From Candidatus Enterousia sp. (lineage in GTDB: Bacteria; Pseudomonadota; Alphaproteobacteria; Rs-D84): a DNA stretch of 63,626 bases. Below are positions 1-63,626 of the stretch, piece after piece. The notes under the pieces were generated by a model. That model saw only the letters and a list, made by a program, of their open reading frames with translations, was not told the DNA's origin and ran no database searches. Positions within the stretch are counted from its first letter, which is position 1. Each line of letters starts with the position of its first letter. Where the stretch lies: NCBI GenBank assembly GCA_045629645.1, contig JAZQRR010000026.1, forward strand, positions 1 through 63,626. Direction: 5' to 3'. The translations under genes were made by a program, and so were the position numbers.

Positions 1-9
1 ATTAAAGTT

Positions 10-384
10 ATGATTCAAAATGAAACAGTTATGACAGTTGCAGACAACAGTGGTGCACGCAAAGCTATGTGCATCAAGGTTTTGGGCGGTTCTCATCGTC
101 GTTATGCAACAGTTGGCGACAAAATCGTCGTCGCAATTAAAGAAGCCATTCCACGTGGTAAAGTTCAAAAAGGTACAGTACAACGTGCAATCATCGTTCG
201 TACAAAGTTCCCTGTAAAACGTCCAGACGGTTCTATTATCCGTTTTGATCACAATGCGGTTGTTTTAACCAATAAAAACAACTTTGAACCAATTGGAACA
301 CGTATCTTTGGACCAATCGCGCGTGAAGTTCGTCGTAAATACGATGTACAGAAAATCGTGTCTTTGGCACCGGAAGTAATATAA
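10..384 (+). CDS. rplN: 50S ribosomal protein L14
   Basis: Translation [27 protein letters not shown]... matches the L14 signature. First gene of an spc-operon order. Confidence 0.95.
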
Positions 385-405
385 TAACAGATGGAAGGTC
401 ATAAA

Positions 406-708
406 ATGAAAATTAAAAAAGGCGACGAAGTCGTAGTTATTTCGGGAAAATACAAAGGCGTCAAAGGTAAAGTGCTGGAAGCGCGCCCATCCGAATCACG
501 TGTTGTGGTCGAAGGTGTCAATCGTCATAAATGGCATGTAAAACCAACACAAGAACAACCAGGTCATATTATTGATCGCGAAGCGCCTGTTCATGTATCC
601 AATGTTGCATTGGTTGATCCAAAAACAAAGAAAGCAACACGCGTTGGTTACAAAGTAGAAGCAGGTAAAAAAGTTCGCGTTGCAAAAAAATCTGGTGCTG
701 AAATATAA
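406..708 (+). CDS. rplX: 50S ribosomal protein L24
   Basis: [23 protein letters not shown] is a KOW-motif L24. I chose the ATG at 406 because of the GGAAGG RBS upstream. The ORF-track start at 391 is an alternative. Confidence 0.9.
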
Positions 709-763
709 TAACAAGTGAATTGTTGCCCGCTGTTACGGGGACACAACATTAAGGAAAAAAGAA

Positions 764-1309
764 ATGCAAAGCAGATTGCGTGAAATTTATGAAAAAGAAG
801 TTGTACCTGAATTGGTTAAAGAATTTGGGTATACAAATACATTTGCTGTTCCAAAGCTGACAAAAATCGTTCTGAATATGGGCGTCGGTGAAGCTGTTTC
901 TGATAAAAAGAAATTGGATGCAGCTGTTGCTGATTTGACAGCGATTGCGGCACAGAAAGCAATTAAGACGTGTGCAAAAAAATCAATTGCAACATATCGT
1001 CTGCGCGAAGGTCAGGAAATCGGTACAAAAGTTACATTACGTGGTAAAAGAATGTACGATTTCTTGGACAAGTTAATTACAATTGCTTTGCCACGAGTAA
1101 AAGACTTTCGTGGATTGTCAAAATCAAAGTTCGATGGTCGTGGTAACTATGCCTTTGGTATCAAAGAACATTTGATATTCCCAGAAATTTCTGTTGATAA
1201 AATTGACGCTATCCGTGGTATGGATGTCGTTATTGCAACAACAGCAAAAACAGATGATGAAGCACGTGCATTGCTGACCAAAATCGGCTTGCCATTGGTT
1301 TTGAAATAA
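764..1309 (+). CDS. rplE: 50S ribosomal protein L5
   Basis: 181 aa with L5-like sequence ([13 protein letters not shown]..., [15 protein letters not shown]) and the expected operon position. Confidence 0.95.
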
Positions 1310-1327
1310 TAAAAAAGGTAAAAAAAG

Positions 1328-1630
1328 ATGGCGAAATTAGCGTTAATTAATAAACAAAAAAGACGTGAAAAGTTGGTCGCAAAATATGCAAAGAAACGCG
1401 AAGCGTTGAAGGCACAGATGTCAGTTAATGCGACACAAGAAGAAAGAATCGATGCAATGAAAAAGTTGGCAAAATTGCCACGTAATGCAAACCCAACACG
1501 TTTGCGCAATCGTTGCAGTGTCACAGGTCGTTCACGCGGTTTCTCTCGTTTGTTCGGTTTGTGCCGTCAGCAGGTTCGTACAATGGCCAGTGAAGGAAAA
1601 CTGCCAGGTGTACGTAAGTCTAGCTGGTAA
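1328..1630 (+). CDS. rpsN: 30S ribosomal protein S14
   Basis: 100 aa ending [39 protein letters not shown], the long-form S14 C-terminus. Confidence 0.93.
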
Positions 1631-1708
1631 TATTTAACCCAACTGTGGACAATGCAGTTGTAGAAACCCTGTGGGGCGCAAGCCCCGCAATGTTAAGGAG
1701 TAAAAAAG

Positions 1709-2107
1709 ATGTCACTATCACACCCAATCGGCGATATGATTACCCGCATCCGTAATGGTCAAAATGCTGGTAAAGAAACAATCGTCGTACCAAACAGCAA
1801 ATTGCGTGCAGCAGTTTTGTCTGTATTAAAAGAAGAAGGTTTTATTACTGATTTCCGTATCGAAGCAATCGATGAACATCGTTCAAATTTGGTTGTTGAA
1901 TTGAAATATGTAAGCGGAAACGGTGCAATTCAGGAAATTTCAGTTGTTTCTAAGCCAGGTCGCCGTGTTTATTCTGGCAGTGCAAAGATGCCAAAGGTTT
2001 TAAATGGCTTGGGTATTGCAATTGTTTCTACACCAAACGGCGTTATGACTGATCACAAAGCACGCTTGATGAATGTCGGTGGCGAAGTATTGTGCAAGGT
2101 TATATAA
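1709..2107 (+). CDS. rpsH: 30S ribosomal protein S8
   Basis: MSLSHPIGDMITRIRNGQNA... is the S8 N-terminal signature. Confidence 0.95.
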   Translation: MSLSHPIGDMITRIRNGQNAGKETIVVPNSKLRAAVLSVLKEEGFITDFRIEAIDEHRSNLVVELKYVSGNGAIQEISVVSKPGRRVYSGSAKMPKVLNGLGIAIVSTPNGVMTDHKARLMNVGGEVLCKVI

Positions 2108-2125
2108 GAAAGTGAGGATTGAATT

Positions 2126-2677
2126 ATGTCTCGTGCAGGAAAATATCCAGTTAAACTGAGTGATGGCGTTAGTGTGGCGATTGCTGACAACGCATTGGTA
2201 GTCAAAGGCCCAAAAGGTGAATTGAAATTAAGCTTGGATACAAAAAATGCAGGCTTGGTAGATATTGTTATCGAAGAAGGTCAAATCGTTATTAATCCAA
2301 AAGACGCAGAAGAAAAAGCATCTAGAACAATGTGGGGCACAATGGCGCGCAATGTTCGCAATGCAGTAGAAGGTGTTTCAAAAGGTTTTGAAAAACCTAT
2401 GTATATGAAGGGTGTTGGTTATAGAGCGTCTGTTAAAGGAAATCAATTGGTTTTGGTCGCAGGTTATTCTCATGATGTTATCATGGATATCCCAGCGGGC
2501 TTGACAGTTGTTATGGGCGATACACCAACAGAATTTACTGTCCAGGGTATGGATAAATGCTTGGTTGGTCAATTTGCGGATAAAATTCACAAGGTTCGTA
2601 AAGCAGATCCATATAAGGGCAAGGGCATCTTCTATAAGGGCGAAAGAATCCGTCGTAAAGAAGGTAAGAAGAAATAA
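2126..2677 (+). CDS. rplF: 50S ribosomal protein L6
   Basis: MSRAGKYPVKL... and ADPYKGKGIFYKGERIRRKEGKK are L6-like. Confidence 0.95.
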   Translation: MSRAGKYPVKLSDGVSVAIADNALVVKGPKGELKLSLDTKNAGLVDIVIEEGQIVINPKDAEEKASRTMWGTMARNVRNAVEGVSKGFEKPMYMKGVGYRASVKGNQLVLVAGYSHDVIMDIPAGLTVVMGDTPTEFTVQGMDKCLVGQFADKIHKVRKADPYKGKGIFYKGERIRRKEGKKK

Positions 2678-2729
2678 TAATTAACTTTGATTTCCGCTGT
2701 TACGGAAATTGGAAAAAAGGGAAAAGAAA

Positions 2730-3086
2730 ATGTTGAAACATTTATCTAGAGAAGAAAGACGCACATTGGCAAATCGCGGTGCGTTGAAGAGAAAAAATCC
2801 TGGCAAGATTCGTTTGTCAGTATTCCGTTCTGGTCGCCATATTGAAATTCAGGCGATTGATGACACCAAGGGACACACAATTTGTGCTGCGTCTTCAAAA
2901 GAAAAAGCCTTTGCAGGAAAAGGTTGGAATGTTGCTGGTGCAGAACTGGTAGGTAAGGCTTTTGCTGAACGTGTCGTTGCGGCAAAAATTGCTGATAATT
3001 GTTACTTTGATCGTGGTGGTTATCGCTATCATGGTCGTGTAAAGGCGCTGTGCGAAGCAATCCGCGCAGGTGGCGTTAGAATATAA
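2730..3086 (+). CDS. rplR: 50S ribosomal protein L18
   Basis: RLSVFRSGRHIEIQAIDD... and FDRGGYRYHGRVKALCEAIRAGG are L18-like. The ATG at 2730 is preferred over the upstream TTG at 2709. Confidence 0.9.
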   Translation: MLKHLSREERRTLANRGALKRKNPGKIRLSVFRSGRHIEIQAIDDTKGHTICAASSKEKAFAGKGWNVAGAELVGKAFAERVVAAKIADNCYFDRGGYRYHGRVKALCEAIRAGGVRI

Positions 3087-3108
3087 TTGAATAAGACGGA
3101 GTATTATA

Positions 3109-3663
3109 ATGGCACGTTTTGATGATAAAAAATTGCAGACAGATAACTTGGTAGATAAATTGGTATCTATCAACCGTGTATCTAAGACTGTAAAAGGTGG
3201 TCGCAACATGTCTTTCTCGGCATTGGTTGTGGTCGGTGATAAATCTGGTCGTGTTGGATTTGGTAAGGGTAAAGCGTTAGAAGTCCAAGCTGCGGTACAG
3301 AAAGCTACAAAGGCGGCAAAAGCAAAAATGATTCGTGTACCACTGAAAGAAGGTCGTACATTGCATCATGATAGTGCTGCGAAATATGGCGCCAGCAAAT
3401 TGGTTGTACGTTCAGCTGTTCCTGGTACTGGTATCATCGCAGGTGGTGCTTTGCGTGCTGTTTTTGAATGTTTGGGCGTTCAGGACGTTGTTGTAAAATC
3501 ACAAGGTTCTAATAATCCAAACAATATGATTCGTGCTGCGTTCTTGGCGTTCAATAAAATGAATTCTCCAAAAACAGTGGCTGCGCGTCGTGGCAAAACA
3601 GTTGCAGAAATCATCGCTGGCCGTGATGGTAAAAAGTTAGAAGTAGCAACAGAAGATAAATAA
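3109..3663 (+). CDS. rpsE: 30S ribosomal protein S5
   Basis: [27 protein letters not shown] is the S5 signature. Confidence 0.95.
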
Positions 3664-3689
3664 TCTGGGTATAAATAGGAGTTTGAATT

Positions 3690-3866
3690 ATGGCTAAAAT
3701 AGTTGTAAAACAAGTAAAAAGTACTATCGGTCGCCCAGAATCTCAGGTCAAAATCGTAAAAGCGTTGGGCTTGGGGCGTATCGGTAAAACCAAAGAATTG
3801 GAAGATACAGCTTCTGTTCGTGGTATGATTGCAAAAGTTTCTCATTTAGTAGAAATTGCGCAATAA
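3690..3866 (+). CDS. rpmD: 50S ribosomal protein L30 (58 aa, below the ORF-track size cut-off)
   Basis: Hand translation gives MAKIVVKQVKSTIGRPESQVKIVKALGLGRIGKTKELEDTASVRGMIAKVSHLVEIAQ. An AGGAG RBS lies upstream and the position between rpsE and rplO is as expected. Confidence 0.8.
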   Translation: MAKIVVKQVKSTIGRPESQVKIVKALGLGRIGKTKELEDTASVRGMIAKVSHLVEIAQ

Positions 3867-3878
3867 TATATTAGATAG

Positions 3879-3925
3879 TGCAAAGATTGATTACATATAT
3901 TGTGAATCAATCTTTTGCATTTTTT
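3879..3925 (+). terminator. Hairpin plus T-run inside the spc operon, between rpmD and rplO
   Basis: TGCAAAGATTGATT...AATCAATCTTTTGCA followed by TTTTTT. Confidence 0.45.
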
Positions 3926-4008
3926 AAACCGAGTATATAAACAAGCACTTGTTTATATGCGACAAAGAACTATGTAAAAAGTAGTTATAGGACAAAAAGG
4001 AATATAAA

Positions 4009-4467
4009 ATGAAATTAAATGCTTTGATGGATAATTTTGGTGCACGTCAGAACGCAGTACGCGTTGGTCGTGGTATGGGATCTGGTTCTGGTAAAACTGC
4101 CGGTCGTGGTCACAAAGGTCAAAAAGCGCGTAGTGGTTCACGTAAACAGGCAACATTCCAAGGTGGTCAGATGCCTATCTTGCGTCGTTTCCCAAAATTT
4201 GGTTTCAATAATCCATTTGCAAAAGAATATGTAACAATCAACTTGGGTGATATTGAAAAATTCATCGCATCAGGTAAGATTGATGCATCAAAAGAAATCA
4301 ATATTGATTCTTTGCTGGCTGCAAAAATTATCAACCGTAAATTAAGTGGTTTGAAAGTTTTGGCAAAAGGTGAAATCAAATCAGCAGTTAATGTTGTTGC
4401 AGATAAATGGTCTAAATCAGCAGAAGCAGCAATTGTAAAAGCTGGTGGAAGCATTAAAAACAACTAA
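4009..4467 (+). CDS. rplO: 50S ribosomal protein L15
   Basis: RVGRGMGSGSGKTAGRGHKGQKARSG is the L15 signature. Confidence 0.95.
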   Translation: MKLNALMDNFGARQNAVRVGRGMGSGSGKTAGRGHKGQKARSGSRKQATFQGGQMPILRRFPKFGFNNPFAKEYVTINLGDIEKFIASGKIDASKEINIDSLLAAKIINRKLSGLKVLAKGEIKSAVNVVADKWSKSAEAAIVKAGGSIKNN

Positions 4468-4532
4468 TCTTAATAAAATATTCAGGTATCCGATAATCAC
4501 GGGTGCCTGACAACGGTTAAAAGTTCATTCGC

Positions 4533-5849
4533 ATGAAATTCTTAAAAGGCTTTTTCGGTAATCTTAGCGATTTGCAGAAGCGTATTCTGTTTACGTTGGG
4601 GGCGCTGATTGTTTATCGTATTGGGTCCTTTATTCCATTACCAGGGGTAAATGCATCGGCTGTGTTGCATTTGTTCCAAGGCGATAATGGGATGATGGGA
4701 ATGTTTGATATGTTCAGTGGTGGTTCTTTGTCACGTATGTCGGTGCTGGCGCTGAATATTTTCCCGTATATTTCTGCTTCGATTGTGTTGCAGTTGTTAT
4801 CTGCAACCAGCAAGTCTTTAAATGATTTGCGTAAAGAAGGAGAGTCTGGACGTACGAAAATTAACCAATACACACGTTATTTGGCGGTTGTGTTGGCGAT
4901 TGTTCAGGGTTGGGCGGTTATTCGCGGTTTGGAAATGATGGCGCCTGTTGATGGTGTGGCTGCGGTTGTTAACCCTGGGTTTGCGTTTGAATTATCTGCG
5001 ATTATCGCGTTGGTTGGTGGTACTGTTTTTGTCATGTGGTTGGCAGAACAAATTACTGCGCGTGGTATCGGGCAGGGTGCTTCGTTGTTGATTTTTGCTG
5101 GGATTATTGCAGAAGTTCCAGGTGGTATTGCGCAACTGATTTCTTTGGGGTCGGTTGGTCAAATTTCACCAGCGATGATTGCGTTGGTATTGGCGTTTGT
5201 AGTTGGTATCGTCGCATTGATTGCGTTCTTTGAACAGGCGCAACGTCGTATTCAAATTTTATACCCTCGTCAAGTTATGGCGAACGGTGTGATGAATACA
5301 AACGCGTCTTATTTGCCAATCAAGGTAAATATGTCTGGTGTTATGGGACCTGTTTTTGCATCTTCTATTATGATGTTGCCTGCATTTATCCAGCGTTTTG
5401 TTCAGAGTGATAATTTGACTGTTCAGACGATTATGGGATTCTTTACATATGGAACGTGGTCTTATATCATACTGTTTACAGTATTGATTGCGTTCTTTGC
5501 ATATTTTCAGACTGCGGTTATCTTTAATTCAGAAGAAACCAGTAATAATTTGAAAAATGCGGGTGGTTATATCCCAGGGGTTCGTCCAGGTGAACAGACA
5601 ATTAAATATCTGGATAATGTTGTATCACGCACGACAGCGATTGGCGTTGTATATTTGATTGTTGTTTGTGTATTGCCAATTGTTTTGAATACACATGTTG
5701 GTATGCCTTTGACAATTGGTGGTACAAGTGTATTGATTGTGGCAGGTGTGGTTTTGGACACTGTGAATCAGGTTCAGTCATACTTGGTTGCAAAGCAATA
5801 TAGTGGTGTTGTTAAGAAAACACAAAAGAAAGGGCGTTTTCGCGGTTAA
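4533..5849 (+). CDS. secY: Preprotein translocase subunit SecY
   Basis: 438 aa polytopic membrane protein with SecY-like motifs (GSFIPLPGV, LNIFPYISASIVLQLL) and the expected operon position. Confidence 0.95.
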   Translation: MKFLKGFFGNLSDLQKRILFTLGALIVYRIGSFIPLPGVNASAVLHLFQGDNGMMGMFDMFSGGSLSRMSVLALNIFPYISASIVLQLLSATSKSLNDLRKEGESGRTKINQYTRYLAVVLAIVQGWAVIRGLEMMAPVDGVAAVVNPGFAFELSAIIALVGGTVFVMWLAEQITARGIGQGASLLIFAGIIAEVPGGIAQLISLGSVGQISPAMIALVLAFVVGIVALIAFFEQAQRRIQILYPRQVMANGVMNTNASYLPIKVNMSGVMGPVFASSIMMLPAFIQRFVQSDNLTVQTIMGFFTYGTWSYIILFTVLIAFFAYFQTAVIFNSEETSNNLKNAGGYIPGVRPGEQTIKYLDNVVSRTTAIGVVYLIVVCVLPIVLNTHVGMPLTIGGTSVLIVAGVVLDTVNQVQSYLVAKQYSGVVKKTQKKGRFRG

Positions 5850-6008
5850 TAAAAATCGTGAAAATGAAAACAAGATTTGACTTTTGTCGATATTTATATA
5901 AAATTAATCGGCAAAATAAAAATGGCCTGTGGTGAAAATCATAGGTTTTGGTATCGAGATGCTGGGTGGACTTGGCATTTCGCAGTTAAATAAAAAGGAA
6001 AAAGAAAA

Positions 6009-6386
6009 ATGGCACGTATAGCAGGTGTTAACATTCCGACAGAAAAACGCATTGAAGTTGCGTTGCAATATATTCACGGTATTGGTCCAGCCAAGGCTGC
6101 CCAGATTTGTGAAGCGTTGAAATTAAAAGACGGTTTGCGCGCAAAAGATTTGACAGACGCGGATGTTATCAAAATTTCTAAATATATTGAAGAAAACTTT
6201 ACAGTAGAAGGTGATGTTCGTCGTGAAGTTGCAATGAACATCAAACGTTTACAAGATTTAAAAGCATATCGCGGTATCCGTCATCGTAATCGTTTGCCGG
6301 TTCGCGGTCAGCGTACACAAACAAATGCCCGTACACGTAAAGGTAAACGTGTAGTAGTTGCAGGTTCAGCAACCAAGGGTAAGTAA
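6009..6386 (+). CDS. rpsM: 30S ribosomal protein S13
   Basis: [26 protein letters not shown] is the S13 signature. Confidence 0.95.
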
Positions 6387-6488
6387 AAATTAATCTAATG
6401 TCATATCTGTGCGCGTTGGGCCTTGGTCATGTAGCTGTATGTACACCTCCGTCGCCCAACATACACATCTGTAACATTATCTTAATTT
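6387..6488. repeat. 102-bp palindromic intergenic element (RPE-like), copy 1
   Basis: The left arm AAATTAATCTAATGTCATATCTGTGCGCGTTGGGC is complementary to the right arm GCCCAACATACACATCTGTAACATTATCTTAATTT. The centre contains TCATGTAG. Confidence 0.6.
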
Positions 6489-6551
6489 TTTAGAATAAGG
6501 TAGAGATTAACACCATAGTTAATTGAAGACATCGAAAAAGGAAAATAAAAA

Positions 6552-6935
6552 ATGGCAGGTACAAAAGCTAAAAAGAAAGTCGTAAAAAAAGTATCACATG
6601 GCATTGCACATGTTGTTGCGACAAATAACAATACTCGTATTACAATCACAGACCAGTCAGGCGCTGTTTTGGCATGGGCAACCGCTGGGGCAAATAACTT
6701 CAAGGGCGCAAAAAAGTCCACACCATACGCGGCAACAATTGTTGCAGATGCTGTTGGTAAAAAAGTCGCCGAAATGGGTATGAAAACAGTTGATGTTTTG
6801 ATGCGTGGTATTGGTCAGGGTCGTGAATCTGCTGTACGTGGATTGGCAAATGCTGGTCTGATTGTGCAGTCCATCACTGATACAACTCGTATTCCTCATA
6901 ATGGTTGCAGACCAAAAAAGGTACGCAGAGTATAA
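6552..6935 (+). CDS. rpsK: 30S ribosomal protein S11
   Basis: GIAHVVATNNNTRITITDQSGAVLAWATAG... and IPHNGCRPKKVRRV are S11-like. Confidence 0.95.
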   Translation: MAGTKAKKKVVKKVSHGIAHVVATNNNTRITITDQSGAVLAWATAGANNFKGAKKSTPYAATIVADAVGKKVAEMGMKTVDVLMRGIGQGRESAVRGLANAGLIVQSITDTTRIPHNGCRPKKVRRV

Positions 6936-7061
6936 TCAAAAACCGTCCGTATGGGCGGGTTTTTTGTTACGCAAATTATTTTTTTATAGATTTTTGATGT
7001 CGGCTTGTTATAATTCCTGCGAAATCAGAGGTCGAGAGAAAAAACATAAAAAGGTATTAAG

Positions 7062-7388
7062 ATGAAAAAAATGTTTTTCGTTGTTTTATCTGGAATTTTG
7101 ATGGCTAATGTTGCGGTTGCGTGTGCGCCTTCTTATCAGACAGAGCAGCTAGTTGTAACAGAGCAGATAACAGTTGTTGAAAATACTTATTCTGCGCCAC
7201 GTGTGCATAATGTTGTCGTGCGTCGTCCGTATGTAAGTCGTGTTGCAGAACCTGTGCGCGTAAAAACGCATACTGAAATTATTGATCATTATCAGGTATA
7301 TCAGCCGGTAACTGTATATCAACCTGTTGGCACACAGATTCAGCGTCGTGTTGTGCCTGTTTCAAGTTGCTATCATTGTGATTTTTAA
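7062..7388 (+). CDS. Small exported protein or possible lipoprotein of unknown function, inserted between rpsK and rpoA
   Basis: Signal-like N-terminus MKKMFFVVLSGILMANVAVAC followed by a Val/Gln/Pro/Tyr-rich body. I recognise no homology. Confidence 0.5.
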   Translation: MKKMFFVVLSGILMANVAVACAPSYQTEQLVVTEQITVVENTYSAPRVHNVVVRRPYVSRVAEPVRVKTHTEIIDHYQVYQPVTVYQPVGTQIQRRVVPVSSCYHCDF

Positions 7389-7565
7389 TTTTTTTAATTT
7401 GTCTTGTTGTCTGAATTATGTTCGGGCGCAAGACAAAAATAATTTATAAAAGATTAAGATTTTATTTGATTTTTTGTGAATTGTGATATAAAATACGCGC
7501 ACGCGTACGATTTTTGTATGCTGCCATTTGGCGAAAATGATAAACTAAGCTAAAAGGAACTATAA

Positions 7566-8594
7566 ATGATCGAAAAAAACTGGATGACTTTGATTAAGCC
7601 AAAAAAATTGACAATCAAAGCAGATGAACACAATCCAAATATTGCTACACTGATTGCGGAACCTTTGGAAAAGGGTTTTGGTTTGACATTGGGTACGGCG
7701 TTACGTCGTGTATTGATGTCTTCTTTGCAAGGGTGCGCACCAATTTACATTAAAATTGATGGCGTTCAACACGAATTCTCAAGCATTTCTGGCGTACGCG
7801 AAGATGTAACAGATATTATTTTGAATTTAAAGGGTGTATATTTCAAGGCCCTGACCGAAGGTCAACACAAGGCTTATTTAAAGGTAAAAGGCCCAGCTGT
7901 TGTTACTGCGGGTATGATTGAAACATCGGGCAGTGTTGAAGTTATGAACAAAGATGCAGAAATTTGCACTTTGGACAAGGGCGCAAGTCTGGATATGGAA
8001 ATCACATTGGGTTCGGGTCGTGGTTATGTTCCAGCGTCTCAACATGCGGGTGATTTGCCATTGGGTGTTATTCCGGTTGATTCTATCTTCTCGCCGGTAT
8101 TAAATGTTGCAAGTGATGTTTTGCCAACACGTGTTGGTCAGTCAACAGATTATGATAAATTGGAATTGACAGTTAAAACAAACGGGGCTGTTTCTCCGGA
8201 AGATGCGATTGCATATGCTGCGCGTATTTTGACAGATCAGTTGGTTGTATTTATCAACTTTGAAGATCCTGCACAAATCACAGGCGCAACAGAAGAAGAC
8301 AAAGCAAAAGATACATTGCCATTTGATCCAAAATTGTTAAAGCATGTTGATGAATTGGAATTGTCAGTTCGTGCAAATAATTGCTTGAAAAACGACAAGA
8401 TTAACTGGTTGGGCGAATTGGTTCAAAAGACAGAAGCAGATATGCTGAAAACACCAAACTTTGGTCGCAAGTCTTTGAACGAAATCAAGGTTCAATTGGA
8501 AGCAATGGGCTTGGGCTTGGGTATGGAAGTACCGGGTTGGCCACCAGAAAATATTGCAGAGTTGGCCAAGAAATACGAAGACCCATACAAATAA
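7566..8594 (+). CDS. rpoA: DNA-directed RNA polymerase alpha subunit
   Basis: 342 aa. Both the N-terminal domain ([20 protein letters not shown]) and the C-terminal domain ([13 protein letters not shown]...[10 protein letters not shown]) are recognisable. Confidence 0.95.
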
Positions 8595-8694
8595 ATTAAA
8601 TTCTGTGGACCATTGTCGTGTTTGCCGGTTTTCATGTAGGTCAACTACACATCAAACCGTCAAACACTTCCACTGGTCGCACATAATTTAATTT
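8593..8694. repeat. 102-bp palindromic intergenic element (RPE-like), copy 2
   Basis: The arm AAATTAAATTCTGTGGACCATTGTCGTGTTTGCCGGTTT is complementary to AAACCGTCAAACACTTCCACTGGTCGCACATAATTTAATTT. It has the same length, the same AAATTAA...TTAATTT termini and the same central TCATGTAG as copy 1. Confidence 0.6.
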
Positions 8695-9007
8695 CTTGAT
8701 TTCTTACATTGCAAGGGGGATTTTCCCTTGCAAATTGTGGGAAATATGGTATAAAAAGGAACGCATAATGACAAAAAAGAAAGATTGTTTTAATAAAGCA
8801 ACAGCCAGGGTGGCGGAAAAAAAGGTAAAGCCAAACACCAAAGTGGCAAAAAGCGATAACGTTTTTGTGCAGATTTTTAACTCTATCTTTTTTGGTCGTT
8901 CACAGTACTAATATTTTAATCCCGTGATACTGACAATGGTTAGGTTGCGGACGTCTCAAAAGAATCCCGTCCGTTTGGGGCAGGGCAGAAACAAAAAGGA
9001 GTAATCG

Positions 9008-9433
9008 ATGAGACACATGAAAGCAGGTCGCACATTTAATCGCGATACAAATGCACGCAAAGCCTTGTTTATTGGTTTGGCGAAAAACTTGATTGAAAAA
9101 GAACAGATTAAAACAACTTTGCCAAAGGCAAAAGATTTGCGTAGTGTTGTTGAAAAACTGATTACACGCGCCAAGGTTGATACAGTTGCAAACCGTCGTT
9201 TGACTGCGTCTGAATTGGGCAATTCTTCTGCTGCAACGGTCAAGAAATTGTTTGATGTTTTGGGCAAACGTTATGCAAATCGCCCAGGTGGTTATACACG
9301 CGTATTAAAGGCTGGTTTCCGTTATGGCGACGCGGCACCAATGGCAATTATTGAATTGGTTAATCGTGATGAAAATGCCAAGAAAGCAGCACCAGTTGCA
9401 GAAGCGGTTGCAGAAGAAAAAACAGCTGAATAA
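9008..9433 (+). CDS. rplQ: 50S ribosomal protein L17
   Basis: [21 protein letters not shown]... is the L17 signature. Confidence 0.95.
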
Positions 9434-9525
9434 TATATCAGTTGCGATAATTAAAACACCCCTGTTGGGGTGTTTTTTTATAGAATTTAAGAACATTTTT
9501 TTGTTAATCTAGAAATTCTTCCCCT

Positions 9526-9727
9526 TGTCATCCTGTGGCTTGACCACAGGACCCAGGTAGTAAAATCCGCATTATAATGTTTGGAAAAGCTTTTTCTGTT
9601 TATGTAATTTGGTGGCTTTTTTATTGTACGAAAGCTTGATGAAGTAGGAATCATAGGTTCCAAGGTAATGCATTCCGTATAAATAAGCATTATGACCTGG
9701 GTTCTGGTGTCAAGCACCAGAATGACA
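9526..9727. mobile_element. MITE-like ~200-bp element with 32-bp hairpin-containing terminal inverted repeats
   Basis: TGTCATCCTGTGGCTTGACCACAGGACCCAGG (9526-9557) against the reverse complement of CCTGGGTTCTGGTGTCAAGCACCAGAATGACA (9696-9727). No coding capacity. Confidence 0.5.
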
Positions 9728-9853
9728 AAGTTTTTTTACAAAAAACTTTGTTTAGCAAAGAAGGAAGTTAATATATAAAATATGAATAAATTATTTAAAC
9801 AATAATATTTGTAGTAATTAAGAACGGTTTTTATTAATTTTAGATATATCTTT

Positions 9854-9892
9854 CCTTGTCATCCTGGGGCCTGTGGTCAAGCCACAGGATGA
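9854..9892. repeat. Compact palindromic relative of the 9526 TIR
   Basis: CCTTGTCATCCTGGGGCCTGTGGTCAAGCCACAGGATGA. The upstream context (AGATATATCTTTCCTTGTCATCCTG) also resembles 9511-9535. Confidence 0.4.
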
Positions 9893-9989
9893 TAAGTGTT
9901 TTGGAGCCCCAAGGGGAAGTAGGGTCCCTGTTCTGGGATTTTTTTTGATTTGTATATATGATAAATATGAGACAAATAGCACTTTTTTG

Positions 9990-12900
9990 TTACTGGGCTC
10001 CCCATCCTTCTTTTATTTTTTGCCATCCTACTGATTCTTCTGTTTCTATTTTAGGAACCATTGGAGTGCTTTGGTTGTTTTTGTTTGTGTCTTTTTTGAC
10101 TATATTTATCAGAGAATTTTGTAGAACAGGATCTAAGTTTTTGTTGTTTTTTATTGATTCTATACGACTTTGTTCCATTTCTTTTTCCATTTCAGCTCGA
10201 TGTTGGTCCATCTGTTGTTGTCTTCTTTCTTCTTGTTGTGTCTGGAATTCTTTTTCTGTGAGCCCTGCTTTTTTTAGAGCTTCTTTACGTTCTTTTTCTC
10301 GCTTTTTTCTAAGTTCCCTGTCTCTTTTTTCCTCTTCTTTTTCTTCTTGAATTCTTTCTTTTTCTAATGCTTTTTCAAGCTTTTTTTGATCTTTGTATTT
10401 TTCATAATCTGTTTTTTCACCTTGATTATTTGTTGTATTAAAGTTTGATTGGTTGTTGTTAATGGTGCCGCTGTTGTCGCCCATTTCTGTAATCTGGTTT
10501 GTAGATACCGCTGCGGACAGGCTTAGATTAAAGCCGTCGTTCTGTATGCTGGTAGAACTGGAATTGTTCTGATAGTTTGATTGCAGGTTGCTGCGACTGA
10601 CCTCGCCAAAGACCGCTTCGCCAGATGCAAAACTGATAATTTGTTCCGATACAACTGGTTCTGCGTATGAATTACAGAATTTTCCTTGGTATGTAGAAGA
10701 ATCGTTGCTGCCACCAAATCCAACACCCGCGCCGACGCTTGCACCGGCGCCCAGTGCACCAATTGAGCCACCTACATTAGCGTTTAAACTAGCATTCCAA
10801 CTGCTGGAATTGGTGTTGTATATTCCTTCGTATCCGGTACATGCGTATAAACGGCGTGTCAGACGGCATACCTGTGGGCCGGGTTCGTACATTGATGTAA
10901 TTTCTTCGGCTGCAATTTGCAGGCCATCAATTTCAATCTTGCGTGTTTCAGTTGCGTTTGTTTGTGCGGCGGCAATTGTATCTTTGTTTGATGTGCCAGA
11001 TAATATTATATATCCATCGCCAGATTCTTTTATACCGTATTTAGATTCTTCTAAATTTGTCATCATATTTTCTTGGTCTGTGTCGCCACTGGTCAAAGAT
11101 AAATCAGCCATTGCGTTACACATCAATATGTTACGCAATTCTTGTGAGTGGGAATTTGCCTGTGATATCTCACGTGCGTATTCGCGTTGATAATTATCCT
11201 TGGCCGTGGTTAATAATGAATCAAACATTGTTTCGGCGTATGAATTTATCAGGTTTGGAAAACGCGCCGCGGTGCGTGTGGATGTCTTACGTGTGGCACC
11301 ACTGATTTGTGACATATCACGACCGGTTAAACACATGTGCACCGTTGGATCACTGGCCAATAATGATATTTTGCGATTGAATTCTGCCCCCAGTTCAGCA
11401 ATTACATTTCCGCTGCCAGAAGTTGTTTCTGCGCCCGTGTAAGCGATATTGTATGGTTTTTTTTCTAACGAGAAGTCTAGCCAATCATTTTTTTTGTTTT
11501 CAGGGTGTTTTAATGTTATTTGACCAAAATTTATTAAACCGCTGATCTTATAATCGTTGTTATCAAGTTGTTCAGTTTGTATACTGCCCGAGCCAATCAG
11601 TGTGTTTGCGTCTGCGAATGAACAATAAGATGTACTGCCGCAGATTTCAATCATTTTTGTGTTTATTGCATTTTCGCATGCCTGTAACATATTGTTGTCA
11701 ATGTTTAAAAAGATCCCCTGGGCAACGTTGGCAATATAATTCCTTTTTTCATCTGCGTTTGTGCCATATTCACTGGAATCACATGCAACCAATTTGTCCA
11801 ATGGGCACATGTCCATAATGGCATTCAAATCCAGACCGATACACTGGGTATAATCTGTGCCACAACGGTCGTTTGATTGCAGGCAATCACGTACAGATGT
11901 TGTACATGCGTCAACACGAATCGCCGCCAAACGCGCCGTTATGTGTTTCCAAATATCTGATTTTAATGCCGCGTTCTTTTTTGTTGTGTCAATACCGCAT
12001 GCATTCAATGGAACCTTGCACACGTTTAACATTGTTTCAGGGCGACTTAGACACATGTCGTATGAGCCATCCGGATCATTTGGATCCATATTGTCTTTAC
12101 ATGCCTTTTGAAAACATTCAGAAACATTGTTTAAACAATTCTGGCGTGTATTATTTTCTGAAATTAATTCGGCAGATTTAATTTGTGGTGCAGATTCTTG
12201 TAAAAAAGTATCCCATACCTGATCCGCGACGGCAACACATTGTTTTGTTACCGTTTCACATAATGGTTTTTTTGCCATTAATGTATCGTATGTTGATGCA
12301 GCGATTTCAATATCGGATACAGCGCCCTTGATTTTTATTTTCTTGTTGGCACCAGCACCCTTTTTAGAATTGGTAGAATCCATTGCGAATATATTTGTAC
12401 ATCCAGAAAAGTCTTCGCCACAGCCACCTGTTGTTTGCATACATTCACGGAACCGAATCGTACACTGGGACAGACCATATTTGTTTGCCGCCTGGTGCGC
12501 TTCCAGTGCCGCTTCGCGTAGGGCGCGTTCAGCCGCAGCCAATTTTTCAGACGATTCGTTACGTTTCTTTTTTATTGTGTTTTCATATGCCATACAATCT
12601 GACTTTACACGTTGAGAATACAGTAACTTGATTGTCTTTAAACTGGCCGAACATTCTGGGATTTGTTCAGAACATACCTGATCCGCCATTTTGTACAGGG
12701 CATCCCCTTCGGTCGGGGTGGCGTCCGATTGGCTTGCAGATTTGAATACATCAATTTCTTCAAAGGCGTTGGTGTCAAATGCGGAAAAGTCCAGTTTGCG
12801 TTCGCCAGATTTATTTGCACTGTCGCGGTTGCGGATGGAATTTGCAACGTTGTTGGCCATGGAAATTACAGCGTCGGCATCAGATCCCATTTCAATTTGT

Positions 12901-13436
12901 TCAATGCCAACAGTTGCCATTTGGTAAGATTGTTCGTCTATTTTTTCAATCTCTGCCAAGGCTTTGTTTAATTCCATGCTTTTATCGCTGCATACGCAAC
13001 GTCCACCGTTGGCGTTATCCATCATACAAAAAGAATCCATACAACCGTTATACTTTGTTGTACATTCTTCATCTGCAATAACGTTTTGTGTTGCGGTTGT
13101 AACCTTGGTTCCAGTACTGATAACCTTTTGCGTTGTTCCAGCGCGTGCAGCGACCGTTTTTGGTGCAGATGTCGCATTTTGTTTTGGTGTCGCACTGCGC
13201 GCCGCAGTCGCACGTGGGGCAGTTGTGTTGCCGGATACAGGTGCGCGTGCCGCACCACGCGATGAGGCCGCACGTGCAGATGTTGCCGCAGGGGCCGATT
13301 GTGTATTCTGGGCAGGTTGGGCGGTGGTGCCAGACACCGGTGCGCGTGCAGAACGACGTGCAGTCGCAGCAATAGATGCGTCGCTGTGTGTCAAACCAAT
13401 AATAACTAGTAATGATAATAATGCACGATTAATCAT
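9990..13436 (-). CDS. Giant Cys-rich secreted protein, family member A (about 1148 aa), with a C-terminal Glu/Lys/Arg-rich coiled-coil tail
   Basis: GGAAGGGA RBS followed by an ATG at 13436. Signal peptide MINRALLSLLVIIGLTHSDASIAA, Ala/Arg/Ser/Thr low-complexity region, then the CMDSFC core motifs. Confidence 0.8.
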   Translation of the reverse strand: MINRALLSLLVIIGLTHSDASIAATARRSARAPVSGTTAQPAQNTQSAPAATSARAASSRGAARAPVSGNTTAPRATAARSATPKQNATSAPKTVAARAGTTQKVISTGTKVTTATQNVIADEECTTKYNGCMDSFCMMDNANGGRCVCSDKSMELNKALAEIEKIDEQSYQMATVGIEQIEMGSDADAVISMANNVANSIRNRDSANKSGERKLDFSAFDTNAFEEIDVFKSASQSDATPTEGDALYKMADQVCSEQIPECSASLKTIKLLYSQRVKSDCMAYENTIKKKRNESSEKLAAAERALREAALEAHQAANKYGLSQCTIRFRECMQTTGGCGEDFSGCTNIFAMDSTNSKKGAGANKKIKIKGAVSDIEIAASTYDTLMAKKPLCETVTKQCVAVADQVWDTFLQESAPQIKSAELISENNTRQNCLNNVSECFQKACKDNMDPNDPDGSYDMCLSRPETMLNVCKVPLNACGIDTTKKNAALKSDIWKHITARLAAIRVDACTTSVRDCLQSNDRCGTDYTQCIGLDLNAIMDMCPLDKLVACDSSEYGTNADEKRNYIANVAQGIFLNIDNNMLQACENAINTKMIEICGSTSYCSFADANTLIGSGSIQTEQLDNNDYKISGLINFGQITLKHPENKKNDWLDFSLEKKPYNIAYTGAETTSGSGNVIAELGAEFNRKISLLASDPTVHMCLTGRDMSQISGATRKTSTRTAARFPNLINSYAETMFDSLLTTAKDNYQREYAREISQANSHSQELRNILMCNAMADLSLTSGDTDQENMMTNLEESKYGIKESGDGYIILSGTSNKDTIAAAQTNATETRKIEIDGLQIAAEEITSMYEPGPQVCRLTRRLYACTGYEGIYNTNSSSWNASLNANVGGSIGALGAGASVGAGVGFGGSNDSSTYQGKFCNSYAEPVVSEQIISFASGEAVFGEVSRSNLQSNYQNNSSSTSIQNDGFNLSLSAAVSTNQITEMGDNSGTINNNQSNFNTTNNQGEKTDYEKYKDQKKLEKALEKERIQEEKEEEKRDRELRKKREKERKEALKKAGLTEKEFQTQQEERRQQQMDQHRAEMEKEMEQSRIESIKNNKNLDPVLQNSLINIVKKDTNKNNQSTPMVPKIETEESVGWQKIKEGWGAQ

Positions 13437-13581
13437 CAAATTCCCTTCCAATTTAATTGATTTTATCATATTAATGGTTTTATTAAAAGTATAATTTTTT
13501 TATTTTTGTTATTTTTTATCTAAATATGGCTTTAAAAAAGTATAGATTTGTGATAAAATTAATCAAATTGGAAAGAGAGTA

Positions 13582-16491
13582 ATGAAAAAAATACTTGCTG
13601 TTTTGGCGATGTTTTCTTGGGTTGCAGGTGCTGCGGATGCGGCGACGGCGCGTCGTTCTGCGCGCACACCGGCGTCTCAGACAGCGCCAACGGCAAATGC
13701 TGCACGCAGTGCAACCAATGCCCGTGCGGCGCGTGCGCCGGCAACTGCGAATGCAGGGGTGGGGGTGCGTGCGACTGCGGCACGCAGTGCGACACCAAAA
13801 CAAAATGCGACATCTGCACCAAAAACGGTTGCTGCACGCGCCGGAACAACGCAAAAGGTTATCAGTACTGGAACCAAGGTTGCAACCGCAACGCAAAATG
13901 TGGTGGTGGGCGAAGAGTGTGCTGCGAAATTTAACGGTTGTATGGATTCTTTTTGTATGCTGGATAATGAAAATGGCGGCAGATGTATTTGCAGTAATAA
14001 ACATACGACTTTTGATTCTATTCTGGAAGAGATAGAGGCACTGGATCAGCGTTCTTATGAAATGGTAACGCTGGGGATAGAACAGGTTGAAATGGGTGCT
14101 AATGCCGATAAGGCTATTGATATGGCGGATGCTGTTACGGCAAAGCTGGATGCCAAGAAAAAACGTGATAGAATTGATTTGTCTATGTGGTCCAGTAAAG
14201 ATGATGAAGTAGATAATATAAGTATGTCTGAATTGGATGGTAAAAAAGGTGATGAATTATATGCCGCAGTTGCAAATATCTGTCGTGCCAGAATACCAGA
14301 ATGTGCGTCCGATTTACAAATGCTGCAAATGATGTATTCCAGACAAATTCAATCGGATTGTGCAGCGTATGAAAACAGTTTGAAACAAAAAAAGACCAAG
14401 GCAATTGAAAATCTGGATACTGCAGAAAGAAGTTTGCGTAAGGCGGCCTTGGAACAATATGAGTCTGCAAATAAATATGATTTGGGGCAATGTACCGTTC
14501 GATTCAAGGAATGTATGCAAACAACAGCAGGGTGCGGTGATGACTTTTCTGGGTGCGCACAGGTTGTTGCAATGGAATCTACAAATGTAAAAACAAAAAA
14601 TGATAAACAGAAAACTTATATTATCCAAGGGGCGTTGTCGGGGGTTCAGATTTCTGCGTCAACATATGATACATTGATGGCAAAAAAGACAATTTGCGAA
14701 AATGTTACAAAACAATGTGTCGATGTCGCAGATCAGGTATTTGATGCGTTTTTGCGCGATGTGGCGCCCCAGGTCAAGGCAGCGGAATTAATCGCAGAAG
14801 ATAAAATGCGTCAAAATTGTGTTGTAAATATTTCTGATTGTTTCCAGCAGGCGTGTAAAGATAATATTGATCCAAATGATCCAGATGGATCGTATGATCT
14901 GTGTTTAACGCGGCCAGAGGCAATGTTGAACCTGTGTAAGGTTCCATTAAACGCCTGTGGTATTAATACAATGCAAGAATCTACGGCACAGCAGTCGTCA
15001 ATATGGAACTATGTTCTGGACAGGTTGGCGTCAATGCGTGTTGATGCGTGCACAACGCAAATCAAAGATTGCTTGCGCGATAATGATAGATGTGGTTCTG
15101 ATTATACACAATGTATGGGGCTGGATATAGATTCTGTGGTTAATATGTGTCCATTAGATAAATTGGTCGCTTGTAATTCCAGTGCCTATGGTGTAGATGT
15201 GGCGCAAAAAGTAAATTATATTTATTCTGTTGCCCAAGGAATTTTGTTGGGAATTGATAATACTTTTTATGCACAATGTGAAGCCGCAGTAAAAAACAAA
15301 ATGGTCGAAATGTGCGGCAGCATTTATAATTGTAATGCAGATCAAAATGAATATCTGGGTAAAAATAGTTTGCGTGTTCAACAACAGACTTCGGGTGATT
15401 GGTTAATTGATGGAACAGTTATGTTTGGCAGTATTAATATGTCGCATCCAACAGATAATGGTGTATTAGATGGTGGTTATACAGTTACTTATAATGTAAA
15501 TAGTGCTGATGGCAAGGGGCAAGATGTTTACGAACGTATTAATCAAACCGTTGTCGCAGATATTCAAAGCGAATTGAACAGAAAAATGTCTATATTGATG
15601 ACAGATCCGACAATTAATATGTGTATAAATGGACGTGATATGGGACAAATTACACGTGGTGCAGGACGTGATACGGCCAGATTCCCGAATCTGTTGGTGC
15701 CGTATGCGAATATTATGTTTGATTCACTGATTGATACGGCGATGATTAATTATAATTTGGAATATGCAAATGCGTTTTCCAAGGCAAATTCATTGTCAGA
15801 GCAATATAAGAACACATTGTTCTGTAACGCAATGGTCAAGAAAAATCAAAGTCCAGTGGAAATGGCACAAAGTCAGACAGGTGTCAAGGAATATACGGAT
15901 TATTCAGTGTTAATTGCGGGAACATTTGATAAAAATATGCTGGATGCAATTAACGAAGGGGCCGAGGCTGAAAATATCGTTTATGTTGATGAAGTTGTTG
16001 CAAATGAAAAACATAAAACAGAAATTGCGCGTGAAAGAATGTCTGCGGTTTATGAACCGGGGCCCAAGGTTTGTCGTATAACCAAGACAATTTATCCATG
16101 TGTTGGATATGATTCTGCGTTTAATTCAGAATCTACATCATGGAATGCAGCGGCGCATGTAACGGTTGCAGGTACGGGTGGTGGATTTGAGGCAGGCGGT
16201 TCGGAATCTTCGACCAAGTACGTTGGTAAATATTGTTCGCAATATGCAGAGCCGTTGATTACGGAACAGATAATTAATTTTGCAGATGAAAATGTTATTG
16301 CGGGTAATATAACACGCAGTAATGTTACGTCAATGGTTGTTAATAATAATCAGGTTACAAATTCTACGTCTACTTCTGTTGGGGTATCGTTAAGTGCGGA
16401 TGTAAGTTCGGATCAAATTACAAATATTGAAAATAATAATGGTACTATTAACAATAATGGTAGAGGAACGGTTAATACAAATAAGAAATAG
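13582..16491 (+). CDS. Giant Cys-rich secreted protein, family member B (969 aa)
   Basis: Signal peptide MKKILAVLAMFSWVAGAADA. Colinear with member A throughout and divergently transcribed from it. Confidence 0.85.
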   Translation: MKKILAVLAMFSWVAGAADAATARRSARTPASQTAPTANAARSATNARAARAPATANAGVGVRATAARSATPKQNATSAPKTVAARAGTTQKVISTGTKVATATQNVVVGEECAAKFNGCMDSFCMLDNENGGRCICSNKHTTFDSILEEIEALDQRSYEMVTLGIEQVEMGANADKAIDMADAVTAKLDAKKKRDRIDLSMWSSKDDEVDNISMSELDGKKGDELYAAVANICRARIPECASDLQMLQMMYSRQIQSDCAAYENSLKQKKTKAIENLDTAERSLRKAALEQYESANKYDLGQCTVRFKECMQTTAGCGDDFSGCAQVVAMESTNVKTKNDKQKTYIIQGALSGVQISASTYDTLMAKKTICENVTKQCVDVADQVFDAFLRDVAPQVKAAELIAEDKMRQNCVVNISDCFQQACKDNIDPNDPDGSYDLCLTRPEAMLNLCKVPLNACGINTMQESTAQQSSIWNYVLDRLASMRVDACTTQIKDCLRDNDRCGSDYTQCMGLDIDSVVNMCPLDKLVACNSSAYGVDVAQKVNYIYSVAQGILLGIDNTFYAQCEAAVKNKMVEMCGSIYNCNADQNEYLGKNSLRVQQQTSGDWLIDGTVMFGSINMSHPTDNGVLDGGYTVTYNVNSADGKGQDVYERINQTVVADIQSELNRKMSILMTDPTINMCINGRDMGQITRGAGRDTARFPNLLVPYANIMFDSLIDTAMINYNLEYANAFSKANSLSEQYKNTLFCNAMVKKNQSPVEMAQSQTGVKEYTDYSVLIAGTFDKNMLDAINEGAEAENIVYVDEVVANEKHKTEIARERMSAVYEPGPKVCRITKTIYPCVGYDSAFNSESTSWNAAAHVTVAGTGGGFEAGGSESSTKYVGKYCSQYAEPLITEQIINFADENVIAGNITRSNVTSMVVNNNQVTNSTSTSVGVSLSADVSSDQITNIENNNGTINNNGRGTVNTNKK

Positions 16492-16493
16492 TA

Positions 16494-16527
16494 AAAATGT
16501 CCGTCATTGACGGATGTTTTTTTATAA
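16494..16527 (+). terminator. Intrinsic terminator after member B
   Basis: TCCGTCATTGACGGA hairpin followed by a T-run. Confidence 0.55.
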
Positions 16528-16533
16528 TTTTAC

Positions 16534-16562
16534 TTGATTTTCTGGTTTGTGTGCGGTATTAT
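16534..16562 (+). promoter_or_regulatory. Candidate sigma70-type promoter for rpsB-tsf
   Basis: TTGATT, 17-nt spacer, TATTAT, about 115 nt upstream of the rpsB ATG. Confidence 0.35.
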
Positions 16563-16676
16563 CTGGGCACGCACTTGGTGCGAAGAACACAACCGTTCTG
16601 CAAAAATTTGTGTCTGGATGTATGTCCGGTCTGGCGCAGACGGTGAGGATAATAACACAAAACAAAGGAAAAAATC

Positions 16677-17528
16677 ATGGCATTGCCAACATTTACAATG
16701 AAACAGTTGATGGAAGCTGGTGTGCATTTTGATCACCATACACGTCGCTGGAATCCATTGATGACACCATATGTTTATGGCGTTAAAGATAAAATTCACA
16801 TCATTAACTTGAACAAAACAGCACCGTTGTTGCATCGTTCTTTGGTTGCATTGGAAGCAATCGCGGCCGCAGGTGGCAAGGTTCTGTTCGTTGCAACAAA
16901 ACATCAGGCCAAAGATATTGTTAAAGATGCAGCTGAACGTTGTGGTCAGTTTTATGTTAACAATCGTTGGTTGGGTGGTATGTTGACTAACTGGACTACG
17001 GTTTCTCAGTCAATTCGTCGCTTAAAGAAAATGGAAGCGGATATTGCGAATGCTGACAAATTGGGCTTGACCAAAAAAGAAGTCGGCGTTATGACCAAAG
17101 AAGTTGAAAAATTACGTGGTATCTTTGGTGGTATCTTGGAAATGCACGGTACCCCACAGGCGATGGTTGTTATTGATGTGCCACGTGAAATGAATGCCGT
17201 ACGTGAAGCCAAAAATTTGGATATACCAACAATCGCTATTTGTGATACAAATGCGAATCCAGAAATGGTTGATTATCCTGTCCCAGGTAATGATGACGCA
17301 GCACGCGCAACACAGTTGTATTGTGATTTGTTCGTTGATGCAATCTTGTCTGGTATCGAAAAACGTTTGGGCGGCGCAGCAGGTAAAAAAGTTGAATCTG
17401 ATATGCGCGCAGATGCAGCAGATGAATTAGAAGATGATATCAAAGAAAAAGAAGCAAAAATCAAATCTAAGACATCCGAAGCACGTGCAGAACGTCGCAG
17501 CAAATTGGCAGACAAAGCAGATAAATAA
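16677..17528 (+). CDS. rpsB: 30S ribosomal protein S2
   Basis: LMEAGVHFDHHTRRWNPLM... is S2-like. Has an acidic/basic C-terminal extension. Confidence 0.95.
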   Translation: MALPTFTMKQLMEAGVHFDHHTRRWNPLMTPYVYGVKDKIHIINLNKTAPLLHRSLVALEAIAAAGGKVLFVATKHQAKDIVKDAAERCGQFYVNNRWLGGMLTNWTTVSQSIRRLKKMEADIANADKLGLTKKEVGVMTKEVEKLRGIFGGILEMHGTPQAMVVIDVPREMNAVREAKNLDIPTIAICDTNANPEMVDYPVPGNDDAARATQLYCDLFVDAILSGIEKRLGGAAGKKVESDMRADAADELEDDIKEKEAKIKSKTSEARAERRSKLADKADK

Positions 17529-17594
17529 TATCTGTGGTCTTAATCGCGCAGGGGTAACCCTGCGCAAATAAATTATTAACGGGAGAAAATTACA

Positions 17595-18464
17595 ATGGCA
17601 GAAATTACAGCAAAATTAATTCAAGAATTGCGCGAAAAAACATCCGCAGGTATGATGGATTGTAAAAAAGCATTGATTGAAAATGACGGTGATATCCAAG
17701 CTGCTGCAGATTGGTTGCGTCAAAAGGGTATTGTCAAGGCGGCTTCAAAAGCAGGTCGTGTTGCAGCGTCTGGTTTGGTTACTGTTGTTAAAACAGATGG
17801 TATGGGTTGCGTTGTTGAATTAAATGCAGAAACAGACTTTGTTGCAAAAAATGAAAAATTCCAGAAATTGGTTGCAGATGTTGCTGCCAAGGCTGTTGAA
17901 TTGGATGGAAATTTTGATGCAACAATGGATGCTGTGAAAGATGATATCGCTGCAACAATTGCAACAATTGGTGAAAATATGAATTTGCGTCGTATCGCAA
18001 AAGTAAATGGTGATAAAATCTTTACTTATATTCATAATGCGTTGGTTCCAGGTATGGGACAAATTGGTGTTGCTGTTGCAATCAATGGTGACGATGCAAA
18101 AATCGATGAAATTGGTTCCAAGGTTGCAATGCATATTGCAGCAAATAAACCTGAATTTATGACAATTGCTGATGTTGATCCTGTTGCAGTTGAACGTGAA
18201 AAGAAAGTGTTTATTGAATCAGGTGCAACAGCTGGTAAACCAGAAAACATCGTTGAAAAGATGGTAGAAGGCCGTATTAAAAAATATTATGGCGAATCTG
18301 TATTAGAAGAACAGCCATTTGTTATGGATCCTTCTAAGACAGTAAAAGATGTTGTTGCAGAAGCTGGTGGTAAATTGGCTGGTTTTGCATGCTTTGTGTT
18401 GGGCGAAGGTATTGAAAAACGTGAAGATAACTTGGCAGACGAAGTTGCAAAAATGTTAGCGTAA
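17595..18464 (+). CDS. tsf: Elongation factor Ts
   Basis: AKLIQELREKTSAGMMDCKKAL is the EF-Ts signature. Confidence 0.95.
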   Translation: MAEITAKLIQELREKTSAGMMDCKKALIENDGDIQAAADWLRQKGIVKAASKAGRVAASGLVTVVKTDGMGCVVELNAETDFVAKNEKFQKLVADVAAKAVELDGNFDATMDAVKDDIAATIATIGENMNLRRIAKVNGDKIFTYIHNALVPGMGQIGVAVAINGDDAKIDEIGSKVAMHIAANKPEFMTIADVDPVAVEREKKVFIESGATAGKPENIVEKMVEGRIKKYYGESVLEEQPFVMDPSKTVKDVVAEAGGKLAGFACFVLGEGIEKREDNLADEVAKMLA

Positions 18465-18472
18465 TAACAAAT

Positions 18473-18501
18473 AAAAAAATCCCCGTTTGGGGATTTTTTT
18501 T
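18473..18501. terminator. Stereotyped bidirectional terminator palindrome
   Basis: AAAAAAATCCCCGTTTGGGGATTTTTTTT between convergent genes. Confidence 0.7.
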
Positions 18502-18507
18502 ATGTCT

Positions 18508-19482
18508 TTATTCTGGTAATTCTGTTGGGGATGATATGATTGTTATGCCGTCTGATTCCCACTTTTTGATTAAATCGTCAATGTCTAAAATATTTTTTGT
18601 TTCCAGATATAAAACAGGTGTTACATTGTGTGTCTGTGCAATGTTTTGGACCGTTTTTATTGGGGATTGACGTGTTTTTCCACTGGCGAACCAATTGTCT
18701 TCGTCTGTTACCCAAAAGTCATTGTCGTCATGTGTTATGATGGCGTGTTTTTTTGTTATAATCACATCTTGTTCTGTTTTGTATTCTTGGTTTTTTGTGT
18801 CCAGATATTTTGTTATTGTGTTGGTTATATTTTCTGGTTGTGTTGGTGTGCTGTCAAAATTTATTTCTGAAAACACAGGCGCTGACATTGTGTCGGGTGT
18901 ATTTTCATTGTCAAACTGGATATCAAAATCTGTTGGCAGTGGTATTGTATCACCAAGGTCGTTTGGGGTGTCTGTAAATGTGTCTTGTGCGTTCAAGTTT
19001 TTCGGCGTTTCAATGTGAATTAATTGTGTCTTTTTTAATGCGCGTGCAAAACTGTTTTGTATCTCTAACGGTATTGCGGGGTTGATTGTGACAGTGTTTA
19101 CAGAATCAGAAGATTGTGTTTCTTTTGTTTCTGGGGGTGTTGTTGGGGCAGGTGTGTTTTTTTGTGATGGTTCATCTGGTGCCCACAAGTCAATAAAAAA
19201 TTTCGGAATTTTTAATGTTGGTAATTTAATCAGCATTTCTTTTTTCTTGATTACCAGTTTTGTTGTGGCGATGTACAAAGGAATTATTGCAAAGATAAAC
19301 ATCGTGAATATAAAACCGCCAAAGCCACTTAGGCGGGCATGTAATAATACTTGCCATTGGTGTAAGTTAAAAATATTAAAGTTGAATAAAATATACGATA
19401 TTGTCCATACGAAAAAACAGTACCATAATGTCCATGATATGGTGTGTTTATTGTTGTTAAAAAGTTCGAATATTTTACTCAT
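18508..19482 (-). CDS. Hypothetical membrane protein with N-terminal TM helices, a Pro/Thr-rich linker and an acidic C-terminal domain
   Basis: 324-aa ORF with hydrophobic segments in the first ~90 aa. No recognisable family. Confidence 0.55.
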   Translation of the reverse strand: MSKIFELFNNNKHTISWTLWYCFFVWTISYILFNFNIFNLHQWQVLLHARLSGFGGFIFTMFIFAIIPLYIATTKLVIKKKEMLIKLPTLKIPKFFIDLWAPDEPSQKNTPAPTTPPETKETQSSDSVNTVTINPAIPLEIQNSFARALKKTQLIHIETPKNLNAQDTFTDTPNDLGDTIPLPTDFDIQFDNENTPDTMSAPVFSEINFDSTPTQPENITNTITKYLDTKNQEYKTEQDVIITKKHAIITHDDNDFWVTDEDNWFASGKTRQSPIKTVQNIAQTHNVTPVLYLETKNILDIDDLIKKWESDGITIISSPTELPE

Positions 19483-19618
19483 ATTTTTATTATAGACAAC
19501 ACAAAACGTTTGTCAAATATAAAATAAATGTTTATTTTTTTATTTCATTGTTAAAAAAGTCTTTTTTTGTTTGTTGTTTTATGGCATAATATAACAGATA
19601 AATAGGGAGGATATTTTT

Positions 19619-21691
19619 ATGTCTGGATTATTGAGATTGTTTGGTTTGTCTGCGATTTCTGCTGGAATTTGCGCGTTTGTCTTTTCTGCGGATGCGGTTC
19701 AGGCCACGGGACGTAACGCTTATAATACGGTGCGTACGACAGCGGGTGCTGGTGCAACAACAACTGCGCGTATGCCCAGTATGCCGACATTGCCGATAAT
19801 TTCTGTTGGAAATATATCCCAAGGAACAAATGCTCCGGTGCCAAATCCATCCCCAGATCCAGCGCCGTCCCCATCGCCGTCGCCAATTCCACCAGTTGAA
19901 CCTGTGCCGGATAAACCAGTTAGTGATTGTCCAGATGGTAAACCGCGTAATTCAGATTATACGGTTGAAATGTGTATGACGGATATTATGAATTGTATTA
20001 ATAATGGTGCTTTGCCAAATGGTTTGAACGATATGTTTAACGAAGATGTTCGTAATTCTATTGTTAATGGTATGCGCCTGTGTTCTGTTCAAGTTGATAG
20101 ATGTGTAACAGATGTCAGACGTGATTGTACGAATGTTTATCGTTCTGCGGCGGATGTTTGGATTGATTTTAATTCACGTCGTGTACAGCCGGAATATTAT
20201 AATTTTGTCTTGCGCAAGACTGGTTTGACACCAAATCAGGCCGAAAATACATGTTTGTTGTTGGACAGAAATACTTATGGAAATTCATTTACAGCGGTTA
20301 ATTCGTCTGGGGTAACAACGTCTGAATATAATCAACAGGTTGGTGCATATAATTCCCAACAGGATGGAACACTGGTAAAACAGAATCCGTTGGGGGTAAC
20401 TGTAAATACAAATGGTGCAGTTGATGCACAGCGTGGACATTATGCGCGTTGGGATGCGACGACTGCGACATGTTATATCCGTGTTGCTGCATATAACAAG
20501 GATAAACAGATTACAAACAGCTGGTTGTTTGGTGGTGCCGGTGATGACAGACTGGCCGAAGTTTGGAAGCCTGCTGGCGAATCGTTTAATTGTAACAAGG
20601 ATTTGTTTGGTTTTAGTTTGATGAAGGATACTGCAACAGCTGCTGTTGTTGGTATTGGTGGTGGTGCCGTATTGGGTGTCGGTATTGGTGCAATTGCTGG
20701 ACACGGCGATCGTAATTTTGACTGTTCTGATGATAAAAATCGCGAGAAATTGTTCGAAGTGTTAAAGAAGTCGGGCAATATTGGTGTATTAAATGCTTAT
20801 CTGGATAATCAATTGAGTACAGTTGGTTCTGGTATAAGTGAAGCACAATGTCAAGAAGTTGCGAAGCTGTATGATGTTTATGCAAAATATGAATCTGCTG
20901 TTTCGGAATGTGAAGAAGCGGGGGTTAATATCAGGGCTACTTTTGAGGCGAAGTTGGAATGTTCAGGCTATGATAATATAGATGATTGTTTTGCGGCAGC
21001 AGGTGAACCATTTACACAGTGTCAAGGTCAGGGATATACTGCTCAACAGTGTGTTGAGTTCTTGGCGAATCAATTTAAAGCTGGTACGTTAACCGGTGCA
21101 GAAACAATTGTTGCTGGTAACTGTTCGTTTAACATGTTAAATAAAGAAAAAGCCAGAACGAACGGTATTTATTGTACAGCACAAAGTGGTTGTGTGCCAT
21201 ATACCAGTGTTCGTGCTGATTTGAATAAGTTGGCGCCAATTATGTCAGGATTAGATTTGTTACAGGGTGAAAAATCTAATTATGGTAAATCAATTGGTAT
21301 CGGTGCTGCGGCGGGTATTGGTGCCGGTGGTTTGGCGACCGCAATTACAGCATTGGTAGAACAGGGGAATATTAATTGTCGTGTTGGTGATGGTTTGGCA
21401 CAGGTTGGGTTGAACAAGTCTTATTCAATTGGTAATTTGAAAGACTTTTATGTAAAGTGGAATTTACGTTTGCCAGATGTTATTGGGCCAACAGCATTGA
21501 TTACGGATTGTCAGTCTTGGAAAAATACATGTGCGACATTCTATGACAGAAATCAGTGTAATGCAGCGCAATTTAACTATAAACCAGCAGGTGCGCCAAC
21601 GGTAACATTGGTTCCAACTGCGTGTCAGATGTCGGGCAGTGTGTGTGTGGAAAATTATTCTGTGGCAAAATCGCACGGTGCATGTGAATAA
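19619..21691 (+). CDS. Secreted Cys-rich protein (690 aa) with a Pro-rich linker and two glycine-zipper segments
   Basis: GGGAGG RBS, signal peptide and PNPSPDPAPSPSPSPIPPVEPVP linker. Glycine zippers are AAVVGIGGGAVLGVGIGAIAG and IGIGAAAGIGAGGLATAITAL. Confidence 0.75.
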   Translation: MSGLLRLFGLSAISAGICAFVFSADAVQATGRNAYNTVRTTAGAGATTTARMPSMPTLPIISVGNISQGTNAPVPNPSPDPAPSPSPSPIPPVEPVPDKPVSDCPDGKPRNSDYTVEMCMTDIMNCINNGALPNGLNDMFNEDVRNSIVNGMRLCSVQVDRCVTDVRRDCTNVYRSAADVWIDFNSRRVQPEYYNFVLRKTGLTPNQAENTCLLLDRNTYGNSFTAVNSSGVTTSEYNQQVGAYNSQQDGTLVKQNPLGVTVNTNGAVDAQRGHYARWDATTATCYIRVAAYNKDKQITNSWLFGGAGDDRLAEVWKPAGESFNCNKDLFGFSLMKDTATAAVVGIGGGAVLGVGIGAIAGHGDRNFDCSDDKNREKLFEVLKKSGNIGVLNAYLDNQLSTVGSGISEAQCQEVAKLYDVYAKYESAVSECEEAGVNIRATFEAKLECSGYDNIDDCFAAAGEPFTQCQGQGYTAQQCVEFLANQFKAGTLTGAETIVAGNCSFNMLNKEKARTNGIYCTAQSGCVPYTSVRADLNKLAPIMSGLDLLQGEKSNYGKSIGIGAAAGIGAGGLATAITALVEQGNINCRVGDGLAQVGLNKSYSIGNLKDFYVKWNLRLPDVIGPTALITDCQSWKNTCATFYDRNQCNAAQFNYKPAGAPTVTLVPTACQMSGSVCVENYSVAKSHGACE

Positions 21692-21721
21692 AAAAAATCC
21701 CCAGTTTGGGGATTTTTTTTA
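21689..21721 (+). terminator. Stereotyped terminator palindrome
   Basis: AAAAAAAATCCCCAGTTTGGGGATTTTTTTT. Confidence 0.7.
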
Positions 21722-21836
21722 TTTGTATGCAATAATGATGTTTTTTTTGTTTTGCTACGGTATGGTAGGCGGGGCTTTTGCTGCTCGGGATGATAAAGTG
21801 GGGGCGGGGAAATATTGTTTTGGTGGGTATGCGGAA

Positions 21837-21866
21837 ATAAAAAAATCCCCGTTCGGGGATTTTTAT
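21837..21866 (-). terminator. Stereotyped terminator palindrome
   Basis: AAAAAAATCCCCGTTCGGGGATTTTT, at the end of the minus-strand gene 21871-23337. Confidence 0.65.
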
Positions 21867-21870
21867 TTTT

Positions 21871-23337
21871 TTATTTAAATATACTGCTTAAATCAAGGTC
21901 CTTGAAATCGTCGTATTTTATATTTTTAAAATCTGTGTATGTTTGTCCTTGGTCTTTATTAATTGTTTCTAATATTTTTTTGCAGTCGTCTGTGTTGGGG
22001 TTTTCTTCGCAATTATAATCAGATACCATCTTTTTCAGACTGGAAAAATCTTTGCGTTGGCAGCCGGTTTCGTCGTTGAATTTATAACCGTCTGTACATT
22101 TACACAGATTGGTTGTTTTGTTCCAAGTACCCTTGGTTGTTGTGCATAATTTTTCGCCCAGTTCACGTTCTGCCTTGGATCGGTCAATGGCGCGATCTAT
22201 TGCGCCTGATGTCAAAGCGCCAACACCGATGCCCATCCCTGCGCCCAGCATTGCAGAAGATGCAGATGTTTGTTCGCGTGTCAGGCGGTATGCGTTTTCT
22301 TTGAATGTTGTAACGTCAATGCCGAACCAGTCAGGTGTGCAACTGAATGATGAGCCTGCGTATGCTTTTTTAGATGCAAATAATGTGCCTTGGTCGCCGG
22401 CGTAAAAGTTTATAGTATAGACGCAATCCAGTGTGCGTTCGTCAAACATTGCACCCAATGTTTTACACGTTTCTGCCATTTTGTCGCGTAATTCATACAG
22501 GCGTTTTTCATCGCGTGTAATTGTTTTTTCTGCATCTTGACGAAGTGTGCCAAAAACACCCATTGCGCGCGCGGCCAGTCCATTGTCTTGTTCTTGACAT
22601 GAATCTGCAATTTGTTTGCACTTTGCAACCGCGGCGTCACCAGCGGTTTTTCCCAGACATTTTGTAAACTTTTGTCCGCATTCAGCGATTATGCAGTTGT
22701 TATAATCGTTTCCGCAACCAACAATAGAATTGTATAAAGCTAGTTGTTTGTTTGCGTCGCGGTCGGCCTTGATTTCTGTTGTGAATAATCTGTATTCTTC
22801 GCCTGTGCATTCGATTTTTAGACGGCAGTTATCCATCTTGCTGCCCCAGGTTGTGTCTGTATCGTTTGCGCATTTTGAAAAATCCTTTCCGCATTTTTCT
22901 TGCATACATGCACGAAGATTTTGGTCGCATAAATTTTTCCCGTTACTGAATGCGCGTTCTTGCGCTTGTGAATTAGCTGCGGTGGCGTCGCGTGCGTCCA
23001 GTGCAGCGCGTTGTTCACGTATTTTTTTTGCCAATTCTGTGTCGGCGCTGTTTTCGTTGGCAAAGCTGTCTGCCAATGCCTCAGAAAATTGGCTTGCTTT
23101 GTTTTCAACATGAATTTCTGGTTCAAATGCTTTTGTTTCTGTTTCTTTTTTGTTTTCTGCGATTTGTTCTTGTTGTGCGGTCGCAACGCGTTGTGTTGAT
23201 GCGCGTTGTGCTGCAACAGATGGTCTTTTTGCGCGTGATACAACCGCTGCAGCATTTGTCACGTCGCAGTGCAAAGCTGCGCATATCATAATTATTATGC
23301 TGGCGGATATTCTTTTAAGATGACGTGTTGTTTGCAT
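21871..23337 (-). CDS. Secreted Cys-rich protein (about 488 aa), a short relative of the family with a glycine-zipper segment
   Basis: The ATG at 23337 gives MQTTRHLKRISASIIIMICAALHC... Motifs CDQNLRACMQEKCGKDFSKC, VGCGNDYNNCIIAECGQKFTKC and SAMLGAGMGIGVGALTSGAI. Confidence 0.7.
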   Translation of the reverse strand: MQTTRHLKRISASIIIMICAALHCDVTNAAAVVSRAKRPSVAAQRASTQRVATAQQEQIAENKKETETKAFEPEIHVENKASQFSEALADSFANENSADTELAKKIREQRAALDARDATAANSQAQERAFSNGKNLCDQNLRACMQEKCGKDFSKCANDTDTTWGSKMDNCRLKIECTGEEYRLFTTEIKADRDANKQLALYNSIVGCGNDYNNCIIAECGQKFTKCLGKTAGDAAVAKCKQIADSCQEQDNGLAARAMGVFGTLRQDAEKTITRDEKRLYELRDKMAETCKTLGAMFDERTLDCVYTINFYAGDQGTLFASKKAYAGSSFSCTPDWFGIDVTTFKENAYRLTREQTSASSAMLGAGMGIGVGALTSGAIDRAIDRSKAERELGEKLCTTTKGTWNKTTNLCKCTDGYKFNDETGCQRKDFSSLKKMVSDYNCEENPNTDDCKKILETINKDQGQTYTDFKNIKYDDFKDLDLSSIFK

Positions 23338-23348
23338 TTTTTTTATGT

Positions 23349-24215
23349 CTAGTCCAGTGTTGTACATGCGGATTGATAGAACTTGCACAGGCTGGCTGCG
23401 GCGGATTTTTCCGACTCAAAGTCAGTGGCGCATTTATTTGGCATATTGTTTTCACATACTGTTGCAATACAATTGTTGTATGCACTGTTGTCTTGGCAGC
23501 CAGATATTATTTGTTTCAGTTTCTTGTCGCGTGCGTCCGCGTATGTGGCGACGATCTGTTTTAGTATTGTGTCCGCGTTCTTGATTGCGGTGTCGCGTGA
23601 TGCAATCAATGTTTCGCGCAGGGCAGATATATGTTCGTCACAGCCACCAATCTGTACGCTGCAATCAGAAAAATGTTTGTTAAAGTCGGTGTCCGATTCG
23701 CATTTACGCCAGTCAGACAAACATTTGTTGTCCGCAATGATGCATGCTGTTATTGTAGATTCGCATTCGGATTTGGATTTTGTTTTTGTAATATTTTCTT
23801 GAATCTTTTGTAATTGTGCAGATATGCCGGCCGCAGTACAAGATTGTTCAATCAATTTGTCGTATGTATCAGATACGTCGTCGGGTGTACATCCGGAAAC
23901 CTTGGTAATACATTGTTTTGTTGCCCAAGCATAACGTTCACCAGGGTCGGTTGGTGCACTTTTTAAATCTTTTTCTGAAATATTGTATTTTGCAGAAGAA
24001 CCAACGTTAACACTGCGCATTCCTTTGGGTGTCTGGGGGGTGCCGGCGTCCGATGTGCCACAATATTGACAGCGTGCAGATGGATTCGCAGAAATATTCA
24101 GTGCGCATACGGAATCCAGACACTTTGTCAAGTTCGCACGCGAACAAGTTGTTGCGGCGTGGGCCCCAAAACATATGGTTAATATCGGTAAAAAATATAG
24201 AATACGTGTGTGCAT
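23349..24215 (-). CDS. Secreted Cys-rich protein (288 aa), a short relative of the family
   Basis: Signal peptide MHTRILYFLPILTICFGAHA, then TCSRANLTKCLDSVCALNISANPSARCQYC, which has the same Cys spacing as the CMDxFC motif. Confidence 0.7.
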   Translation of the reverse strand: MHTRILYFLPILTICFGAHAATTCSRANLTKCLDSVCALNISANPSARCQYCGTSDAGTPQTPKGMRSVNVGSSAKYNISEKDLKSAPTDPGERYAWATKQCITKVSGCTPDDVSDTYDKLIEQSCTAAGISAQLQKIQENITKTKSKSECESTITACIIADNKCLSDWRKCESDTDFNKHFSDCSVQIGGCDEHISALRETLIASRDTAIKNADTILKQIVATYADARDKKLKQIISGCQDNSAYNNCIATVCENNMPNKCATDFESEKSAAASLCKFYQSACTTLD

Positions 24216-24292
24216 TTTCTCTCTTGGTGAAGATTATAACAAATATTATAATTGCGCGCAAAGAAAAAATAAAAAAGTTTTAACAAACACTA

Positions 24293-24321
24293 TTGACAAA
24301 TGCTTCTTGTTTGTCTATAAT
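24293..24321 (+). promoter_or_regulatory. Consensus sigma70 promoter
   Basis: TTGACA, 17-nt spacer, TATAAT, both hexamers exact, 32 nt upstream of the 24353 ATG. Confidence 0.6.
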
Positions 24322-24352
24322 GAGGGTATGAAGTAATAAAAAAGGATAATGT

Positions 24353-24871
24353 ATGAAAAAAAATGATTTGAAAAAATACGCATTCATTGTTGGTTCTGGT
24401 TTTGTAACATTGTTTGGGACTACGGGATGTACAGAAAATAATACTTATAACAATGACTGTTGTTCTGATACATTACGTTATGTTATTGTTAAACCGGGGC
24501 AAAAATATGTTGTCCCAGGTAATGTTGTTAATTTGGGCGAAGGTGCGGTAAATAATGGTAATATCATTATTATAAATGACAATAGTGTGAATTATAATGA
24601 TGTTGCACCAGTAAAACCAGCGCCAGTAAAACCAAAACCAGCGCCGGTAAAACCAAAGCCTGCACCAGTGCAACCAGTACGACCTGTAAAACCGGTACAA
24701 CCAGTGCAACCAGTACAACCGGTGCAACCAGTGCAACCAGTACGACCTGTAAAACCAGTGCAACCAGTGCAACCAGTGCAGCCAGTACAACCAGTACAGC
24801 CAGTACAGCCGGTACAAAGGGCAGAAGGCTATGCCAGGGTAGTTATCGAATACAATCAATGTATCCGATAA
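24353..24871 (+). CDS. Probable lipoprotein with a PVKP/PVQP tandem-repeat tract
   Basis: Signal [26 protein letters not shown] with a Cys at the end of the hydrophobic segment. The C-terminal half is (P-V-[KQR]) repeats. Confidence 0.7.
24607..24818 (+). repeat. In-frame 9-bp tandem repeats (CCAGTGCAA / CCAGTACAA / CCGGTACAA variants) with a higher-order ~63-81 bp unit
   Basis: Direct reading of 24601-24820. The higher-order unit starts with CCAGTACGACCTGTAAAACC at 24674 and again at 24737. Confidence 0.8.
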
Positions 24872-24985
24872 AAGGTTTTTATGTGTTTAAGGTCCGTCCT
24901 GTCAGGGCGGACTTTTTTGTTTTTTTCTGGACTTGTTATGGGGGGTATGATAAAATTTATCTGTAATAAGTAAGAGAATGTAGTT

Positions 24986-27900
24986 ATGAAATTTATCAAA
25001 GCTTTTGTTTTTGCACTGTTTTTTGCACCTTGTGTGTCGTTCGCGGCATCTAATGATTTTATGGTGGCGGCACAGTTGTTGGCTGCGGCAAAAAATGCAG
25101 ATGTACAGCAGGTACAGTTGTTGGTAAATAATGGGGCTGATGTTAATTATGTTGATGCAACTGGGTTGTCTATTGTATGTACGGCTTTGTTAAATAACGA
25201 TATTCGTGCTGCGCAGATTTTGCAGATGTATGGGGCGGATGCGTCAAAGTGCGATAATCAAATTAAAAAGTACAAGAATAAAAACAAGGTCAGGGATGCG
25301 GGGGGATTATTCAGTGGACTGTCGTCAGTGCAGACGCTATCATTGGCGGCGGCAGGGGCCGCCGTTGTCGTAGGGGGCTTGTTTTTGTTGACAGATGCTT
25401 TTGATCCTGGAAATGATAATGATGCGGGTGGTGCAGGTGGTGGCGGCGGAAACACAGATGAACCGTCTGGACCGGTTACGCCAGGAGCTGCGGGGTTAAA
25501 GGTGGCGTATGGGCCTGCGTATATGAACGCAGATGGCACGATGACCCAAGATGATACGGTGTATCAAAATAATTTGACAACATGGAATCCCAGCTATGGC
25601 GGTTTACGTCAGCTGGATTTTGATTATTTCAGACCAGATGTTCAGGCAGCTAATAATTTTTATGTCGATGGTATCAAGGTGCCTGTACAGAATTATTTGT
25701 TGATGATGCACGGGTATTCTGCGTTTGCAAATGGATATATGGGAAAAACAATCTTTCGTGAAAAAACAAATCATAACCCTGTGCCAGTTGGAAATGCCGC
25801 AGGTGGTGGTGAACCTGTGCGTGTCGGTCTGATTACAGCAAACGGTTTAAACCCAACAGGGTCGGCGGGACGTGCCGAAGGCGTTTTGTTCGCAGCCAGT
25901 GCAGCAACAGATGCAAATACTTTTTTGGTCGATAAATATTTGAATTATGAAAATCCTGTAAATAATGTTTTGGGGGCAGAAAAAAATAATTTTGATTTGT
26001 CTGGCAGTGGTACTGCAATGAATCCGTTCGCAACGGCGTATGACAGTGCGCTGGGCAAGATTGTTGCAGGTTGGGAATCTGGCGGACGTTCTTATGGCGA
26101 CTTTTATGGTTTTGTGCCAAATGGCAGATTGGCAATTCACAGAACAGGAAATGGTAAACAGTGGGCGGATGTTGAAAATCCAACCGAAGGGAATGCTGTT
26201 GGAACTGTAACAGATACAGATGTAAATAATAAAATTAGTGCAGGTGATACAATCGTTTTGGATGAACAATCTTATCTTGTGTCTTTGGCAACGGATTCTG
26301 CGGTTGTAAGACCGGTGATTACGGTTAATGGTACAAATTATGATGTTGCACAGAACAGTAATTTGTTGGTTGCGAAATGCACTGGGGATAATTGCACGGA
26401 TGTGTCTGATATCGCGATATATCAAGGAACGGATGGTTTGTATTATATTAATACATCTGGTGGAAATGGCGCTGATAGTGTCTTGGTGTTGGATGCGGGT
26501 AATTTATATGCGCAAAAAGAATTAGTAGATGCTGATTATAAAAACTTTCAGGCGTTGTATAATTCGCGTAATGATGGCGCAGATGTTATCGCAAACGTTT
26601 CTGTTATTGTGCCTGCGCGTGAAAATGATTACTTGACGATACGCGATATGCCTGCGTTTTTGGCATTAAGCTCATTGGCTGATATCGAAGATTTTAAAAA
26701 TCAGATAGATGCTGTTTATGAAAAAAATTCATTGGATGCGACATCCCAAGGTGCGTATGCAAATCTGTTATTTAATTCTTATGGATCTTCTTCGCCGATA
26801 ATGGTTATGCCAGCAGGTGAATATGTTTTAAAAGTTGGTGATGTTGTTAAGTCGCCGTCTGTTTTGGATGCAACATTTGAAAATTATGCACCGTTGTTGT
26901 ATGGCGCGAATTTAAATCAGCGTTTTATGACAGTCGTTGCTGTTATGCAATCAAATGGTACCGACAGTGCTGATTCTATTGCAGATTATGGTAATGGCGG
27001 TGGCGAATTTGGCAAGCTGTATTTATCAATGTGGTCTGATGCAGAAACAGATACAATGTATTCTTCACGTAAATGTGGTGTTGCAGGCAGTGGGGCAGGT
27101 GGTGTTGACCCATGGTGTTTCGCAGCTGCGGGTGCAACCGCAGAAATGGCAACTGCAGCGGCAGCAGGTGCGGTGGCTTCGGTTCAGGCGGCATTTGATT
27201 ATATGTCAAACGAACAGGTTTATCAATTGTTGGCATTGACTGCGGATGGTTATTTGTTGGGGACAGATGCGTCGGGGGCCGCATTCCAACCAGATACGCT
27301 GGCGGCATATTTGCAGGCAAAATATTCTTTGCCACCAGAATATTATCAAACTTCATTAAGTGCAGATGAATATTTGAAAGCTTTTGCAGATGTGTATGGA
27401 TATGGCTTGATTAACCTGGAACGTGCAATGACGCCGGGAAAGTCTGTTTATTATTATAATGGTAATCGTATTGTTTCTGCAGATGGTAATGCGTATTGGC
27501 GTTCTGCAACTAATACGACATTCAGACCGTCTGCTGTGTTGAATTTGCGTGGCGCGTCTGTCAGTGCACCGTTTTATGATGTGGTACAAAGTGTTGATGG
27601 CAAGATGACTTTGCCACGTGTTTGGAAAAACGAATTTGCGATTGGACCAACGGATAAAAGCGGTTTGTATATGGGGGATGTATTGGGCGAATTGAAAACA
27701 CGTCGTGAAAATGATGTGCAAACTATGGTTGGTAATATCGGATTGTCAATGGCAATGTCAGAACGCGCGTATGATGATAATATGAACGGGCTGGATAATT
27801 TAAGTTTAGGTTATGCGTATGGAAATTGGGGATTTGGTGCGGATTATCAACGTTATTTTACAGATGGAGAATCGCGTTTTGATGGATTGGCAAATCCGAT

Positions 27901-28669
27901 ATTAGGATTGGCGTCAAATGTTATTTCTTCGGATGTGAAATATATGTATGGAAACTGGATGTTTGGTGGTCGTGTTTTTTCTGGGGCGATTACAGATGAA
28001 GGTTTGCTGGAAAATGACCCTGCGATTTCTGCGCAATATATGCCTGCTAAGTTGGGATTAATTCAAGGAGGCAGTGCGGATATTGCATGGAAAAACGGCG
28101 CGTTAAATATTGGAACGTCCATAGGTTTTGTTCGTGAATCAGATACTTTGTTGGGGGCGCAGACGGGTGGTCTGTTGAATTTGGGGGCCGGTGATACAAC
28201 ATTTATTGACGCGGTTGTTAAATACAATTTATTTGAATCTGTAAATTTTGTGGCGCGCGCAACATTTGCCAGAACGGTTTCAGATGCATCGGGGGATGTT
28301 ATTTTGGGACTGGGGGATATTTATTCTGATTCTTTTGCGATTGGTGCAAATGTTGGGAATTTTGAGTTTGCAGTTTCTCAACCGCTGGCAATCGTTAATG
28401 GCGATTTGCAGTATGCGTATGCAGATTATCGTGTGACAGGTGATGAAATGTCAGGTTATGTATTGGATATTGCAGATGCTTATGTTGCGGATTTGTCGCT
28501 GAAACCAGATTCCAGAGAATTACGTTTTTCGGGGACATATCGTCATAAATTTGGTGAGTTTACAGATGGTGCGTTTGGATTTATTTATCGCGTGAACCCA
28601 AATCATACAGATGATTTTGGTAATGAATCTGTATTTATGATGAAATTAACCCATCGTTTAGGTATATAA
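24986..28669 (+). CDS. Large exported protein (1227 aa) with N-terminal ankyrin repeats, a possibly degenerate subtilase(S8)-like region and a C-terminal beta-barrel (autotransporter-like) region
   Basis: Signal peptide present. LLAAAKNADVQQVQLLVNNGADVNYVDATGLSIVCTALLNNDIRAAQILQMYGADAS fits the ANK consensus. YGYGLINLERAM resembles the end of an S8 domain. The C-terminus has alternating-residue beta-strand patterns. Confidence 0.6.
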   Translation: MKFIKAFVFALFFAPCVSFAASNDFMVAAQLLAAAKNADVQQVQLLVNNGADVNYVDATGLSIVCTALLNNDIRAAQILQMYGADASKCDNQIKKYKNKNKVRDAGGLFSGLSSVQTLSLAAAGAAVVVGGLFLLTDAFDPGNDNDAGGAGGGGGNTDEPSGPVTPGAAGLKVAYGPAYMNADGTMTQDDTVYQNNLTTWNPSYGGLRQLDFDYFRPDVQAANNFYVDGIKVPVQNYLLMMHGYSAFANGYMGKTIFREKTNHNPVPVGNAAGGGEPVRVGLITANGLNPTGSAGRAEGVLFAASAATDANTFLVDKYLNYENPVNNVLGAEKNNFDLSGSGTAMNPFATAYDSALGKIVAGWESGGRSYGDFYGFVPNGRLAIHRTGNGKQWADVENPTEGNAVGTVTDTDVNNKISAGDTIVLDEQSYLVSLATDSAVVRPVITVNGTNYDVAQNSNLLVAKCTGDNCTDVSDIAIYQGTDGLYYINTSGGNGADSVLVLDAGNLYAQKELVDADYKNFQALYNSRNDGADVIANVSVIVPARENDYLTIRDMPAFLALSSLADIEDFKNQIDAVYEKNSLDATSQGAYANLLFNSYGSSSPIMVMPAGEYVLKVGDVVKSPSVLDATFENYAPLLYGANLNQRFMTVVAVMQSNGTDSADSIADYGNGGGEFGKLYLSMWSDAETDTMYSSRKCGVAGSGAGGVDPWCFAAAGATAEMATAAAAGAVASVQAAFDYMSNEQVYQLLALTADGYLLGTDASGAAFQPDTLAAYLQAKYSLPPEYYQTSLSADEYLKAFADVYGYGLINLERAMTPGKSVYYYNGNRIVSADGNAYWRSATNTTFRPSAVLNLRGASVSAPFYDVVQSVDGKMTLPRVWKNEFAIGPTDKSGLYMGDVLGELKTRRENDVQTMVGNIGLSMAMSERAYDDNMNGLDNLSLGYAYGNWGFGADYQRYFTDGESRFDGLANPILGLASNVISSDVKYMYGNWMFGGRVFSGAITDEGLLENDPAISAQYMPAKLGLIQGGSADIAWKNGALNIGTSIGFVRESDTLLGAQTGGLLNLGAGDTTFIDAVVKYNLFESVNFVARATFARTVSDASGDVILGLGDIYSDSFAIGANVGNFEFAVSQPLAIVNGDLQYAYADYRVTGDEMSGYVLDIADAYVADLSLKPDSRELRFSGTYRHKFGEFTDGAFGFIYRVNPNHTDDFGNESVFMMKLTHRLGI

Positions 28670-28696
28670 AAAAACCGGCGTTGCGCCGGTTTTTTT
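28668..28696. terminator. Bidirectional terminator
   Basis: AAAAAACCGGCGTTGCGCCGGTTTTTTT. Confidence 0.65.
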
Positions 28697-29405
28697 AATT
28701 GGCAAAATATTTTGATTTTTGTTGTTGTGAAATAGAATACATTTTTTCAAATAATTTTTCTGCATCAGATTGGCTGGCCACGGTTGTGTCAGAGTTTGGA
28801 TTGTATTCCGCGCCATTTAAAATGATTAAGCGGTTTGGCAATATTTCACTGTTGCCACATTCAATATAATAACGTGCAGAATCATAATATTTTCCGTAAC
28901 ACTTACCGTTCAGTACAGCTGCGTAACCATCGTTTGCCAACTGTTTACATGTTGGTTGATTTTTATATACTATTTCACCATTTGATAATACTTCATCAGC
29001 GTTATCAAGAATCCCGTTACACCATATGTTTTTGTATTCGCCATTTACCATCGCCATTGTTCCGTCCTTGTTTAATTTTCTGCGACCGAAACATTCGTTG
29101 GCATTATCTAACAGGTCTGTGTCAAAATCTGAACTGATACCTTGTTTTCTTTCTATGGCTTTCTGAGATATTAATTTTGCAGTTTCACCAACGGGGTTTA
29201 ATGCGTTGGGGCAAATATATTTCATTCCACGACAATTACTGTCCGTGTCCCAGATTTGGAAATCAATTCCAGTGCCACCGGATAAATAACATTTTGTTGT
29301 GTCCAATTTGCATACGGTTGGTTGTTCCCACCATTGATTGGCGTTTGCATTGGTAATTGATGCGCATATAATAAAAATTGTCGAATATAAAAGTGTGTTT
29401 TTCAT
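28695..29405 (-). CDS. Secreted Cys-containing protein (236 aa), apparently co-transcribed downstream of family member C
   Basis: Signal peptide MKNTLLYSTIFIICASITNANA. A 13-nt gap separates it from the upstream gene. Confidence 0.6.
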   Translation of the reverse strand: MKNTLLYSTIFIICASITNANANQWWEQPTVCKLDTTKCYLSGGTGIDFQIWDTDSNCRGMKYICPNALNPVGETAKLISQKAIERKQGISSDFDTDLLDNANECFGRRKLNKDGTMAMVNGEYKNIWCNGILDNADEVLSNGEIVYKNQPTCKQLANDGYAAVLNGKCYGKYYDSARYYIECGNSEILPNRLIILNGAEYNPNSDTTVASQSDAEKLFEKMYSISQQQKSKYFAN

Positions 29406-29418
29406 TATTTTTTTCCTC

Positions 29419-32199
29419 TTATTTCCATGTTGCTTCTAGTGTTACCTGTCCCCCATCTATATCGGTTAGATTTGTTACTGTGGCACCGTCTTGATATATG
29501 ATGTTGTTTAGTTTCCAACCATTGAATTTGCCACCACTTATACCGGTGCTTCTGTGTATGGTTATGCTAAAATTATTGTTACGTAGTGTGCACTGTTTTC
29601 CGTAAGTGCATACAGTTGGTTCCATTGATCCTGTTGGTTTTTCGCATGTATGTTCGCCGCAGTGCTTACTAGAATTTTGATATATGATAGTATATGTTTG
29701 TTCGTTTGCCTGGCCTTTACAGTATCCCCATTTTGTGTTTGCAGATGTTTTCTCGTAAAATAATTTATATAATGAATCGCCATTAATATCGTGAAGTCCG
29801 TCAGATATGGAATGTTCGGGGTTTGTGCCGATGTCTTTCCATTCGGTGTCAACCCACAGACCGCCAAGACGTTCACATTCTGCGGATAATTGTTTTGACA
29901 TATCTGCGCGTATTTGATCCATCATTTTGTTTACGTCTTGTAATACACTTTCTGGTAATATGGGGTTTTCAGTTGTTGCTTCGGATGGTCTGATGCACAT
30001 TTGTTTCGCGTATTTGACCATCAGTTGATATAAACTGCCAGGGTAATCTCCACATTTAGCATATTTTGTCAGGCTATCAGCTTTTATAGCCAATTCTGGA
30101 GCATCTTTTCCTCCTACGCATACATATCCGCCTGGACAGCCTCTGCATATTGTGCCGTTGGATTCTGTGTATTTATAATAAGCTTCAAATATGCCGTCGG
30201 CGGGGTTAATTTCTCCTTTATATTCATTTGTTCCCGGATGTATATTTGCCAGATAAAAACCTGTATTACAACTGGTGTATCGTTTTTGGTATCCACATGA
30301 ATAGTGGCTTGGGGTTTTTTTTACGGGACTTCTTGGTATTTCGGTTGTTATTGTTATGTTTGGAACACTTGTTACGTCTTGGCATGTTATGTTGTTATTT
30401 ACAGCTACGTTCATGTATTTCTGTTCGCCAGGGGCGTATGTACGACAACTGTAGGGGTATGCGTGTGTAGAATCGTTGCTGGGAACAAAACATTGTTTTT
30501 TTGCAAATGCCTGTAATGCGTCAAAACATTGCTGTGCAATTTTTTCATTTGTTATTTCGTGCATTGTGTTAACCAATTTTTCCATGCCTGTGCTGCCACC
30601 ACCGTACAAATTGCTGCATGCGTTTAATTTTTCCTGACACATTTGTTCGGACAATTCCAGACGCATACCGTATGTTGTTTCGTCGGCATTTTTGCTGAAA
30701 TCCTTTAACGATTTGTTTTGTTCGTCATAACAAGTGTTCACAACGTTCAGGCATTCGTCTTTGACATTACGGATTCTGTCATGTTGTCCCTGATATATTT
30801 CTGTAAGTGCCTGACGTATGAATTCGTCCCATACTGTGTCTGATACGTCGCGACAAGTGTCTAAACTGGTAGATGCGAATTTACGCATGTTATCCAATTT
30901 ACTTATGGTCATACGATTGGTCGGGTTTTTTAATATGTCACCAGATAAAGATAACATATTTTCCAACTGAAAGAAATCTGCTGTGTATATAGGTTCGCCA
31001 GTTGTATAGTTCAGATATTTTCCTGTGATATCCAGACAGTGTACATAATCTGTGCCGCATGCAACATCAGATGTAACGTCTTGTCTGACGCGGGCAATGC
31101 ATTCATTGATTGTCAAAGAATTATGGGCGTCGTAATTGTTCAGGCGTGCCAGATTCATATCACGTTCTGTGGAACGTATGTCAGAATTTGCAGCAGTTAA
31201 TTTTTTGTCCAGACTGTTTTGTAATAAAGAACAATCGTTTTCAATGTACATTCCGTATGCAGAAACAACCATTGTACGTGTTGCATCGGATTGACATACG
31301 TCTTTGACCATTTCGGAACATTGGGCGTGAACTGCGTTGTATAACGCTTCGCCGGTCAGGTTTGCAATATTGTTTCCGCCGGCTAAATCAACGGTTTCCC
31401 ATATCGCGCTGATATCACCTGCGATATCTAATGTGCCTTGGTTGGACAGCGAATTACTTTTTGTTTTTGATAAAACTTCGCTGATGCCGGCTAATTGTTT
31501 GGCACTGTTGGATGTGTCTTTTGCGTTTGCCTGTGCGATTTCGCCAGCACTGGCAGACAGCATCGCTGTTACTTCGGCACTGGTCTTGTCAATGACAGAC
31601 AGATTTAAGTCTTTGAAATCTTGTAATTGAGTTGTTGCCTGACCAAGTGCGTTTTCACGTGTTATTATGTCATTTAAACGCGAAGAACATACGCATCTGC
31701 GGTATGTGTCGTCGTTTGATGCACAAAATTGATCCATACATGTAAAATATGCGTCGCGACATGCGGTGTATCCGGTGCCGAGTGCACTGGATGCGGTTGG
31801 CGATAATGCAGCGCGTGCGATTGTCGAAGCAATATTTGCGGTGTTTTTTGCACTGCGTGCGGATGATGTTTTTTTTGTGGCGCTGCGTGCGGTGGTTGTT
31901 GCAGTTGTGTTTTTTGCGCTGCGTGCGGTTGAATTTTGCATCGCACTGCGTGCAGCTGTTGTTTGGATGGCGGTGCTGCGTGCGCTGGATGTATTCTTGA
32001 TGCTTGTGCTGCGTGCTTTGTTTTCAGTACTGTCTGCACGGGCTGTGGAAACACGCTTGGTTTCAGTTGAACGTGTTACGATTTTTTTTACGTTGTCTGT
32101 CGTTGCGCTGCGTGCGACAGAATTGCTGTCACGAACAGCAGCGTTGGCACCGCCAACGCATAATGCAATGGATATAATGTATAATAGAATCCTTGTCAT
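29419..32199 (-). CDS. Giant Cys-rich secreted protein, family member C (about 926 aa), with a C-terminal TNFR/ephrin-receptor-like Cys repeat
   Basis: The ATG at 32199 gives MTRILLYIISIALCVGGANA. Degenerate ARSA repeats follow, then ACRDAYFTCMDQFCASNDDTYRRCVCS. Confidence 0.8.
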   Translation of the reverse strand: MTRILLYIISIALCVGGANAAVRDSNSVARSATTDNVKKIVTRSTETKRVSTARADSTENKARSTSIKNTSSARSTAIQTTAARSAMQNSTARSAKNTTATTTARSATKKTSSARSAKNTANIASTIARAALSPTASSALGTGYTACRDAYFTCMDQFCASNDDTYRRCVCSSRLNDIITRENALGQATTQLQDFKDLNLSVIDKTSAEVTAMLSASAGEIAQANAKDTSNSAKQLAGISEVLSKTKSNSLSNQGTLDIAGDISAIWETVDLAGGNNIANLTGEALYNAVHAQCSEMVKDVCQSDATRTMVVSAYGMYIENDCSLLQNSLDKKLTAANSDIRSTERDMNLARLNNYDAHNSLTINECIARVRQDVTSDVACGTDYVHCLDITGKYLNYTTGEPIYTADFFQLENMLSLSGDILKNPTNRMTISKLDNMRKFASTSLDTCRDVSDTVWDEFIRQALTEIYQGQHDRIRNVKDECLNVVNTCYDEQNKSLKDFSKNADETTYGMRLELSEQMCQEKLNACSNLYGGGSTGMEKLVNTMHEITNEKIAQQCFDALQAFAKKQCFVPSNDSTHAYPYSCRTYAPGEQKYMNVAVNNNITCQDVTSVPNITITTEIPRSPVKKTPSHYSCGYQKRYTSCNTGFYLANIHPGTNEYKGEINPADGIFEAYYKYTESNGTICRGCPGGYVCVGGKDAPELAIKADSLTKYAKCGDYPGSLYQLMVKYAKQMCIRPSEATTENPILPESVLQDVNKMMDQIRADMSKQLSAECERLGGLWVDTEWKDIGTNPEHSISDGLHDINGDSLYKLFYEKTSANTKWGYCKGQANEQTYTIIYQNSSKHCGEHTCEKPTGSMEPTVCTYGKQCTLRNNNFSITIHRSTGISGGKFNGWKLNNIIYQDGATVTNLTDIDGGQVTLEATWK

Positions 32200-32268
32200 T
32201 CCGAATATATAAATATATTCTATCAAAATAAGAAGGTTCAGACAAGGGAAATGAATAGTTTTTTGTAA

Positions 32269-32292
32269 TAAAAAAACCGCAGTCGCGGTTCT
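32269..32292 (-). terminator. infA terminator
   Basis: Reads AACCGCGACTGCGGTT followed by a T-run on the minus strand. Confidence 0.55.
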
Positions 32293-32300
32293 TTATTTTC

Positions 32301-32543
32301 TTATGCGTTTTCTGTGCCAGTCTTGTTGCGTTCAACAAACGTTATGCGACCCTTGTCCAAATCATAAGGGGTCATTTCAACGCGTACGCGTTCGCCAACA
32401 TTTACCCAAATGCGTGCCTTGCGCATTTTGCCGCAAACAGTCGCCAAAATCTCGTGCCCGTTTTCCAGTTTAACACGGAACATTGTGTTTGGCAGTTTGT
32501 CTTCGACTGTGCCACTAAAAACAATTACATCGTCTTTTGCCAT
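32301..32543 (-). CDS. infA: Translation initiation factor IF-1
   Basis: [42 protein letters not shown]... is IF-1-like. Confidence 0.95.
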
Positions 32544-32625
32544 AAATTTTTGTCCTTTGGCTGGTTGTTTTTACTGGTGTTATGATATTGTTTTTGTGTA
32601 TAAAAATCAAGTTGTTTTTATATGC

Positions 32626-32654
32626 TTGCACGGGGCAAGATTATCTGATAAAAT
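32626..32654 (+). promoter_or_regulatory. Candidate promoter for family member D
   Basis: TTGCAC, 17-nt spacer, TAAAAT. Confidence 0.3.
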
Positions 32655-32694
32655 ATCTTCATAGTATGCTATATCATTATGTAGGAAGGGCCCA

Positions 32695-34854
32695 ATGAAA
32701 CTAGGAATTTTAGTGACTTTGTTGTCGTTGATACCGTGTGTGTCTGGCGCGGCTGCGCGCGATGATTCTGCACGTGTCGGTGTAAAACGTGCGTCTGCCA
32801 GTGGGGTGCGTGCGCCGTCGATGACTGCGTTGAAAACGACTGCGATGCTTGGTGCGGGGGCGGCGGTAGTGTCTGATGCGGCGAAGACATCGGTTGATAC
32901 TGCTGGGGATGAATCTGCGACAACGACATCGGGTGGCGATTGTCGTGATGCGTATCGTGCCTGTATGGATGAATTTTGTCTGTTGGATGAGTCGGAAGGT
33001 TATCGTTGCGCCTGTTCTAATAATATAAATGCGTCAAAACCGTTGATTTTAGAAATTCAAAATATCCAAGCCGAAGCAGATAAGTTATATACCGAGGGTG
33101 TAGAACGTGAAAAATTGGGTGCCACGGCGGATTTGGTTTTTGGTAAAGAGAAAGAAACAAATGAACTTGCGGAAAGTATAAGAAAATCGGGGGATATTTA
33201 TAAGGATTGGCTGGAATCGGATTTAGATTCGGACAGTGATATTGGCGATGCTTTGTATGAAATGGCGTCTGGTTATTGTGCAGCGGAATTAGAAAAATGC
33301 GGTGATGCCAAGGCAGAAATGGAACAAGCGTTATATACACGTCAAATTGTCTCGGACTGTAAGGCTTTTAATTCTTATTTGGCGGATCAGAAGATAAATG
33401 CCCAGGCAAATAAACGCACGGCCGAGGCGGCAGTGCGTCAAGCACGTTTGTCTATGTTGGATACAACAAATAAGTATAATACAGGTGAGTGTTTGTTGGC
33501 TTATCGTGGTTGTATCGCGGACAAAGGTGGTTGCGGAACAAATTTTGAAAATTGTTTAAATGCTGATTTGTTGGAACGACGTGCACGTGCGTGCGACAAT
33601 GTCTTGGATCAATGTATGTCTGTGCGAAAAGATGTAGCTGCCTTATGGGAAGAAGAGGCACAAGATATCTTGGTTGAGGCAAATAAGTACGCGGATAAGT
33701 ATTATCGTCAGACGTGCTTGGCACAGATTCAACTTTGTTTAGAAGATGGATGTTCGACAACAACAGATTCTACTTGTTTAAGTGATATAAAGGTAGCGGC
33801 TGGTGTTTGTCCTATTATTGAAGATTGTGATGCTAAAATCCCAGGGTTAAAGGATGTTGTGAAAGACAAGTTAGGTTACTTGCGTTTACAATTCTGTCAA
33901 AATGATGTTGATGCTTGTTTGCGTGATAAATGTGGGGCAAACTTTACGGCGCCAGAATGCTTGGGTAAATCAACAAAAACTATTATGGGTATGTGCCCAC
34001 AGAACTTGTTCCCAACATGTAAAAATGAAACTGCGGACACTTTTACTGCGATTACAAGTTCTGCATTGTTGCAGATGGATTATAAAATGGTGCAGGGATG
34101 TATTAATCATTTCAGTAATTTGTTGGGACAAACATGTGGAACGGATATGAATTGTTTGCCATCTGATGAAACAGTTGCTGCACTGACCTATGAACAGTTA
34201 GTTGGTTCTGATAATAAGTTGAATTCTGAAAAAATTACGGAATTGCGTACGTCTGTTCGTAAAAATGCAAAAACAGCGGTTGATAACTTCTTTATAAAAT
34301 TTGAAAATGAAACCACTGTTTTAGCATGTAAAAGTGCGATGACGGATGTTATTGATGCAAAACAAAAAGGCAACTCGATTGGAGATAGTGTATTTTCAAC
34401 TGCAAAAATTATTGCTGAAATCAGTGCAGAAAATCGTGCATTGCGTGCATTGGAAACAAAAATTGCCGATATCTCACGCAAGGCAGATATCGAAGCAGCG
34501 CGTGATTTGTGTTTGGAAACGTACAAGGTTGAAACGCCTGATACCAGTGCGGATAATAAGAATTATAGTTATATAAAAAGCGTTTCGTTTGAACCTTCGT
34601 TAAGAAATTGTCATATTTGCCGTATTCAACAGGTTTGTGAGACGGGTGGTGAAACACAGGCGTCTGCGGGTCTGAAATCTGCCGCGGGTGGTTTGGCGGC
34701 TGGCGCGTCAATGGGTACAATGATCAGCCCAGGGTGGGGCACTGCAATCGGCGGTGCAATCGGTGCAATTGGTGCAGGATTGGCAGGTGGCTTGGGCGCG
34801 GGCGAAAAAGAATTTTGCCAGCAGATTGAAAGCTGTGAAGATGTTAATATGTAA
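32695..34854 (+). CDS. Cys-rich secreted protein, family member D (719 aa), with a C-terminal glycine zipper and a CEDVNM tail
   Basis: Signal peptide MKLGILVTLLSLIPCVSGAAA. Motifs DCRDAYRACMDEFCLLDESEGYRCACS and GGLAAGASMGTMISPGWGTAIGGAIGAIGAGLAGGLGAG. Confidence 0.8.
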   Translation: MKLGILVTLLSLIPCVSGAAARDDSARVGVKRASASGVRAPSMTALKTTAMLGAGAAVVSDAAKTSVDTAGDESATTTSGGDCRDAYRACMDEFCLLDESEGYRCACSNNINASKPLILEIQNIQAEADKLYTEGVEREKLGATADLVFGKEKETNELAESIRKSGDIYKDWLESDLDSDSDIGDALYEMASGYCAAELEKCGDAKAEMEQALYTRQIVSDCKAFNSYLADQKINAQANKRTAEAAVRQARLSMLDTTNKYNTGECLLAYRGCIADKGGCGTNFENCLNADLLERRARACDNVLDQCMSVRKDVAALWEEEAQDILVEANKYADKYYRQTCLAQIQLCLEDGCSTTTDSTCLSDIKVAAGVCPIIEDCDAKIPGLKDVVKDKLGYLRLQFCQNDVDACLRDKCGANFTAPECLGKSTKTIMGMCPQNLFPTCKNETADTFTAITSSALLQMDYKMVQGCINHFSNLLGQTCGTDMNCLPSDETVAALTYEQLVGSDNKLNSEKITELRTSVRKNAKTAVDNFFIKFENETTVLACKSAMTDVIDAKQKGNSIGDSVFSTAKIIAEISAENRALRALETKIADISRKADIEAARDLCLETYKVETPDTSADNKNYSYIKSVSFEPSLRNCHICRIQQVCETGGETQASAGLKSAAGGLAAGASMGTMISPGWGTAIGGAIGAIGAGLAGGLGAGEKEFCQQIESCEDVNM

Positions 34855-34881
34855 TCTTTGTTAATACGGAGAGGGAACCTG

Positions 34882-37464
34882 ATGTCTTGGAAGAAAATAT
34901 CTTTGTTGGGATTGATTGCTGTTGGGGTGCTGGCAATGCCGGACGTTTTTGCCGCAACTGCCAAAGTTACAAAACAGTCCGCGATTCAGGCTGGGACCAA
35001 GGTGCGTACCAAGGTTGATGTTACTGGTTTGTATGATCAGGAATGTTACGATGCCTTTTATGGGTGTATGGATCAATTTTGTATTTCCGATAATGAAAAC
35101 GGTGGCAGTTGCGCGTGCAGTGATCTTAACGCTGAATATGAAACACAACTGGCAGATATTAAAAAAATGTTGGAACAGGCCGAATATGTCAGCACTGTAG
35201 AGGTTGAAAAAGTTCAGGCTGGTGCGGATGCGGATATTATATTCAAGGGAACCAGACAATATGATTCGGATGGAAATCTGATAGCTGTTGATGAATTAAC
35301 CGAAGAAGAAAAGAAACAGCAAAAACGACAAAGTTTGATGGCGTTGTTTGAAAAAAATTACGACGAAGATGAAGATGTCTTTGCAGATGAAAGCGAAGAA
35401 GATATTTTCTCGAAAACGGGGGCGGCGTTGCACAAGGCTGCGGAAAATCTGTGTGTGCAGCAGGTGCCAGAAAAGTGCGAAAAAGATATAACTTTCTTGC
35501 GTCAGGTTTATGGACGTCAAATTACGTCTGATTGCAAAGGTTTTGAAAATAGTTTGGCAACACAGCGTAGGGATGCAGAAAAACAGTTGGCCAGTGCCGA
35601 AGCAGCAGTACGTTCCGCATTAAAAGATTCTTTGGCAGAATCGAACAAGTATGATTTGGGTACTTGTATGGTTGAATTTAAAAAATGTATGTTGACAGAT
35701 GATGCGTGTGGTAAAGATTGGACCAAGTGCGTGTCAACAATCGCAGATGTTAATATGCAGGGTATAAAAGAAAATGACGTTTTTACAAGTGGAAATATGT
35801 CAAAATCTGCACAGAAAGCATATACAGGCAGTACTTATGGTATTGCAGCATCTACGATGGAAGGTTTGGATTCAAAACGTTTAATTTGTGAACGTGTCTT
35901 GGATAAGTGCGTGGCGGTACGTAACCAAGTTTGGCCGGCTTTCTTGCGTGAGGCGGCGCCTACGATTAAGTTGGCAGAGTTGACGGCAGAATCAAAAATG
36001 CGTCAGTCTTGTTTGACCGATATTTCCGATTGTATCCAGACAGCTTGTAAAGATGATATCGAAGGTAAAGGGGTCGCATCAATGGATGCCTGTTTGGCTC
36101 GTCCAGATATGGCACGCAGTTTTTGCAAGGTTGAAATTGAAAGATGTGAGAAAATGGAACCTCAAATCTGGGCTTATGTTACAGATAAGTTAAAGGCAAT
36201 GCGTGTCGATGTTTGTACGCAAGAAGTCAAAGATTGTTTTACAGCAGATACACGTTGTGGTGCAAATTTCCAGAACTGTATCGGTATGGATTATGACTAT
36301 ATCCATGATATGTGCCCAATAGATAGTTTGGTCGTATGTAAACAAGATAATCCAAACTTCTCGATGGATGATTTGGATTCAATGTTGATGGGATTGTATT
36401 TGAATATTGATAATTCTGCATTGGATCAGTGTCAGGCATTGGTTGATGCAAAAATGACAGAAGTTTGTGGCAGCACAACAGATTGTAATAAATTTGCCGC
36501 AGATGAAATTATCGGTACAGGCAGTTTGCGTTCGCAAAAAGATGGAACAGTATATCGTGTAACAGGTATGATTTCATTTGGTTCAATCAAAATGGGCGAT
36601 GCCTTTGGTTCGACTGATAATGGCAAACTGTTAAAAGCAGGACAAATTGGTGTTGAAGATTATTTGGCGCATGTACGTGAAGTTAATGAGAAAGTACCAG
36701 ATAAAGATGCGATTATTTCTTCCATAGAAGCAGAATTGAATAATATCGCAGGTACAATTAATCGTACTATCCAGATGATAGAACAGGACCCAGAAATTCA
36801 GTTCTGTGTAAATGGGCGTGATTTGTCTCAAATTACAGGAGAATCCAAGAAAACAACAGCGCGTTTTCCGAATTTGTTAAATTCAATCAAAATGCAAATC
36901 GCAACTGCTGCGTTGCGTCAGGCCCAAGATAACTATAACAAAAAGTTCACAGATGAAGTGGCGCAGGCAACCAAGGATGCGTCTGCGGATATTGCGCAGT
37001 ATATGTGTCAAATGTTGCCAACAAATCATGGTGCTGCAATTGGTGGGGTTAGCGAAGAAAAGACATCATTGGCACCACCGTATGCCATTAGCTATGAAGT
37101 TGGTTCTGGCTTGGAAAAGGCGTTGTTGGCCCAAGGTGGACGTGGCAGTAGCGCAACCAGTGGAACTGCGGTTATGGAATCTGGTCGTGAAACAGGTGAA
37201 GCAGAAAATATTATCAGTTCTATTTTGACACTGGGGTGGAGTACAATGACAGGTGATAAAGTTAAACAAGAAATCCCAGGTGGAACACGTGAAATGTGGT
37301 CTGTATTTAACCGTGAAACCAGAAATTGTCATTTCTGTACTTCTACGGTAACCAAGACTTGCAAGACTGTTCATAAAAAAGGATTCTTGGGAATTGGTGC
37401 AACCGATGAAATGGATTGTCAGGAATCACAGCCGGTTGAAAAGTGTGAAGATATACCAATGTAA
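34882..37464 (+). CDS. Cys-rich secreted protein, family member E (about 860 aa), with a CEDIPM tail
   Basis: GGAGAGGGA RBS followed by an ATG at 34882. Signal MSWKKISLLGLIAVGVLAMPDVFA, then ECYDAFYGCMDQFCISDNENGGSCACS. Confidence 0.8.
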   Translation: MSWKKISLLGLIAVGVLAMPDVFAATAKVTKQSAIQAGTKVRTKVDVTGLYDQECYDAFYGCMDQFCISDNENGGSCACSDLNAEYETQLADIKKMLEQAEYVSTVEVEKVQAGADADIIFKGTRQYDSDGNLIAVDELTEEEKKQQKRQSLMALFEKNYDEDEDVFADESEEDIFSKTGAALHKAAENLCVQQVPEKCEKDITFLRQVYGRQITSDCKGFENSLATQRRDAEKQLASAEAAVRSALKDSLAESNKYDLGTCMVEFKKCMLTDDACGKDWTKCVSTIADVNMQGIKENDVFTSGNMSKSAQKAYTGSTYGIAASTMEGLDSKRLICERVLDKCVAVRNQVWPAFLREAAPTIKLAELTAESKMRQSCLTDISDCIQTACKDDIEGKGVASMDACLARPDMARSFCKVEIERCEKMEPQIWAYVTDKLKAMRVDVCTQEVKDCFTADTRCGANFQNCIGMDYDYIHDMCPIDSLVVCKQDNPNFSMDDLDSMLMGLYLNIDNSALDQCQALVDAKMTEVCGSTTDCNKFAADEIIGTGSLRSQKDGTVYRVTGMISFGSIKMGDAFGSTDNGKLLKAGQIGVEDYLAHVREVNEKVPDKDAIISSIEAELNNIAGTINRTIQMIEQDPEIQFCVNGRDLSQITGESKKTTARFPNLLNSIKMQIATAALRQAQDNYNKKFTDEVAQATKDASADIAQYMCQMLPTNHGAAIGGVSEEKTSLAPPYAISYEVGSGLEKALLAQGGRGSSATSGTAVMESGRETGEAENIISSILTLGWSTMTGDKVKQEIPGGTREMWSVFNRETRNCHFCTSTVTKTCKTVHKKGFLGIGATDEMDCQESQPVEKCEDIPM

Positions 37465-37471
37465 TAAAATG

Positions 37472-37502
37472 AAAAAAAGGGGGCATGAAGCCCCCTTTTT
37501 TT
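37472..37502 (+). terminator. Intrinsic terminator after member E
   Basis: AAAAAAAGGGGGCATGAAGCCCCCTTTTTTT. Confidence 0.65.
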
Positions 37503-37527
37503 ATACGGTTTTAGATGTTTATAGAAA

Positions 37528-37562
37528 TAAAAAAATCCCCGTGTTTTTGGGGATCATTTTTA
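37528..37562 (-). terminator. Stereotyped terminator palindrome (longer loop)
   Basis: AAAAAAATCCCCGTGTTTTTGGGGATCATTTTT. Confidence 0.6.
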
Positions 37563-38663
37563 TTATGCGGCTTGTTTCAGACCTGATTTGATCTGTCGTA
37601 TGTATTTGCGTAATTCGTCAATTGGTACCAATGTTCCGTCTTGTTTTTGGGCAGACCAATAATCCCAACCGTTAAAGCTGACGCTGCGTTGCATTTTTGC
37701 AGCCATAACATGAATAGATGCCTTGCCGTATAGTTGATGGGTTAATTGTCCGTCTTGTGTTATCATAACGCGTTCGCCACGTGGACTGACCAATGTTTGA
37801 CCTGTGTATAATAAGCCTGCATCCAGTAATTCTTTAAAGGCAACGCGTATCTCATCGCGTTTTGGTTTTGCAATTTCGATATCTGATAAATCCAGTGGTT
37901 TGATGTTTGCAATACGATTGCGCGCAGCAGAAACATAACTTTCGTCACGTTCGATGCCGATAAATTGACGCCCCAGTTCCAGTGCAGCCGCAGCAGTTGT
38001 GCCAGAACCCATAAATGGATCCAGTATAATATCTCCGGGTTTTGTAGATGCCAGTATTATGCGATGTAATAAATCCAGTGGTTTTTGTGTGTTGTGCAGA
38101 CTTTTGCCGTTGCTGTCTTTTACGCGTTCTTCGCCCAGACAGATGTTTAACCCCCAGTCTGAACGCATTTGTTTTCCTCCATTTAACTTCTTCATCGTTT
38201 CATAATTAAATGTGTATTTTCCTGTTTTGGTTGGTGTTGCCCATATAAGTGTTTCGTGTGCGTTGGTAAAACGGGTACCACGAAAGTTTGGCATCGGATT
38301 TGTTTTTACCCATACGATGTCATTTAATATCCAAAAACCCATATCTTGCAAGGCAGAACCAACACGAAAAATATTATGATAACTGCCGATTGTCCACATG
38401 GCCCCGGTCGGTTTTAATATGCGTTTACATTCGGCCAACCAAGCACGTGTGAATTCATCATACGCCGCAGATGATTCAAAAGAATCCCACGAGTCGCGTA
38501 CAGCACGTGCAGCAGTTTGATCTTCGGGGCGATACAATGTTTTTGCGCCCAGTTGCAAGTTATAAGGAGGGTCTGCAAATACTGCATCAACAGATGCGTC
38601 TGGAATTCCGCGCATCATTTCAATACAATCACCATGCAAAATTTTATTTAGATATTGTTTCAT
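37563..38663 (-). CDS. ccrM: CcrM-type N6-adenine DNA methyltransferase
   Basis: ILHGDCIEMMRGIPDASVDAVFADPPYNLQL contains the DPPY motif. The C-terminal extension is typical of alphaproteobacterial CcrM. Confidence 0.85.
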   Translation of the reverse strand: MKQYLNKILHGDCIEMMRGIPDASVDAVFADPPYNLQLGAKTLYRPEDQTAARAVRDSWDSFESSAAYDEFTRAWLAECKRILKPTGAMWTIGSYHNIFRVGSALQDMGFWILNDIVWVKTNPMPNFRGTRFTNAHETLIWATPTKTGKYTFNYETMKKLNGGKQMRSDWGLNICLGEERVKDSNGKSLHNTQKPLDLLHRIILASTKPGDIILDPFMGSGTTAAAALELGRQFIGIERDESYVSAARNRIANIKPLDLSDIEIAKPKRDEIRVAFKELLDAGLLYTGQTLVSPRGERVMITQDGQLTHQLYGKASIHVMAAKMQRSVSFNGWDYWSAQKQDGTLVPIDELRKYIRQIKSGLKQAA

Positions 38664-38830
38664 CTCTCTCTGCAAACTCTTGTCTTGTATTTTATCATAT
38701 TTTTATCGTTAAAAAAATTTACCAACGCAGAAAAAAATAAATAAAGCACTTGATTTTTATGAAAAAGCATTTTTTATGAAAAACAATTTATACTTGATAA
38801 GTCTGGATTAGATTGCTAACCTATATCAGT

Positions 38831-39331
38831 ATGAGATGCCCTTATTGTAATTCAACAGATAGTCGTGTAGCAGACTCGCGCCCTGATATCGAAGACGCGA
38901 TTATTCGTCGTCGTCGTGTTTGCGAACAATGTGGTGCAAAGTTTACAACGGTTGAACGTATTCAAATGCGTGATTTAATGGTTCGTAAAAATAGCGGAAA
39001 GTTAGAGGCGTTTGATCGTGAAAAACTGCGTCGCAGCATCCAGTTGGCATGTCGTAATCGCGAAGTTGGGGATGAACAAATTGAAAAGTTAGTTACTTCT
39101 ATCCACCGCAGACTTGAGACTGAGGCCCCAGACGATACGGTAAGTAGCGCAATGGTTGGACAAATGGTGTCTGATTCTTTGTTGAATTTGGACCCGATTG
39201 CGTTTGTACGTTTTGTGTCCGTTTATCGCAAGTTTTCGCGCGTTGCTGATTTTAAAAAAATCATTGATCAAATTCCAGAGGATGATGATATGGCAGTCGT
39301 TTGTAAATTGCCAAAAAATTCACTGTTCTGA
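38831..39331 (+). CDS. nrdR: Transcriptional repressor NrdR
   Basis: MRCPYCNSTDSRVADSR...RRRRVCEQCGAKFTTVE is a zinc ribbon followed by an ATP-cone. Confidence 0.9.
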   Translation: MRCPYCNSTDSRVADSRPDIEDAIIRRRRVCEQCGAKFTTVERIQMRDLMVRKNSGKLEAFDREKLRRSIQLACRNREVGDEQIEKLVTSIHRRLETEAPDDTVSSAMVGQMVSDSLLNLDPIAFVRFVSVYRKFSRVADFKKIIDQIPEDDDMAVVCKLPKNSLF

Positions 39332-39337
39332 TAAGAT

Positions 39338-41062
39338 ATGAAAAAATTTTTCACATTTTTAACAGCTGTTTTTATGCCGTTTGCTGCGGTTGCATTGGAT
39401 TTGCCAAATGTATTGTCCGATGTTGACGCCAGTTTATATAAACAAATTTTTGAATTGCAAGATAAAGAAAAAATTAACACCGCAATCAATGTGGAAAACC
39501 AAATTGCGGATAGATTATTAATGAACGAGGTTTTATATCAACGCTATATTTCTGATTCTTATCGTACGCGTGGTGCAGAAGTCGCAAAGTGGATGGAACA
39601 ATATTATAATATGCCGGGCGCTAAACGTATGGAAAAACTGGGCAAAATAAAAAAGACTGTTGTGCGCAAGGCATCGGTGCCAAATATTATTAGTGGTTCA
39701 GAATCTATTGAGGCAGCCCAGTCAGAAACATGGACCGCAAAAAAATATTCGGGAAATGCAAATCAAAAAATTAATGATTTTAAACGTGCAATCAGAACCG
39801 GTTCTACCAAGATTGCAAGACAAATATTAGAAGAAAAATCTTTTAAAAAAAGTGTCTCGGAATCAGATTATGGCAGATTGGCAGGACGTTTGTCTTATTT
39901 GTATTACACAAATGGTGAAGTTGAATTAGCAAAAAAGTGGGGTTTTGTTGCATCAGATGCAAATTCTGAATATGGGTTGTGGTCCATGGGATTGTTGTAT
40001 TTCAAAGATGGTAATTATATCGAAGCACAGAAATATTTCAGTCGGATTTTGGATTTGCCACAAATAAATAATGCCCGCAAGACCGAGGCAGCATTTTGGG
40101 CAGGGCGGTCTGCTGATTACAAGGGGGACAGGGTAACCGCAAAGAAGTATTGGCGTATTGCGGCAACTTATCCGATGGCGTTCTATGGCGCATTGTCTGC
40201 AACAATGCTGGGCGAGACGCCAAAATACGAATTCTTTGAAGCAGACGCAACCCAAGAAGATATTGAACAACTGATGAAAACAAGATACGGAAAAATGGCG
40301 TTGGCGTTATTGCAAATCGGACGCAAGGACAGGGCCGAAGAATATTTAAGATATTTAATTACACCAAATGTGCCAGACAGGGTTTTGCATGCGGTTAATT
40401 CTGTGGCGTCTGAATATGCGTTGCCACGTGTGTCTGTTCAATCGGCAGGGCTTATCAAAGACAGGGGAATTTTGGAAATTGATGACGATATTATTTATTC
40501 TGCACAATATCCGTTGCCAGATTGGGAACCGTTGGGTGGATGGTCTATTGACAGGGCGTTGTTATTAGCAATTGCAAAACAAGAAAGTAATTTCAGAACG
40601 TCGGCAACATCATGGGCGGGGGCAAACGGCGTAATGCAGATAATGCCAAGTACTGCAAAGCGTGTTGCACGTGCAAATAAGATGGATTTATCGCAAATGG
40701 ATATGTCAAACCCTGAACATAATATGTTCTTGGGACAACAATATATTGTCGATTTGTTACAACATCCCAGTATCGAAAATAATATTATAAAAATGTTGGC
40801 GGCGTATAATGCGGGTATGGGTACAATGGTTAAATTTGAAAAGTCTTTTTATACATATGATCCGTTATTATATATTGAAAGTTTCCCAGCATATGAAACA
40901 CGCAGTTATATCAAGCGTGTAATGTCTAATTTATGGTTATATCGTGCCAGATTAAATCAGCCATTATCTTCGATGGGGGAATTGGCAAATGGCAATTGGC
41001 CACTGTATAACAGTGAAGATGAATATGTTCAGCAACAAGTTGCAGAACGTATGATGATATAA
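39338..41062 (+). CDS. slt: Soluble lytic murein transglycosylase (Slt70-like)
   Basis: Signal peptide and superhelical N-terminal region. SLT catalytic motif AIAKQESNFRTSATSWAGANGVMQIMPSTA. Confidence 0.85.
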   Translation: MKKFFTFLTAVFMPFAAVALDLPNVLSDVDASLYKQIFELQDKEKINTAINVENQIADRLLMNEVLYQRYISDSYRTRGAEVAKWMEQYYNMPGAKRMEKLGKIKKTVVRKASVPNIISGSESIEAAQSETWTAKKYSGNANQKINDFKRAIRTGSTKIARQILEEKSFKKSVSESDYGRLAGRLSYLYYTNGEVELAKKWGFVASDANSEYGLWSMGLLYFKDGNYIEAQKYFSRILDLPQINNARKTEAAFWAGRSADYKGDRVTAKKYWRIAATYPMAFYGALSATMLGETPKYEFFEADATQEDIEQLMKTRYGKMALALLQIGRKDRAEEYLRYLITPNVPDRVLHAVNSVASEYALPRVSVQSAGLIKDRGILEIDDDIIYSAQYPLPDWEPLGGWSIDRALLLAIAKQESNFRTSATSWAGANGVMQIMPSTAKRVARANKMDLSQMDMSNPEHNMFLGQQYIVDLLQHPSIENNIIKMLAAYNAGMGTMVKFEKSFYTYDPLLYIESFPAYETRSYIKRVMSNLWLYRARLNQPLSSMGELANGNWPLYNSEDEYVQQQVAERMMI

Positions 41063-41088
41063 AAAATCCCCAATTTGGGGATTTTTTT
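41061..41088. terminator. Stereotyped terminator palindrome
   Basis: AAAAAATCCCCAATTTGGGGATTTTTTT. Confidence 0.7.
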
Positions 41089-41464
41089 ATATTTGTTTAT
41101 CTTTGTATATTACCGCTTTGTATATATCGATTGTCTGCGGACTTTTAAGCATTGCCCATGTCCGTAGATGTTCAAGATTGTCAGTATATATTTTTTTCAT
41201 AACTTTACGTTTAGCCGAACAATTAAGTGATATCATTGTGGCAGTCAAGATAATAATCGCAATGTGTGTGGGCAGATTTTCAAAATTGCCGTCATATGCA
41301 GATGAAATGAAATCAATCAATGTTAGCAAAGAAACACCAGAACACAAGATGTTAGATATGTTTAACATCAATTTTTGGTCTTTTGATTCTTTTAACTGCT
41401 TGCCCAGTCTTGTATATCTATCTTGTAATGCAGCCGGTGAAAAAGGGTCTTGTTTTGTATTCAT
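41087..41464 (-). CDS. Small two-TM protein (125 aa), array member 5
   Basis: Polar N-terminus, two hydrophobic helices (ISNILCSGVSLLTLIDFISSAY and THIAIIILTATMISLNCSA) and a Lys-rich C-terminal helix. Confidence 0.55.
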   Translation of the reverse strand: MNTKQDPFSPAALQDRYTRLGKQLKESKDQKLMLNISNILCSGVSLLTLIDFISSAYDGNFENLPTHIAIIILTATMISLNCSAKRKVMKKIYTDNLEHLRTWAMLKSPQTIDIYKAVIYKDKQI

Positions 41465-41470
41465 ATTTGT

Positions 41471-41869
41471 TTACCGTTGTTGGTTTTGTTGTTTTGTTAT
41501 GTCAATGATTGGCATGTTCTTTCTGTTTGATTTTATGAATGCCAAATCTGTTTTTATATCTTCGATTTTTGTTTTTATATTTGCAATCTTTTCTTTATAT
41601 TCTTTTTGGGTGTTTATATTAATGATGGTTGAACCAATCGCAAGCAGTAAAAATAATGCAGGGGTTGTCGCATCGGAATAATTATCTTGTGAAAATGACG
41701 CGCCTATTCTGGCAGAATGCGTAATTGTTGCAACAATAGTTATAATATGGGCACTATTAAGTACATATTTGTCCAGAACATTGTAAAATTTTAAAAGTTT
41801 TTCCTGTTCTTTCAGTTCTTGCAGTTTTTCATCGTATTCATCGATAGGTTCGTAGATAAAAGTAATCAT
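41471..41869 (-). CDS. Small two-TM protein (132 aa), array member 4
   Basis: Same architecture as the other array members. Its start overlaps the upstream gene stop (ATGA). Confidence 0.55.
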   Translation of the reverse strand: MITFIYEPIDEYDEKLQELKEQEKLLKFYNVLDKYVLNSAHIITIVATITHSARIGASFSQDNYSDATTPALFLLLAIGSTIININTQKEYKEKIANIKTKIEDIKTDLAFIKSNRKNMPIIDITKQQNQQR

Positions 41870-42210
41870 AATGTTTTGCCTTGAATTTGATGAGTGTTAT
41901 TGATTTTTTTATCCATTACAGATTTTATTTTTTCTTCTAATTCTTGCTTATTTTTTTTGGTCTTTTTTTTGATGTATTCTAAAGTAGCGCCCGAAAAAAT
42001 CGCACACATAGAGCCCATTATGTGTACTGGGCAATACATTAAAGTATTGTATTCAATGTTGCGTGTCAATGCCCATATATTAAATGCCAGTATCGTACCA
42101 AACAAAACCTGACCCAGGTATGTTGTGTTTATCAAGTTTCGATATTGTCCGACATGACGTTCCAACATATACAAATATTGTTTATCAAAATCTGTTTCTG
42201 AGAAAGACAT
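41866..42210 (-). CDS. Small two-TM protein (114 aa), array member 3
   Basis: Same architecture (YLGQVLFGTILAFNIWALT and CPVHIMGSMCAIFSGATLEYI, then KKKTKKNKQELEEKIK). Confidence 0.55.
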   Translation of the reverse strand: MSFSETDFDKQYLYMLERHVGQYRNLINTTYLGQVLFGTILAFNIWALTRNIEYNTLMYCPVHIMGSMCAIFSGATLEYIKKKTKKNKQELEEKIKSVMDKKINNTHQIQGKTL

Positions 42211-42215
42211 ATTTT

Positions 42216-42563
42216 TTACCGTCTGTTTTGTTGCGATTGCATTTTTTGTATTTTGATTTTTGTTTTTTCTATTTCTGTATCAAGTTCATTTATTTGCTGT
42301 TTGTTTTTATTTTTTATACACTGGTTTAATACAAACAATAAGGCAGCCAATGGGATATTTGCTGCTTGTAAATACATCCATAAATCGTTGTCAAAATCCT
42401 TGATAAACAGTGTTGCTGATGCAATGCCAATTGAAAATACGCACACAGCCTGAGCAAATTTTGTGCCCTTGATTGTCTGTTGAGACTTTTGCTTTTGTTG
42501 TCCAAGCCATTGTAAATGGTCTTGATTTATTTTGATTAAGTAAAAAGTTTCATCTTTATGCAT
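42216..42563 (-). CDS. Small two-TM protein (115 aa), array member 2
   Basis: Same architecture (FAQAVCVFSIGIASATLFI and MYLQAANIPLAALLFVLNQCI, then a KNKNKQQINELDTEIEK coiled coil). Confidence 0.55.
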   Translation of the reverse strand: MHKDETFYLIKINQDHLQWLGQQKQKSQQTIKGTKFAQAVCVFSIGIASATLFIKDFDNDLWMYLQAANIPLAALLFVLNQCIKNKNKQQINELDTEIEKTKIKIQKMQSQQNRR

Positions 42564-42568
42564 ATCTT

Positions 42569-42889
42569 TTACCGTTCTTTTGTATTATTGTTTTTATTTG
42601 ATTTATAGATATTGTATGCCTGTTGTGCCGCATATGCCGAATTTAACAGGAACAGCAATGCTATAACAAGTCCTTCTTTGTTACACCCATTGTCAAATGA
42701 TTGAACTGTTGTCTTGATTGCATAACCCATAGCCAATCCAGATATTATGGTAAAAACAATAACAAGGACGTTATGACCATTGTTATTTGGCGATTTTTGT
42801 TGTCCGTTATTATTGTATTTGTTTACTGATAGTGTACTCATATTTTGTTGTCCGTTATTATTGTATTTGTTTACTGATAGTGTACTCAT
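42569..42889 (-). CDS. Small two-TM protein (106 aa), array member 1, whose N-terminus is duplicated
   Basis: MSTLSVNKYNNNGQQ occurs twice, followed by two hydrophobic helices. Confidence 0.5.
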   Translation of the reverse strand: MSTLSVNKYNNNGQQNMSTLSVNKYNNNGQQKSPNNNGHNVLVIVFTIISGLAMGYAIKTTVQSFDNGCNKEGLVIALLFLLNSAYAAQQAYNIYKSNKNNNTKER

Positions 42890-42890
42890 A
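42795..42890. repeat. Perfect 48-bp tandem duplication covering the start codon of array member 1
   Basis: TTTTGTTGTCCGTTATTATTGTATTTGTTTACTGATAGTGTACTCATA occurs at 42795-42842 and again at 42843-42890. Confidence 0.85.
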
Positions 42891-42973
42891 GTGTGACAAA
42901 GTATATTGTAAAATATATTTTTGTCAACAAAAAAGAGTTTGTGTTTATTTGCATTTGTGCTATCTTGCAGGGG

Positions 42974-43600
42974 ATGAAAAAAGATATTCCTGATTTTGGA
43001 CCAGAGATAGATTCTGGTTATGAAATGGTTGCCGGCGTGGACGAGGTTGGACGCGGTCCGTTGTGTGGGCCTGTGGTTGCGGCGGCGGTGGTGTTCCCGA
43101 AACGCGATATTGAAATTCCGGTTATAATTCGTGATTCAAAACAGATGACACAGCGTCAGCGTGCGGCAGCGTATGATTGGATTTTACAAAATACTATATG
43201 GGCGGTCGCAGAATGTAGCCCAGCCGAGATTGACGAGATGAATATTCTGTGGGCGTCTATGTTGGCGATGCGTCGGGCGGTTGATAAATTAGATTGTGAT
43301 GTGCAATATTGTCTGGTGGATGGTAATCGTGTGCCAGATGGTATAACGGGTGCCGCGATTGTCAAAGGTGATGCAAAATCATTGTCTGTTGCCGCAGCGT
43401 CCATTGTGGCCAAGGAAACCAGAGATAGATTAATGGCAGACTTGGCAAAACAATACCCGCAGTATGGTTGGGATAAAAATGCGGGGTATCCAACAAAATC
43501 TCATTTACAGGCAATTGAAAAATATGGTATAAATCAGCATTATAGAAAATCGTTTGGACCAGTAAAAGGAAGGATAAAAAATGAAACTTCGCACAATTGA
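42974..43600 (+). CDS. rnhB: Ribonuclease HII
   Basis: VAGVDEVGRGPLCGPVVAAAVV... and DSKQMTQRQR are RNase HII motifs. The ATG at 42974 is preferred over the upstream GTG. Confidence 0.9.
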   Translation: MKKDIPDFGPEIDSGYEMVAGVDEVGRGPLCGPVVAAAVVFPKRDIEIPVIIRDSKQMTQRQRAAAYDWILQNTIWAVAECSPAEIDEMNILWASMLAMRRAVDKLDCDVQYCLVDGNRVPDGITGAAIVKGDAKSLSVAAASIVAKETRDRLMADLAKQYPQYGWDKNAGYPTKSHLQAIEKYGINQHYRKSFGPVKGRIKNETSHN

Positions 43601-44750
43601 AAATATCGATGTTCGTGGCAAGTTTGTCTTGTTGCGTGATGATTTTAACGTACAAATTGTTGATGGCGTTATAACAGACACTTTCCGTATTGATCAGAGT
43701 ATGCCAACAATAAATGCGCTGCGCAGTGCAGGGGCAAAAATCGCAATCGTTGCGCATCGTGGTCGCCCAAAAGGACAAAGAAATATGGAATATTCATTGC
43801 AGCCAATCGCTGATTATATGAAAATTCCATTAATCCCAGATTGTTTGGATAAAGATTTCTTGGAACAGATGCAAGAAGGCGATGTTGTTTTATTAGAAAA
43901 TGTTCGCTTTTATGCGGGTGAAGAACAAAATGATGCCGCGTTCGCAGCAGATTTGGCGCGTGGTTATGATATTTTTGTAAATGATGCTTTTGCGGTTTCT
44001 CATCGTGCGCATGCCAGTACGGTTGGTGTTGCAGAAATTTTGCCATCTTATGCGGGTAAATTGTTGGCAGATGAAATTGAACATTTATCAGCGGTTATGG
44101 AAAATCCGCAACGTCCATTGTTATCAATTGTTGCAGGCAGCAAGGTTTCTACAAAAATTGGTGTATTAAAAGCATTGGCAAAATTGTCTGACACATTGAT
44201 TATTGGTGGTGCGCTGGGGACTACGTTTAATTATGCGTGCGGTGCGCGTGTTGGTAATTCTTTGTTCGAAGCAGATCAAAAAGAAACGGCACTGGAAATA
44301 CTGGAATATGCAAAACAAAATAATTGTCAGGTCTTGTTGCCGTTGGACAAAGGTGTTGCCAAAGAATTTGCACGTGATGCAGTGCGCGAAAACAAGAATT
44401 TTGATGAAATCCAAGACGATGATGTTATTATTGATGCGGGGATTGAAACGACTGCGCGTGACGTTGCGGCGATTGAAAATGCACGTACTGTTATTTGGAA
44501 CGGTACTGTGGGTATGGCGGAATGGATGCCAACATGGTCTTATGGTTCGTTTGCGTTGGCAAATGCGATTGCAAAACAGACGCGTGATGGCAAGATAACC
44601 AGTGTTATTGGTGGTGGTGATACAGTTGCCGCATTAGAGGCATGTGGTGTCAAAGATGATATTACATATGTTTCGACCGGTGGTGGTGCGTTCTTGGAAT
44701 TTATCGAAGGGTGCGTATTGCCAGGAATTGCAATACTGGAAGACAAATAA
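43581..44750 (+). CDS. pgk: Phosphoglycerate kinase
   Basis: VLLRDDFNV...RIDQSMPTINAL...VAHRGRPKG...LLENVRFYAGEE are PGK motifs. Confidence 0.95.
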   Translation: MKLRTIENIDVRGKFVLLRDDFNVQIVDGVITDTFRIDQSMPTINALRSAGAKIAIVAHRGRPKGQRNMEYSLQPIADYMKIPLIPDCLDKDFLEQMQEGDVVLLENVRFYAGEEQNDAAFAADLARGYDIFVNDAFAVSHRAHASTVGVAEILPSYAGKLLADEIEHLSAVMENPQRPLLSIVAGSKVSTKIGVLKALAKLSDTLIIGGALGTTFNYACGARVGNSLFEADQKETALEILEYAKQNNCQVLLPLDKGVAKEFARDAVRENKNFDEIQDDDVIIDAGIETTARDVAAIENARTVIWNGTVGMAEWMPTWSYGSFALANAIAKQTRDGKITSVIGGGDTVAALEACGVKDDITYVSTGGGAFLEFIEGCVLPGIAILEDK

Positions 44751-44777
44751 AAAAATCCCCATTTGGGGATTTTTTTA
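44749..44777. terminator. Stereotyped terminator palindrome
   Basis: AAAAAAATCCCCATTTGGGGATTTTTTT. Confidence 0.7.
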
Positions 44778-45854
44778 ATTTATTGTTACAGGAATAATTG
44801 TTTGTTGTTTTGCGGTATCCAGTGAATGATACTGGAACGGTACTGTTGCAAAATCTATGTCTTGCATATTCAGACTGCGCAGTGTACGGTTGTACATTGT
44901 GTGATAATAAATAACACGGTTTTTTAAGTCGGTTGCAATTGTCCATTGTGTTGCAGATGGCATATTGTTTGGTGCGGCGCCAACTGCAAATTCAACCCCC
45001 AGTGGAACATCAAAATTGTTCAAGATATGAAACGCTTGTCTGATTGTGTCGATGGCGTTATCTTGTTGCAGTGAAAATGTTTTCAGAAATGCTGCGCGAA
45101 CAAAGCGTGATGGCGGTGTAAAGTCACCAGGCAGGCCATGAAACCCGGCCCCAGATCCAAAAGAGCGTAATGATATTGGACCGAATTTTAATGGGCCTGC
45201 GCCACCGGGGTGCAAGTTTACGTAATTATTCAGATTGGTCATATGCCATTGAAAACCAGGAGAATTTGTCAGTACGCCAATTTCATTTTCATAAAAGTTT
45301 GGAACACCGTTAACAATTTCCATAACAACCTGACGGCCGGATGGTTCTGTTATTCGCCAATGTACCGTTGATGAACGTTTGTCTACATTTATTATGCGAA
45401 CGTCATTAATTGCGGCTTTGACTTGGTCAATTGTGGCAAATCGCGACAGAATCCAAGATACAACTTGAAAGTCTGCCAATGAAATATCTTTGTCTTTTTC
45501 GTTGTATTCTTCGTATTTCCCATATTCAGGAAAGTAAAATAATGCGGCAGATAAACCGGCTTCGTTTGTGCCGTCTATGACAAATTCTGGTTGTTCAACC
45601 GCCAGTCCCGCATAGCCGTAAAGTGATATAAATGACAAGCCGTCCATTGTTCCATCAGGTAACAGCGATTGTTGATTATGTCCACGTGGAACGATTGTGT
45701 ACAGACTGTTGTTTTCTGATCCTGCCCAATCCATTGTTCGTGCAACGATTGTTGTGTTGTCGCGTGCTTTCAGGGTGATGCCGGTGCATGCATTTGCGTT
45801 TTGAATTAATGTCAGACACAGTGAAATTGTTGTGAATAAAATTATTTGTTTCAT
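44775..45854 (-). CDS. Choloylglycine hydrolase / penicillin V acylase family Ntn-hydrolase (exported)
   Basis: Signal peptide ending NANA, then CTGITLKARDNTTIVARTMDW. The Cys is the N-terminal nucleophile typical of this family. Confidence 0.75.
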   Translation of the reverse strand: MKQIILFTTISLCLTLIQNANACTGITLKARDNTTIVARTMDWAGSENNSLYTIVPRGHNQQSLLPDGTMDGLSFISLYGYAGLAVEQPEFVIDGTNEAGLSAALFYFPEYGKYEEYNEKDKDISLADFQVVSWILSRFATIDQVKAAINDVRIINVDKRSSTVHWRITEPSGRQVVMEIVNGVPNFYENEIGVLTNSPGFQWHMTNLNNYVNLHPGGAGPLKFGPISLRSFGSGAGFHGLPGDFTPPSRFVRAAFLKTFSLQQDNAIDTIRQAFHILNNFDVPLGVEFAVGAAPNNMPSATQWTIATDLKNRVIYYHTMYNRTLRSLNMQDIDFATVPFQYHSLDTAKQQTIIPVTIN

Positions 45855-46204
45855 ATGGTTTCCTTTGTTTGTATGAATTTATTATGTTCAAATTGCTGTT
45901 ATGAATCACTAGGAACGTTTGGACAGTAACAGGATAAAAATCAGTTGTTTCATTATCTGTAATGTAATATAATTGAATTAACATTGGATATTCCGGTGTT
46001 TGGGGTGTCACAACCTAAAAAAAAAATCACTCCGTCTGTGGGCAAAACGGACGTAAAAATTAATAGTGCTCCAACGTATAACAGGTTGGAGGGCTCGTGA
46101 ATATATTGAATAAGCGGCACAATTTTTTGAGTGAAAAATTGTTGTGAACCTCCAGCCACCTTGAATATTGGTGGCTTTTTTGTTTGGTTGTGTGGGGGAT
46201 TTTT

Positions 46205-46987
46205 ATGCGCAGGTTTTTGTTTTGTTTCGTTTTTGCCATGGTTGCGTTATGTAACGTGGCGTTTTCAGTTGTACCCGATTCGATTGATATAAAATGGATG
46301 GTTGATGGAAATCTGTACAGTCAGTCAACATGTGAATACGGTGGTGATGTAATTGTGCCTGATATTCCGACCAAGCGTGGTCATACATTTGTCGGATGGC
46401 GTCGTAATTATATTGAATTGGAATATTTGGAAAGTACCGGAACACAATGGATTGATACGGGGATTCGTGGGAACATGAGTTATACGTATGAAATTGATTT
46501 TAGGCAAACAAATACAAAAGAGTGTCGTAATTGGGGGGTGTTTTCAACAAACAAATATGAAGATTCAAATATGTCTCTTACCTGGAGTAGAGGGTGGGCG
46601 GTAAGGTGGGGTAGTGTATCTGGTGCAGATCCTAATCGAATAGATTTGTCTGTGATAGATACAAATAGACATGTATTAAAAATCATGGATGGTGTTGTTT
46701 ATTGGGATGGGGAGAATATGGGTAGAACTGTTGATCATAAATATAATTTTGTGTTTGAACATAATTTGTTTTTAGGAACAGTTAATCCAGGAGGAAATAC
46801 TCCCGAAATGAATGCGTATTCAAAATATTATTCATATAAAGTATGGAGTTATGATGGTGTGTTAATCCAAGATTTTATACCTGTTCTGGACTCGTATGGT
46901 GTGCCGTGTATGTATGACCGGGTGACAAATGAATTTTTCTATAATCAGGGTACGGGACAATTTATTGCGGGGCCGGTTAAACAATAA
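46205..46987 (+). CDS. Secreted protein with a Listeria-Bacteroides (InlB B-type) repeat
   Basis: Signal MRRFLFCFVFAMVALCNVAFS. YGGDVIVPDIPTKRGHTFVGW fits the GYTFxGW repeat consensus. Confidence 0.6.
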   Translation: MRRFLFCFVFAMVALCNVAFSVVPDSIDIKWMVDGNLYSQSTCEYGGDVIVPDIPTKRGHTFVGWRRNYIELEYLESTGTQWIDTGIRGNMSYTYEIDFRQTNTKECRNWGVFSTNKYEDSNMSLTWSRGWAVRWGSVSGADPNRIDLSVIDTNRHVLKIMDGVVYWDGENMGRTVDHKYNFVFEHNLFLGTVNPGGNTPEMNAYSKYYSYKVWSYDGVLIQDFIPVLDSYGVPCMYDRVTNEFFYNQGTGQFIAGPVKQ

Positions 46988-47763
46988 TGCGGGCGATATT
47001 GTTTGTATTTTGTTTGTTTTTATCTGTATCGGCGTATGCCGATGGTTTGATTGTGGAAAATACATCTGGTTTTTGTACAGTTGATGATTTGTATGTCACA
47101 GATAATGTCGCAATTATGCGTGCTGTGTTTCAAGCGAATACTTATGATTGTGGGGTGGGGTACTTTTTACCCGCCAATGGAACAGGTTGCGCGCCGTGTC
47201 CAGTTGAACATTCGTGTCCCGGTGGAACATATACTTTTAATGAAAATTATGCCCAGGGGATTGTTTATTCTGATTATGTAACCCGGGATGCGAATAACCT
47301 GTGTGCACCAGATTTTATCACCAAATCAGATGCCAAGATGTTTGCCGTATTTAAAATAAATACTTATGATTGTGGGGCAGGGTACTATTTACCCGCCGAT
47401 GGGGTTGAATGCGCGCCATGTGATGCAGGGCATTATTGTGTTGGTGGAACATATGTGTATAACGAAAGTATGGCCCAGGGAATATCGGCATGCCCCGATG
47501 GTTTGTTTTCGCCAACGGGTATGTGGGATGCGTCGCAATGCGGACGTAAATTGCATGTTGGCGAAGATGTGGTTTATTTACATGGCGTGAAAAAAACAAC
47601 GCCGTCATTAAATGTTGATATGAACGGTGATGGCGTGGCGGATTTCTGGGGAAATATGACAACGGTTCCAACAAATATGTCGCGTGATTCAACACATAAA
47701 TTAAAGATATTGTATAATGGCGTTGTTATGTATGTTCATGACGATACCGTTACACCAGAATAA
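46987..47763 (+). CDS. Secreted protein with two TNFR/ephrin-receptor-like Cys-rich repeats
   Basis: Internal duplication NTYDCGVGYFLPANGTGCAPCPVEHSCPGGTYTFNENYAQGI and NTYDCGAGYYLPADGVECAPCDAGHYCVGGTYVYNESMAQGI. Confidence 0.65.
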   Translation: MRAILFVFCLFLSVSAYADGLIVENTSGFCTVDDLYVTDNVAIMRAVFQANTYDCGVGYFLPANGTGCAPCPVEHSCPGGTYTFNENYAQGIVYSDYVTRDANNLCAPDFITKSDAKMFAVFKINTYDCGAGYYLPADGVECAPCDAGHYCVGGTYVYNESMAQGISACPDGLFSPTGMWDASQCGRKLHVGEDVVYLHGVKKTTPSLNVDMNGDGVADFWGNMTTVPTNMSRDSTHKLKILYNGVVMYVHDDTVTPE

Positions 47764-47780
47764 TCTTTTTTTGTGGATTG
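47728..47780 (+). repeat. Direct repeat X1 (3' end of gene 46987-47763)
   Basis: ATGTATGT..GACGATACCGTTACACCAGAATA..TCT..GTGGATT recurs at 50166-50213. Confidence 0.7.
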
Positions 47781-47842
47781 TAAAAATCTTGATATTATTA
47801 TGGCGCTGTATTACAATAAGTGACGTAATATACGGGGTTATA

Positions 47843-48745
47843 ATGAAACAATTACGACGTTTGTTCTTGTTCGCAGGATTTGATAAAGATAATATCGTGG
47901 ATGATACGGTTGTTTATTATGTTCGGGCGTTGTCTGAACTGGGGGATGTTGTTTTTATCGCAGATAACGATTTGCCAAAATCAGAAATTGAAAAAATATC
48001 TGAAATACCAAATGTATTGTATGCTGATGCTGTTCGGCATTGTGAATATGATTTCGGTTCTTATAAGCGTGGATATTTATGGGCCAAACATAATGGTTTA
48101 TTGGACAATTATGACTGGGTTTATTTTGTTAATGATTCTGTATATGGACCATTGTGGAACTTGGCCTTGACGTTGTCCGGTTTGGAAAAATCTGGGGCGG
48201 ATTTTGTTGGTATGACTTCTAACAGTGCGACCAACAGACCTGTGCATATTCAGTCTTGGTTTATTGGTTTTAGTGCGCCTGTTTTTACAGCAAAATTTTT
48301 TGATGATTTTATGCAAAAAATAACACGGCAACCTGATAAAACATCCTTGATTTTTAAGTACGAAGTTGGATTGTCTTGTTTAATTATGCGTCATGGTTTC
48401 CAGAGCAAGACGGTGTTGGATTCTGTGAAAAATAAAGCGTATCGGGACCCATGGTGGGCTGTATCACAGGGAATGCCTTTTGTGAAAAAATTGGCTGTGC
48501 AAAATCTGGGCAGATTATATTTTCTGTATCCGTTTGTTGATAATGACGTGGTGTTGAATCTGATGACGGAACATATGCGCAGACATAATATGGTTTTTAA
48601 TCAACCCAGTGATACATTGTATGAAATGCGTTTTCTGGGAGTGCCGTTAATCCGTATATGCCAAAGGGGTTCCGCGACGTACAAGGTTTATTTGTTTAAT
48701 TCTATTCCGATATTAAAGATAAAAAATAAATTATCTAAGAAATAA
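47843..48745 (+). CDS. Rhamnan-synthesis protein F (RgpF)-like glycosyltransferase
   Basis: FAGFDKDNIVDDTVVYYVRALSELGDVVFIADND and downstream motifs resemble the RgpF/WxcX family. Confidence 0.6.
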   Translation: MKQLRRLFLFAGFDKDNIVDDTVVYYVRALSELGDVVFIADNDLPKSEIEKISEIPNVLYADAVRHCEYDFGSYKRGYLWAKHNGLLDNYDWVYFVNDSVYGPLWNLALTLSGLEKSGADFVGMTSNSATNRPVHIQSWFIGFSAPVFTAKFFDDFMQKITRQPDKTSLIFKYEVGLSCLIMRHGFQSKTVLDSVKNKAYRDPWWAVSQGMPFVKKLAVQNLGRLYFLYPFVDNDVVLNLMTEHMRRHNMVFNQPSDTLYEMRFLGVPLIRICQRGSATYKVYLFNSIPILKIKNKLSKK

Positions 48746-48780
48746 GGAAACGCCCGTCAGGGCGTTTTGTTCAAGTAAGC

Positions 48781-48955
48781 TTATTCGTATTTTTTTAGTA
48801 AATCTATCCATGCCTGGGGGGCATCAACCTCATCAAAGTAATGTTGCAGAAAATTAATAATAATCTGATGCTTTTGTTCATGCAAAAAAAATTGGTCATC
48901 CGTTATGGACGACCTGTATGTATCAGTGTTGCTGTTCCATTAGATAATAATACTG
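48781..48955 (-). pseudogene. Mosaic gene fragment made of a copy of the HD-gene 3' end fused to a copy of the radical-SAM 3' end and terminator region
   Basis: 48781-48885 is near-identical to 51249-51350. 48883-48955 is near-identical to 50210-50290. The junction lies in the shared TTTTGTTC. Confidence 0.7.
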
Positions 48956-48978
48956 ATTGTTTGTATTTTGATAGAAAT

Positions 48979-49899
48979 TTATTTTCTTTTAATTTCTGTT
49001 AGTATTGAATTTAAGTCGTCGTCTTTTTTTGGGTTGTATATAATATCTTTGAATTCTTCTGACATGTAGAAGTCAAATTTAGAGGGGCGTGATTTAATTA
49101 TGACAGATTGATCTCCGCATTGTCCGTCGTATATCAAGTCTGTCCCTTGTTTATGAAAAGTTCCTTTACATGTTACAATGCATCTGAAAGATTCATTAAA
49201 AAATCTGTTTAATATACATTTGTATTTGTCTGTGTTTTCTGAATAAGAACAGATTGCAATGCTGTCTGTTTCTACAATCTTTACTGGAACTATTGAGCTT
49301 TCGTCCATGTCTGCGACCTGTTTGCCAGCGCGACATATATTGGCTGGGATATCAAACATATGTTGAACGAGTGTTGTTATAGGCAAATTTAATGGGCCGT
49401 ATGTGGTGACAGATGATTGGGAATTATATTTTTTTATGGAGTATTCGTATGCTTTTAAATATAAGTCTCGGCATTTTTGTCTGTTGAGTGTAGGGTATAT
49501 CTCTGTTGTTGCTATGCATGTAAAATAAATTTCAAATACAGATGCGGATGAATCGATTTGTTCTTCCCCGTATGGTTTAGATATTTTCTGTCCTTTTTCT
49601 TTTGAGTATTTTGAATCAGTTATGTTGTGCGTATATGCGCTGGCGAATGCCATCATATCGTCATGTGTAAAATTTGCTTCTTTCATCATATTTTCAAGTT
49701 CTTTGTATGTCCAAATAAAATGTTGTTTAAGTTCATAGGAGTCATCATGTTTATTTAAACGCCAAGAAATAAAGTCTTTGTCAATGTACGCTAATGATTG
49801 TTCTTGAAATTTTTGGACAGCAAATTCACCAAAAGTGGTTGATGCATACAAATTAAAAACATGAAAAAAAATTATTAAAATAGATATTATTTTTAACAT
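48979..49899 (-). CDS. Hypothetical secreted protein (306 aa)
   Basis: GGGGGAGAG RBS and signal-like MLKIISILIIFFHVFNLYAS. No family recognised. Confidence 0.6.
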   Translation of the reverse strand: MLKIISILIIFFHVFNLYASTTFGEFAVQKFQEQSLAYIDKDFISWRLNKHDDSYELKQHFIWTYKELENMMKEANFTHDDMMAFASAYTHNITDSKYSKEKGQKISKPYGEEQIDSSASVFEIYFTCIATTEIYPTLNRQKCRDLYLKAYEYSIKKYNSQSSVTTYGPLNLPITTLVQHMFDIPANICRAGKQVADMDESSIVPVKIVETDSIAICSYSENTDKYKCILNRFFNESFRCIVTCKGTFHKQGTDLIYDGQCGDQSVIIKSRPSKFDFYMSEEFKDIIYNPKKDDDLNSILTEIKRK

Positions 49900-49926
49900 T
49901 TTTCTCTCCCCCTTTTTTTCTGAGAT

Positions 49927-50142
49927 AAAATAAGACCACCTAGAAATCGGTGGTCGGGGAGTTCATAAATCAGAACATTGTTGATCCCATTGGTCTTTCG
50001 GATTACCGTATTTTATACACCAACAGCTCCCCGACATGGATCAGGGGATGACGGTACAAAAAGCACCGAATAATAAGATTACGATGCTTTCGCACCGAAT
50101 GTTCTGGGCTTATGAAGGCCCCGATTCCAATCACTTGGATTC
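49927..50142 (-). promoter_or_regulatory. Structured 5' leader, copy A of an unassigned RNA motif, ending in an intrinsic terminator
   Basis: Colinear with 59550-59751: CCAA-GNGA-UUGG hairpin, GGGC..GCCC, CGGUGC-loop-GCAUCG, CGGUGC-loop-GU[AG]CCG, CCCUGA, GUCGGGGAG...CUCCCCGAC, then a terminator. Confidence 0.55.
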
Positions 50143-50165
50143 TTTGGTATCATAACATAAAATAT

Positions 50166-50213
50166 ATGTATGTGCAAGACGATACCGTTACACCAGAATA
50201 GTCTGTGGTGATT
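50166..50213 (+). repeat. Direct repeat X2
   Basis: Copy of 47728-47780, with an exact 23-bp core GACGATACCGTTACACCAGAATA. Confidence 0.7.
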
Positions 50214-50264
50214 TTGTTCATGCAAAAAAAAAATTGGTCATCCGTTATGGACGACCTGTATGTA

Positions 50265-51221
50265 TCAGTGTTGCTGTTCCATTAGATAATAATAATAGGC
50301 AATGTTAAAGAGTTCTTGTTTGATTTGATTTATGTTTTTTATTTTTCCATTTTTGTCGCAATATTCTGTTTTTATTGTATCGTTGTCATTCGCATTTAAT
50401 ATCGCGTATCCGTTGCTGTCAAAACAAATGTCGTTGTTTGGATCGACAACGGGCGAAAGGTACAATGTTTCTTTTGAAAATGGTTCTTTGGTCGCGATTT
50501 TGTTGTCTTTGGCGCGCCCCATGTTCGTAATTCCCTGATAAGGCATGGTACATATCAATTTGTTTGATTCTGGGAATTTGCAACATGTGTTGCCGCCGAT
50601 GGTGCCTATTTCTTGTGGTGGTGTAATGTTGAATTTGTTTTGCAAGATTGTATAGAATTCTTGTAATATCTGTGGGCTGTCGTGCCACATGTATAAATGT
50701 GTTCTGTTTTGATTTATGGTTTTGTTTTTCAAAATCCAGTTTGCAAACGTCGCGTTCGCATTCAGTGCATCTGTGTGATATTTGTCCAAAGATAAACGAA
50801 ATGCTAACATTTGTTTGTTGCTTTTGATAAATTCTTCAAAATCAGAATAAATCATATCTGCCTGGTCGGACAAAGTCCATCTGGCATTTGTGTTAAAATA
50901 AACGTCGTATTTGTTTTTGCCGCAGTATTTTAATAACTGTGGGATGTAATGGCGTGATTTTGCGGTGTATGCCATCGTTGGTTCGCCGCCTGTAATTGTG
51001 ACAGCATTAGAAAAGTTTTTGATATGTTTAAAGTCTTGTAAAATATGTTTTAAATCAGATAATTCAATAAACTTAGGGTCGCAATTCGGGCCACTGCGTT
51101 CGCAACAATGCGGGCAAAAATTGTTACACAGGTTGGTTATTTTTAAAAGTGGTCCCCAGGTAAATCTGGTTTCCAGGTGTTTAATGAATTCTTCTTGGGA
51201 TTTGACTGCGGTATGAAACAT
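50265..51221 (-). CDS. Radical SAM protein of unknown specificity
   Basis: CNNFCPHC is a CxxxCxxC cluster motif near the N-terminus. A TITGGEP glycine-rich SAM motif is also present. Confidence 0.75.
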   Translation of the reverse strand: MFHTAVKSQEEFIKHLETRFTWGPLLKITNLCNNFCPHCCERSGPNCDPKFIELSDLKHILQDFKHIKNFSNAVTITGGEPTMAYTAKSRHYIPQLLKYCGKNKYDVYFNTNARWTLSDQADMIYSDFEEFIKSNKQMLAFRLSLDKYHTDALNANATFANWILKNKTINQNRTHLYMWHDSPQILQEFYTILQNKFNITPPQEIGTIGGNTCCKFPESNKLICTMPYQGITNMGRAKDNKIATKEPFSKETLYLSPVVDPNNDICFDSNGYAILNANDNDTIKTEYCDKNGKIKNINQIKQELFNIAYYYYLMEQQH

Positions 51222-51248
51222 GCTGTATGTCCTTTTTTATTCTGGTGG

Positions 51249-51926
51249 TTATATGTATTTTTGTAACAGGTCTCTCCATGCCTGGGGGGCATCAACCTCG
51301 TCAAAGTAATGTTGCAGAAAATTAATAATAATCTGGTGCTTTTGTTCGGCGTATTTGCGTCCTGGTTCGGTTAAGCACATATCGCGTAAATGAAATATTT
51401 TAACAAAAAAGTGATTTACACATGGATCAACTTTGGACTGTCTGTATGTTTCTGCATCCATTTCTGTGGGAAAGCAATCTGGGTCAAAAAATGGTTTGCC
51501 TGTCCCTGAACGATATTCAATACACCTTAATATACCTGTACATCCAGATGCATCACACATATCTGCATCTGATACAATGGCACCTTCGATACCGTATGCA
51601 TCGATACCTTTTAATCGTTTGCTGTATCCAATGGTTTTTACAATATTGATACAGTTTTCACAGAATTGTGTGTCAAACCCAGAATCAGATAGTATGCGTT
51701 TGGTGTTTGTCATCAGACGTTCTGATTCTTCGCCAAACAGTTTATAATCATCACAGTCATGCAATAATGCAGCGGCAGCCACCAAATCGCGATTTGCAGA
51801 TGGTATCTGATCACAAAATTTCATTGCCGTATTGTAAACGCGAAATACATGCTTGTCGTCGTGCCCATTAGAATTGGTGTTAAGTAATTCAAATACCGCG
51901 TTTTTTATGTATTCTATACCTGTCAT
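51249..51926 (-). CDS. HD-domain metal-dependent phosphohydrolase
   Basis: NGHDDKHVFRVYNTAMKF...AAALLHDCDD gives the H...HD...D pattern. Confidence 0.75.
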   Translation of the reverse strand: MTGIEYIKNAVFELLNTNSNGHDDKHVFRVYNTAMKFCDQIPSANRDLVAAAALLHDCDDYKLFGEESERLMTNTKRILSDSGFDTQFCENCINIVKTIGYSKRLKGIDAYGIEGAIVSDADMCDASGCTGILRCIEYRSGTGKPFFDPDCFPTEMDAETYRQSKVDPCVNHFFVKIFHLRDMCLTEPGRKYAEQKHQIIINFLQHYFDEVDAPQAWRDLLQKYI

Positions 51927-52158
51927 GAAGTGCCTTTTGTGGTGTGTGAAATGTGGTTATAATTGTTTTATCGTTCTATTATATTGTATCTGTCAGATTT
52001 TTTTAACAATATTTTACATATTTATGTTCATGCATTTCCCTTTGTTATGTTTTACTACAAGAATTTGAAAATGTTATGCAATTGTTAGATGCTTTTTAAC
52101 AGGGTAAAATATTAAGAAACAAAATAAAACTCGCCTTTATTGACGGGTTTGTCTATAT

Positions 52159-52178
52159 TGGTTGGGGCTGCTGGATTC
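52159..52178 (-). repeat. Duplicate of the 3' end of tRNA-Gln (att-like)
   Basis: TGGTTGGGGCTGCTGGATTC against TGGTTGGGGCAGCTGGATTC at 52348-52367, 19 of 20 identical. Confidence 0.7.
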
Positions 52179-52315
52179 CCTCGCTCGGCACGAAGCGCCG
52201 GCTGCGGGGCATTCGTTAGCGTTCAAACTGCGCACAATGCTTGTTTTCACTTACTTATTGTCGAACCAGGCAACAAATATTGTTGCGTGGCACGCTCCAT
52301 CGCACCACAGACCAA

Positions 52316-52341
52316 AATTAAAACGCCCACACGGGGCGTTT
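52316..52341 (-). terminator. Terminator hairpin after tRNA-Gln
   Basis: The minus strand reads AAACGCCCCGTGTGGGCGTTTTAATTTT. Confidence 0.5.
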
Positions 52342-52347
52342 GAATCT

Positions 52348-52421
52348 TGGTTGGGGCAGCTGGATTCGAACCAACACTGACGGAGTCAGAGTCCGGAGTT
52401 CTACCATTAAACTATGCCCCA
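52348..52421 (-). tRNA. tRNA-Gln (anticodon CUG), CCA encoded
   Basis: Hand-folded cloverleaf: acceptor UGGGGCA/UGCCCCA with the U1-A72 pair typical of bacterial tRNA-Gln. D stem GUUU/GAAC, anticodon loop CUCUGAC, T arm GUUGG-UUCGAAU-CCAGC. Confidence 0.85.
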
Positions 52422-52575
52422 ATGCGTCGCGCATTATAGGGCTTTTGTTTTGATATTGCAAGTATAAAGTTTTTTTATGTAAAAAAACATATAAAAATAA
52501 TACGTTATTTTATTTAATCTTTGACAAAATATAAATCTGTGTTATATTATGGCTGATAAACTATGGTGAAACACT

Positions 52576-53310
52576 ATGCAAAATGTAAAGATTGTTTACA
52601 AAGATATTGTTATAAACCAAGATAACATTGACGCGTTCAGAATGTTGCGTGGTGTTCGTGGACGATTTCACCCTGACAGTAACACAATTACAGTGCACAG
52701 ATACACCTTATCACATGATTTGCGCTTGGGTGCGAACGATATTGTGTACACAAAAATCCAGCAACTAAAAGACTTTGAGCCGTTTATACTGCGTCATGAA
52801 AAGCATCATGCGCAAAATTATGCGTTCATCGGCGACAAACTGTTATACAGTCATAATATTTATGAATACATATCGCTGTGCTGTTTGGATGAAGTTTCTG
52901 CGTACTCTGCCCAACATTTATTGCCACACGAAACATCTACAACGGCGATACTATCCGCGATTTTGGACGGATTTAAATACTTCCAAGACGTCCAGCACAG
53001 GTATTTGTCGATGTTTTACAATTATTCTATTCAGAATATCGCATCTTTTTCAAATACAAAAAACGCCAATGCTGTAATCAAAATACATGGCCAAAAGTAT
53101 TTCGAACAAGATTTCGGCTCTGATTTTCAATACGCGCTATGCAAATATTTTGTGTTTAATGGTGTTGCTGTATTCTCTAAGGAAAAACTGACACAAGACG
53201 TTATAGAATCTGCATTGTATCGCAATGTATATAAAAAAATACAAGAATTAAAGAAATCTTGTATCGCATACGCCGATCGCATTATTGATGTGGCCATACA
53301 ACATAAATAA
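52576..53310 (+). CDS. Hypothetical protein with an HExxH motif
   Basis: 244-aa ORF containing FILRHEKHHAQNY. No signal peptide is evident. Confidence 0.5.
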   Translation: MQNVKIVYKDIVINQDNIDAFRMLRGVRGRFHPDSNTITVHRYTLSHDLRLGANDIVYTKIQQLKDFEPFILRHEKHHAQNYAFIGDKLLYSHNIYEYISLCCLDEVSAYSAQHLLPHETSTTAILSAILDGFKYFQDVQHRYLSMFYNYSIQNIASFSNTKNANAVIKIHGQKYFEQDFGSDFQYALCKYFVFNGVAVFSKEKLTQDVIESALYRNVYKKIQELKKSCIAYADRIIDVAIQHK

Positions 53311-53513
53311 TTGCATTATTTCATCGCCCAAATGGGCGTTTTTTTTATAAAGCCATATTACCTGATGCGGAGATTATATCCGTTATTTGTGGATAAAGCA
53401 ATGAAAAAATTTTTTTGTATTTTCAAGGGTTTTAGGAATCTTTTTTTATTGATTAATTTATTTTTAATGTTACTAATAGTATTATCCAAAAGTGGGAAAA
53501 CAAAGGAGAAAAT

Positions 53514-56500
53514 ATGTCCAGTAATAAGTATTTAACAGACTTGTTAAAGGTTTGTAGTGTGTTGCCTGTGTTGGCGACTTTGCCGGCAATGGCTGATATT
53601 CCTGCACCCGTAGATGGTGTTGTTGCGGGCCAGAATATTTCTGGTGATTCATCTGGTGGGTATAGATTAGATAACTTGAATTCTGATTTGATAATATCAG
53701 AATCTGCTTTTACAGGTAATTCTTATGATGGAAATGGTGCTGCCGCATGGGCGACATCTGGACATAATTTAGAAGTAAAAGATTCAGTCTTTACAGGTAA
53801 TACTGTTGCTGGGATTGCCGGTGCTTTTGGTGGTGGTACCAAAGCGGGTTTTTTGAAAGTATCTGGTTCAAAGTTCATAGATAATCATGCAGAATTAGAT
53901 GGTGGTGCGATTGCTTCTTACGCCGGTTTAGCTATTTCCAATTCTGTTTTTGATGGAAACTCGGCTCAATATGCAGCGGATGAAAATGGTGAATATAATG
54001 TTCCTGTTGTTGATGGTACGCCGATTGGTGGTGGTGCATTAGCATTGGGGGCGGTTTCAAATACTACAATTGCTGCAATTGATTCAACTGTGTTTAAGAA
54101 TAATGTTTCTGGTGCAAATGGTGGCGCGATTGGTACACGTTTGGCATCGGATGCAGACAACAGTGCGGCGAAGTTGGATATTGCTGCAACATTTGAAAAT
54201 AATACCGCAGCAAAGAGTGGGGGTGCGATTTATAACACCTTTTATGCAAATAACGGCCTGGGTAAAGGTGATGGGGTAACAGTTACAGGTATCTTTACTG
54301 GTAATAAAGCGGGTGTATCAGGTGGTGCAATTTATAATGATGGCGCAACAGACAAGGCTGGTAATTTCGGTGGTGTTATGACAGTTAATAATGCTGCCTT
54401 TACAGCTAATTCTGCAACAGATGAAGGTGGTGCGATATTTAACAAGGGAAATATGACTGTTGTTGGTTCAAAATTTGCCGACAATAATGTGGTTGATGGT
54501 TTTGGCGGTGCAATCAAAAACAATGGTCAGATGACAATTGAAAATTCTGTTTTTGAAGATAATATTGCATATTCTAATGGTGCAGTATCTACGTCTGGAA
54601 AAACAGGTAGTACAAAAATATCAGGCGCAACATTTAAAGATAACTCTGCGCTGGCAGACGGTGGCGCGTTGGGATTATACTTGGATGCAACAGTAACTGA
54701 TACTGTTTTTGAAGATAATAAGTCTGCATTTGGGGTGGAGGTTGCTGGAACAAAATACGACGCAGCATCTGACGCAAACGGTGGTGGCGCTTTGATGGTT
54801 GGTCAAAAGGCAACTGCAACATTGAAAAATGTTAAGTTTATCGATAATGAAACAGGTGCAACTGGTGGTGCAATTCATGCGCGTCATCATAAAAAAGATA
54901 ATGCATATTTGAATATTGATGGTGCGTTGTTTGATGATAACGAAGCAAAAGTAAATGGTGGTGCGATTGCGACTATTTATGATGGTGAAGTAAATATCAA
55001 TAATGCACAGTTCGTATCAAACAGTGCCGCGAAAAACGGTGGTGCGATTTATAATGGTGTTGATATGAACTATGGCAGTTCTGATGGAACTGGCAGTTTG
55101 TCAACAGACCATGGTACAATTAACTTTACTGGTGAAAATGTTTTCCGTGGAAATGTTGCAGGTATCAATGGTGGTGCAATCTATAACGACGCAGGTGGTA
55201 CAATTAACTTTGCAGGCGTTAATACATTTGCAGATAATACATTGGCATCTGGAACCAAAAACGATATTTATAATCTGGGTACTGTGAATGTCTTATCTGG
55301 TACAACAAATATCAGCGGTGGTATTACAGGTAATACAGGTATCTTGAATATTGGTGCGGATGCGGTTTTGAATATGGCCACATCTAATATCAATCAAAGT
55401 GCAATTGTTATTGATGGTACTGTTAATGCAGACGTTCTAAATTCGGATAAATATGCGAAGTTGCAAGGGGCCGTCAGTGGTAATGGTAAATTAAACCTGA
55501 ATGTTGGTTCTGTTGGAACATATAGAATGTTCAGTTCTGCAAATGATATTGCGATTGATGCAGGGGCAACATATACCGTAACAAACAATGGTGCAGATGG
55601 CGTTATTATTGAAACAAAGTCTGTTGATGTTTTGGCAAAAGATACAGGTTTGTCTGAACGTGCCGCAGGTGCAATATCTGGGTTGGCAAATTCCAAGAAT
55701 ACAAATATTCAAAAAGTGTCTTTAGAGGCGCAAAAAGCGTTGAATTCTGGCGATGTTGAATTTGTTGAAAAAGAAACAGCAAAATTGAACCCAGAAGATA
55801 AACCTGTTACACAATCTGTTGCGTCTTCTGTTCAAAATCAGGTTTTGGCATTGACTTCGGGTCGTATGTCGGGTGGTGTTGCAAACATCGGTCGTGCCGG
55901 TGGTGATGAAACAGCACAAGAATCTGGTTTCTGGGCACAAGGATTGTTCAACAAAACCAAAAATGCAAGCAACTTCCATGGATATACTCGTGGGTTTGCG
56001 CTGGGTATGGATACGGTGATTGATCGTAAATATACATTAGGCTTTGGTTTTGCTTATAACAATACAGATGTACATTCTGGCAGCCGCAGTACAGATATCA
56101 ACAGTGATACACTGTTTGTGTATGGTCAGTATAAGCCAAGTGATTGGTATGTAAATGCAACATTGACATATACAATGGCAGAGTATACAGAAAATGTAGA
56201 TCCGTTCGGTGTCGCAATTGAAAGCAACTATGATGTTGATACATATGGCGCACAGTTGATGACTGGTTACGATTTGGCATATGGATTCACACCAGAAGCA
56301 GGATTGCGTTATCTGCATATCACACAGGATACTTATAACAATGGTGTGAACACTATCAAAGGTTCTGACACTGACTTCTTGTCTGGTGTTGCTGGATTAA
56401 AGTACACATTTGCAATTGAAACAGAAAATGCGTTGCAATTGCGTCCAGAAATGCGTGCCGCAGCAACATATGACTTTATCAGTGACAAGGCAGAAACAAC

Positions 56501-56687
56501 AGTTGTTATGCCAGGGACAGGATCTTATAAAGTTGGTGGCGAACGCTTGTCCAGATTTGGCGGCGAATTCGGTATCGGTTTGACTGCTGAGTATAAGGGT
56601 ATGGAATTCTCGGTATCTTATGATCTGGGATTGCATGAAGATTATACTTCACAGACTGGTATGATTAAGTTCCGCAGTCAGTTCTGA
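53514..56687 (+). CDS. Autotransporter with polymorphic-membrane-protein (Pmp-type GGAI / FxxN) repeats
   Basis: More than 12 GGA[IL] motifs alternate with FxxN (FTGN, FIDN, FKNN, FENN, FADN, FEDN...). C-terminal beta-domain ends in ...GMIKFRSQF. Confidence 0.85.
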   Translation: MSSNKYLTDLLKVCSVLPVLATLPAMADIPAPVDGVVAGQNISGDSSGGYRLDNLNSDLIISESAFTGNSYDGNGAAAWATSGHNLEVKDSVFTGNTVAGIAGAFGGGTKAGFLKVSGSKFIDNHAELDGGAIASYAGLAISNSVFDGNSAQYAADENGEYNVPVVDGTPIGGGALALGAVSNTTIAAIDSTVFKNNVSGANGGAIGTRLASDADNSAAKLDIAATFENNTAAKSGGAIYNTFYANNGLGKGDGVTVTGIFTGNKAGVSGGAIYNDGATDKAGNFGGVMTVNNAAFTANSATDEGGAIFNKGNMTVVGSKFADNNVVDGFGGAIKNNGQMTIENSVFEDNIAYSNGAVSTSGKTGSTKISGATFKDNSALADGGALGLYLDATVTDTVFEDNKSAFGVEVAGTKYDAASDANGGGALMVGQKATATLKNVKFIDNETGATGGAIHARHHKKDNAYLNIDGALFDDNEAKVNGGAIATIYDGEVNINNAQFVSNSAAKNGGAIYNGVDMNYGSSDGTGSLSTDHGTINFTGENVFRGNVAGINGGAIYNDAGGTINFAGVNTFADNTLASGTKNDIYNLGTVNVLSGTTNISGGITGNTGILNIGADAVLNMATSNINQSAIVIDGTVNADVLNSDKYAKLQGAVSGNGKLNLNVGSVGTYRMFSSANDIAIDAGATYTVTNNGADGVIIETKSVDVLAKDTGLSERAAGAISGLANSKNTNIQKVSLEAQKALNSGDVEFVEKETAKLNPEDKPVTQSVASSVQNQVLALTSGRMSGGVANIGRAGGDETAQESGFWAQGLFNKTKNASNFHGYTRGFALGMDTVIDRKYTLGFGFAYNNTDVHSGSRSTDINSDTLFVYGQYKPSDWYVNATLTYTMAEYTENVDPFGVAIESNYDVDTYGAQLMTGYDLAYGFTPEAGLRYLHITQDTYNNGVNTIKGSDTDFLSGVAGLKYTFAIETENALQLRPEMRAAATYDFISDKAETTVVMPGTGSYKVGGERLSRFGGEFGIGLTAEYKGMEFSVSYDLGLHEDYTSQTGMIKFRSQF

Positions 56688-56703
56688 TGGAACCAAGTCC
56701 AAA

Positions 56704-56732
56704 CAAAAATCCCCCAAATGGGGGATTTTTTG
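56704..56732. terminator. Stereotyped terminator palindrome
   Basis: AAAAATCCCCCAAATGGGGGATTTTTTG. Confidence 0.7.
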
Positions 56733-56749
56733 TTTTGTTATATAGTTTT

Positions 56750-57265
56750 TTATTTTGCAACAACAACCATTGCTGTGCGCAAGATATTGTCGCCAAACAT
56801 ATATCCAGATTGCATTTCATCAACAATAATGTTGGATTTTGTATCAGGAACTTCGATTGCCTGAATTGCATTGTGGTGCATCGGATTTAATGTTTCGCCA
56901 ATTGAATTTATCTTGGTAATGCCGATTTGTTCAAATGCAGATTCCATCGCCATTGCCATTGATTTTATGCCTGCGTCATCAGGATTGTGTTTTAATGCCG
57001 CATCAATCGCATCCATCACGGGTAATATTTTTTCGACAATGCCCATCGCACGGTTGCGTGCGCGTGATTCTGCGTCCAGTGCGCTGCGACGACGAGTGTT
57101 TTCCAGTTCTGCCGCCAAACGCAGATATTTGTCGTTCATTTCAGCCAGTTGTGCAGTCATTTTTTCAAGTTCTGTTGGTTCGTTAGATGTGTTTTCTGGT
57201 GTTTCGACCGTATTTACATCGTCAACAGATACTGATTCTATTTTTACTTCTTTGTCATCGTTCAT
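56750..57265 (-). CDS. grpE: Nucleotide exchange factor GrpE
   Basis: DKYLRLAAELENTRRRS... and ...GYMFGDNILRTAMVVVAK are GrpE-like. Confidence 0.9.
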   Translation of the reverse strand: MNDDKEVKIESVSVDDVNTVETPENTSNEPTELEKMTAQLAEMNDKYLRLAAELENTRRRSALDAESRARNRAMGIVEKILPVMDAIDAALKHNPDDAGIKSMAMAMESAFEQIGITKINSIGETLNPMHHNAIQAIEVPDTKSNIIVDEMQSGYMFGDNILRTAMVVVAK

Positions 57266-57294
57266 GTTTTTTCCGTTTTTTATATACTATAAGA

Positions 57295-57999
57295 CTATTT
57301 TACACTGGTTATTATAGGTATGAAATCGTCGCTTTTCAAGGATGCGCCACCAACCAGTACACCATCTACGTTTTCAATAGACATAATTTCGGCTGCGTTG
57401 TTGCCCTTGACTGATGCGCCATATAACACAGGTGTGCCGGACAAGCCCATATCTGACAATGTGTTTGCAATTAATGTGTGCGCTTCGGCGATTTCTGTGG
57501 ATGTAGGTGTCAGCCCCGCACCAATTGCCCAGCGTGGTTCATATGCAATAATAATATCGCCGGTTACATTTGTTGGAACCGATTCGCGTACGCCAGTTTC
57601 GATAATTTCCATTGTTTTGCCGGCTTGCTTTTCCGCCATTGTTTCGCCAACACAGATAATTGGTGTCAGACCATTTGATAATACTTGTTCGGCCTTGGCG
57701 CGGACAGAACTGTTGGTGTCACCGTGGTACTGACGGCATTCGCTGTGTCCAACAATTACGTATTTTGCGCCAGTTTGCGAAATCATTTGCGCAGAAACTT
57801 CGCCGGTATATGCGCCGTGTGAGTGTGCGCTGACATCTTGGGCACCCAATGCGATTTTGCCAGAATCTGTATTTAACATTGTGTATGGTACACATAAAAT
57901 AACTGTATTTTCTGTGTCCAACTGTGATAAATCTTCAATCATTTGTTTCAAGTTAGAAAAAGAACCGTTCATTTTCCAATTGCCAGCAATTATTTTCAT
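57295..57999 (-). CDS. tpiA: Triosephosphate isomerase
   Basis: MKIIAGNWKMNGS...VGHSECR...AYEPRWAIGAG are TIM motifs. Confidence 0.95.
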   Translation of the reverse strand: MKIIAGNWKMNGSFSNLKQMIEDLSQLDTENTVILCVPYTMLNTDSGKIALGAQDVSAHSHGAYTGEVSAQMISQTGAKYVIVGHSECRQYHGDTNSSVRAKAEQVLSNGLTPIICVGETMAEKQAGKTMEIIETGVRESVPTNVTGDIIIAYEPRWAIGAGLTPTSTEIAEAHTLIANTLSDMGLSGTPVLYGASVKGNNAAEIMSIENVDGVLVGGASLKSDDFIPIITSVK

Positions 58000-58066
58000 T
58001 AGATTTCTCCTTTTTTCATTGCTTTTTATCAGATTGTTTTGCTATGGTAACGCAAAAGGGGAACAA

Positions 58067-59479
58067 ATGCTAGAATATTTAAGAAATGCATCTGAAAAAC
58101 CAATTGCAAAATTCTTGATTGCAATATTGGCGTTTTCTTTCGTTGGTTGGGGCGCTGCGGAATGGATTTTTGGCGGCGCGGTTGGTGATAATGCACTGTT
58201 GTATGTTGGTGACGCAGAAGTGTCCGGACAACAGTTTAACGCAGAAAAGTCTCGTGAATTGGCGAAAATGGATCGCGAAACGCAGCGTAGTATATTTACG
58301 GATGCGGCGGCACAAAATAAGTTTGCTCAACGTGTGATAACAGATTTGTCTGTTCGTCAGATGGCGCAGAACCGTGCAAATGATTTAGATTTTGTTGTCA
58401 GTGATAAACGAATCGCGCGTGAAATTCGTGATTTTACAGAATTTCAAGAAAATGGTGAATTTTCTGAACAAAAATTTGATGAAGTGTTATATAATTCGGG
58501 CTATTCCGAGGCTGATTTTGCAGATGTTCTGCGTGGTCAGGTATTACGTTCAATGGTTCTGGGGTCTGTTGGTGTGCCTGTGCCGGTGCCAGAATTTGCG
58601 TTGATGGCGGTGTATAATGCCAGATACGGTTTGCGCGATATTGAATATGCGACTGTTAAATATTCTGAATTTAATGTTGGTGCGCCGACAGATGAACAAT
58701 TACAGGCGTTTTATGCGCAAAATCCGCAGGTTGTTCCAGAAACAAGAAGTGTTTCTTATGTCTTGGTGCCAGCAGAAATGACACAGCCAGATAAATATGA
58801 TGCGGCGTATAATATTGCGGTCAAGGTGGAAGACGATATTATCGCAGGCGATTCTATGAAACAGGTTGCAACGAAACATGGTGCAAAATATGTTGATTTG
58901 GGCTATTTTGCGCGTGATTCACGTCCTGTGGACAAGGTTTTGTCGGATACAATCGTTGCAAAAATATTTGATATGGAAGCAGGGGTGGAAAGTGAAATGA
59001 TTGAAACCAAAGATGGCTTCTTGTTCTTGCGTGTGGATGAAATTAATCCTGCACATACCGCAAAGTTTGAAGATGTAAAAAAGTCTTTGGTGGCAGATTG
59101 GAAAAAGGCAGAACAGAAAAAACAAGCCTATGTTCGTGCAAATGAAATGTTGGTTGATTTGAACAAGGGTGAAAAGTTGGCGGGCAAAAAGTCTGTCAGT
59201 GTTTCACGTGCGTCTGGTGCGCCAGCCAACGTCTTGGTTGCAGCGTTCCGTAATGAAGCAGGGCAAAATTTGATTGTGGATGGAAATGATGCTTTCTATG
59301 TTTTGTCGGTCAAGAAAGCAGTTCAACCAAAAGTTGATGCAAAAAAGAAACAAGCATTGCAGCAGGAATTAGAAAAAATGTCTGCGGCTGGTTTGATGGA
59401 CGATTATAATTCGTTCTTGATGCGCGAATATCCAATCAAGATAAATGATAAGGTATATAATCGTTTGTTTGCAAAATAA
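58067..59479 (+). CDS. ppiD: PpiD/SurA-N-type periplasmic chaperone (peptidyl-prolyl isomerase D-like)
   Basis: MLEYLRNASEKPIAKFLIAILAFSFVGWG is the N-terminal anchor typical of PpiD. The ATG at 58067 has an AAGGGGA RBS. The ORF-track extension to 57857 overlaps tpiA and was discarded. Confidence 0.75.
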   Translation: MLEYLRNASEKPIAKFLIAILAFSFVGWGAAEWIFGGAVGDNALLYVGDAEVSGQQFNAEKSRELAKMDRETQRSIFTDAAAQNKFAQRVITDLSVRQMAQNRANDLDFVVSDKRIAREIRDFTEFQENGEFSEQKFDEVLYNSGYSEADFADVLRGQVLRSMVLGSVGVPVPVPEFALMAVYNARYGLRDIEYATVKYSEFNVGAPTDEQLQAFYAQNPQVVPETRSVSYVLVPAEMTQPDKYDAAYNIAVKVEDDIIAGDSMKQVATKHGAKYVDLGYFARDSRPVDKVLSDTIVAKIFDMEAGVESEMIETKDGFLFLRVDEINPAHTAKFEDVKKSLVADWKKAEQKKQAYVRANEMLVDLNKGEKLAGKKSVSVSRASGAPANVLVAAFRNEAGQNLIVDGNDAFYVLSVKKAVQPKVDAKKKQALQQELEKMSAAGLMDDYNSFLMREYPIKINDKVYNRLFAK

Positions 59480-59507
59480 AAAAATCCCCGTTTTGGGGAT
59501 TTTTTTA
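59478..59507 (+). terminator. Stereotyped terminator palindrome
   Basis: AAAAAAATCCCCGTTTTGGGGATTTTTTT. Confidence 0.7.
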
Positions 59508-59549
59508 TTTATATATTTACATTTTTGTCTAAATGTTTTATACTGATAT

Positions 59550-59751
59550 GGAATCCAAGGGATTGGGTTCGGGGCTGTGGTGGCCCGCAAACACGGTGCA
59601 AATGCATCGTTATCTGATGTTTCGGTGCTGTTTGTGCCGTTATTATCCCTGACGTATTTTTTTTGGTCGGGGAGCCGTTTGCCGCAAGGCGCGGAGCATT
59701 TGTTTGCTGACACCAACTCCCCGACCGCTCTTTCTTGGGCGGTGTTTTTTT
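59550..59751 (+). promoter_or_regulatory. Structured 5' leader, copy B of the unassigned RNA motif, ending in an intrinsic terminator
   Basis: Same ordered helices as 49927-50142 (minus strand). The terminator ACCGCTCTTTCTTGGGCGGTGTTTTTTT ends 14 nt before the ATG at 59766. Confidence 0.55.
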
Positions 59752-59765
59752 ATAAAGGAGTAAAT

Positions 59766-60773
59766 ATGAAAAAATCTACGGCTTTAACTATTGGGGCTAT
59801 TGCGCTGTTAAGTGCGGGGCTTTCATTCGGTGTAAAATTTAAACAAAGAAAAGATTATGAAGAAAAATTGAAAACAATTTTAATTCCTGACGCAGAAAAA
59901 AAACTGGACGATTTGTTGCGTGAAGATGTCGCATTAAGAGATAGTGTTATTAAGTTCGAAGAAGCACAAAAAATGCTGCAAGAGAAGAAGGGTGCTGATG
60001 CAGAAGTGATAGATACAGCTTTCTTGGAATTAGAAGGCATAGTTGACACTTTATGGTCGCAATGGCACGATCGTCCGTCCGAAATTTTTTATGGTGAGTT
60101 TGGTAATGAGACACATGAATCACCAAGCAATTGGGATGTGCAGTCTTATTTGCCAGCAGATAATCCAGATGCACGAACAGATAAAAAAGCAATAGAACTG
60201 TACAAGGAAGTGTTTCATCGCACCGGTAATAAGTCGCATTATTATCCTGTTGTTCCAGATTATGGGGAAAAATTTATGCTTAAAGATGCATTGGTAATTC
60301 CCGCGTTATATGAAACAAGAGGAATACTTAATTTTTATTATGATGAAAATGACACAGAATTAACCCAAGATATGGAAGCGTTCTTTGCGATAATGGTAAA
60401 TGCGATTGGAAGTACCGTAGAAGACACTCGGGGTTGTGGTTTTAATAACTTTGATACATATATATATAATGGTAGCCCGAAACTTAGGTTAACTATATTA
60501 AAATCCTTGCAATCTTTTATTAATTCTGTTGACAATTCTAAGAATGTTTTTGATGCAAAAACATTGAATCTTTTGGATAAAAAAGTGAAAAAGTTGTTGC
60601 CAATTATTGAAAAAAAAGTCCAGATAGAAAATAAAGAAATACAGACGAAGCACAAATTGGAACATTTTAAATCTGCAAAAGAGTCTGTAGAAAATCGCGT
60701 GGTACAAGAAAGAAAGCATTTGGATGTTTTAAAGACAACGAATATAAGAGAATTGATGAAAAAAGAAAAATAA
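59766..60773 (+). CDS. Hypothetical exported or membrane-anchored protein (335 aa)
   Basis: AAAGGAG RBS and MKKSTALTIGAIALLSAGLSFG. The ORF-track start at 59577 runs through the RNA leader and was discarded. Confidence 0.6.
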   Translation: MKKSTALTIGAIALLSAGLSFGVKFKQRKDYEEKLKTILIPDAEKKLDDLLREDVALRDSVIKFEEAQKMLQEKKGADAEVIDTAFLELEGIVDTLWSQWHDRPSEIFYGEFGNETHESPSNWDVQSYLPADNPDARTDKKAIELYKEVFHRTGNKSHYYPVVPDYGEKFMLKDALVIPALYETRGILNFYYDENDTELTQDMEAFFAIMVNAIGSTVEDTRGCGFNNFDTYIYNGSPKLRLTILKSLQSFINSVDNSKNVFDAKTLNLLDKKVKKLLPIIEKKVQIENKEIQTKHKLEHFKSAKESVENRVVQERKHLDVLKTTNIRELMKKEK

Positions 60774-60800
60774 AAAAATCCCCGTTTTGGGGATTTTTTA
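60772..60800. terminator. Stereotyped terminator palindrome
   Basis: AAAAAAATCCCCGTTTTGGGGATTTTTTA. Confidence 0.7.
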
Positions 60801-61058
60801 ACGTTCGTTTGATTGTGTTGTTTGTTGTTGTTTTGTTTGTGATTGTTTTTTAAAGATGTTTTTTATTCCGTTCATCAGTTTTTTGAATTTTTCTTGTCGG
60901 TTTATCATTTTCTGATATGAACGTTCCAGGCGTTCGTTTTCGCGTTCTTCGGCTTCTTTTAATTTTTGTTCGGAATATTCGCGATCCAATCTTTCTTGGT
61001 CTTTGTCAACGGGAAAACGAAAGTTGTTGTCTATTACAACGATTTCATCTTTGTCCAT
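60798..61058 (-). CDS. Small charged coiled-coil protein (86 aa) downstream of the virB11-like gene
   Basis: AAAGGAGAAAAA RBS followed by an ATG at 61058. Starts MDKDEIVVIDNNFRFPVDKDQERLDREYSEQKLKEAEERENERLE... Confidence 0.5.
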   Translation of the reverse strand: MDKDEIVVIDNNFRFPVDKDQERLDREYSEQKLKEAEERENERLERSYQKMINRQEKFKKLMNGIKNIFKKQSQTKQQQTTQSNER

Positions 61059-61075
61059 TTTTTCTCCTTTTTTTT

Positions 61076-62035
61076 TTAAACAACCTCGGTCACTGCGCGC
61101 AGTGAACCATCGCGTGACAGTTGTACAACGCGGATTTTCTTTTTCATTTCTGTTATCAAATCTGTTCGGTCGTATGCAGGTTGGGTGTGTAATATCCGGT
61201 CTGCAAAGGCAGCGTATGCAGCCTCGGCACTTTCGGCGTGGATAGTAGTGTAAAAGTGATCGTGGCCGGTACCCAACATTTCCCACAGTACAGATGCGTT
61301 GTCGGTTGATATTTCACCACCAATAATTACGTCTGGGGTCATACGTACAACCAAGTCTAATAGACGTGCGTAATTCATGTCGTTTGTTTGTTCTGTTCGC
61401 GATAATATAAAATGAACGCGATTCTTTTGCGGAACACGAATTTCACGGGCGTCTTCGACCGTGATAACACGACTGTTTTGATCAATCAGTGTCAGCATAT
61501 GGTTCAAAAATGTTGTTTTACCGGTTGCTGTTGCACCACTGACCAGAATAGGGCTGCCATCATTAATGGCGGACATCAGGCGTTCGTATGGATCGTCTGG
61601 ACGAACGTTTTCACGTGGTTTTACCTTTAATAATTGTTGCCCACGACGCAGATGATAATTTTCAAAACTGGTTTCATGCGCGCCACCACCGCGGATGTTT
61701 AATGCAACGCCGCCAGTGATGTCACGTTCGTCGTATTGAACGTTTGGTCCCGCAATCGCAGTAAAACGATGGTTGCCAGGTAATGTCGCATATACCACCG
61801 GCATACCATGTGTCGGGTTAAAAGGGCGTTCGTATATATTTGCAACAGTGTGAATCAAGTCAACAAGATATTGTTTGCTAAGTGTTTCGGATTGATATGA
61901 TACCCATGGAACACGTGCGCCATGTAAACGCATCCAAACTTCGCCTGCGTGGTTGATAGCAATTTCTTCTACAAATGAAGGTTTGTAGAATTCTTCCAAC
62001 GGTTTTAATAAAGATTCCAGAACAACATTAGACAT
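61076..62035 (-). CDS. virB11: VirB11/TrbB-family type IV secretion ATPase
   Basis: EEIAINHAGEVWMRL N-terminal domain. Walker A VSGATATGKTTFLN, Walker B/Asp box RVITVEDAREI and PDVIIGGEIS. Confidence 0.8.
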   Translation of the reverse strand: MSNVVLESLLKPLEEFYKPSFVEEIAINHAGEVWMRLHGARVPWVSYQSETLSKQYLVDLIHTVANIYERPFNPTHGMPVVYATLPGNHRFTAIAGPNVQYDERDITGGVALNIRGGGAHETSFENYHLRRGQQLLKVKPRENVRPDDPYERLMSAINDGSPILVSGATATGKTTFLNHMLTLIDQNSRVITVEDAREIRVPQKNRVHFILSRTEQTNDMNYARLLDLVVRMTPDVIIGGEISTDNASVLWEMLGTGHDHFYTTIHAESAEAAYAAFADRILHTQPAYDRTDLITEMKKKIRVVQLSRDGSLRAVTEVV

Positions 62036-62113
62036 ATATGTGATTTTATCATAAATCGTGGCTTGAATCAAAACAGTTTATTTGATAAAATTAAAAAAAA
62101 AGAGAGATAGAAT

Positions 62114-62680
62114 ATGAAAAAATCACTTTTATTTGCTTTGTTGGGCGTTCTGTCGTTGGGCGCATGTGTTAACAATGATATGGATGTTCCTTATAACCAG
62201 ACTGATTTTGAACAGGGCGGTCCAGATGCGCCACTGTATAACGAAAGAACCAGCGGATTTATGCAGGCAAATAATCAATATGCAAATATTGATACGTACA
62301 AGCCAAAAACAGCTGCGGAAAAAGAAAAAAATTCAAATCGTTGGGATACATCACGTATGGAAACCCGTTGGCAGGAATACAAAGGTGCCATGGTGCGTGT
62401 TCAGATTTTGCTGGGGAATACCGATTTGCGTGAAATGCGTTTGCGCTTGATGCAAAATGCAGATGGTATGGATATTGATGGCGATTCGCGTTCTGTCTTG
62501 GCAGCGGTCGCGGATTTTGAAATGAAACGTGTTTGTGGCCGTAACGCAGATAGTATCGTTATGGTTTATGACAATCCTTCGTTCGAAGCAATGCGTCCAA
62601 CGCCTTACTTTGATTACAGAATCGAAGCCGAAGGTGCAACAATGCGCGAATATGGATTCAGATGTGTTTACAATAAATAA
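62114..62680 (+). CDS. Lipoprotein of unknown function
   Basis: MKKSLLFALLGVLSLGAC contains a lipobox. Confidence 0.6.
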   Translation: MKKSLLFALLGVLSLGACVNNDMDVPYNQTDFEQGGPDAPLYNERTSGFMQANNQYANIDTYKPKTAAEKEKNSNRWDTSRMETRWQEYKGAMVRVQILLGNTDLREMRLRLMQNADGMDIDGDSRSVLAAVADFEMKRVCGRNADSIVMVYDNPSFEAMRPTPYFDYRIEAEGATMREYGFRCVYNK

Positions 62681-62708
62681 TCTGATATTTAACCAAAAGG
62701 AAGCTTAA

Positions 62709-63038
62709 ATGAAAAAAATGGCAGCAATTATGGGGGTGTGTTCTATGTTAGGTTTGGCAGCATGTGATGGTGCAGATGTCGCAAAAAATGGCGATACAGT
62801 TGTTATTAATTTTGCTGGGTTCTTGGATGGGGTTCAGTTCCCAGGTGGTACAGCAGAAAACTTTCCGTTAACATTGGGCAGTGGTCAATTTGTCCCAGGT
62901 TTTGAAGAACAAGTCGTCGGTATGGCCAAAGGGGAAGAACGTGATATTAATATTACTTTCCCAACACAATATGTCCCAGACTTGGCTGGTAAAGATGTTG
63001 TGTTCAAGGTCAAAGTTGTAGATATCTTGGAAAAATAA
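62709..63038 (+). CDS. FKBP-type peptidyl-prolyl isomerase domain lipoprotein
   Basis: Lipobox LGLAAC. NGDTVVINFAGFLDGVQFPGGTAENFPLTLGSGQFVPGFEEQVVGM is FKBP/trigger-factor-like. Confidence 0.75.
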   Translation: MKKMAAIMGVCSMLGLAACDGADVAKNGDTVVINFAGFLDGVQFPGGTAENFPLTLGSGQFVPGFEEQVVGMAKGEERDINITFPTQYVPDLAGKDVVFKVKVVDILEK

Positions 63039-63066
63039 AAAAATGCTGGCTTACGTCGGAAAAAAT

Positions 63067-63095
63067 AAAAAAATCCCCGTTTTGGGGATTTTTTA
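63067..63095. terminator. Stereotyped terminator palindrome
   Basis: AAAAAAATCCCCGTTTTGGGGATTTTTTA. Confidence 0.7.
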
Positions 63096-63114
63096 TTTTG
63101 CCTTGTTTCCTTTG

Positions 63115-63626
63115 TTATTTTAATTCACATTTATTACTATTGTACGTTGTTGTATAATCCATTGCAGACATTGTATTTGTGATTTCGTTGCATTGGGCTT
63201 CGTTTGCGTTGCATGTGTTGCCCGATGCATTTGAACCTGTATATATTTTGCAGACTGTGCTGAATATATTTTTCTTTTGATCTGCGCTTTTCAAGCTGTC
63301 ATTAATTGTGAACTTTATTTCCCAATCATATTTGCCATCAGTGCTGGCGCATTTGATATATGCACGTTTGTTTGTGCTGTGTATGTCTGATTTATCGCAC
63401 GTTGCATCGTGTCCTTTGACTTTTTTCAGGTATGCGATTGATAGTGCAGACATTATATCTTTGTCCTTTTTGCTTAAAGGCGTGTTATTAAAATATGTTA
63501 TACAATTTGTATGACTGTCTGTTTCATAGTCGCATACAGATTTATATTCACCGTCTTTATTGAAATATTTATCTTTGTTTATAATCAGATTTCCCGCCAA
63601 AGATCCGATTGCGCCAACGCCGGCAA
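63115..63626 (-). CDS. 3' part of a larger gene running off the window: glycine-zipper segment followed by a Cys-containing domain
   Basis: The frame stays open to the window edge and reads ...AGVGAIGSLAGNLIINKDK... The ORF-track M at 63600 is an internal TTG. Confidence 0.55.
   Translation of the reverse strand, partial: AGVGAIGSLAGNLIINKDKYFNKDGEYKSVCDYETDSHTNCITYFNNTPLSKKDKDIMSALSIAYLKKVKGHDATCDKSDIHSTNKRAYIKCASTDGKYDWEIKFTINDSLKSADQKKNIFSTVCKIYTGSNASGNTCNANEAQCNEITNTMSAMDYTTTYNSNKCELK

Follow-up and report, generated by a model that had tools for sequence, protein, structure and literature searches.

We report that a 63,626-nt contig (JAZQRR010000026.1, referred to as the window) of Candidatus Enterousia sp. 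carries five genes, A to E, whose products are, judged from their sequences, large extracytoplasmic proteins and ancient paralogs within a family specific to their lineage; the family is real, uncharacterised and without known domain or structure. The data show that A-E are exported, at least into the periplasm, and disulfide-bonded; a role at the surface, as adhesin or as effector, as first suggested, would go beyond them. The interpretation we tentatively favour is that A-E build a disulfide-stabilised complex of the cell envelope or surface. The family is confined to small-genome gut bacteria (Candidatus Enterousia, order Rs-D84), and the source lineage, a host-gut alphaproteobacterium with a genome below 1 Mb, agrees with the host association proposed in a preliminary description of the window. 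At 50% identity the family comprises 941 clusters, and all named members are annotated as 'hypothetical protein' in MAGs of uncultured Alphaproteobacteria.

The five ORFs are intact (719-1148 aa) and lie exactly where first described (Table 1), with rplQ, rpsB-tsf, infA and ccrM confirmed as flanking genes. The earlier view that they form one family is borne out by BLASTP and hhalign, which identify them as true paralogs on the sequence level. Specifically, pairwise identity ranges between 23 and 50%, with A/B at 49.5%, A/E and B/E at 34-35%, D against A, B and E at 25-27% (E-value about 1e-45) and C against the other members at 23-25% (E-values 1e-13 to 1e-24), and ortholog alignments link E-D, E-C and C-D with hhalign probabilities of 100, 99.5 and 98.6%, respectively. 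Each member has 34-37 Cys (Cys content 3-5%) in a colinear series of Cys motifs, and 20 of the 40 invariant columns in the five-way alignment are Cys. All strings quoted for motifs 1 to 3 are present, and motif 3 is duplicated internally in A, B and E; motif 4, given as C-x6-C-x10-11-W, should instead read C-x6-C-x7-W-x2-F-L. The extent of the family had been put too high: A-E together cover 13.9 kb (22% of the window), and about 20 kb is reached only when the Cys-rich ORFs F, G, H and I, all predicted to be exported, are added. Homology of these four ORFs to A-E could not be demonstrated (hhalign probability at most 46%, with alignments spanning the signal peptide only). F and G do share a short module (C-x6-C-x4-6-C-x6-C / CGxDFxxC) with A-E, as had been noted, but no global homology was detected with hhalign; I is an orphan with a beta-rich fold.

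Table 1. Positions of A-E, associated ORFs and their predicted features in the window.
Feature	Position	Strand	Remark
Member A	9990-13436	-	1148 aa
A signal-peptide-like region	13368-13436	-	aa 1-23
A basic Ala/Arg/Ser/Thr tract	13071-13367	-	aa 24-122; net +10
A Cys core	11622-13064	-	aa 125-605
A Lys/Glu-rich tail	9993-10421	-	aa 1006-1148
Member B	13582-16491	+	969 aa; divergent from A
B signal-peptide-like region	13582-13641	+	
B basic tract	13642-13911	+	net +11
B Cys core	13918-15333	+	aa 113-584
Terminator-like hairpin after B	16493-16521		
ORF F	21871-23337	-	488 aa, 23 Cys
F hairpin-like modules (two)	22870-22929, 22657-22716	-	
ORF G	23349-24215	-	288 aa, 21 Cys
G module	23700-23765	-	one C-x6-C-x6-C-x6-C
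ORF I	28695-29405	-	236 aa, 10 Cys; 13 nt downstream of C
Member C	29419-32199	-	926 aa
C signal-peptide-like region	32140-32199	-	
C basic tract	31768-32139	-	ARS[AT] repeats; net +16
C Cys core	30268-31761	-	aa 147-644
Member D	32695-34854	+	719 aa
D signal-peptide-like region	32695-32754	+	
D Cys core	32941-34155	+	aa 83-487
D Gly-rich hydrophobic segment	34657-34806	+	aa 655-704
D C-terminus	34834-34851	+	C-E-D-V-N-M
Member E	34882-37464	+	860 aa; starts 27 nt downstream of D
E signal-peptide-like region	34882-34953	+	
E conserved pre-core motif	34954-35037	+	
E Cys core	35044-36486	+	aa 55-535
E beta-rich C-terminal region	37090-37461	+	aa 737-860; ends C-E-D-I-P-M
Terminator-like hairpin after E	37472-37502		
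Motif 1 in A	12990-13064	-	C-x6-CMDxFC-x9-C-x-C
Motif 1 equivalents	B 13918-13992, C 31687-31761, D 32941-33015, E 35044-35118		
Four-Cys hairpin module in A	12399-12464	-	C-x6-C-x6-CGxDFxxC; duplicate 11841-11906
Hairpin module equivalents	B 14491-14556 and 15049-15114, C 31036-31101, D 33490-33555, E 35665-35730 and 36214-36279		

Consistent with the first impression of a core without known domain, no curated family or solved structure was matched by the A-E core in Pfam, NCBIfam, PADLOC or PDB sequences, or by the family using Foldseek against PDB and BFVD. An AF2 model of E (moderate confidence; pLDDT 71.3, pTM 0.43) consists mostly of long helices with C-x6-C staples, the pairs being inside single helices, and we predict that the A-E bodies are mostly long alpha-helices, in which disulfides may staple neighbouring helices. 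Of the approximately 33-36 gaps between consecutive Cys in A, B, D and E, 8-11 have the C-x6-C spacing; about one is expected in shuffled sequences, and 2000 shuffles never gave as many as observed. Moreover, among 149 representatives Cys columns were lost together: 440/456 16 times, 326/387 11 times and 428/474 six times, with no discordant case, and 512/538 six times with one. This paired loss argues that the Cys form structural disulfides, with C332-C393, C434-C480, C446-C462 and C518-C544 (A numbering) as predicted pairs. That the Cys instead bind metals or cofactors or are redox-active (metal storage, electron transfer, thiol buffering) might be read from the high Cys content and from a C-H-[FI]-C motif in the C-terminal region of D and E, but is very improbable given the paired losses, the even mature Cys count in A, B, D and E, the dominance of i/i+7 spacing on helices rather than CxxC or CxxCH, and the absence of matches to metalloprotein families. 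The lineage is predicted to encode a membrane-anchored DsbA-type oxidase: a DsbA-like gene (PF01323, E-value 5.5e-20, active site CP[YF]C) is positioned within 10 kb of E in 23 of 80 loci, among them one in a closed 958-kb genome, and none is present within the window.

As proposed earlier, each member starts with a signal-peptide-like region, i.e. a single hydrophobic segment at the N-terminus with a small-x-small site behind it, and D alone contains a second hydrophobic segment. A Sec signal alone would take the proteins only as far as the periplasm. A path through the outer membrane was not identified, and autotransporter, TPS, lipobox and beta-barrel features were not found in A-E. Together with the DsbA-type oxidase, a core set conserved in every genome examined and the high conservation of E (dN/dS 0.05), which is without a basic tail, this would also suit a strictly periplasmic scaffold or tether, whose tails would attach to peptidoglycan or to phospholipids of the inner leaflet and whose bodies would make the envelope stiffer or set its spacing, functionally analogous perhaps to the disulfide-crosslinked chlamydial envelope. 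We consider this rather unlikely. Ortholog identity is 44-68% for the family vs about 90% for housekeeping genes (87-94% for ccrM, nrdR, rplQ and rpsB), a divergence that would be typical of exposed proteins; the tails and C-terminal add-ons are variable in A/B and C, which also looks more like exposure (the 92-aa C-terminal extension of C is strain-specific and missing in L081); and no peptidoglycan-binding domain (OmpA, LysM, SPOR) was found. The N-terminal tails of A, B and C are strongly basic and disordered (median net charge +8 in 124 representatives), while the bodies are acidic (net -22 to -42).

The divergent C(-)|D(+)E(+) arrangement, with C-I on one side and D-E on the other, is present in all 55 related loci having enough flank; the median D-E gap in these loci is 23 nt and I(-) adjoins the block in 48 of them. 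C, D, E and I are 1:1 orthologs across the relatives examined, with 4-5 fixed, non-redundant paralogs per genome, and their dN/dS values (E 0.052, D 0.112, C 0.126, I 0.197; housekeeping genes 0.028-0.138) indicate purifying selection. Although not demonstrably homologous to A-E, I is likely a functional partner of the C/D/E block. Hence the term 'multigene family' holds in so far as A-E are true paralogs, but not as a lineage-specific expansion, since C, D and E have 1:1 orthologs in a fixed block. With only 23-35% identity the paralogs are ancient, and this, combined with 1:1 orthology and the fixed block, speaks for separate subunits with non-redundant roles and against a set of variant adhesins that could replace one another. 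Recent interchangeable duplicates serving contingency or antigenic variation, or else decaying paralogs or pseudogenes, might be suspected from a 234-nt inverted repeat (85% identity) shared by A and B, which suggests local gene conversion, and from the A/B-type sequences, which are more diversified in the representatives than any other subfamily. However, such a reading is hardly credible, and for C, D and E it is largely refuted by orthology, synteny and dN/dS: in 55/55 loci each has one ortholog, identically placed, the ORFs are without exception intact and, at dN/dS 0.05-0.13, not pseudogenes, and tandem or phase-variable repeats are absent in or near the genes. A-E do not constitute a fast-expanding contingency family. 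Codon usage gave no sign of very high expression.

For the complex that we favour, A-E would be exported via Sec and oxidised by DsbA, after which the non-redundant subunits would assemble into a disulfide-braced hetero-oligomer in the envelope or at the cell surface, as suggested only by their co-conservation. Rs-D84 bacteria, which are without biosynthesis and standard transporters, are proposed to be partner-dependent (PMC12306168), and among the other products encoded in the window are a PMP-type autotransporter, a SurA-like chaperone and a VirB11-like ATPase. The basic disordered tails of A, B and C may bind a polyanionic surface, be it the bacterium's own peptidoglycan or LPS or glycans of a partner or host, the Gly-rich segment of D (kept in 73 of 75 orthologs) may anchor the assembly in a membrane, and the disulfide-stapled acidic helical bodies could form a protease-resistant coat or contact structure. 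GxxxG-rich hydrophobic stretches occur in D and also in the unrelated ORFs F and H. Pertussis toxin, which is Sec-exported and type IV-released, would be the model for another reading, in which A-E would be effectors or toxins secreted after oxidation, possibly via a type IV system, with the Gly-rich segment inserting into a partner-cell membrane. Apart from this segment, the reading could draw on the VirB11-like ATPase in the window, on the conserved C-E-D-[IV]-x-M C-terminus common to D and E as a possible recognition signal, and on the proposed partner dependence of the lineage. It is nevertheless improbable: effectors tend to turn over, and it would be unusual for them to be strictly 1:1 orthologous, fixed in synteny and under strong purifying selection; the hydrophobic segment is restricted to D; and neither a domain nor a fold of a toxin, enzyme or pore-former was detected.

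Several known systems share traits with A-E. Trypanosome VSGs and Plasmodium DBL domains act at the cell surface and form long bundles of helices in which disulfides are conserved; the likeness to the helical, disulfide-stabilised A-E is an analogy only, with no sequence or fold match, and VSG/DBL proteins belong to large variant families expressed singly whereas A-E are few and fixed. Glycine-zipper membrane segments are known from Pfam Gly-zipper_Omp/YMGG and the Rickettsia 17-kDa antigen. Gly-zipper_Omp matched weakly in one of 54 representatives (E-value 5e-4), and the Gly-rich segments scanned directly against the Pfam glycine-zipper families gave nothing significant (best E-value 0.78); D, a 700-aa protein, carries the segment as a small insert, whereas in these families it is the defining domain. 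Helicobacter Hcp and Legionella EnhC, the latter being very large, are Sec-exported, all-alpha Sel1-like-repeat proteins where Cys pairs at regular spacing staple helices. A-E resemble them in predicted export, modelled helicity, Cys pairs stapling helices and origin from host-associated Proteobacteria. However, Sel1 (PF08238) had no match among 63 proteins scanned, Foldseek gave no match to Hcp structures, and A-E have C-x6-C within long helices and no regular repeats, as opposed to one disulfide per 36-aa repeat. Finally, chlamydial OmcB and OmcA, of the disulfide-crosslinked outer membrane complex, are likewise exported and rich in Cys, and come from a host-dependent bacterium with a reduced genome; the window moreover encodes a PMP autotransporter of Chlamydia type. 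Chlam_OMP6 and Chlam_OMP3 gave no match, and OmcB is beta-rich whereas A-E are predicted to be helical; OmcB joins a Cys-rich body to a basic, glycosaminoglycan-binding motif at its N-terminus, and A, B and C similarly combine a basic N-terminal tail with a Cys-rich body.

The five large Cys-rich open reading frames A to E, which make up the family under study, have the coordinates and strands that the preliminary description had assigned to them, and their shared architecture reflects real paralogy, as judged by all-against-all BLASTP and hhalign-type profile comparison. Specifically, A and B are 49.5% identical and E shares 34-35% identity with each of them; D matches A, B and E at 25-27% identity (e-value about 1e-45), and C matches the other four at 23-25% (e-values 1e-13 to 1e-24). 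Between profiles built from ortholog alignments, the probability of homology was 100% for E-D, 99.5% for E-C and 98.6% for C-D. When all five are aligned, 40 columns are invariant, including 20 Cys columns, and each protein contains 34-37 Cys residues. Gaps of six residues account for 8-11 of the about 33-36 gaps between consecutive Cys in A, B, D and E, compared with about 1 in shuffled sequences, and the observed count was reached in 0 of 2000 shuffles. Every string quoted earlier for the ordered Cys motifs 1-3 was found in A-E, with motif 3 (C-x6-C-x6-CGxDFxxC) duplicated in A, B and E. Two details needed correction: motif 4, described with an x10-11 spacing, reads C-x6-C-x7-W-x2-F-L, and the five homologs, said to fill roughly 20 kb, cover 13.9 kb. 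About 19 kb is reached once the co-located orphan Cys-rich ORFs are added, which gives nine orphan Cys-rich exported proteins in total (A-E and F-I). The divergent genes A and B carry a 234-nt inverted repeat (85% identity) that takes in motif 1 together with the pre-core motif and whose two copies are much more alike than A and B are overall, and their 5' leaders are mirrored by a second, 23-nt inverted repeat (91%); this suggests an inverted duplication followed by gene conversion, or a common regulatory site.

Features of the window with positions (nt), strands, lengths (aa) and dN/dS values relative to the close relative L081
Feature	Position	Strand	Length	Description	dN/dS
Member A	9990-13436	(-)	1148	Cys-rich paralog	
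A/B repeat, 234 nt	12981-13214 / 13768-14001			inverted repeat	
A/B leader repeat, 23 nt	13446-13468 / 13551-13573			inverted repeat	
Member B	13582-16491	(+)	969	Cys-rich paralog	
H	19619-21691	(+)		orphan, exported, 27 Cys	
F	21871-23337	(-)		orphan, exported, 23 Cys	
G	23349-24215	(-)		orphan, exported, 21 Cys	
Small ORF	24353-24871	(+)		lipoprotein-like N-terminus, Pro-rich tract	
Pro-rich tract	24607-24817			9-nt tandem repeat, about 17 copies, PVQ/PVK units	
ORF J	24986-28669	(+)	1227	exported, N-terminal ankyrin repeats (Pfam Ank_4)	
I				Cys-rich exported ORF directly downstream of C	0.197
C extension	29419-29694		92	Cys-containing, C-terminal	
Member C	29419-32199	(-)	926	Cys-rich paralog	0.126
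Member D	32695-34854	(+)	719	Cys-rich paralog	0.112
D C-terminus	34834-34851			C-E-D-[IV]-x-M	
Member E	34882-37464	(+)	860	Cys-rich paralog	0.052
E C-terminus	37444-37461			C-E-D-[IV]-x-M	
Hydrolase gene	44775-45854	(-)		choloylglycine (bile-salt) hydrolase / penicillin V amidase family	
Autotransporter	53514-56687	(+)		Chlamydia-type polymorphic membrane protein, Chlam_PMP repeats and autotransporter beta-domain	
ORF	59577-60773			no family match	
ATPase	61076-62071	(-)		best match VirB11 (TIGR02788, E 3.6e-43, under equivalog cut-off)	
ORF	62114-62680			no family match	
Five housekeeping genes					0.028-0.138

That the core matches no known domain, as first proposed, was borne out by searches of Pfam, NCBIfam, PADLOC, PDB profiles and Foldseek (PDB, BFVD), all of which were empty. 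For A-E and F-I no e-value against Pfam-A 2025, NCBIfam 20.0 and PADLOC 2.0 was better than 0.005, with all matches far under the cut-offs, and Pfam revealed no recurring domain across 54 diverse family representatives. PDB sequence-profile searches with three profiles were empty, and hmmsearch of the family profiles A2 and A3 against PDB gave no match at E<0.3. The AlphaFold2 model of E (81-sequence alignment, mean pLDDT 71.3, pTM 0.43) consists mostly of long helices, some of 47-58 residues, over residues 53-711 and is beta-rich over residues 737-859. Foldseek comparison of this model with PDB and BFVD returned 0 matches at E<=1e-3 (TM <0.15); weak rows to a levivirus coat and TNFR-like proteins, in the Foldseek searches with the models of E and I taken together, were dismissed as noise. 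Judged from a model of pTM 0.43 against these two collections, the absence of a known fold is a soft negative that agrees with the sequence-level result.

Candidate families were also considered individually. The autotransporter beta-domain and PMP repeats of type V secretion are absent from A-E; the same scan finds both in the polymorphic membrane protein ORF of the window, which shows that it can recognise them in this genome. A similar gene of about 1000 aa is present in 24 related loci. Glycine-zipper outer membrane proteins (PF13488, PF13441, PF13436, PF05433) were rejected after searching the segments of D, H, F and A alone (best Gly-zipper_YMGG, E 0.78), and the 'cysteine-rich repeats' of a 2026 preprint are an unrelated repeat (Cx6-9Cx5-7Cx8-11Cx7-8CC). 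We found no published description of the family; the papers on Enterousia/Rs-D84 that were consulted only name 'hypothetical membrane-bound proteins'.

A scan with one genome per GTDB species showed that at least 566 stretches encode relatives, the best 80 of which are all from uncultured Alphaproteobacteria MAGs of animal guts, many of them Candidatus Enterousia; one closed chromosome, OZ007020.1 (958,618 bp), is among these 80. In a 90%-clustered protein collection the family has 1274-1384 matches, and an exhaustive HMMER search gave 941 clusters at 50% identity, 451 with E<=1e-30. All named members are 'hypothetical protein' entries from Alphaproteobacteria MAGs, none with a Pfam domain. 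The proposed census of sister genomes places the relatives, as far as detected, in one uncultured order. With no homolog detected outside that order, no fold match and a gene block kept across the order, we regard A-E as a new protein family of putative function; orphan families are common in MAGs. Enterousia belongs to the order Rs-D84 (GTDB), whose members occur widely in the guts of humans, livestock, birds and termites. According to a 2025 study (PMC12306168), genomes of this order are <1 Mb, lack respiration and the synthesis of amino acids, nucleotides and lipids, with almost no biosynthesis overall, and encode no standard or recognisable nutrient transporters.

Gene order was compared by tblastn of the window proteins against the 80 related loci, and the arrangement I(-) C(-) / D(+) E(+) was found almost everywhere. 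Where the sequence reaches 9 kb or more upstream of E, C(-)D(+)E(+) is present in 55/55 loci and I(-) as well in 48/55; the D-E gap has a median of 23 nt. The window has infA between C and D, and a strong terminator-like hairpin after each of B and E. A gene block this fixed implies that the paralogs are ancient and individually retained, and argues for C, D and E being distinct, non-redundant subunits rather than interchangeable variants. The dN/dS values against L081 indicate purifying selection, and ortholog identity across the lineage is 44-68%, compared with 87-94% for ccrM, nrdR, rplQ and rpsB; the family genes are constrained, yet faster-evolving than housekeeping genes, as is usual for exposed proteins. 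The genes are consequently not decaying, as comparison with the related loci and with L081 shows, and the idea that the five are pseudogenes or form a contingency family is barely credible for the family as a whole; dN/dS and the 55/55 gene block refute it for C, D and E. Phase-variable repeats were found neither in nor near A-E. A recent horizontal transfer or mobile-element origin was rejected since GC3 and CAI match the rest of the window (CAI being no guide to high expression), and tblastn found 0 relatives in 72,556 plasmid and 50,697 phage records. Between E and ccrM, L081 has an MscS-type mechanosensitive channel gene (12637-13482) that recurs in 33 related loci; the corresponding interval of the window (37465-37562) is without it.

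In each of A-E a single hydrophobic segment at the N-terminus precedes a small-x-small site, and all five satisfy a Sec signal-peptide heuristic (charge, hydrophobic core, small-x-small site), as do 53/65 C, 56/75 D and 70/81 E orthologs. Only D among the five has a further hydrophobic segment (aa 684-702), Gly-rich and just before the C-terminus, which is kept in 73/75 D orthologs. The protein bodies are acidic (-22 to -42), and the low-complexity tract that follows the signal peptide carries a net charge of +10 in A, +11 in B and +16 in C, is near neutral in D and is short in E; over 124 representatives its median is +8, and it is net positive in 93%. The motif C-E-D-[IV]-x-M forms the extreme C-terminus of nearly all D and E orthologs, and such conserved last residues suggest a signal for recognition or sorting. 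The L081 ortholog of C, 74% identical, lacks the C-terminal extension. Orthologs of C range from 754 to 1014 aa, with highly variable C-terminal add-ons in which a pattern F-x-G-[FWY]...L-x-P-x-W recurs that Pfam does not recognise. A by-eye likeness of the extension to the Listeria-Bacteroides repeat (Flg_new, PF09479) was discarded, as the extension and five ortholog tails gave no match at E<=1.

Among 149 representatives the conserved Cys columns are lost pairwise, with 0-1 discordant sequences: columns 440/456 together in 16 sequences, 326/387 in 11 and 428/474 in 6 (0 discordant each), and 512/538 in 6 (1 discordant). This pattern predicts the disulfides C446-C462, C332-C393, C434-C480 and C518-C544 (A numbering). 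In the structure predicted for E, each C-x6-C pair falls inside one helix, which would put both residues on one face, positioned to staple neighbouring helices. A membrane-anchored DsbA-like gene (PF01323, E 5.5e-20; active site CP[YF]C) is present in 23/80 related loci, 3-10 kb from E (e.g. at 17008-17835 in L033), including the closed genome L058, and is absent from the window. We therefore predict that the Cys of A-E are engaged in disulfides, with the oxidase encoded in the lineage. Metal or redox proteins would be another use of so many Cys, and this we consider highly improbable, as paired Cys loss and the i/i+7 spacing oppose it.

The short ORFs F and G had been taken as carrying subsets of the family motifs. 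They do carry a short four-Cys hairpin module, the only ground they have in common with A-E; core homology did not hold up, and at profile level homology to A-E is rejected for F, G, H and I alike (hhalign <=46%, with only the signal peptide aligned). C-x6-C is significantly enriched in H, F and G, and Gly-rich hydrophobic stretches also occur in H and F. ORF I models well (pLDDT 83.8); its model is beta-rich with a C-terminal helix and had no PDB match by Foldseek at E<=1e-3. ORF J (dN/dS 0.11) has DARPin-like PDB matches over aa 23-90, the remaining about 1100 aa being without match; it adjoins I-C in many related loci and F-G in four. The Pro-rich tract of the small ORF next to J is possibly a length-variable envelope spacer. 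Elsewhere in the window, the choloylglycine hydrolase family gene fits bile exposure in a vertebrate gut, and the VirB11-like ATPase hints that this reduced genome encodes a type IV secretion system. The latter gene bears on a reading in which A-E are released as effectors, possibly via such a system, which we hold to be distinctly unlikely.

Our tentative reading, possible but short of probable, is that A-E assemble as a disulfide-braced hetero-oligomer located in the cell envelope or at the surface. In it, A, B and C would use their basic tails to bind a polyanionic surface, a membrane-embedded segment would come from D, and the stapled acidic helical bodies would form a protease-resistant coat or contact structure of a partner-dependent cell. 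A purely periplasmic scaffold is a rival that we regard as somewhat unlikely. A bolder version of the surface structure, also rather doubtful, has C, D, E, I and the A/B-type proteins as subunits of a bacterial surface apparatus of a kind not seen before, a disulfide-stapled all-helical hetero-oligomer of new fold, anchored via D and tipped with basic tails; if true, the whole order Rs-D84/Enterousia, obligately partner-dependent and living in humans, livestock and termites, would attach by it to a host or partner cell, perhaps drawing metabolites. Being a fixed block in every relative examined and without detectable relative outside the lineage, the family ranks among the most obvious candidates for the molecules through which Rs-D84/Enterousia and its partner meet; we offer it as a candidate for the missing interface of a widespread gut lineage, not as a solved mechanism. 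Moreover, A-E provide a handle for the partner search (antibodies, metaproteomic markers, recombinant baits) and, for protein science, what is probably a new disulfide-stapled helical fold whose predicted pairs can be tested.

Finally, two known systems invite comparison, as analogies only, the domains that define them being absent from A-E. For the Sel1-like repeat proteins (tandem repeats of about 36 aa, PF08238, a Cys pair in each stapling its helices) there was no Sel1 match, no tandem periodicity and no Foldseek match to Hcp structures; for chlamydial OmcA/OmcB (Chlam_OMP3/Chlam_OMP6) there was no Pfam match, and the predicted secondary structure is helical, not beta. As putative disulfide-stapled helical exported proteins, A-E resemble the Helicobacter Hcp and Legionella EnhC Sel1-repeat proteins, and by context they resemble the Cys-rich envelope proteins of chlamydiae.

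Follow-up and report, generated by a model that had tools for sequence, protein, structure and literature searches.

Probable gene conversion behind a short identity island in an old head-to-head gene pair of Candidatus Enterousia

Introduction

The inverted paralogs tufA and tufB of Salmonella and E. coli swap short non-reciprocal tracts by homologous recombination, and the ends of these tracts are limited by homology and by mismatch repair (PMC5485169). The locus described here is similar in that two inverted paralogs lie on one chromosome. However, the tuf genes are near-identical throughout and far apart, whereas the genes considered here, A and B, have 59% identity and a spacing of 145 bp, their putative conversion is found mainly in a linker segment of roughly 130 nt, and their proteins are uncharacterised. 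Recombination between inverted copies of the tuf kind can also yield inversions.

Concerted evolution that is limited to one segment has been described for babA/babB, homA/homB and sabA/sabB/hopQ of Helicobacter pylori, where chimeras form via intragenomic recombination that is probably RecA-dependent (PMC3960876). As with these outer-membrane-protein (OMP) paralogs, one segment of A and B is alike in the copies of one strain and varies from strain to strain, and the other segments follow orthology. In the bab and hom genes it is the 3′ end of dispersed loci that is homogenised, in contrast to the 5′ linker of two adjacent genes here; furthermore, the A/B family is unrelated to the H. pylori OMPs, and its own surface exposure is putative. 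Conversion from arm to arm also keeps the inverted duplicates of large palindromes similar, for example on the human sex chromosomes, with rare inversions (PMC3723533). Such palindromes are eukaryotic, extend over many kilobases and are >99.9% identical along whole arms, unlike the bacterial tract of about 130 nt in A and B, whose arms are old and diverged. Last, work by Dworkin and Blaser in the 1990s reportedly demonstrated inversion in the sap S-layer cassettes of Campylobacter fetus, in which one promoter serves several otherwise silent cassettes. The likeness to sap consists of opposed homologous genes, a conserved 5′ coding region and a promoter-bearing segment between the genes, and recombination in the 5′ region of sap can re-pair promoter and gene body. 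Unlike sap, A and B each have a promoter-like leader of their own, and no inversion was detected at their locus in the short-read unitigs, which break at the arms.

Results and Discussion

The window analysed here is a stretch of 63,626 nt from the uncultured gut bacterium Candidatus Enterousia sp. (contig JAZQRR010000026.1), in which gene A (9990-13436, minus strand, 1148 aa from MINRALL) and gene B (13582-16491, plus strand, 969 aa) were taken from the ORF list; these calls agree with the preliminary description of a head-to-head pair across 145 bp (intergenic 13437-13581). Gene A, which has an alternative upstream ATG at 13469, encodes a hydrophobic signal-like segment at the N-terminus, a linker rich in Ala/Arg/Thr/Ser, a 34-cysteine domain and a Lys/Glu-rich tail, and gene B has the same layout without the long tail. 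Over the whole length the two share 50% protein identity and 59% DNA identity (951 aligned codons), and the genes are indeed far more diverged outside the island discussed below, as had been proposed. Neither A nor B had a match in Pfam or NCBIfam, a PDB profile search for the family gave no match, and Foldseek against PDB gave no usable match (best E-value 0.06; model pLDDT 63, pTM 0.33). The AlphaFold2 model of B, whose confidence is mediocre (pTM 0.33), has a disordered stretch at residues 9-108 and a helical Cys-rich core after it. Homologues of B number more than 1,100, all unnamed or ‘hypothetical’ and from uncultured Alphaproteobacteria or Candidatus Enterousia, and there are five family paralogs in the window; a protein search with the N-terminal 345 aa of A returned fragments only, with low-complexity matches dominating. 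A and B are members of an uncharacterised family of cysteine-rich, probably secreted proteins, which may be exposed at the cell surface.

The linkers of both genes are coding, low-complexity and GC-rich. That of A (13083-13361, minus strand, 56-63% GC), for which disorder is predicted via homology to B, has an internal direct repeat of 48 nt (13225-13272 and 13324-13371) and is the segment of A that varies most between sister species (65-71%). That of B (13648-13899, plus strand) is disordered in the model, and its part 5′ of the patch is 74-76% identical to that of the sister species. Here the reverse complement of 13081-13198 matches 13784-13901 at all but 5 of 118 nt, a count first made by hand and upheld on recounting, and both copies encode the same peptide, RATAARSATPKQNATSAPKTVAARAGTTQKVISTGTKV, as had also been read correctly. 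The island reaches in the same ungapped register to 13214/13768, giving 134 nt with 6 mismatches (95.5%) and perfect-match runs of 47 and 39 nt; its arms are 13081-13214 in A (minus strand, codons about 75-119) and 13768-13901 in B (plus strand, codons about 63-107). In gene sense, identity falls sharply to 24% at the upstream edge and is 72% across the 100 nt beyond the downstream edge (12981-13080, minus strand, and 13902-14001, plus strand), where the inverted repeat continues more weakly into the start of each Cys-rich domain, with a GCMDSFCM motif on the A side. An inverted-repeat search reports island and continuation as one pair (234 nt, 85%); the continuation is ordinary paralog conservation, and sequences beyond the downstream edge of the island group by orthology. 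The sliding-window profile of DNA identity that had been called for is not uniform, with a peak of 0.93-0.97 at A codons 74-113 and values of about 0.4-0.8 elsewhere, and a local island is thus present.

Chance is excluded as a source of this island, because none of 20,000 codon-column shuffles reached the 114 matches of the best 118-nt window (shuffled mean 85.5, maximum 98). The preliminary description had offered two readings, recent gene conversion or strong selection on the peptide or nucleic-acid segment. Under selection only, the patch would have stayed unchanged since the duplication through very strong purifying selection on a peptide or an RNA/DNA element, with no transfer of sequence between the genes. 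The 3′ half of the patch does encode a family-wide conserved motif, TVxARAGTTQKVIxxGTKV, and the motif region alone shows 80-88% DNA identity in a few pairs from unrelated genomes; given that peptide constraint alone can produce such values, the case is decided only by the 5′ half and by the phylogenetic pattern. However, at comparable body divergence the motif regions of family members on different contigs average 61% identity (95th percentile 73%), and selection alone is therefore insufficient to explain the DNA identity of the patch. Furthermore, synonymous sites are identical as well, with 37 of 42 synonymous codons unchanged in the patch versus 207 of 433 elsewhere (Fisher p = 2e-7), and the 5′ half (SATPKQNATSAPK) lies in hypervariable linker, where it differs between sister species and is the same in both copies of each genome. 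Selection on the peptide accordingly holds for the conserved ARAGTTQKVIxxGTKV of the 3′ half, but the DNA identity goes beyond it. Selection on the nucleic-acid segment found no such footing: an RNA element in the patch was rejected as a candidate, with no Rfam family and a fold whose stability does not exceed that of shuffled sequences (z = +0.67), and Rfam at permissive E-values gave two sub-threshold chance matches only, both outside the patch.

The comparison with related strains that had been recommended was made between the window genome (W) and the sister species L004/L002 (L4 in the gene labels of L004), all comparison sequences being metagenome assemblies in which repeats can be mis-joined. 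In the patch, W_A and W_B differ at 5 sites (96% identity) and L4_A and L4_B at 7 (94%), whereas orthologues differ at 14-16 (86% for W_A and L4_A, 88% for W_B and L4_B), and this grouping by genome has 99.8% bootstrap support. The gene bodies show the opposite order, with orthologues at 84-86% and paralogs at 60%; the A clade, in which gene A falls, and the B clade are each recovered at 100% bootstrap, and the duplication is therefore older than these species. Species-specific states are common to both paralogs, namely NATSAPK in both W copies versus PVATA(P/S)K in both L004 copies. In L004 and L002 the tract reaches further 5′, B there carrying the A-type APVSGNTTAPR, and tract limits vary among lineages. 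A further genome, L003, is of low coverage and mosaic relative to the window, and it lends weak support only. An exact-pattern scan of JGI metagenomes for closer strains found none, and a profile-based scan found relatives at ≤57% identity only, which were used in the family-wide survey. Since the patch groups by genome and the bodies by orthology, the pattern argues for concerted evolution via gene conversion and not for constraint alone, and we regard the latter as very improbable. The earlier proposal of a recent conversion within an old inverted duplication is thus borne out by three independent tests: synonymous identity, the grouping of the patch by genome and the lineage-varying tract limits. 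In our estimation the island is highly probably the tract of a recent interlocus gene conversion, and one case of a recurrent concerted evolution of this linker in neighbouring paralog pairs of this Candidatus Enterousia protein family.

The contig is metagenome-derived and the region a repeat, and the assemblies of relatives break exactly here (contig ends in L002 and L003), which raises the concern that an assembler collapsed or cross-joined two diverged linkers and so created a false identity. However, Logan unitigs from three public runs break at 13185 and 13797, just within the arms, with the common arm at about 2x the depth of the 613-nt middle piece, as for a stretch with two copies. 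The arms differ at 6 positions and each runs on into its own gene, and at least three studies, contributing four public runs, show this unitig structure with roughly doubled depth on the common arm. The arm of A is independently reproduced by the low-coverage mosaic L003, the sister species L004/L002 has its own version of the island, and an island is also present in a tandem pair of the long-read circular genome L081. We consider an assembly artefact extremely improbable.

The genes are separated by an AT-rich divergent control region common to both (13437-13581, 145 bp, 17% GC) with promoter-like hexamers on both strands. The leader of A (TGATAAAATCAATTAAATTGGAA, 13446-13468, minus strand) shows an extended -10-like TGnTAAAAT and, after it, an RBS-like GGAAGGG, and the leader of B (TGATAAAATTAATCAAATTGGAA, 13551-13573, plus strand) is its mirror copy. 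The mirroring of the 5′ leaders, already seen in the preliminary description, amounts to 22 of 23 bases in direct comparison (arms 91% complementary in the inverted-repeat search); the window has no further copy, the number expected by chance being 0, and the element also precedes the A and B orthologues in L001-L005, L165 and L167. The orientation of the control-region core relative to rplQ and rpsB is kept across species. None of the RNA runs listed contains the locus sequence.

With such geometry, and with inversion of the promoter region already raised in the preliminary description, it is reasonable to ask whether the patches are sites of an inversion switch. Through flipping of 13215-13767 the A and B bodies would trade their promoters, signal peptides and upstream linkers (phase or antigenic variation), and the need for these sites would keep them identical. 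The arms (13081-13214 and 13768-13901) and the leaders (13446-13468 and 13551-13573) flank the 145-bp control region as a switch would require, the in-frame inverted repeats with their 47- and 39-nt perfect runs lie on both sides of the promoter-containing segment, and in the short-read graph the 613-nt middle piece fits either orientation; no Nanopore or PacBio run turned up for the sequence. In the related species of L163/L169/L170 the coding regions have changed places with respect to both flanks and promoter core, and promoters and coding regions have therefore recombined at some time. However, an extended -10-like box and an RBS-like leader, nearly identical in the two genes, appear to stand before each of them, such that a flip would swap near-equivalent modules, and the arrangement does not resemble one promoter alternating between two silent genes. 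Promoter, signal-peptide and body types are linked identically in W, L004, L002, L003, L001, L005, L165 and L167. A scan of ORFs of at least 150 aa, which took in most of the longer ORFs of the window, turned up no recombinase or invertase domain and no dedicated site-specific recombinase of the fimS/hin type; the pair is adjoined by rpoA-rplQ and rpsB-tsf, with rplQ and rpsB as the nearest neighbours. Tandem pairs, which are unable to invert in this way, carry equivalent N-terminal islands. Taken together, this indirect evidence disfavours frequent flipping in the window species, and a switch as the basis of the island appears improbable.

The locus is rearranged in a related species, that of L170, where the junction sits after the -10 box and ahead of the start codon, outside the linker patch, a further point against the patches as switch sites. 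A search of the outer flanks for inverted repeats behind a whole-pair rearrangement found none, the conserved parts being the rplQ terminator region and the rpsB leader only.

Neighbouring paralogs in many other Enterousia genomes, head-to-head and tandem alike, have similar islands, which sit at varying positions of the same disordered N-terminal linker. Other head-to-head pairs have them elsewhere in the linker (92% in L001, 93% in L163/L169/L170), and no island was found in the head-to-head pairs of L005 and L165-L168. Tandem pairs have islands at 97% (L050), 96% (L071) and 96-99% (L081, a long-read circular assembly) and carry additional 100% blocks.

As to the route by which gene conversion probably produced the island of A and B, we postulate that about 134 nt were copied non-reciprocally from one inverted, anciently duplicated paralog to the other by homologous recombination. 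The tract lies in the coding region of the disordered N-terminal linker, directly upstream of the cysteine-rich domain. The recombination may have been of the RecA type, for which the 47- and 39-nt perfect runs would be long enough as substrates; no recA was present among the window ORFs scanned. The homology anchor may have been the motif that the whole family conserves at the linker's 3′ end, and the fixed downstream edge could reflect either a heteroduplex that stopped at the diverged folded domains or selection that purges conversion there. Conversions would accumulate in the linker because a disordered segment tolerates them and they survive there.

Conclusions

Gene conversion between paralogs is textbook knowledge, and the understanding of recombination is unchanged by this locus. 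The value of the finding is descriptive, in that it draws attention to more than 1,000 unannotated proteins of one large family, which are long, rich in cysteine and probably secreted, and which come from Candidatus Enterousia and its relatives among gut Alphaproteobacteria (order Rs-D84; genomes <1 Mb). The assembly of these metagenome-derived genomes is affected, as contigs break or can be mis-joined here, and so are orthology calls in the family.

It is tempting, if rather doubtful, to see in the linker a dedicated module that is homogenised within and diversified between genomes, with repeated segmental conversion under selection and occasional crossovers that re-pair promoters and coding regions, as in the species of L170. 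Were this so, co-expressed paralogs may need to have one species-specific linker in common, to suit a shared partner in anchoring, export or co-assembly; alternatively, mosaic linkers may provide strain-level surface variation in a host-dependent, reduced-genome bacterium. Returning to gene conversion as such, these genomes show active recombination between paralogs, with a linker that is homogenised within the genome and fast-diverging between species, and with whole coding regions exchanged between the two promoters at least once. The A/B family members are candidate proteins for cell-surface interaction.

Results

Genes A (9990-13436, minus strand, 1148 aa counted from MINRALL) and B (13582-16491, plus strand, 969 aa) are divergently transcribed, cysteine-rich paralogs with 50% protein identity, separated by an intergenic region of 145 bp (17% GC) and flanked as a pair by rpoA-rplQ and rpsB-tsf. 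At their 5' ends lies a near-identical inverted patch, for which the preliminary description had counted 5 mismatches by hand; that count holds for the reverse complement of 13081-13198 against 13784-13901 (5 of 118 nt), and the island can be followed in the same ungapped register as far as 13214/13768, where it measures 134 nt, with 6 mismatches in all and unbroken matches of 47 and 39 nt. Identity drops at once to 24% at the gene-upstream edge, which is an indel boundary, and is 72% across the 100 nt that follow the gene-downstream edge. In a codon-based sliding window, DNA identity was 0.93-0.97 within this segment, approximately 0.4-0.8 elsewhere and 0.59 overall, as expected for the local island that had been claimed, and among 20,000 codon-column shuffles the best 118-nt window gave at most 98 matches, versus the 114 observed. 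The island is a real feature. The leaders described as mirroring one another, 13446-13468 (-) and 13551-13573 (+), share 22 of 23 bases, and the window contains this element in these two copies only. An in-frame ATG upstream of A, at 13467-13469 (-), would add MIKSIKLEGNL; 13436 is the likelier start, given that the upstream codon overlaps the conserved leader at its -10-like box and that the next ATG is preceded by an RBS-like GGAAGGG.

Both proteins begin with a putative signal-peptide-like hydrophobic segment with A-x-A at its end, followed by a low-complexity linker of ~90 residues that is rich in Ala/Arg/Thr/Ser and GC-rich (56-63%), and then by a domain containing 34 cysteines. An AlphaFold2 model of gene B, of moderate confidence (pLDDT 63, pTM 0.33), predicts residues 9-108 to be disordered and the core to be mostly helical, with a beta-rich region at 768-912. 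Internal direct repeats are found in the linkers of A (13225-13272 and 13324-13371; 48 nt, 73%) and B (13693-13715 and 13771-13793; 23 nt, 83%), so gain and loss of repeats also contributes to linker evolution. A spacer of 556 bp separates rplQ from the 3' end of gene A; its counterpart in related species is much shorter. In the window it holds three copies of a ~35-nt palindromic element (CTTGTCATCCTGTGGCTTGACCACAGGA...; 9524-9557, 9690-9728 and 9863-9896) resembling a REP or MITE element. On the opposite flank, ~150 nt before rpsB (16525-16676) are 75-86% conserved in the related loci L001, L165 and L170, independent of which paralog precedes them, and are probably an rpsB leader or regulatory region.

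Neither protein matched Pfam, NCBIfam, PDB sequences or PDB folds. The family has more than 1,100 homologues, those bearing a source name all being labelled 'hypothetical protein', and its genome matches point to Candidatus Enterousia and to uncultured relatives among the gut Alphaproteobacteria; this lineage, the order Rs-D84, comprises reduced genomes of <1 Mb from animal guts (PMC12306168). Three further, distant members are encoded in the window at 29419-32226 (-), 32695-34854 (+) and 34858-37464 (+), the first two also head-to-head. All three are 23-36% identical to B, and each combines 34-37 cysteines with an ARS/T-rich linker and a signal-like start. They showed no islands of DNA identity, either with one another or with A/B. 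The window also encodes a 1057-aa autotransporter with Chlamydia-type polymorphic-membrane-protein repeats (53514-56687, +) and a 1227-aa ankyrin-repeat protein (24986-28669, +), both suggesting that the bacterium interacts with host or partner cells.

The preliminary description had offered recent gene conversion, or selection on the encoded segment, as the origin of the island. Conversion is borne out by tests of synonymous codons, by-genome grouping and tract limits. Identical amino acids use the same codon at 37 of 42 positions in the patch, versus 207 of 433 elsewhere (Fisher p = 2e-7). The sister species represented by L004 (JAZQGC010000023; about 87% DNA identity) has the same head-to-head pair, and across the patch the two window copies differ at 5 sites and the two L004 copies at 7, compared with 14-16 between orthologues, a by-genome grouping with 99.8% bootstrap support. 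The gene bodies show the opposite order, with orthologues 84-86% and paralogs 60% identical, and as the A and B clades of the body tree each receive 100% bootstrap support, the duplication predates all species compared. At corresponding positions, A and B both have NATSAPK in the window but PVATA(P/S)K in L004. The tract of L004 and L002 reaches further 5', with B carrying an A-type APVSGNTTAPR segment; L001 has a 92% island closer to the signal peptide, and the species of L163, L169 and L170 has a 93% island in another part of the linker again. The downstream tract edge lies at the same place in the window and L004, just before the first cysteine, and past it the grouping switches to orthology. 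Selection on the peptide stands in part: the patch encodes a family-wide motif, ARAGTTQKVIxxGTKV, in its 3' half, and constraint does contribute to patch identity, but it fails as the sole cause, since the motif region averages 61% DNA identity between contigs of comparable body divergence (95th percentile 73%, rarely 80-88%). The patch matched no known RNA family and showed no unusual fold. Gene conversion in an old inverted duplication, the main interpretation advanced earlier, is right.

L003, a low-coverage contig of a close strain aligned to 11500-14105, is a mosaic: its identity to the window is 97-100% over 12670-13670 and from 13837 on, and only 80-94% further into A, while at 13670-13836 an A-like tract resembling that of the L004 A gene replaces the linker of B. 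The mosaic reflects recombination at the strain level or else a chimeric assembly.

Adjacent paralog pairs were surveyed among 160 related loci, an island being scored at ≥87% identity in a 30-codon window at the N-terminus against an overall identity of 55-60%. N-terminal islands were present in many pairs, both head-to-head (window, L001, L004 and L163/L169/L170; absent from L005, L164-L168 and L136) and tandem (L028, L041, L049, L051, L043, L050, L071 and L081; absent from L034, L059, L062, L074, L117, L139, L148 and L151). Furthermore, tandem pairs in L043 (5971-11642), L050 (5986-11751) and L081 (3092-8874), otherwise 55-65% identical, contain blocks of 100% identity of about 0.5-1.7 kb inside their bodies. 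Short-read cases of these blocks could partly be assembly artefacts; L081 derives from a long-read circular chromosome (OZ007020.1), and as such at least this case is no short-read artefact. No part of the locus differs more between the sister species than the linker stretch preceding the patch (65-76% identity, versus 80-97%, mostly 82-90%, for the rest), and this quick divergence between genomes together with homogenisation within them is the signature of concerted evolution. In L164 (80-6720), both genes of a head-to-head pair belong to the A clade as sisters (97% bootstrap), and a B-type gene lies on a separate contig, L006, of the same metagenome-assembled genome; the pair could reflect whole-gene conversion or an additional duplication.

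Inverted patches in such proximity might also serve as a functional inversion switch for the intervening promoter region. Public runs with the window sequence provide short-read contigs only, no long-read run being among those listed, and in three of these a 613-nt unitig (13185-13797) terminates within both arms, compatible with either orientation; the shared arms have roughly double its depth, which confirms two copies. The indirect evidence argues against such a switch in the window: a conserved extended -10-like box and RBS-like leader, TGATAAAATnAATTAAATTGGAA(A)GG, precedes A and B separately; promoter, signal-peptide and body type are linked alike across five species (eight contigs); the scan of window ORFs found no recombinase domain among those covered; and tandem pairs have the same islands. 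The locus has nevertheless been rearranged in one related species, represented by three independent assemblies (L163, 35-6234; L169, 3612-9934; L170, 3915-10255), where the B-type coding region adjoins rplQ and the A-type adjoins rpsB. There the intergenic promoter core has not changed orientation relative to the flanks, the unflipped form aligning better against 6 of 6 comparators, and the exchange of coding regions around an unflipped core thus implies two inversions or an equivalent double crossover. One of the junctions falls after the -10 box and before the start codon, within the mirrored leader and not the linker patch.

Discussion

The linker-coding segments of adjacent paralogs have repeatedly been made alike by non-reciprocal exchange, which would proceed by RecA-type homologous recombination. 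The minimal pairing length for homologous recombination is usually below 39-47 nt, and perfect runs of this size would be adequate for RecA-type pairing. The tuf model system provides a second basis for that length (PMC5485169). The conserved motif may act as a permanent homology anchor, and tracts would persist in the linker because a disordered segment tolerates replacement. The fixed downstream edge might arise because heteroduplex fails to spread into DNA that is 60-70% identical, or because selection removes exchanges that would abolish what distinguishes A from B in the folded domain.

The A/B pair matches the concerted evolution of the inverted tufA/tufB genes (PMC5485169) and the segment-limited concerted evolution of Helicobacter pylori outer-membrane-protein paralogs (PMC3960876), whereas it resembles the sap locus of C. 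fetus in geometry only. Of the features that define a programmed inversion switch, a single promoter is at odds with the two promoter-like leaders, and no recombinase was seen among the window ORFs scanned. Gene conversion between paralogs is a mechanism already known; what is new here is that it occurs, and does so repeatedly, in a protein family that is uncharacterised and belongs to an uncultured lineage.

Follow-up and report, generated by a model that had tools for sequence, protein, structure and literature searches.

What do five small, tightly packed genes encode between slt and rnhB in Candidatus Enterousia, and what purpose could such an array serve? This genus and its order, Rs-D84, comprise uncultured, widely distributed gut bacteria whose genomes measure ~0.9 Mb and which are believed to live at the expense of partner cells (PMC12306168). 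In the window, by which we mean the whole 63,626-nt stretch of DNA analyzed here, the five genes (A–E) are packed on the minus strand at 41087-42889, with spacers of 5 nt at A/B, 5 nt at B/C, and 6 nt at D/E and an ATGA overlap at C/D. A first-pass annotation had described this arrangement, and both the ORF list and a check of the spacers bore it out exactly. The features to which we refer are the following.

Probable operon promoter: 42900..42927, minus strand, TTGACA, a 16-nt spacer, and TATACT, with 11/12 consensus matches.
Perfect 48-bp tandem duplication: 42795..42890, minus strand, 2.0 copies with a 100% match, which includes the start codon of gene A and its first 16 codons.
Gene A: 42569-42889, minus strand, 106 aa, or 90 aa from a second ATG at 42841.
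Gene B: 42216-42563, minus strand, 115 aa, a long helical hairpin with predicted transmembrane (TM) segments at ~36-57 and 61-83.
Gene C: 41866-42210, minus strand, 114 aa, a 2-TM hairpin protein.
Gene D: 41471-41869, minus strand, 132 aa, a hairpin protein.
Gene E: 41087-41464, minus strand, 125 aa, a 2-TM hairpin protein.
Bidirectional intrinsic terminator: 41061..41087, common to the array (minus strand) and the convergent slt (plus strand).

The suggestion that these genes look like an operon gained support from the near-consensus sigma-70 promoter and from the terminator, and A–E would accordingly form one transcription unit with a single promoter and a single terminator. The first ATG of the array lies 10 nt past the −10 element, so any leader must be very short or absent. 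A 60-nt block bearing the promoter (42903-42962) is 98–100% identical in four related contigs, three of which have flanks that are only ~88% identical, and 90% identical in contig L105. The terminator is one of ~52 copies in the genome of a stereotyped AAAATCCCC-loop-GGGGATTTT terminator. An Rfam scan of the locus returned terminator-driven noise only. The DNA here is AT-rich (31–33% GC), and a foreign origin was considered on the grounds of base composition. It was rejected because the array genes have a GC3 typical of the genome, their low GC resulting from proteins rich in Lys, Asn, and Ile. There is therefore no sign of recent foreign acquisition. No second such array was found elsewhere in the same genome, and none of the RNA-seq runs searched contains the locus.

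All five genes were intact, at the same lengths, in at least seven independent gut-metagenome or MAG contigs (L067, L099, L102, L103, L104, L105, and L106), among which protein divergence reached 32% in B–E and 72% in A. When these relatives were inspected for frameshifts and for a dN/dS near 1, the frames proved intact, and whole-gene dN/dS was 0.22–0.56 (0.33–0.37 for B and 0.36–0.52 for C), compared with 0.02–0.11 in neighboring genes. Over D and E together, the annotated frame had the lowest dN/dS of the six frames. A 192-aa antisense ORF was also considered as a gene and was rejected on dN/dS. We conclude that A–E are real genes.

In a Kyte–Doolittle scan, A, B, C, and E each showed two hydrophobic segments, 3–12 residues apart. 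D likewise showed two, the second clear and the first weaker. These results agree with the TM helices expected from the initial reading of the sequence, but the shared plan that had been described for all five proteins held only in part: the hairpin is predicted in every one, whereas A has a tail of only 16 residues with no coiled coil and the tail of E is not Lys/Glu-rich. The N-terminus of A is Asn-rich and probably disordered. We infer that A–E are small inner-membrane helical hairpins with both termini in the cytoplasm, the latter placement following from the Lys/Arg-rich residues that flank the TM pair. The periplasmic loop would be short (3–12 residues by hydropathy and 6 in a model of B), and it is predicted to be acidic in A, B, D, and E. 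The AlphaFold2 model of B (pLDDT 84.5) consists of helices 2-53 and 60-114 joined by the 6-residue loop, and its N- and C-terminal helices are predicted to prolong both TM helices into an antiparallel cytoplasmic stalk. Foldseek searches of this model against PDB and BFVD returned generic long-hairpin matches only, all at E ≥0.047. The AlphaFold2 model of E was all-helical, of low confidence (pLDDT 56), and too uncertain for use.

Gene A has relatives across the genus. Among 251 order-level genomes searched, family A was present in 49 genomes of the same genus, with one marginal match outside it, and it is a genus-restricted 2-TM family. The analysis sampled >70 Enterousia genomes in all. Its motifs are NGxAxG (TM1), NGYD (loop), and, at the C-terminus, AQRxYxIY and ...NQKQR. 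The 48-bp duplication gives gene A two in-frame starts, of which the family alignment favors the second (42841). This duplication is polymorphic in populations, one copy being missing in one bovine-gut contig. Family A usually adjoins rnhB, often with one or two further hairpin genes alongside (families F and G). In other species, G lies upstream of A or F downstream, and the order G-A-F is fixed. The loci that bear A comprised 14 with A alone, 11 with two hairpin genes, and 3 with at least three, gene number being a lower bound for the two five-gene loci. In two species, a radical-SAM gene runs in the same direction as family F. It was considered as a partner and set aside, its orthologue here lying elsewhere in an unrelated operon.

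For B, C, and E, word-indexed homologue searches returned close relatives only (≥68% identity), and all known relatives of B are ≥72% identical. A HMMER scan of the E profile against 1.84 billion representative proteins gave 3 matches only, all from the same lineage type. Alleles of E fall into two classes that are 68% identical to each other, and the C-terminus of the protein is conserved (...SPxTIDIYKAVIYKDKQI).

Old duplication had been proposed as the source of the array, but profile-profile scores among A–E were equal to those of reversed-sequence controls, and blastp and hhalign comparisons among the five gave nothing above such controls. With F and G included, only the pairing of D with G exceeded them (hhalign probability 41%, E 2.8e-4; reversed control 1%), which identifies D as a remote relative of genus family G. 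The array proteins also share a C-terminal end, ...[NQ]x[KQ][QT]R-stop, and CGGTAAA.A.ATATG occurs at 3/4 gene junctions. These two features and the match between D and G are the sole hints of a common origin.

The array had further been placed in a conserved housekeeping neighborhood. This holds for the flanking genes, which are housekeeping genes, but between them lies a hypervariable slot, a hotspot in the genus. The slt-rnhB gap measured 8–19 nt in 9 congeners and 0.4–1.1 kb in 7, and in 6 other congeners slt was not within 6 kb. Slot contents across the genus ranged from zero genes to >5 kb. Array size proved variable when checked, with gene number running from 0 to 5 between species. The array was missing from many congeners, and a pig-gut contig had 23 nt in place of gene A. 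The locus is therefore dispensable, with content that varies between species.

In all close relatives, the five-gene set and its order were fixed. Compared with the window, contig L099 has flanks that are ~100% identical, yet its B, C, and TM1 part of D are only 73–90% identical. Contigs L067, L102, and L103 show the reverse, with flanks ~88% identical and a B that is 95–100% identical. dS of B and D was 0.065, far below that of the flanks (0.37–1.2). Each of A–E has two or three allele classes that are shuffled relative to genome background, the N- and C-terminal segments of C are combined differently among strains, and in mixed samples, assemblies break inside B–D. On this evidence, the alleles are recombination mosaics that have been reshuffled among strains.

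Substitution patterns also differed along the proteins. In A, B, D, and E, dN/dS was 0.37–1.75 in the TM hairpins vs. 0–0.29 in the C-terminal tails, the values for D being 0.81–1.75 (hairpin) and 0 (tail). The last 46 C-terminal residues of D are identical in all alleles, and its TM1 and loop are variable. In C, the hairpin and tail values depended on the allele pair (0.89 vs. 0.31 or 0.25 vs. 0.09). No segment had a robust dN/dS >1, and counts were small. By these estimates, the proteins change chiefly in their membrane hairpins, and the cytoplasmic tails are constrained.

An immunity-like array is, we infer, the most plausible functional class for this locus. Our tentative reading, to which we give a probability of roughly 0.35, is that A–E form a constitutive membrane immunity or exclusion-type set. 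The operon would be a constitutively expressed, membrane-embedded self-protection set, in which each hairpin may bind or occlude a membrane-acting challenge through helix-helix contacts in the inner membrane. Candidate challenges would include a toxin, a factor that a phage uses for injection or lysis, or an incoming apparatus for secretion or transfer, and strains could keep different allele combinations under frequency-dependent selection. This reading is consistent with a real coding operon of hairpin architecture, an accessory and variable locus with recombination-mosaic alleles, change concentrated in the hairpins, a GC3 normal for the genome, and the lack of a partner enzyme in ~30 related loci.

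Several observations weigh against an immunity or exclusion role. No cognate toxin, phage, or transfer gene was found near the array, and related loci likewise lacked transfer and toxin genes. Moreover, relatives of B, C, and E are confined to the species cluster, whereas immunity genes acquired against the toxins of other organisms usually have relatives in those organisms. The short periplasmic loops would leave little surface for an external ligand, and the small substitution counts yielded no robust signal of dN/dS >1 in any segment. Finally, five co-translated proteins of the same build would equally fit the subunits of one complex.

Comparison with known entry-exclusion and immunity proteins (SXT/R391 Eex and F TraS; PMC11493245) likewise cuts both ways. 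Like the array proteins, these are small, inner-membrane, dispensable, and without an enzymatic domain. Within species, they also form discrete classes of exchangeable alleles, as the array genes may do. By contrast, the array is neither on a recognizable conjugative element nor beside transfer genes, has no sequence similarity to these proteins, and consists of five different genes rather than one, with no cognate donor protein or toxin identified.

An unlikely but serious competitor is that A–E assemble into a single hetero-oligomeric inner-membrane complex, in which the hairpins would form a ring or bundle and a coiled coil would form a collar on the cytoplasmic side. Such a complex might have a lineage-specific envelope function, for example as a scaffold or accessory of T4SS/pilus-like machinery or in membrane stabilization. 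The common build of the proteins and the 5–6 nt spacing or overlap of their genes would suit coupled equimolar synthesis, and the fixed gene set and order among close relatives, the fixed order G-A-F in other species, and the conserved cytoplasmic tails all fit this picture. The genome also holds virB3-virB4 (on another contig, C27:27859-30572), a VirB11-like ATPase, and a T2SSE/GspF-like cluster. However, no secretion gene adjoins the locus, which is absent in many congeners and in one strain lacks A. In addition, the partners vary by species, and alleles of neighboring genes recombine freely, with no co-adapted blocks.

More doubtful is that A–E are SLATT/DUF4231-type or holin-like pore formers, which would depolarize the membrane as abortive-infection or lysis effectors. 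The first-pass annotation had noted a likeness to SLATT/DUF4231 modules, and this survived at the level of topology and of sub-threshold Pfam echoes. SLATT, DUF4231, and CyanoTRADDas_TM proteins (PF18181, PF14015, and PF20712) are likewise small two-helix hairpins with flanking helices, and a 2-TM hairpin that ends in a charged tail would suit a pore. Two alleles of B scored 12.9 and 16.0 bits against DUF4231 (cut-off 24.7), and family F scored 21.3, 19.0, and 16.2 bits against CyanoTRADDas_TM (cut-off 24.3), 19.2 bits against SLATT_1 (cut-off 26.3), and 13.9 bits against SLATT_2. Yet no curated cut-off was ever reached, and A, C, D, and E did not match the SLATT/DUF4231 HMMs. The likeness also failed in profile-profile comparison: hhalign of every family against 10 alphaproteobacterial DUF4231 domains gave 0.1–6.4%, no better than reversed controls, with B at 0.3% and the best protein, C, at 6%. 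By inspection, the motif that follows TM2 in DUF4231 (W..YR..AE.LK.E) was absent.

A match of B to the PADLOC Csx23 profile (E 4.2e-4, 18.5 bits) could also be taken to favor a pore. It was obtained with the window allele only, the diverged B allele giving no match, and it spans profile positions 5-85 of 143, which correspond to the TM part. We rejected identity with Csx23, as the C-terminal cyclic-nucleotide-binding domain is not covered and there are no cas genes at the locus. SLATT proteins are defined as nucleotide-signal-responsive effectors (PMC7159879). However, no SMODS, SLOG, TIR, reverse transcriptase, or CRISPR partner was found in the array locus or in ~30 related loci, in line with the initial remark that no enzymatic or sensor partner is encoded alongside. 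SLATT modules differ further from this array of five different genes behind a strong promoter, and five pore formers that a near-consensus promoter drives without any regulator would harm the cell itself. On our reading, A–E are not nucleotide-triggered SLATT pores.

Class II holins resemble the array proteins in their length (70–130 aa), two TM segments, cytoplasmic ends, and charged C-terminal tail, and D matched phrog_10340, a PHROG holin family, at E 0.035. This was the only holin match, however, with none below E 0.03, and a holin or phage origin went without support. There is no endolysin or lysis cassette and no phage context, and the convergent slt is a housekeeping gene that is present with or without the array. 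Searches for phage or viral relatives returned none: tblastn of C and D against phages had no match, and an IMG/VR scan with C and a JGI metagenome contig scan with D gave nothing. Holins also differ from five genes in a row with a constitutive-looking promoter. More broadly, scans of A–E and 25 family members against Pfam, NCBIfam, PADLOC, and PHROG gave nothing above cut-off, PDB sequence searches with the A, B, and E profiles had no match, and no clear match to a housekeeping membrane protein family emerged. As judged by these scans, A–E fit no described family, and the array resembles a set for protection or exclusion more than it does suicide pores of the SLATT or holin kind.

A broader proposal, which we consider quite improbable, is that the rnhB-side operon (A plus F, G, and B–E, which vary as its partners) amounts to a cell-cell interface class, genus-wide and hitherto unrecognized, in a partner-dependent bacterium, either as VirB-delivered Inc-like hairpins that insert into the partner membrane or as combinatorial hetero-oligomeric channels in which the subunit alleles determine partner or kin compatibility. 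It is very improbable that A–E themselves are translocated bilobed-hydrophobic effectors of the chlamydial Inc type, delivered by VirB into a partner or host membrane. Inc proteins have only a bi-lobed hydrophobic domain in common, with little or no sequence similarity (PMC3656976, PMC3048545), and the array resembles them in its bilobed hydrophobic hairpins with polar or coiled-coil flanks and in its tandem, fast-diverging genes with almost no mutual sequence similarity. A lineage thought to be partner-dependent (PMC12306168), the presence of virB3-virB4 and a VirB11-like ATPase, and Lys/Arg-rich C-terminal tails with a common ...Q/K-Q/T-R end would also suit such delivery. However, Inc proteins are exported by type III secretion and are specific to Chlamydiae, whereas the positive-inside charges of the array proteins fit ordinary insertion into their own inner membrane. 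The locus is also unlinked to vir genes, and a type IV secretion signal is unrecognizable from sequence here.

We give very little credence to the array being a set of diverged VirB2/TrbC-type pilin paralogues, a reading largely refuted by architecture. It has a precedent in Anaplasma phagocytophilum, which carries 8–15 tandem, sequence-diverse virB2 copies with two hydrophobic helices each (PMC3556328). Enterousia is likewise an alphaproteobacterium with a split vir set and tandem, diverse two-helix proteins that vary among strains, and no virB2 was seen beside its virB3-virB4. By contrast with VirB2, the array proteins have polar-helix N-termini with no signal-peptide core or cleavage site, and a long charged helix of 30–45 residues follows helix 2, where VirB2 ends. 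Even with E values up to 1 allowed, none of 25 family members matched the TrbC/VirB2 HMM (PF04956), and virB4 is not adjacent to the array. Least credible of all is that A–E are non-functional stretches of AT-rich DNA, either frames left open by chance or genes in decay: the base composition, the open 192-aa antisense frame, and a dN/dS above that of neighboring genes could be cited for it, but lengths and frames are kept in at least seven divergent contigs, dN/dS is lower in the annotated frame than in the other five, C-terminal tail dN/dS is 0–0.3, and gene A is conserved genus-wide.

Genomes of the ~0.9-Mb type rarely keep non-essential genes. A strongly promoted, dispensable, and continually recombining locus in so tiny a genome points to an ongoing role in conflict or recognition. 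Among gut bacteria, rapidly evolving orphan arrays that encode small membrane proteins are not unusual. New here are at least three small-protein families not described before (A, F, and G) and the orphans B, C, and E, together with the fixed genomic address of hairpin families beside rnhB and their population pattern. The locus thereby offers a concrete starting point for experiments and for typing strains in metagenomes.

The first-pass annotation had described five minus-strand ORFs at 41087-42889, between slt and rnhB, and all five were recovered there in the ORF listing. The array and its associated signals are as follows:

42927-42900, minus strand: near-consensus sigma-70 promoter (TTGACA, 16-nt spacer, TATACT; 11 of 12 matches)
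42795-42890, minus strand: perfect 48-bp tandem duplication that doubles the start of gene A
42569-42889, minus strand: gene A
42216-42563, minus strand: gene B
41866-42210, minus strand: gene C
41471-41869, minus strand: gene D
41087-41464, minus strand: gene E
41061-41087, both strands: strong hairpin terminator common to the array and convergent slt

Spacing was as tight as had been claimed, with TAA, 5 nt, and ATG at both the A/B and B/C junctions, an ATGA overlap between C and D, and TAA, 6 nt, and ATG between D and E. A-E are one tightly packed unit of real genes, and the single promoter and single terminator suggest that they are co-transcribed. Because only 10 nt separate the end of the promoter from the first ATG, the leader would be very short or absent. 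Alignment of family A, the homologues of gene A, suggests that the second ATG (42841) is the counterpart of the start in relatives. The 48-bp duplication is polymorphic across populations, with a single copy in one bovine-gut contig and two in contigs L068 and L099. The terminator is stereotyped (AAAATCCCC-loop-GGGGATTTT), with ~52 occurrences in this genome, and its recurrence makes depth in the metagenome assemblies spike 10- to 20-fold at 41048-41121, where many contig ends are left loose.

Conservation in relatives agreed with the coding status of the array. All five frames are intact in independent contigs from the metagenomes of several studies, as well as in a related MAG (L067, L099, L102, L103, L104, L105, and L106), among which lengths are kept (A, 87-90; B, 115; C, 116-118; D, 132; E, 125 aa). 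Compared with L067, dN/dS was 0.30 for A, 0.33 for B, 0.52 for C, 0.56 for D, and 0.22 for E; for the neighboring pgk, rnhB, slt, nrdR, ccrM, and CBAH-family hydrolase genes, it was 0.02-0.11. A long antisense ORF at 41103-41681 was dismissed as the coding frame because the annotated frame of D and E had the lowest dN/dS of the six (0.31-0.40). A-E have 31-33% GC, against a mean of 39.5% for the genome, but their GC3 is ordinary, which rules out a foreign origin by base composition and attributes the low GC to Lys/Asn/Ile-rich proteins.

The proposed two-helix plan was also upheld. In A, B, C, and E, a hydropathy scan found a pair of hydrophobic segments separated by 3-12 residues; in D, the first segment is weaker. 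On inspection, Lys/Arg-rich stretches lie on either side of the pair, and the connecting loops are acidic in A (FDNG), B (DFDND), D (SQDNYSD), and E (YDGNFEN), while that of C (TRNIEYNTL) is not. Applied to these flanks, the positive-inside rule predicts inner-membrane hairpins with both termini in the cytoplasm. AlphaFold2 modeled B as two long helices that span residues 2-53 and 60-114 (pLDDT 84.5, pTM 0.65), a putative hairpin whose tip would sit in the membrane and whose base would form an antiparallel cytoplasmic stalk. The model of E was helical but unreliable (pLDDT 56). Foldseek returned generic long hairpins only (such as colicin R-domains, Vipp1/PspA, and alpha-pore-forming-toxin tails), none with E < 0.047.

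A-E belong to no described family. Pfam, NCBIfam, PADLOC, and PHROG models gave no match above cut-off, and phage, IMG/VR, and PDB searches gave none. A match of B to Csx23 (E 4e-4) was rejected, as it spans only the transmembrane part of the profile and a diverged B allele lacks it. Nor could the suggested old duplication be demonstrated by blastp or hhalign. Blastp among A-E found no significant match, and hhalign of allele and family alignments gave probabilities of ≤5%, equal to reversed-sequence controls. The exception was D vs. family G, one of two genus families of small hairpin proteins (F and G) found beside family A (41%, E 2.8e-4, 58 columns; reversed control, 1%). The ending ...[NQ]x[KQ][QT]R-stop, which A, B, and D have in common with some members of F and G, and the sequence CGGTAAA.A.ATATG, common to three of four gene junctions, are weaker hints of shared origin. 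Neither form of this ending occurs in the other 957 of the 958 called proteins of the genome, 8.5% of which end in R.

Sliding-window comparison revealed that the locus is a mosaic. L099 matches the window at ~100% identity across pgk, rnhB, and slt but at only 73-90% in B, the beginning of C, and the TM1 portion of D; in L067, L102, and L103, identity is ~88% over the flanks but 95-100% in B. For B and D, dS (0.065) falls six- to eighteen-fold below that of flanking genes. Each gene has two or three allele classes, in combinations that differ between strains, and assemblies break within B-D in mixed samples. In one pig-gut contig, most of gene A (283 nt) is replaced by 23 nt. By region, and with small counts, dN/dS in A, B, D, and E was higher in the TM hairpins (0.37-1.75) than in the C-terminal tails (0-0.29); in C, also with small counts, the order varied with the allele pair.

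Other features of the neighborhood also vary. In an ENA metagenome contig (L068:900-2480), an inserted module that comprises a DUF739/HTH_3 Cro-like gene, a CI-like repressor, and a serine recombinase cuts B short after about codon 88, which makes the slot, or the 3′ region of B, a possible integration site. An optional gene between E and slt, on the opposite strand, encodes a Cys-rich, signal-peptide-bearing protein of 186 aa that resembles Cys-rich secreted paralogues of this genome; it is present in L067 (7512-8072), L102, L103, L105, and L106 and absent from the window and L099. The choloylglycine-hydrolase-family (CBAH) gene adjoining pgk (44775-45854) shows 82% amino acid identity between strains and a dS of 1.4 vs. 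92-96% identity for its housekeeping neighbors.

Across the genus, the slt-rnhB slot is a variable hotspot: in 22 congeners, the two genes lie 8-19 nt apart in 9 and 0.4-1.1 kb apart in 7, and the remaining 6 have no slt within 6 kb of rnhB. Iterated HMM searches delimited family A, with ~30 distinct members (79-106 aa; NGxAxG in TM1, NGYD in the loop, AQRxYxIY and then ...NQKQR at the C-terminus). When 251 genomes of the order were searched, the family turned up in 49 of this genus, and a single marginal match fell outside it. Gene A is typically beside and divergent from rnhB, often chained with a family G gene upstream, a family F gene downstream, or another copy of A. It stands alone in 14 loci, in two-gene loci in 11, and with at least three genes in 3, a group that takes in both five-gene loci, whose gene counts there are lower bounds. 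The five-gene version is known only within the species cluster of the window; on an 822-nt contig, another small-gene array includes a divergent homologue of E (P0016, 136 aa). In two same-genus genomes (L048 and L050), a radical-SAM gene overlaps the stop codon of a family F gene. We rejected it as a partner, since its orthologue in the window's genome (C2:24882-25916) adjoins a U32-peptidase-like gene instead, and the adjacency looks like rearrangement.

Among alternative functions, a hetero-oligomeric membrane complex of these hairpins is possible, if tentative. SLATT or holin-like pores, as the first-pass annotation proposed, are unlikely. In their favor, sub-threshold matches concentrate in SLATT-like families: two alleles of B vs. 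DUF4231 (12.9 and 16.0 bits), and family F vs. CyanoTRADDas_TM (21.3, 19.0, and 16.2 bits), SLATT_1 (19.2 bits), and SLATT_2 (13.9 bits). However, against a DUF4231 alignment built from 10 alphaproteobacterial genomes, A-G scored no better than controls and the conserved post-TM2 motif was absent. SLATT domains are predicted nucleotide-signal-responsive pore effectors accompanied by nucleotide-related partners (PMC7159879); no such partner occurred in any locus examined, and, as had been noted, no enzymatic partner is linked to the operon. It is less likely again that the products are Inc-like translocated effectors. VirB2-type pilin arrays have a similar layout (PMC3556328), but the lack of a signal peptide and of a PF04956 match, the long charged tail, and separation from virB3-virB4, on contig C27, exclude this identity for practical purposes, and non-functional ORFs are the least credible reading of all. 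Some probability is reserved for explanations other than those named here.

Enterousia, of the order Rs-D84, has been described as a gut lineage with a reduced genome, a probable dependence on partners, and many hypothetical membrane proteins (PMC12306168). This genome measures 906 kb in 36 contigs, and locus-bearing DNA runs come from pig-gut, bovine-gut, and manure metagenomes. Genes for VirB3 (96 aa) and VirB4 (808 aa; C27:27859-30572), a VirB11/T2SSE-type ATPase at the window end (331 aa; 61076-62071), and a second T2SSE ATPase with a GspF-like gene (C27:10868-13568) indicate that this tiny genome retains type IV secretion and pilus-like machinery.

The operon is dispensable and rapidly reshuffled. 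An accessory locus whose alleles are discrete and exchangeable, whose changes fall mostly in the membrane part, and whose promoter is strong and conserved would fit a role in conflict or recognition. Despite the lack of a cognate aggressor, a main weakness, we therefore favor, at a probability of roughly 0.35, a constitutive set of membrane proteins of immunity or exclusion type.
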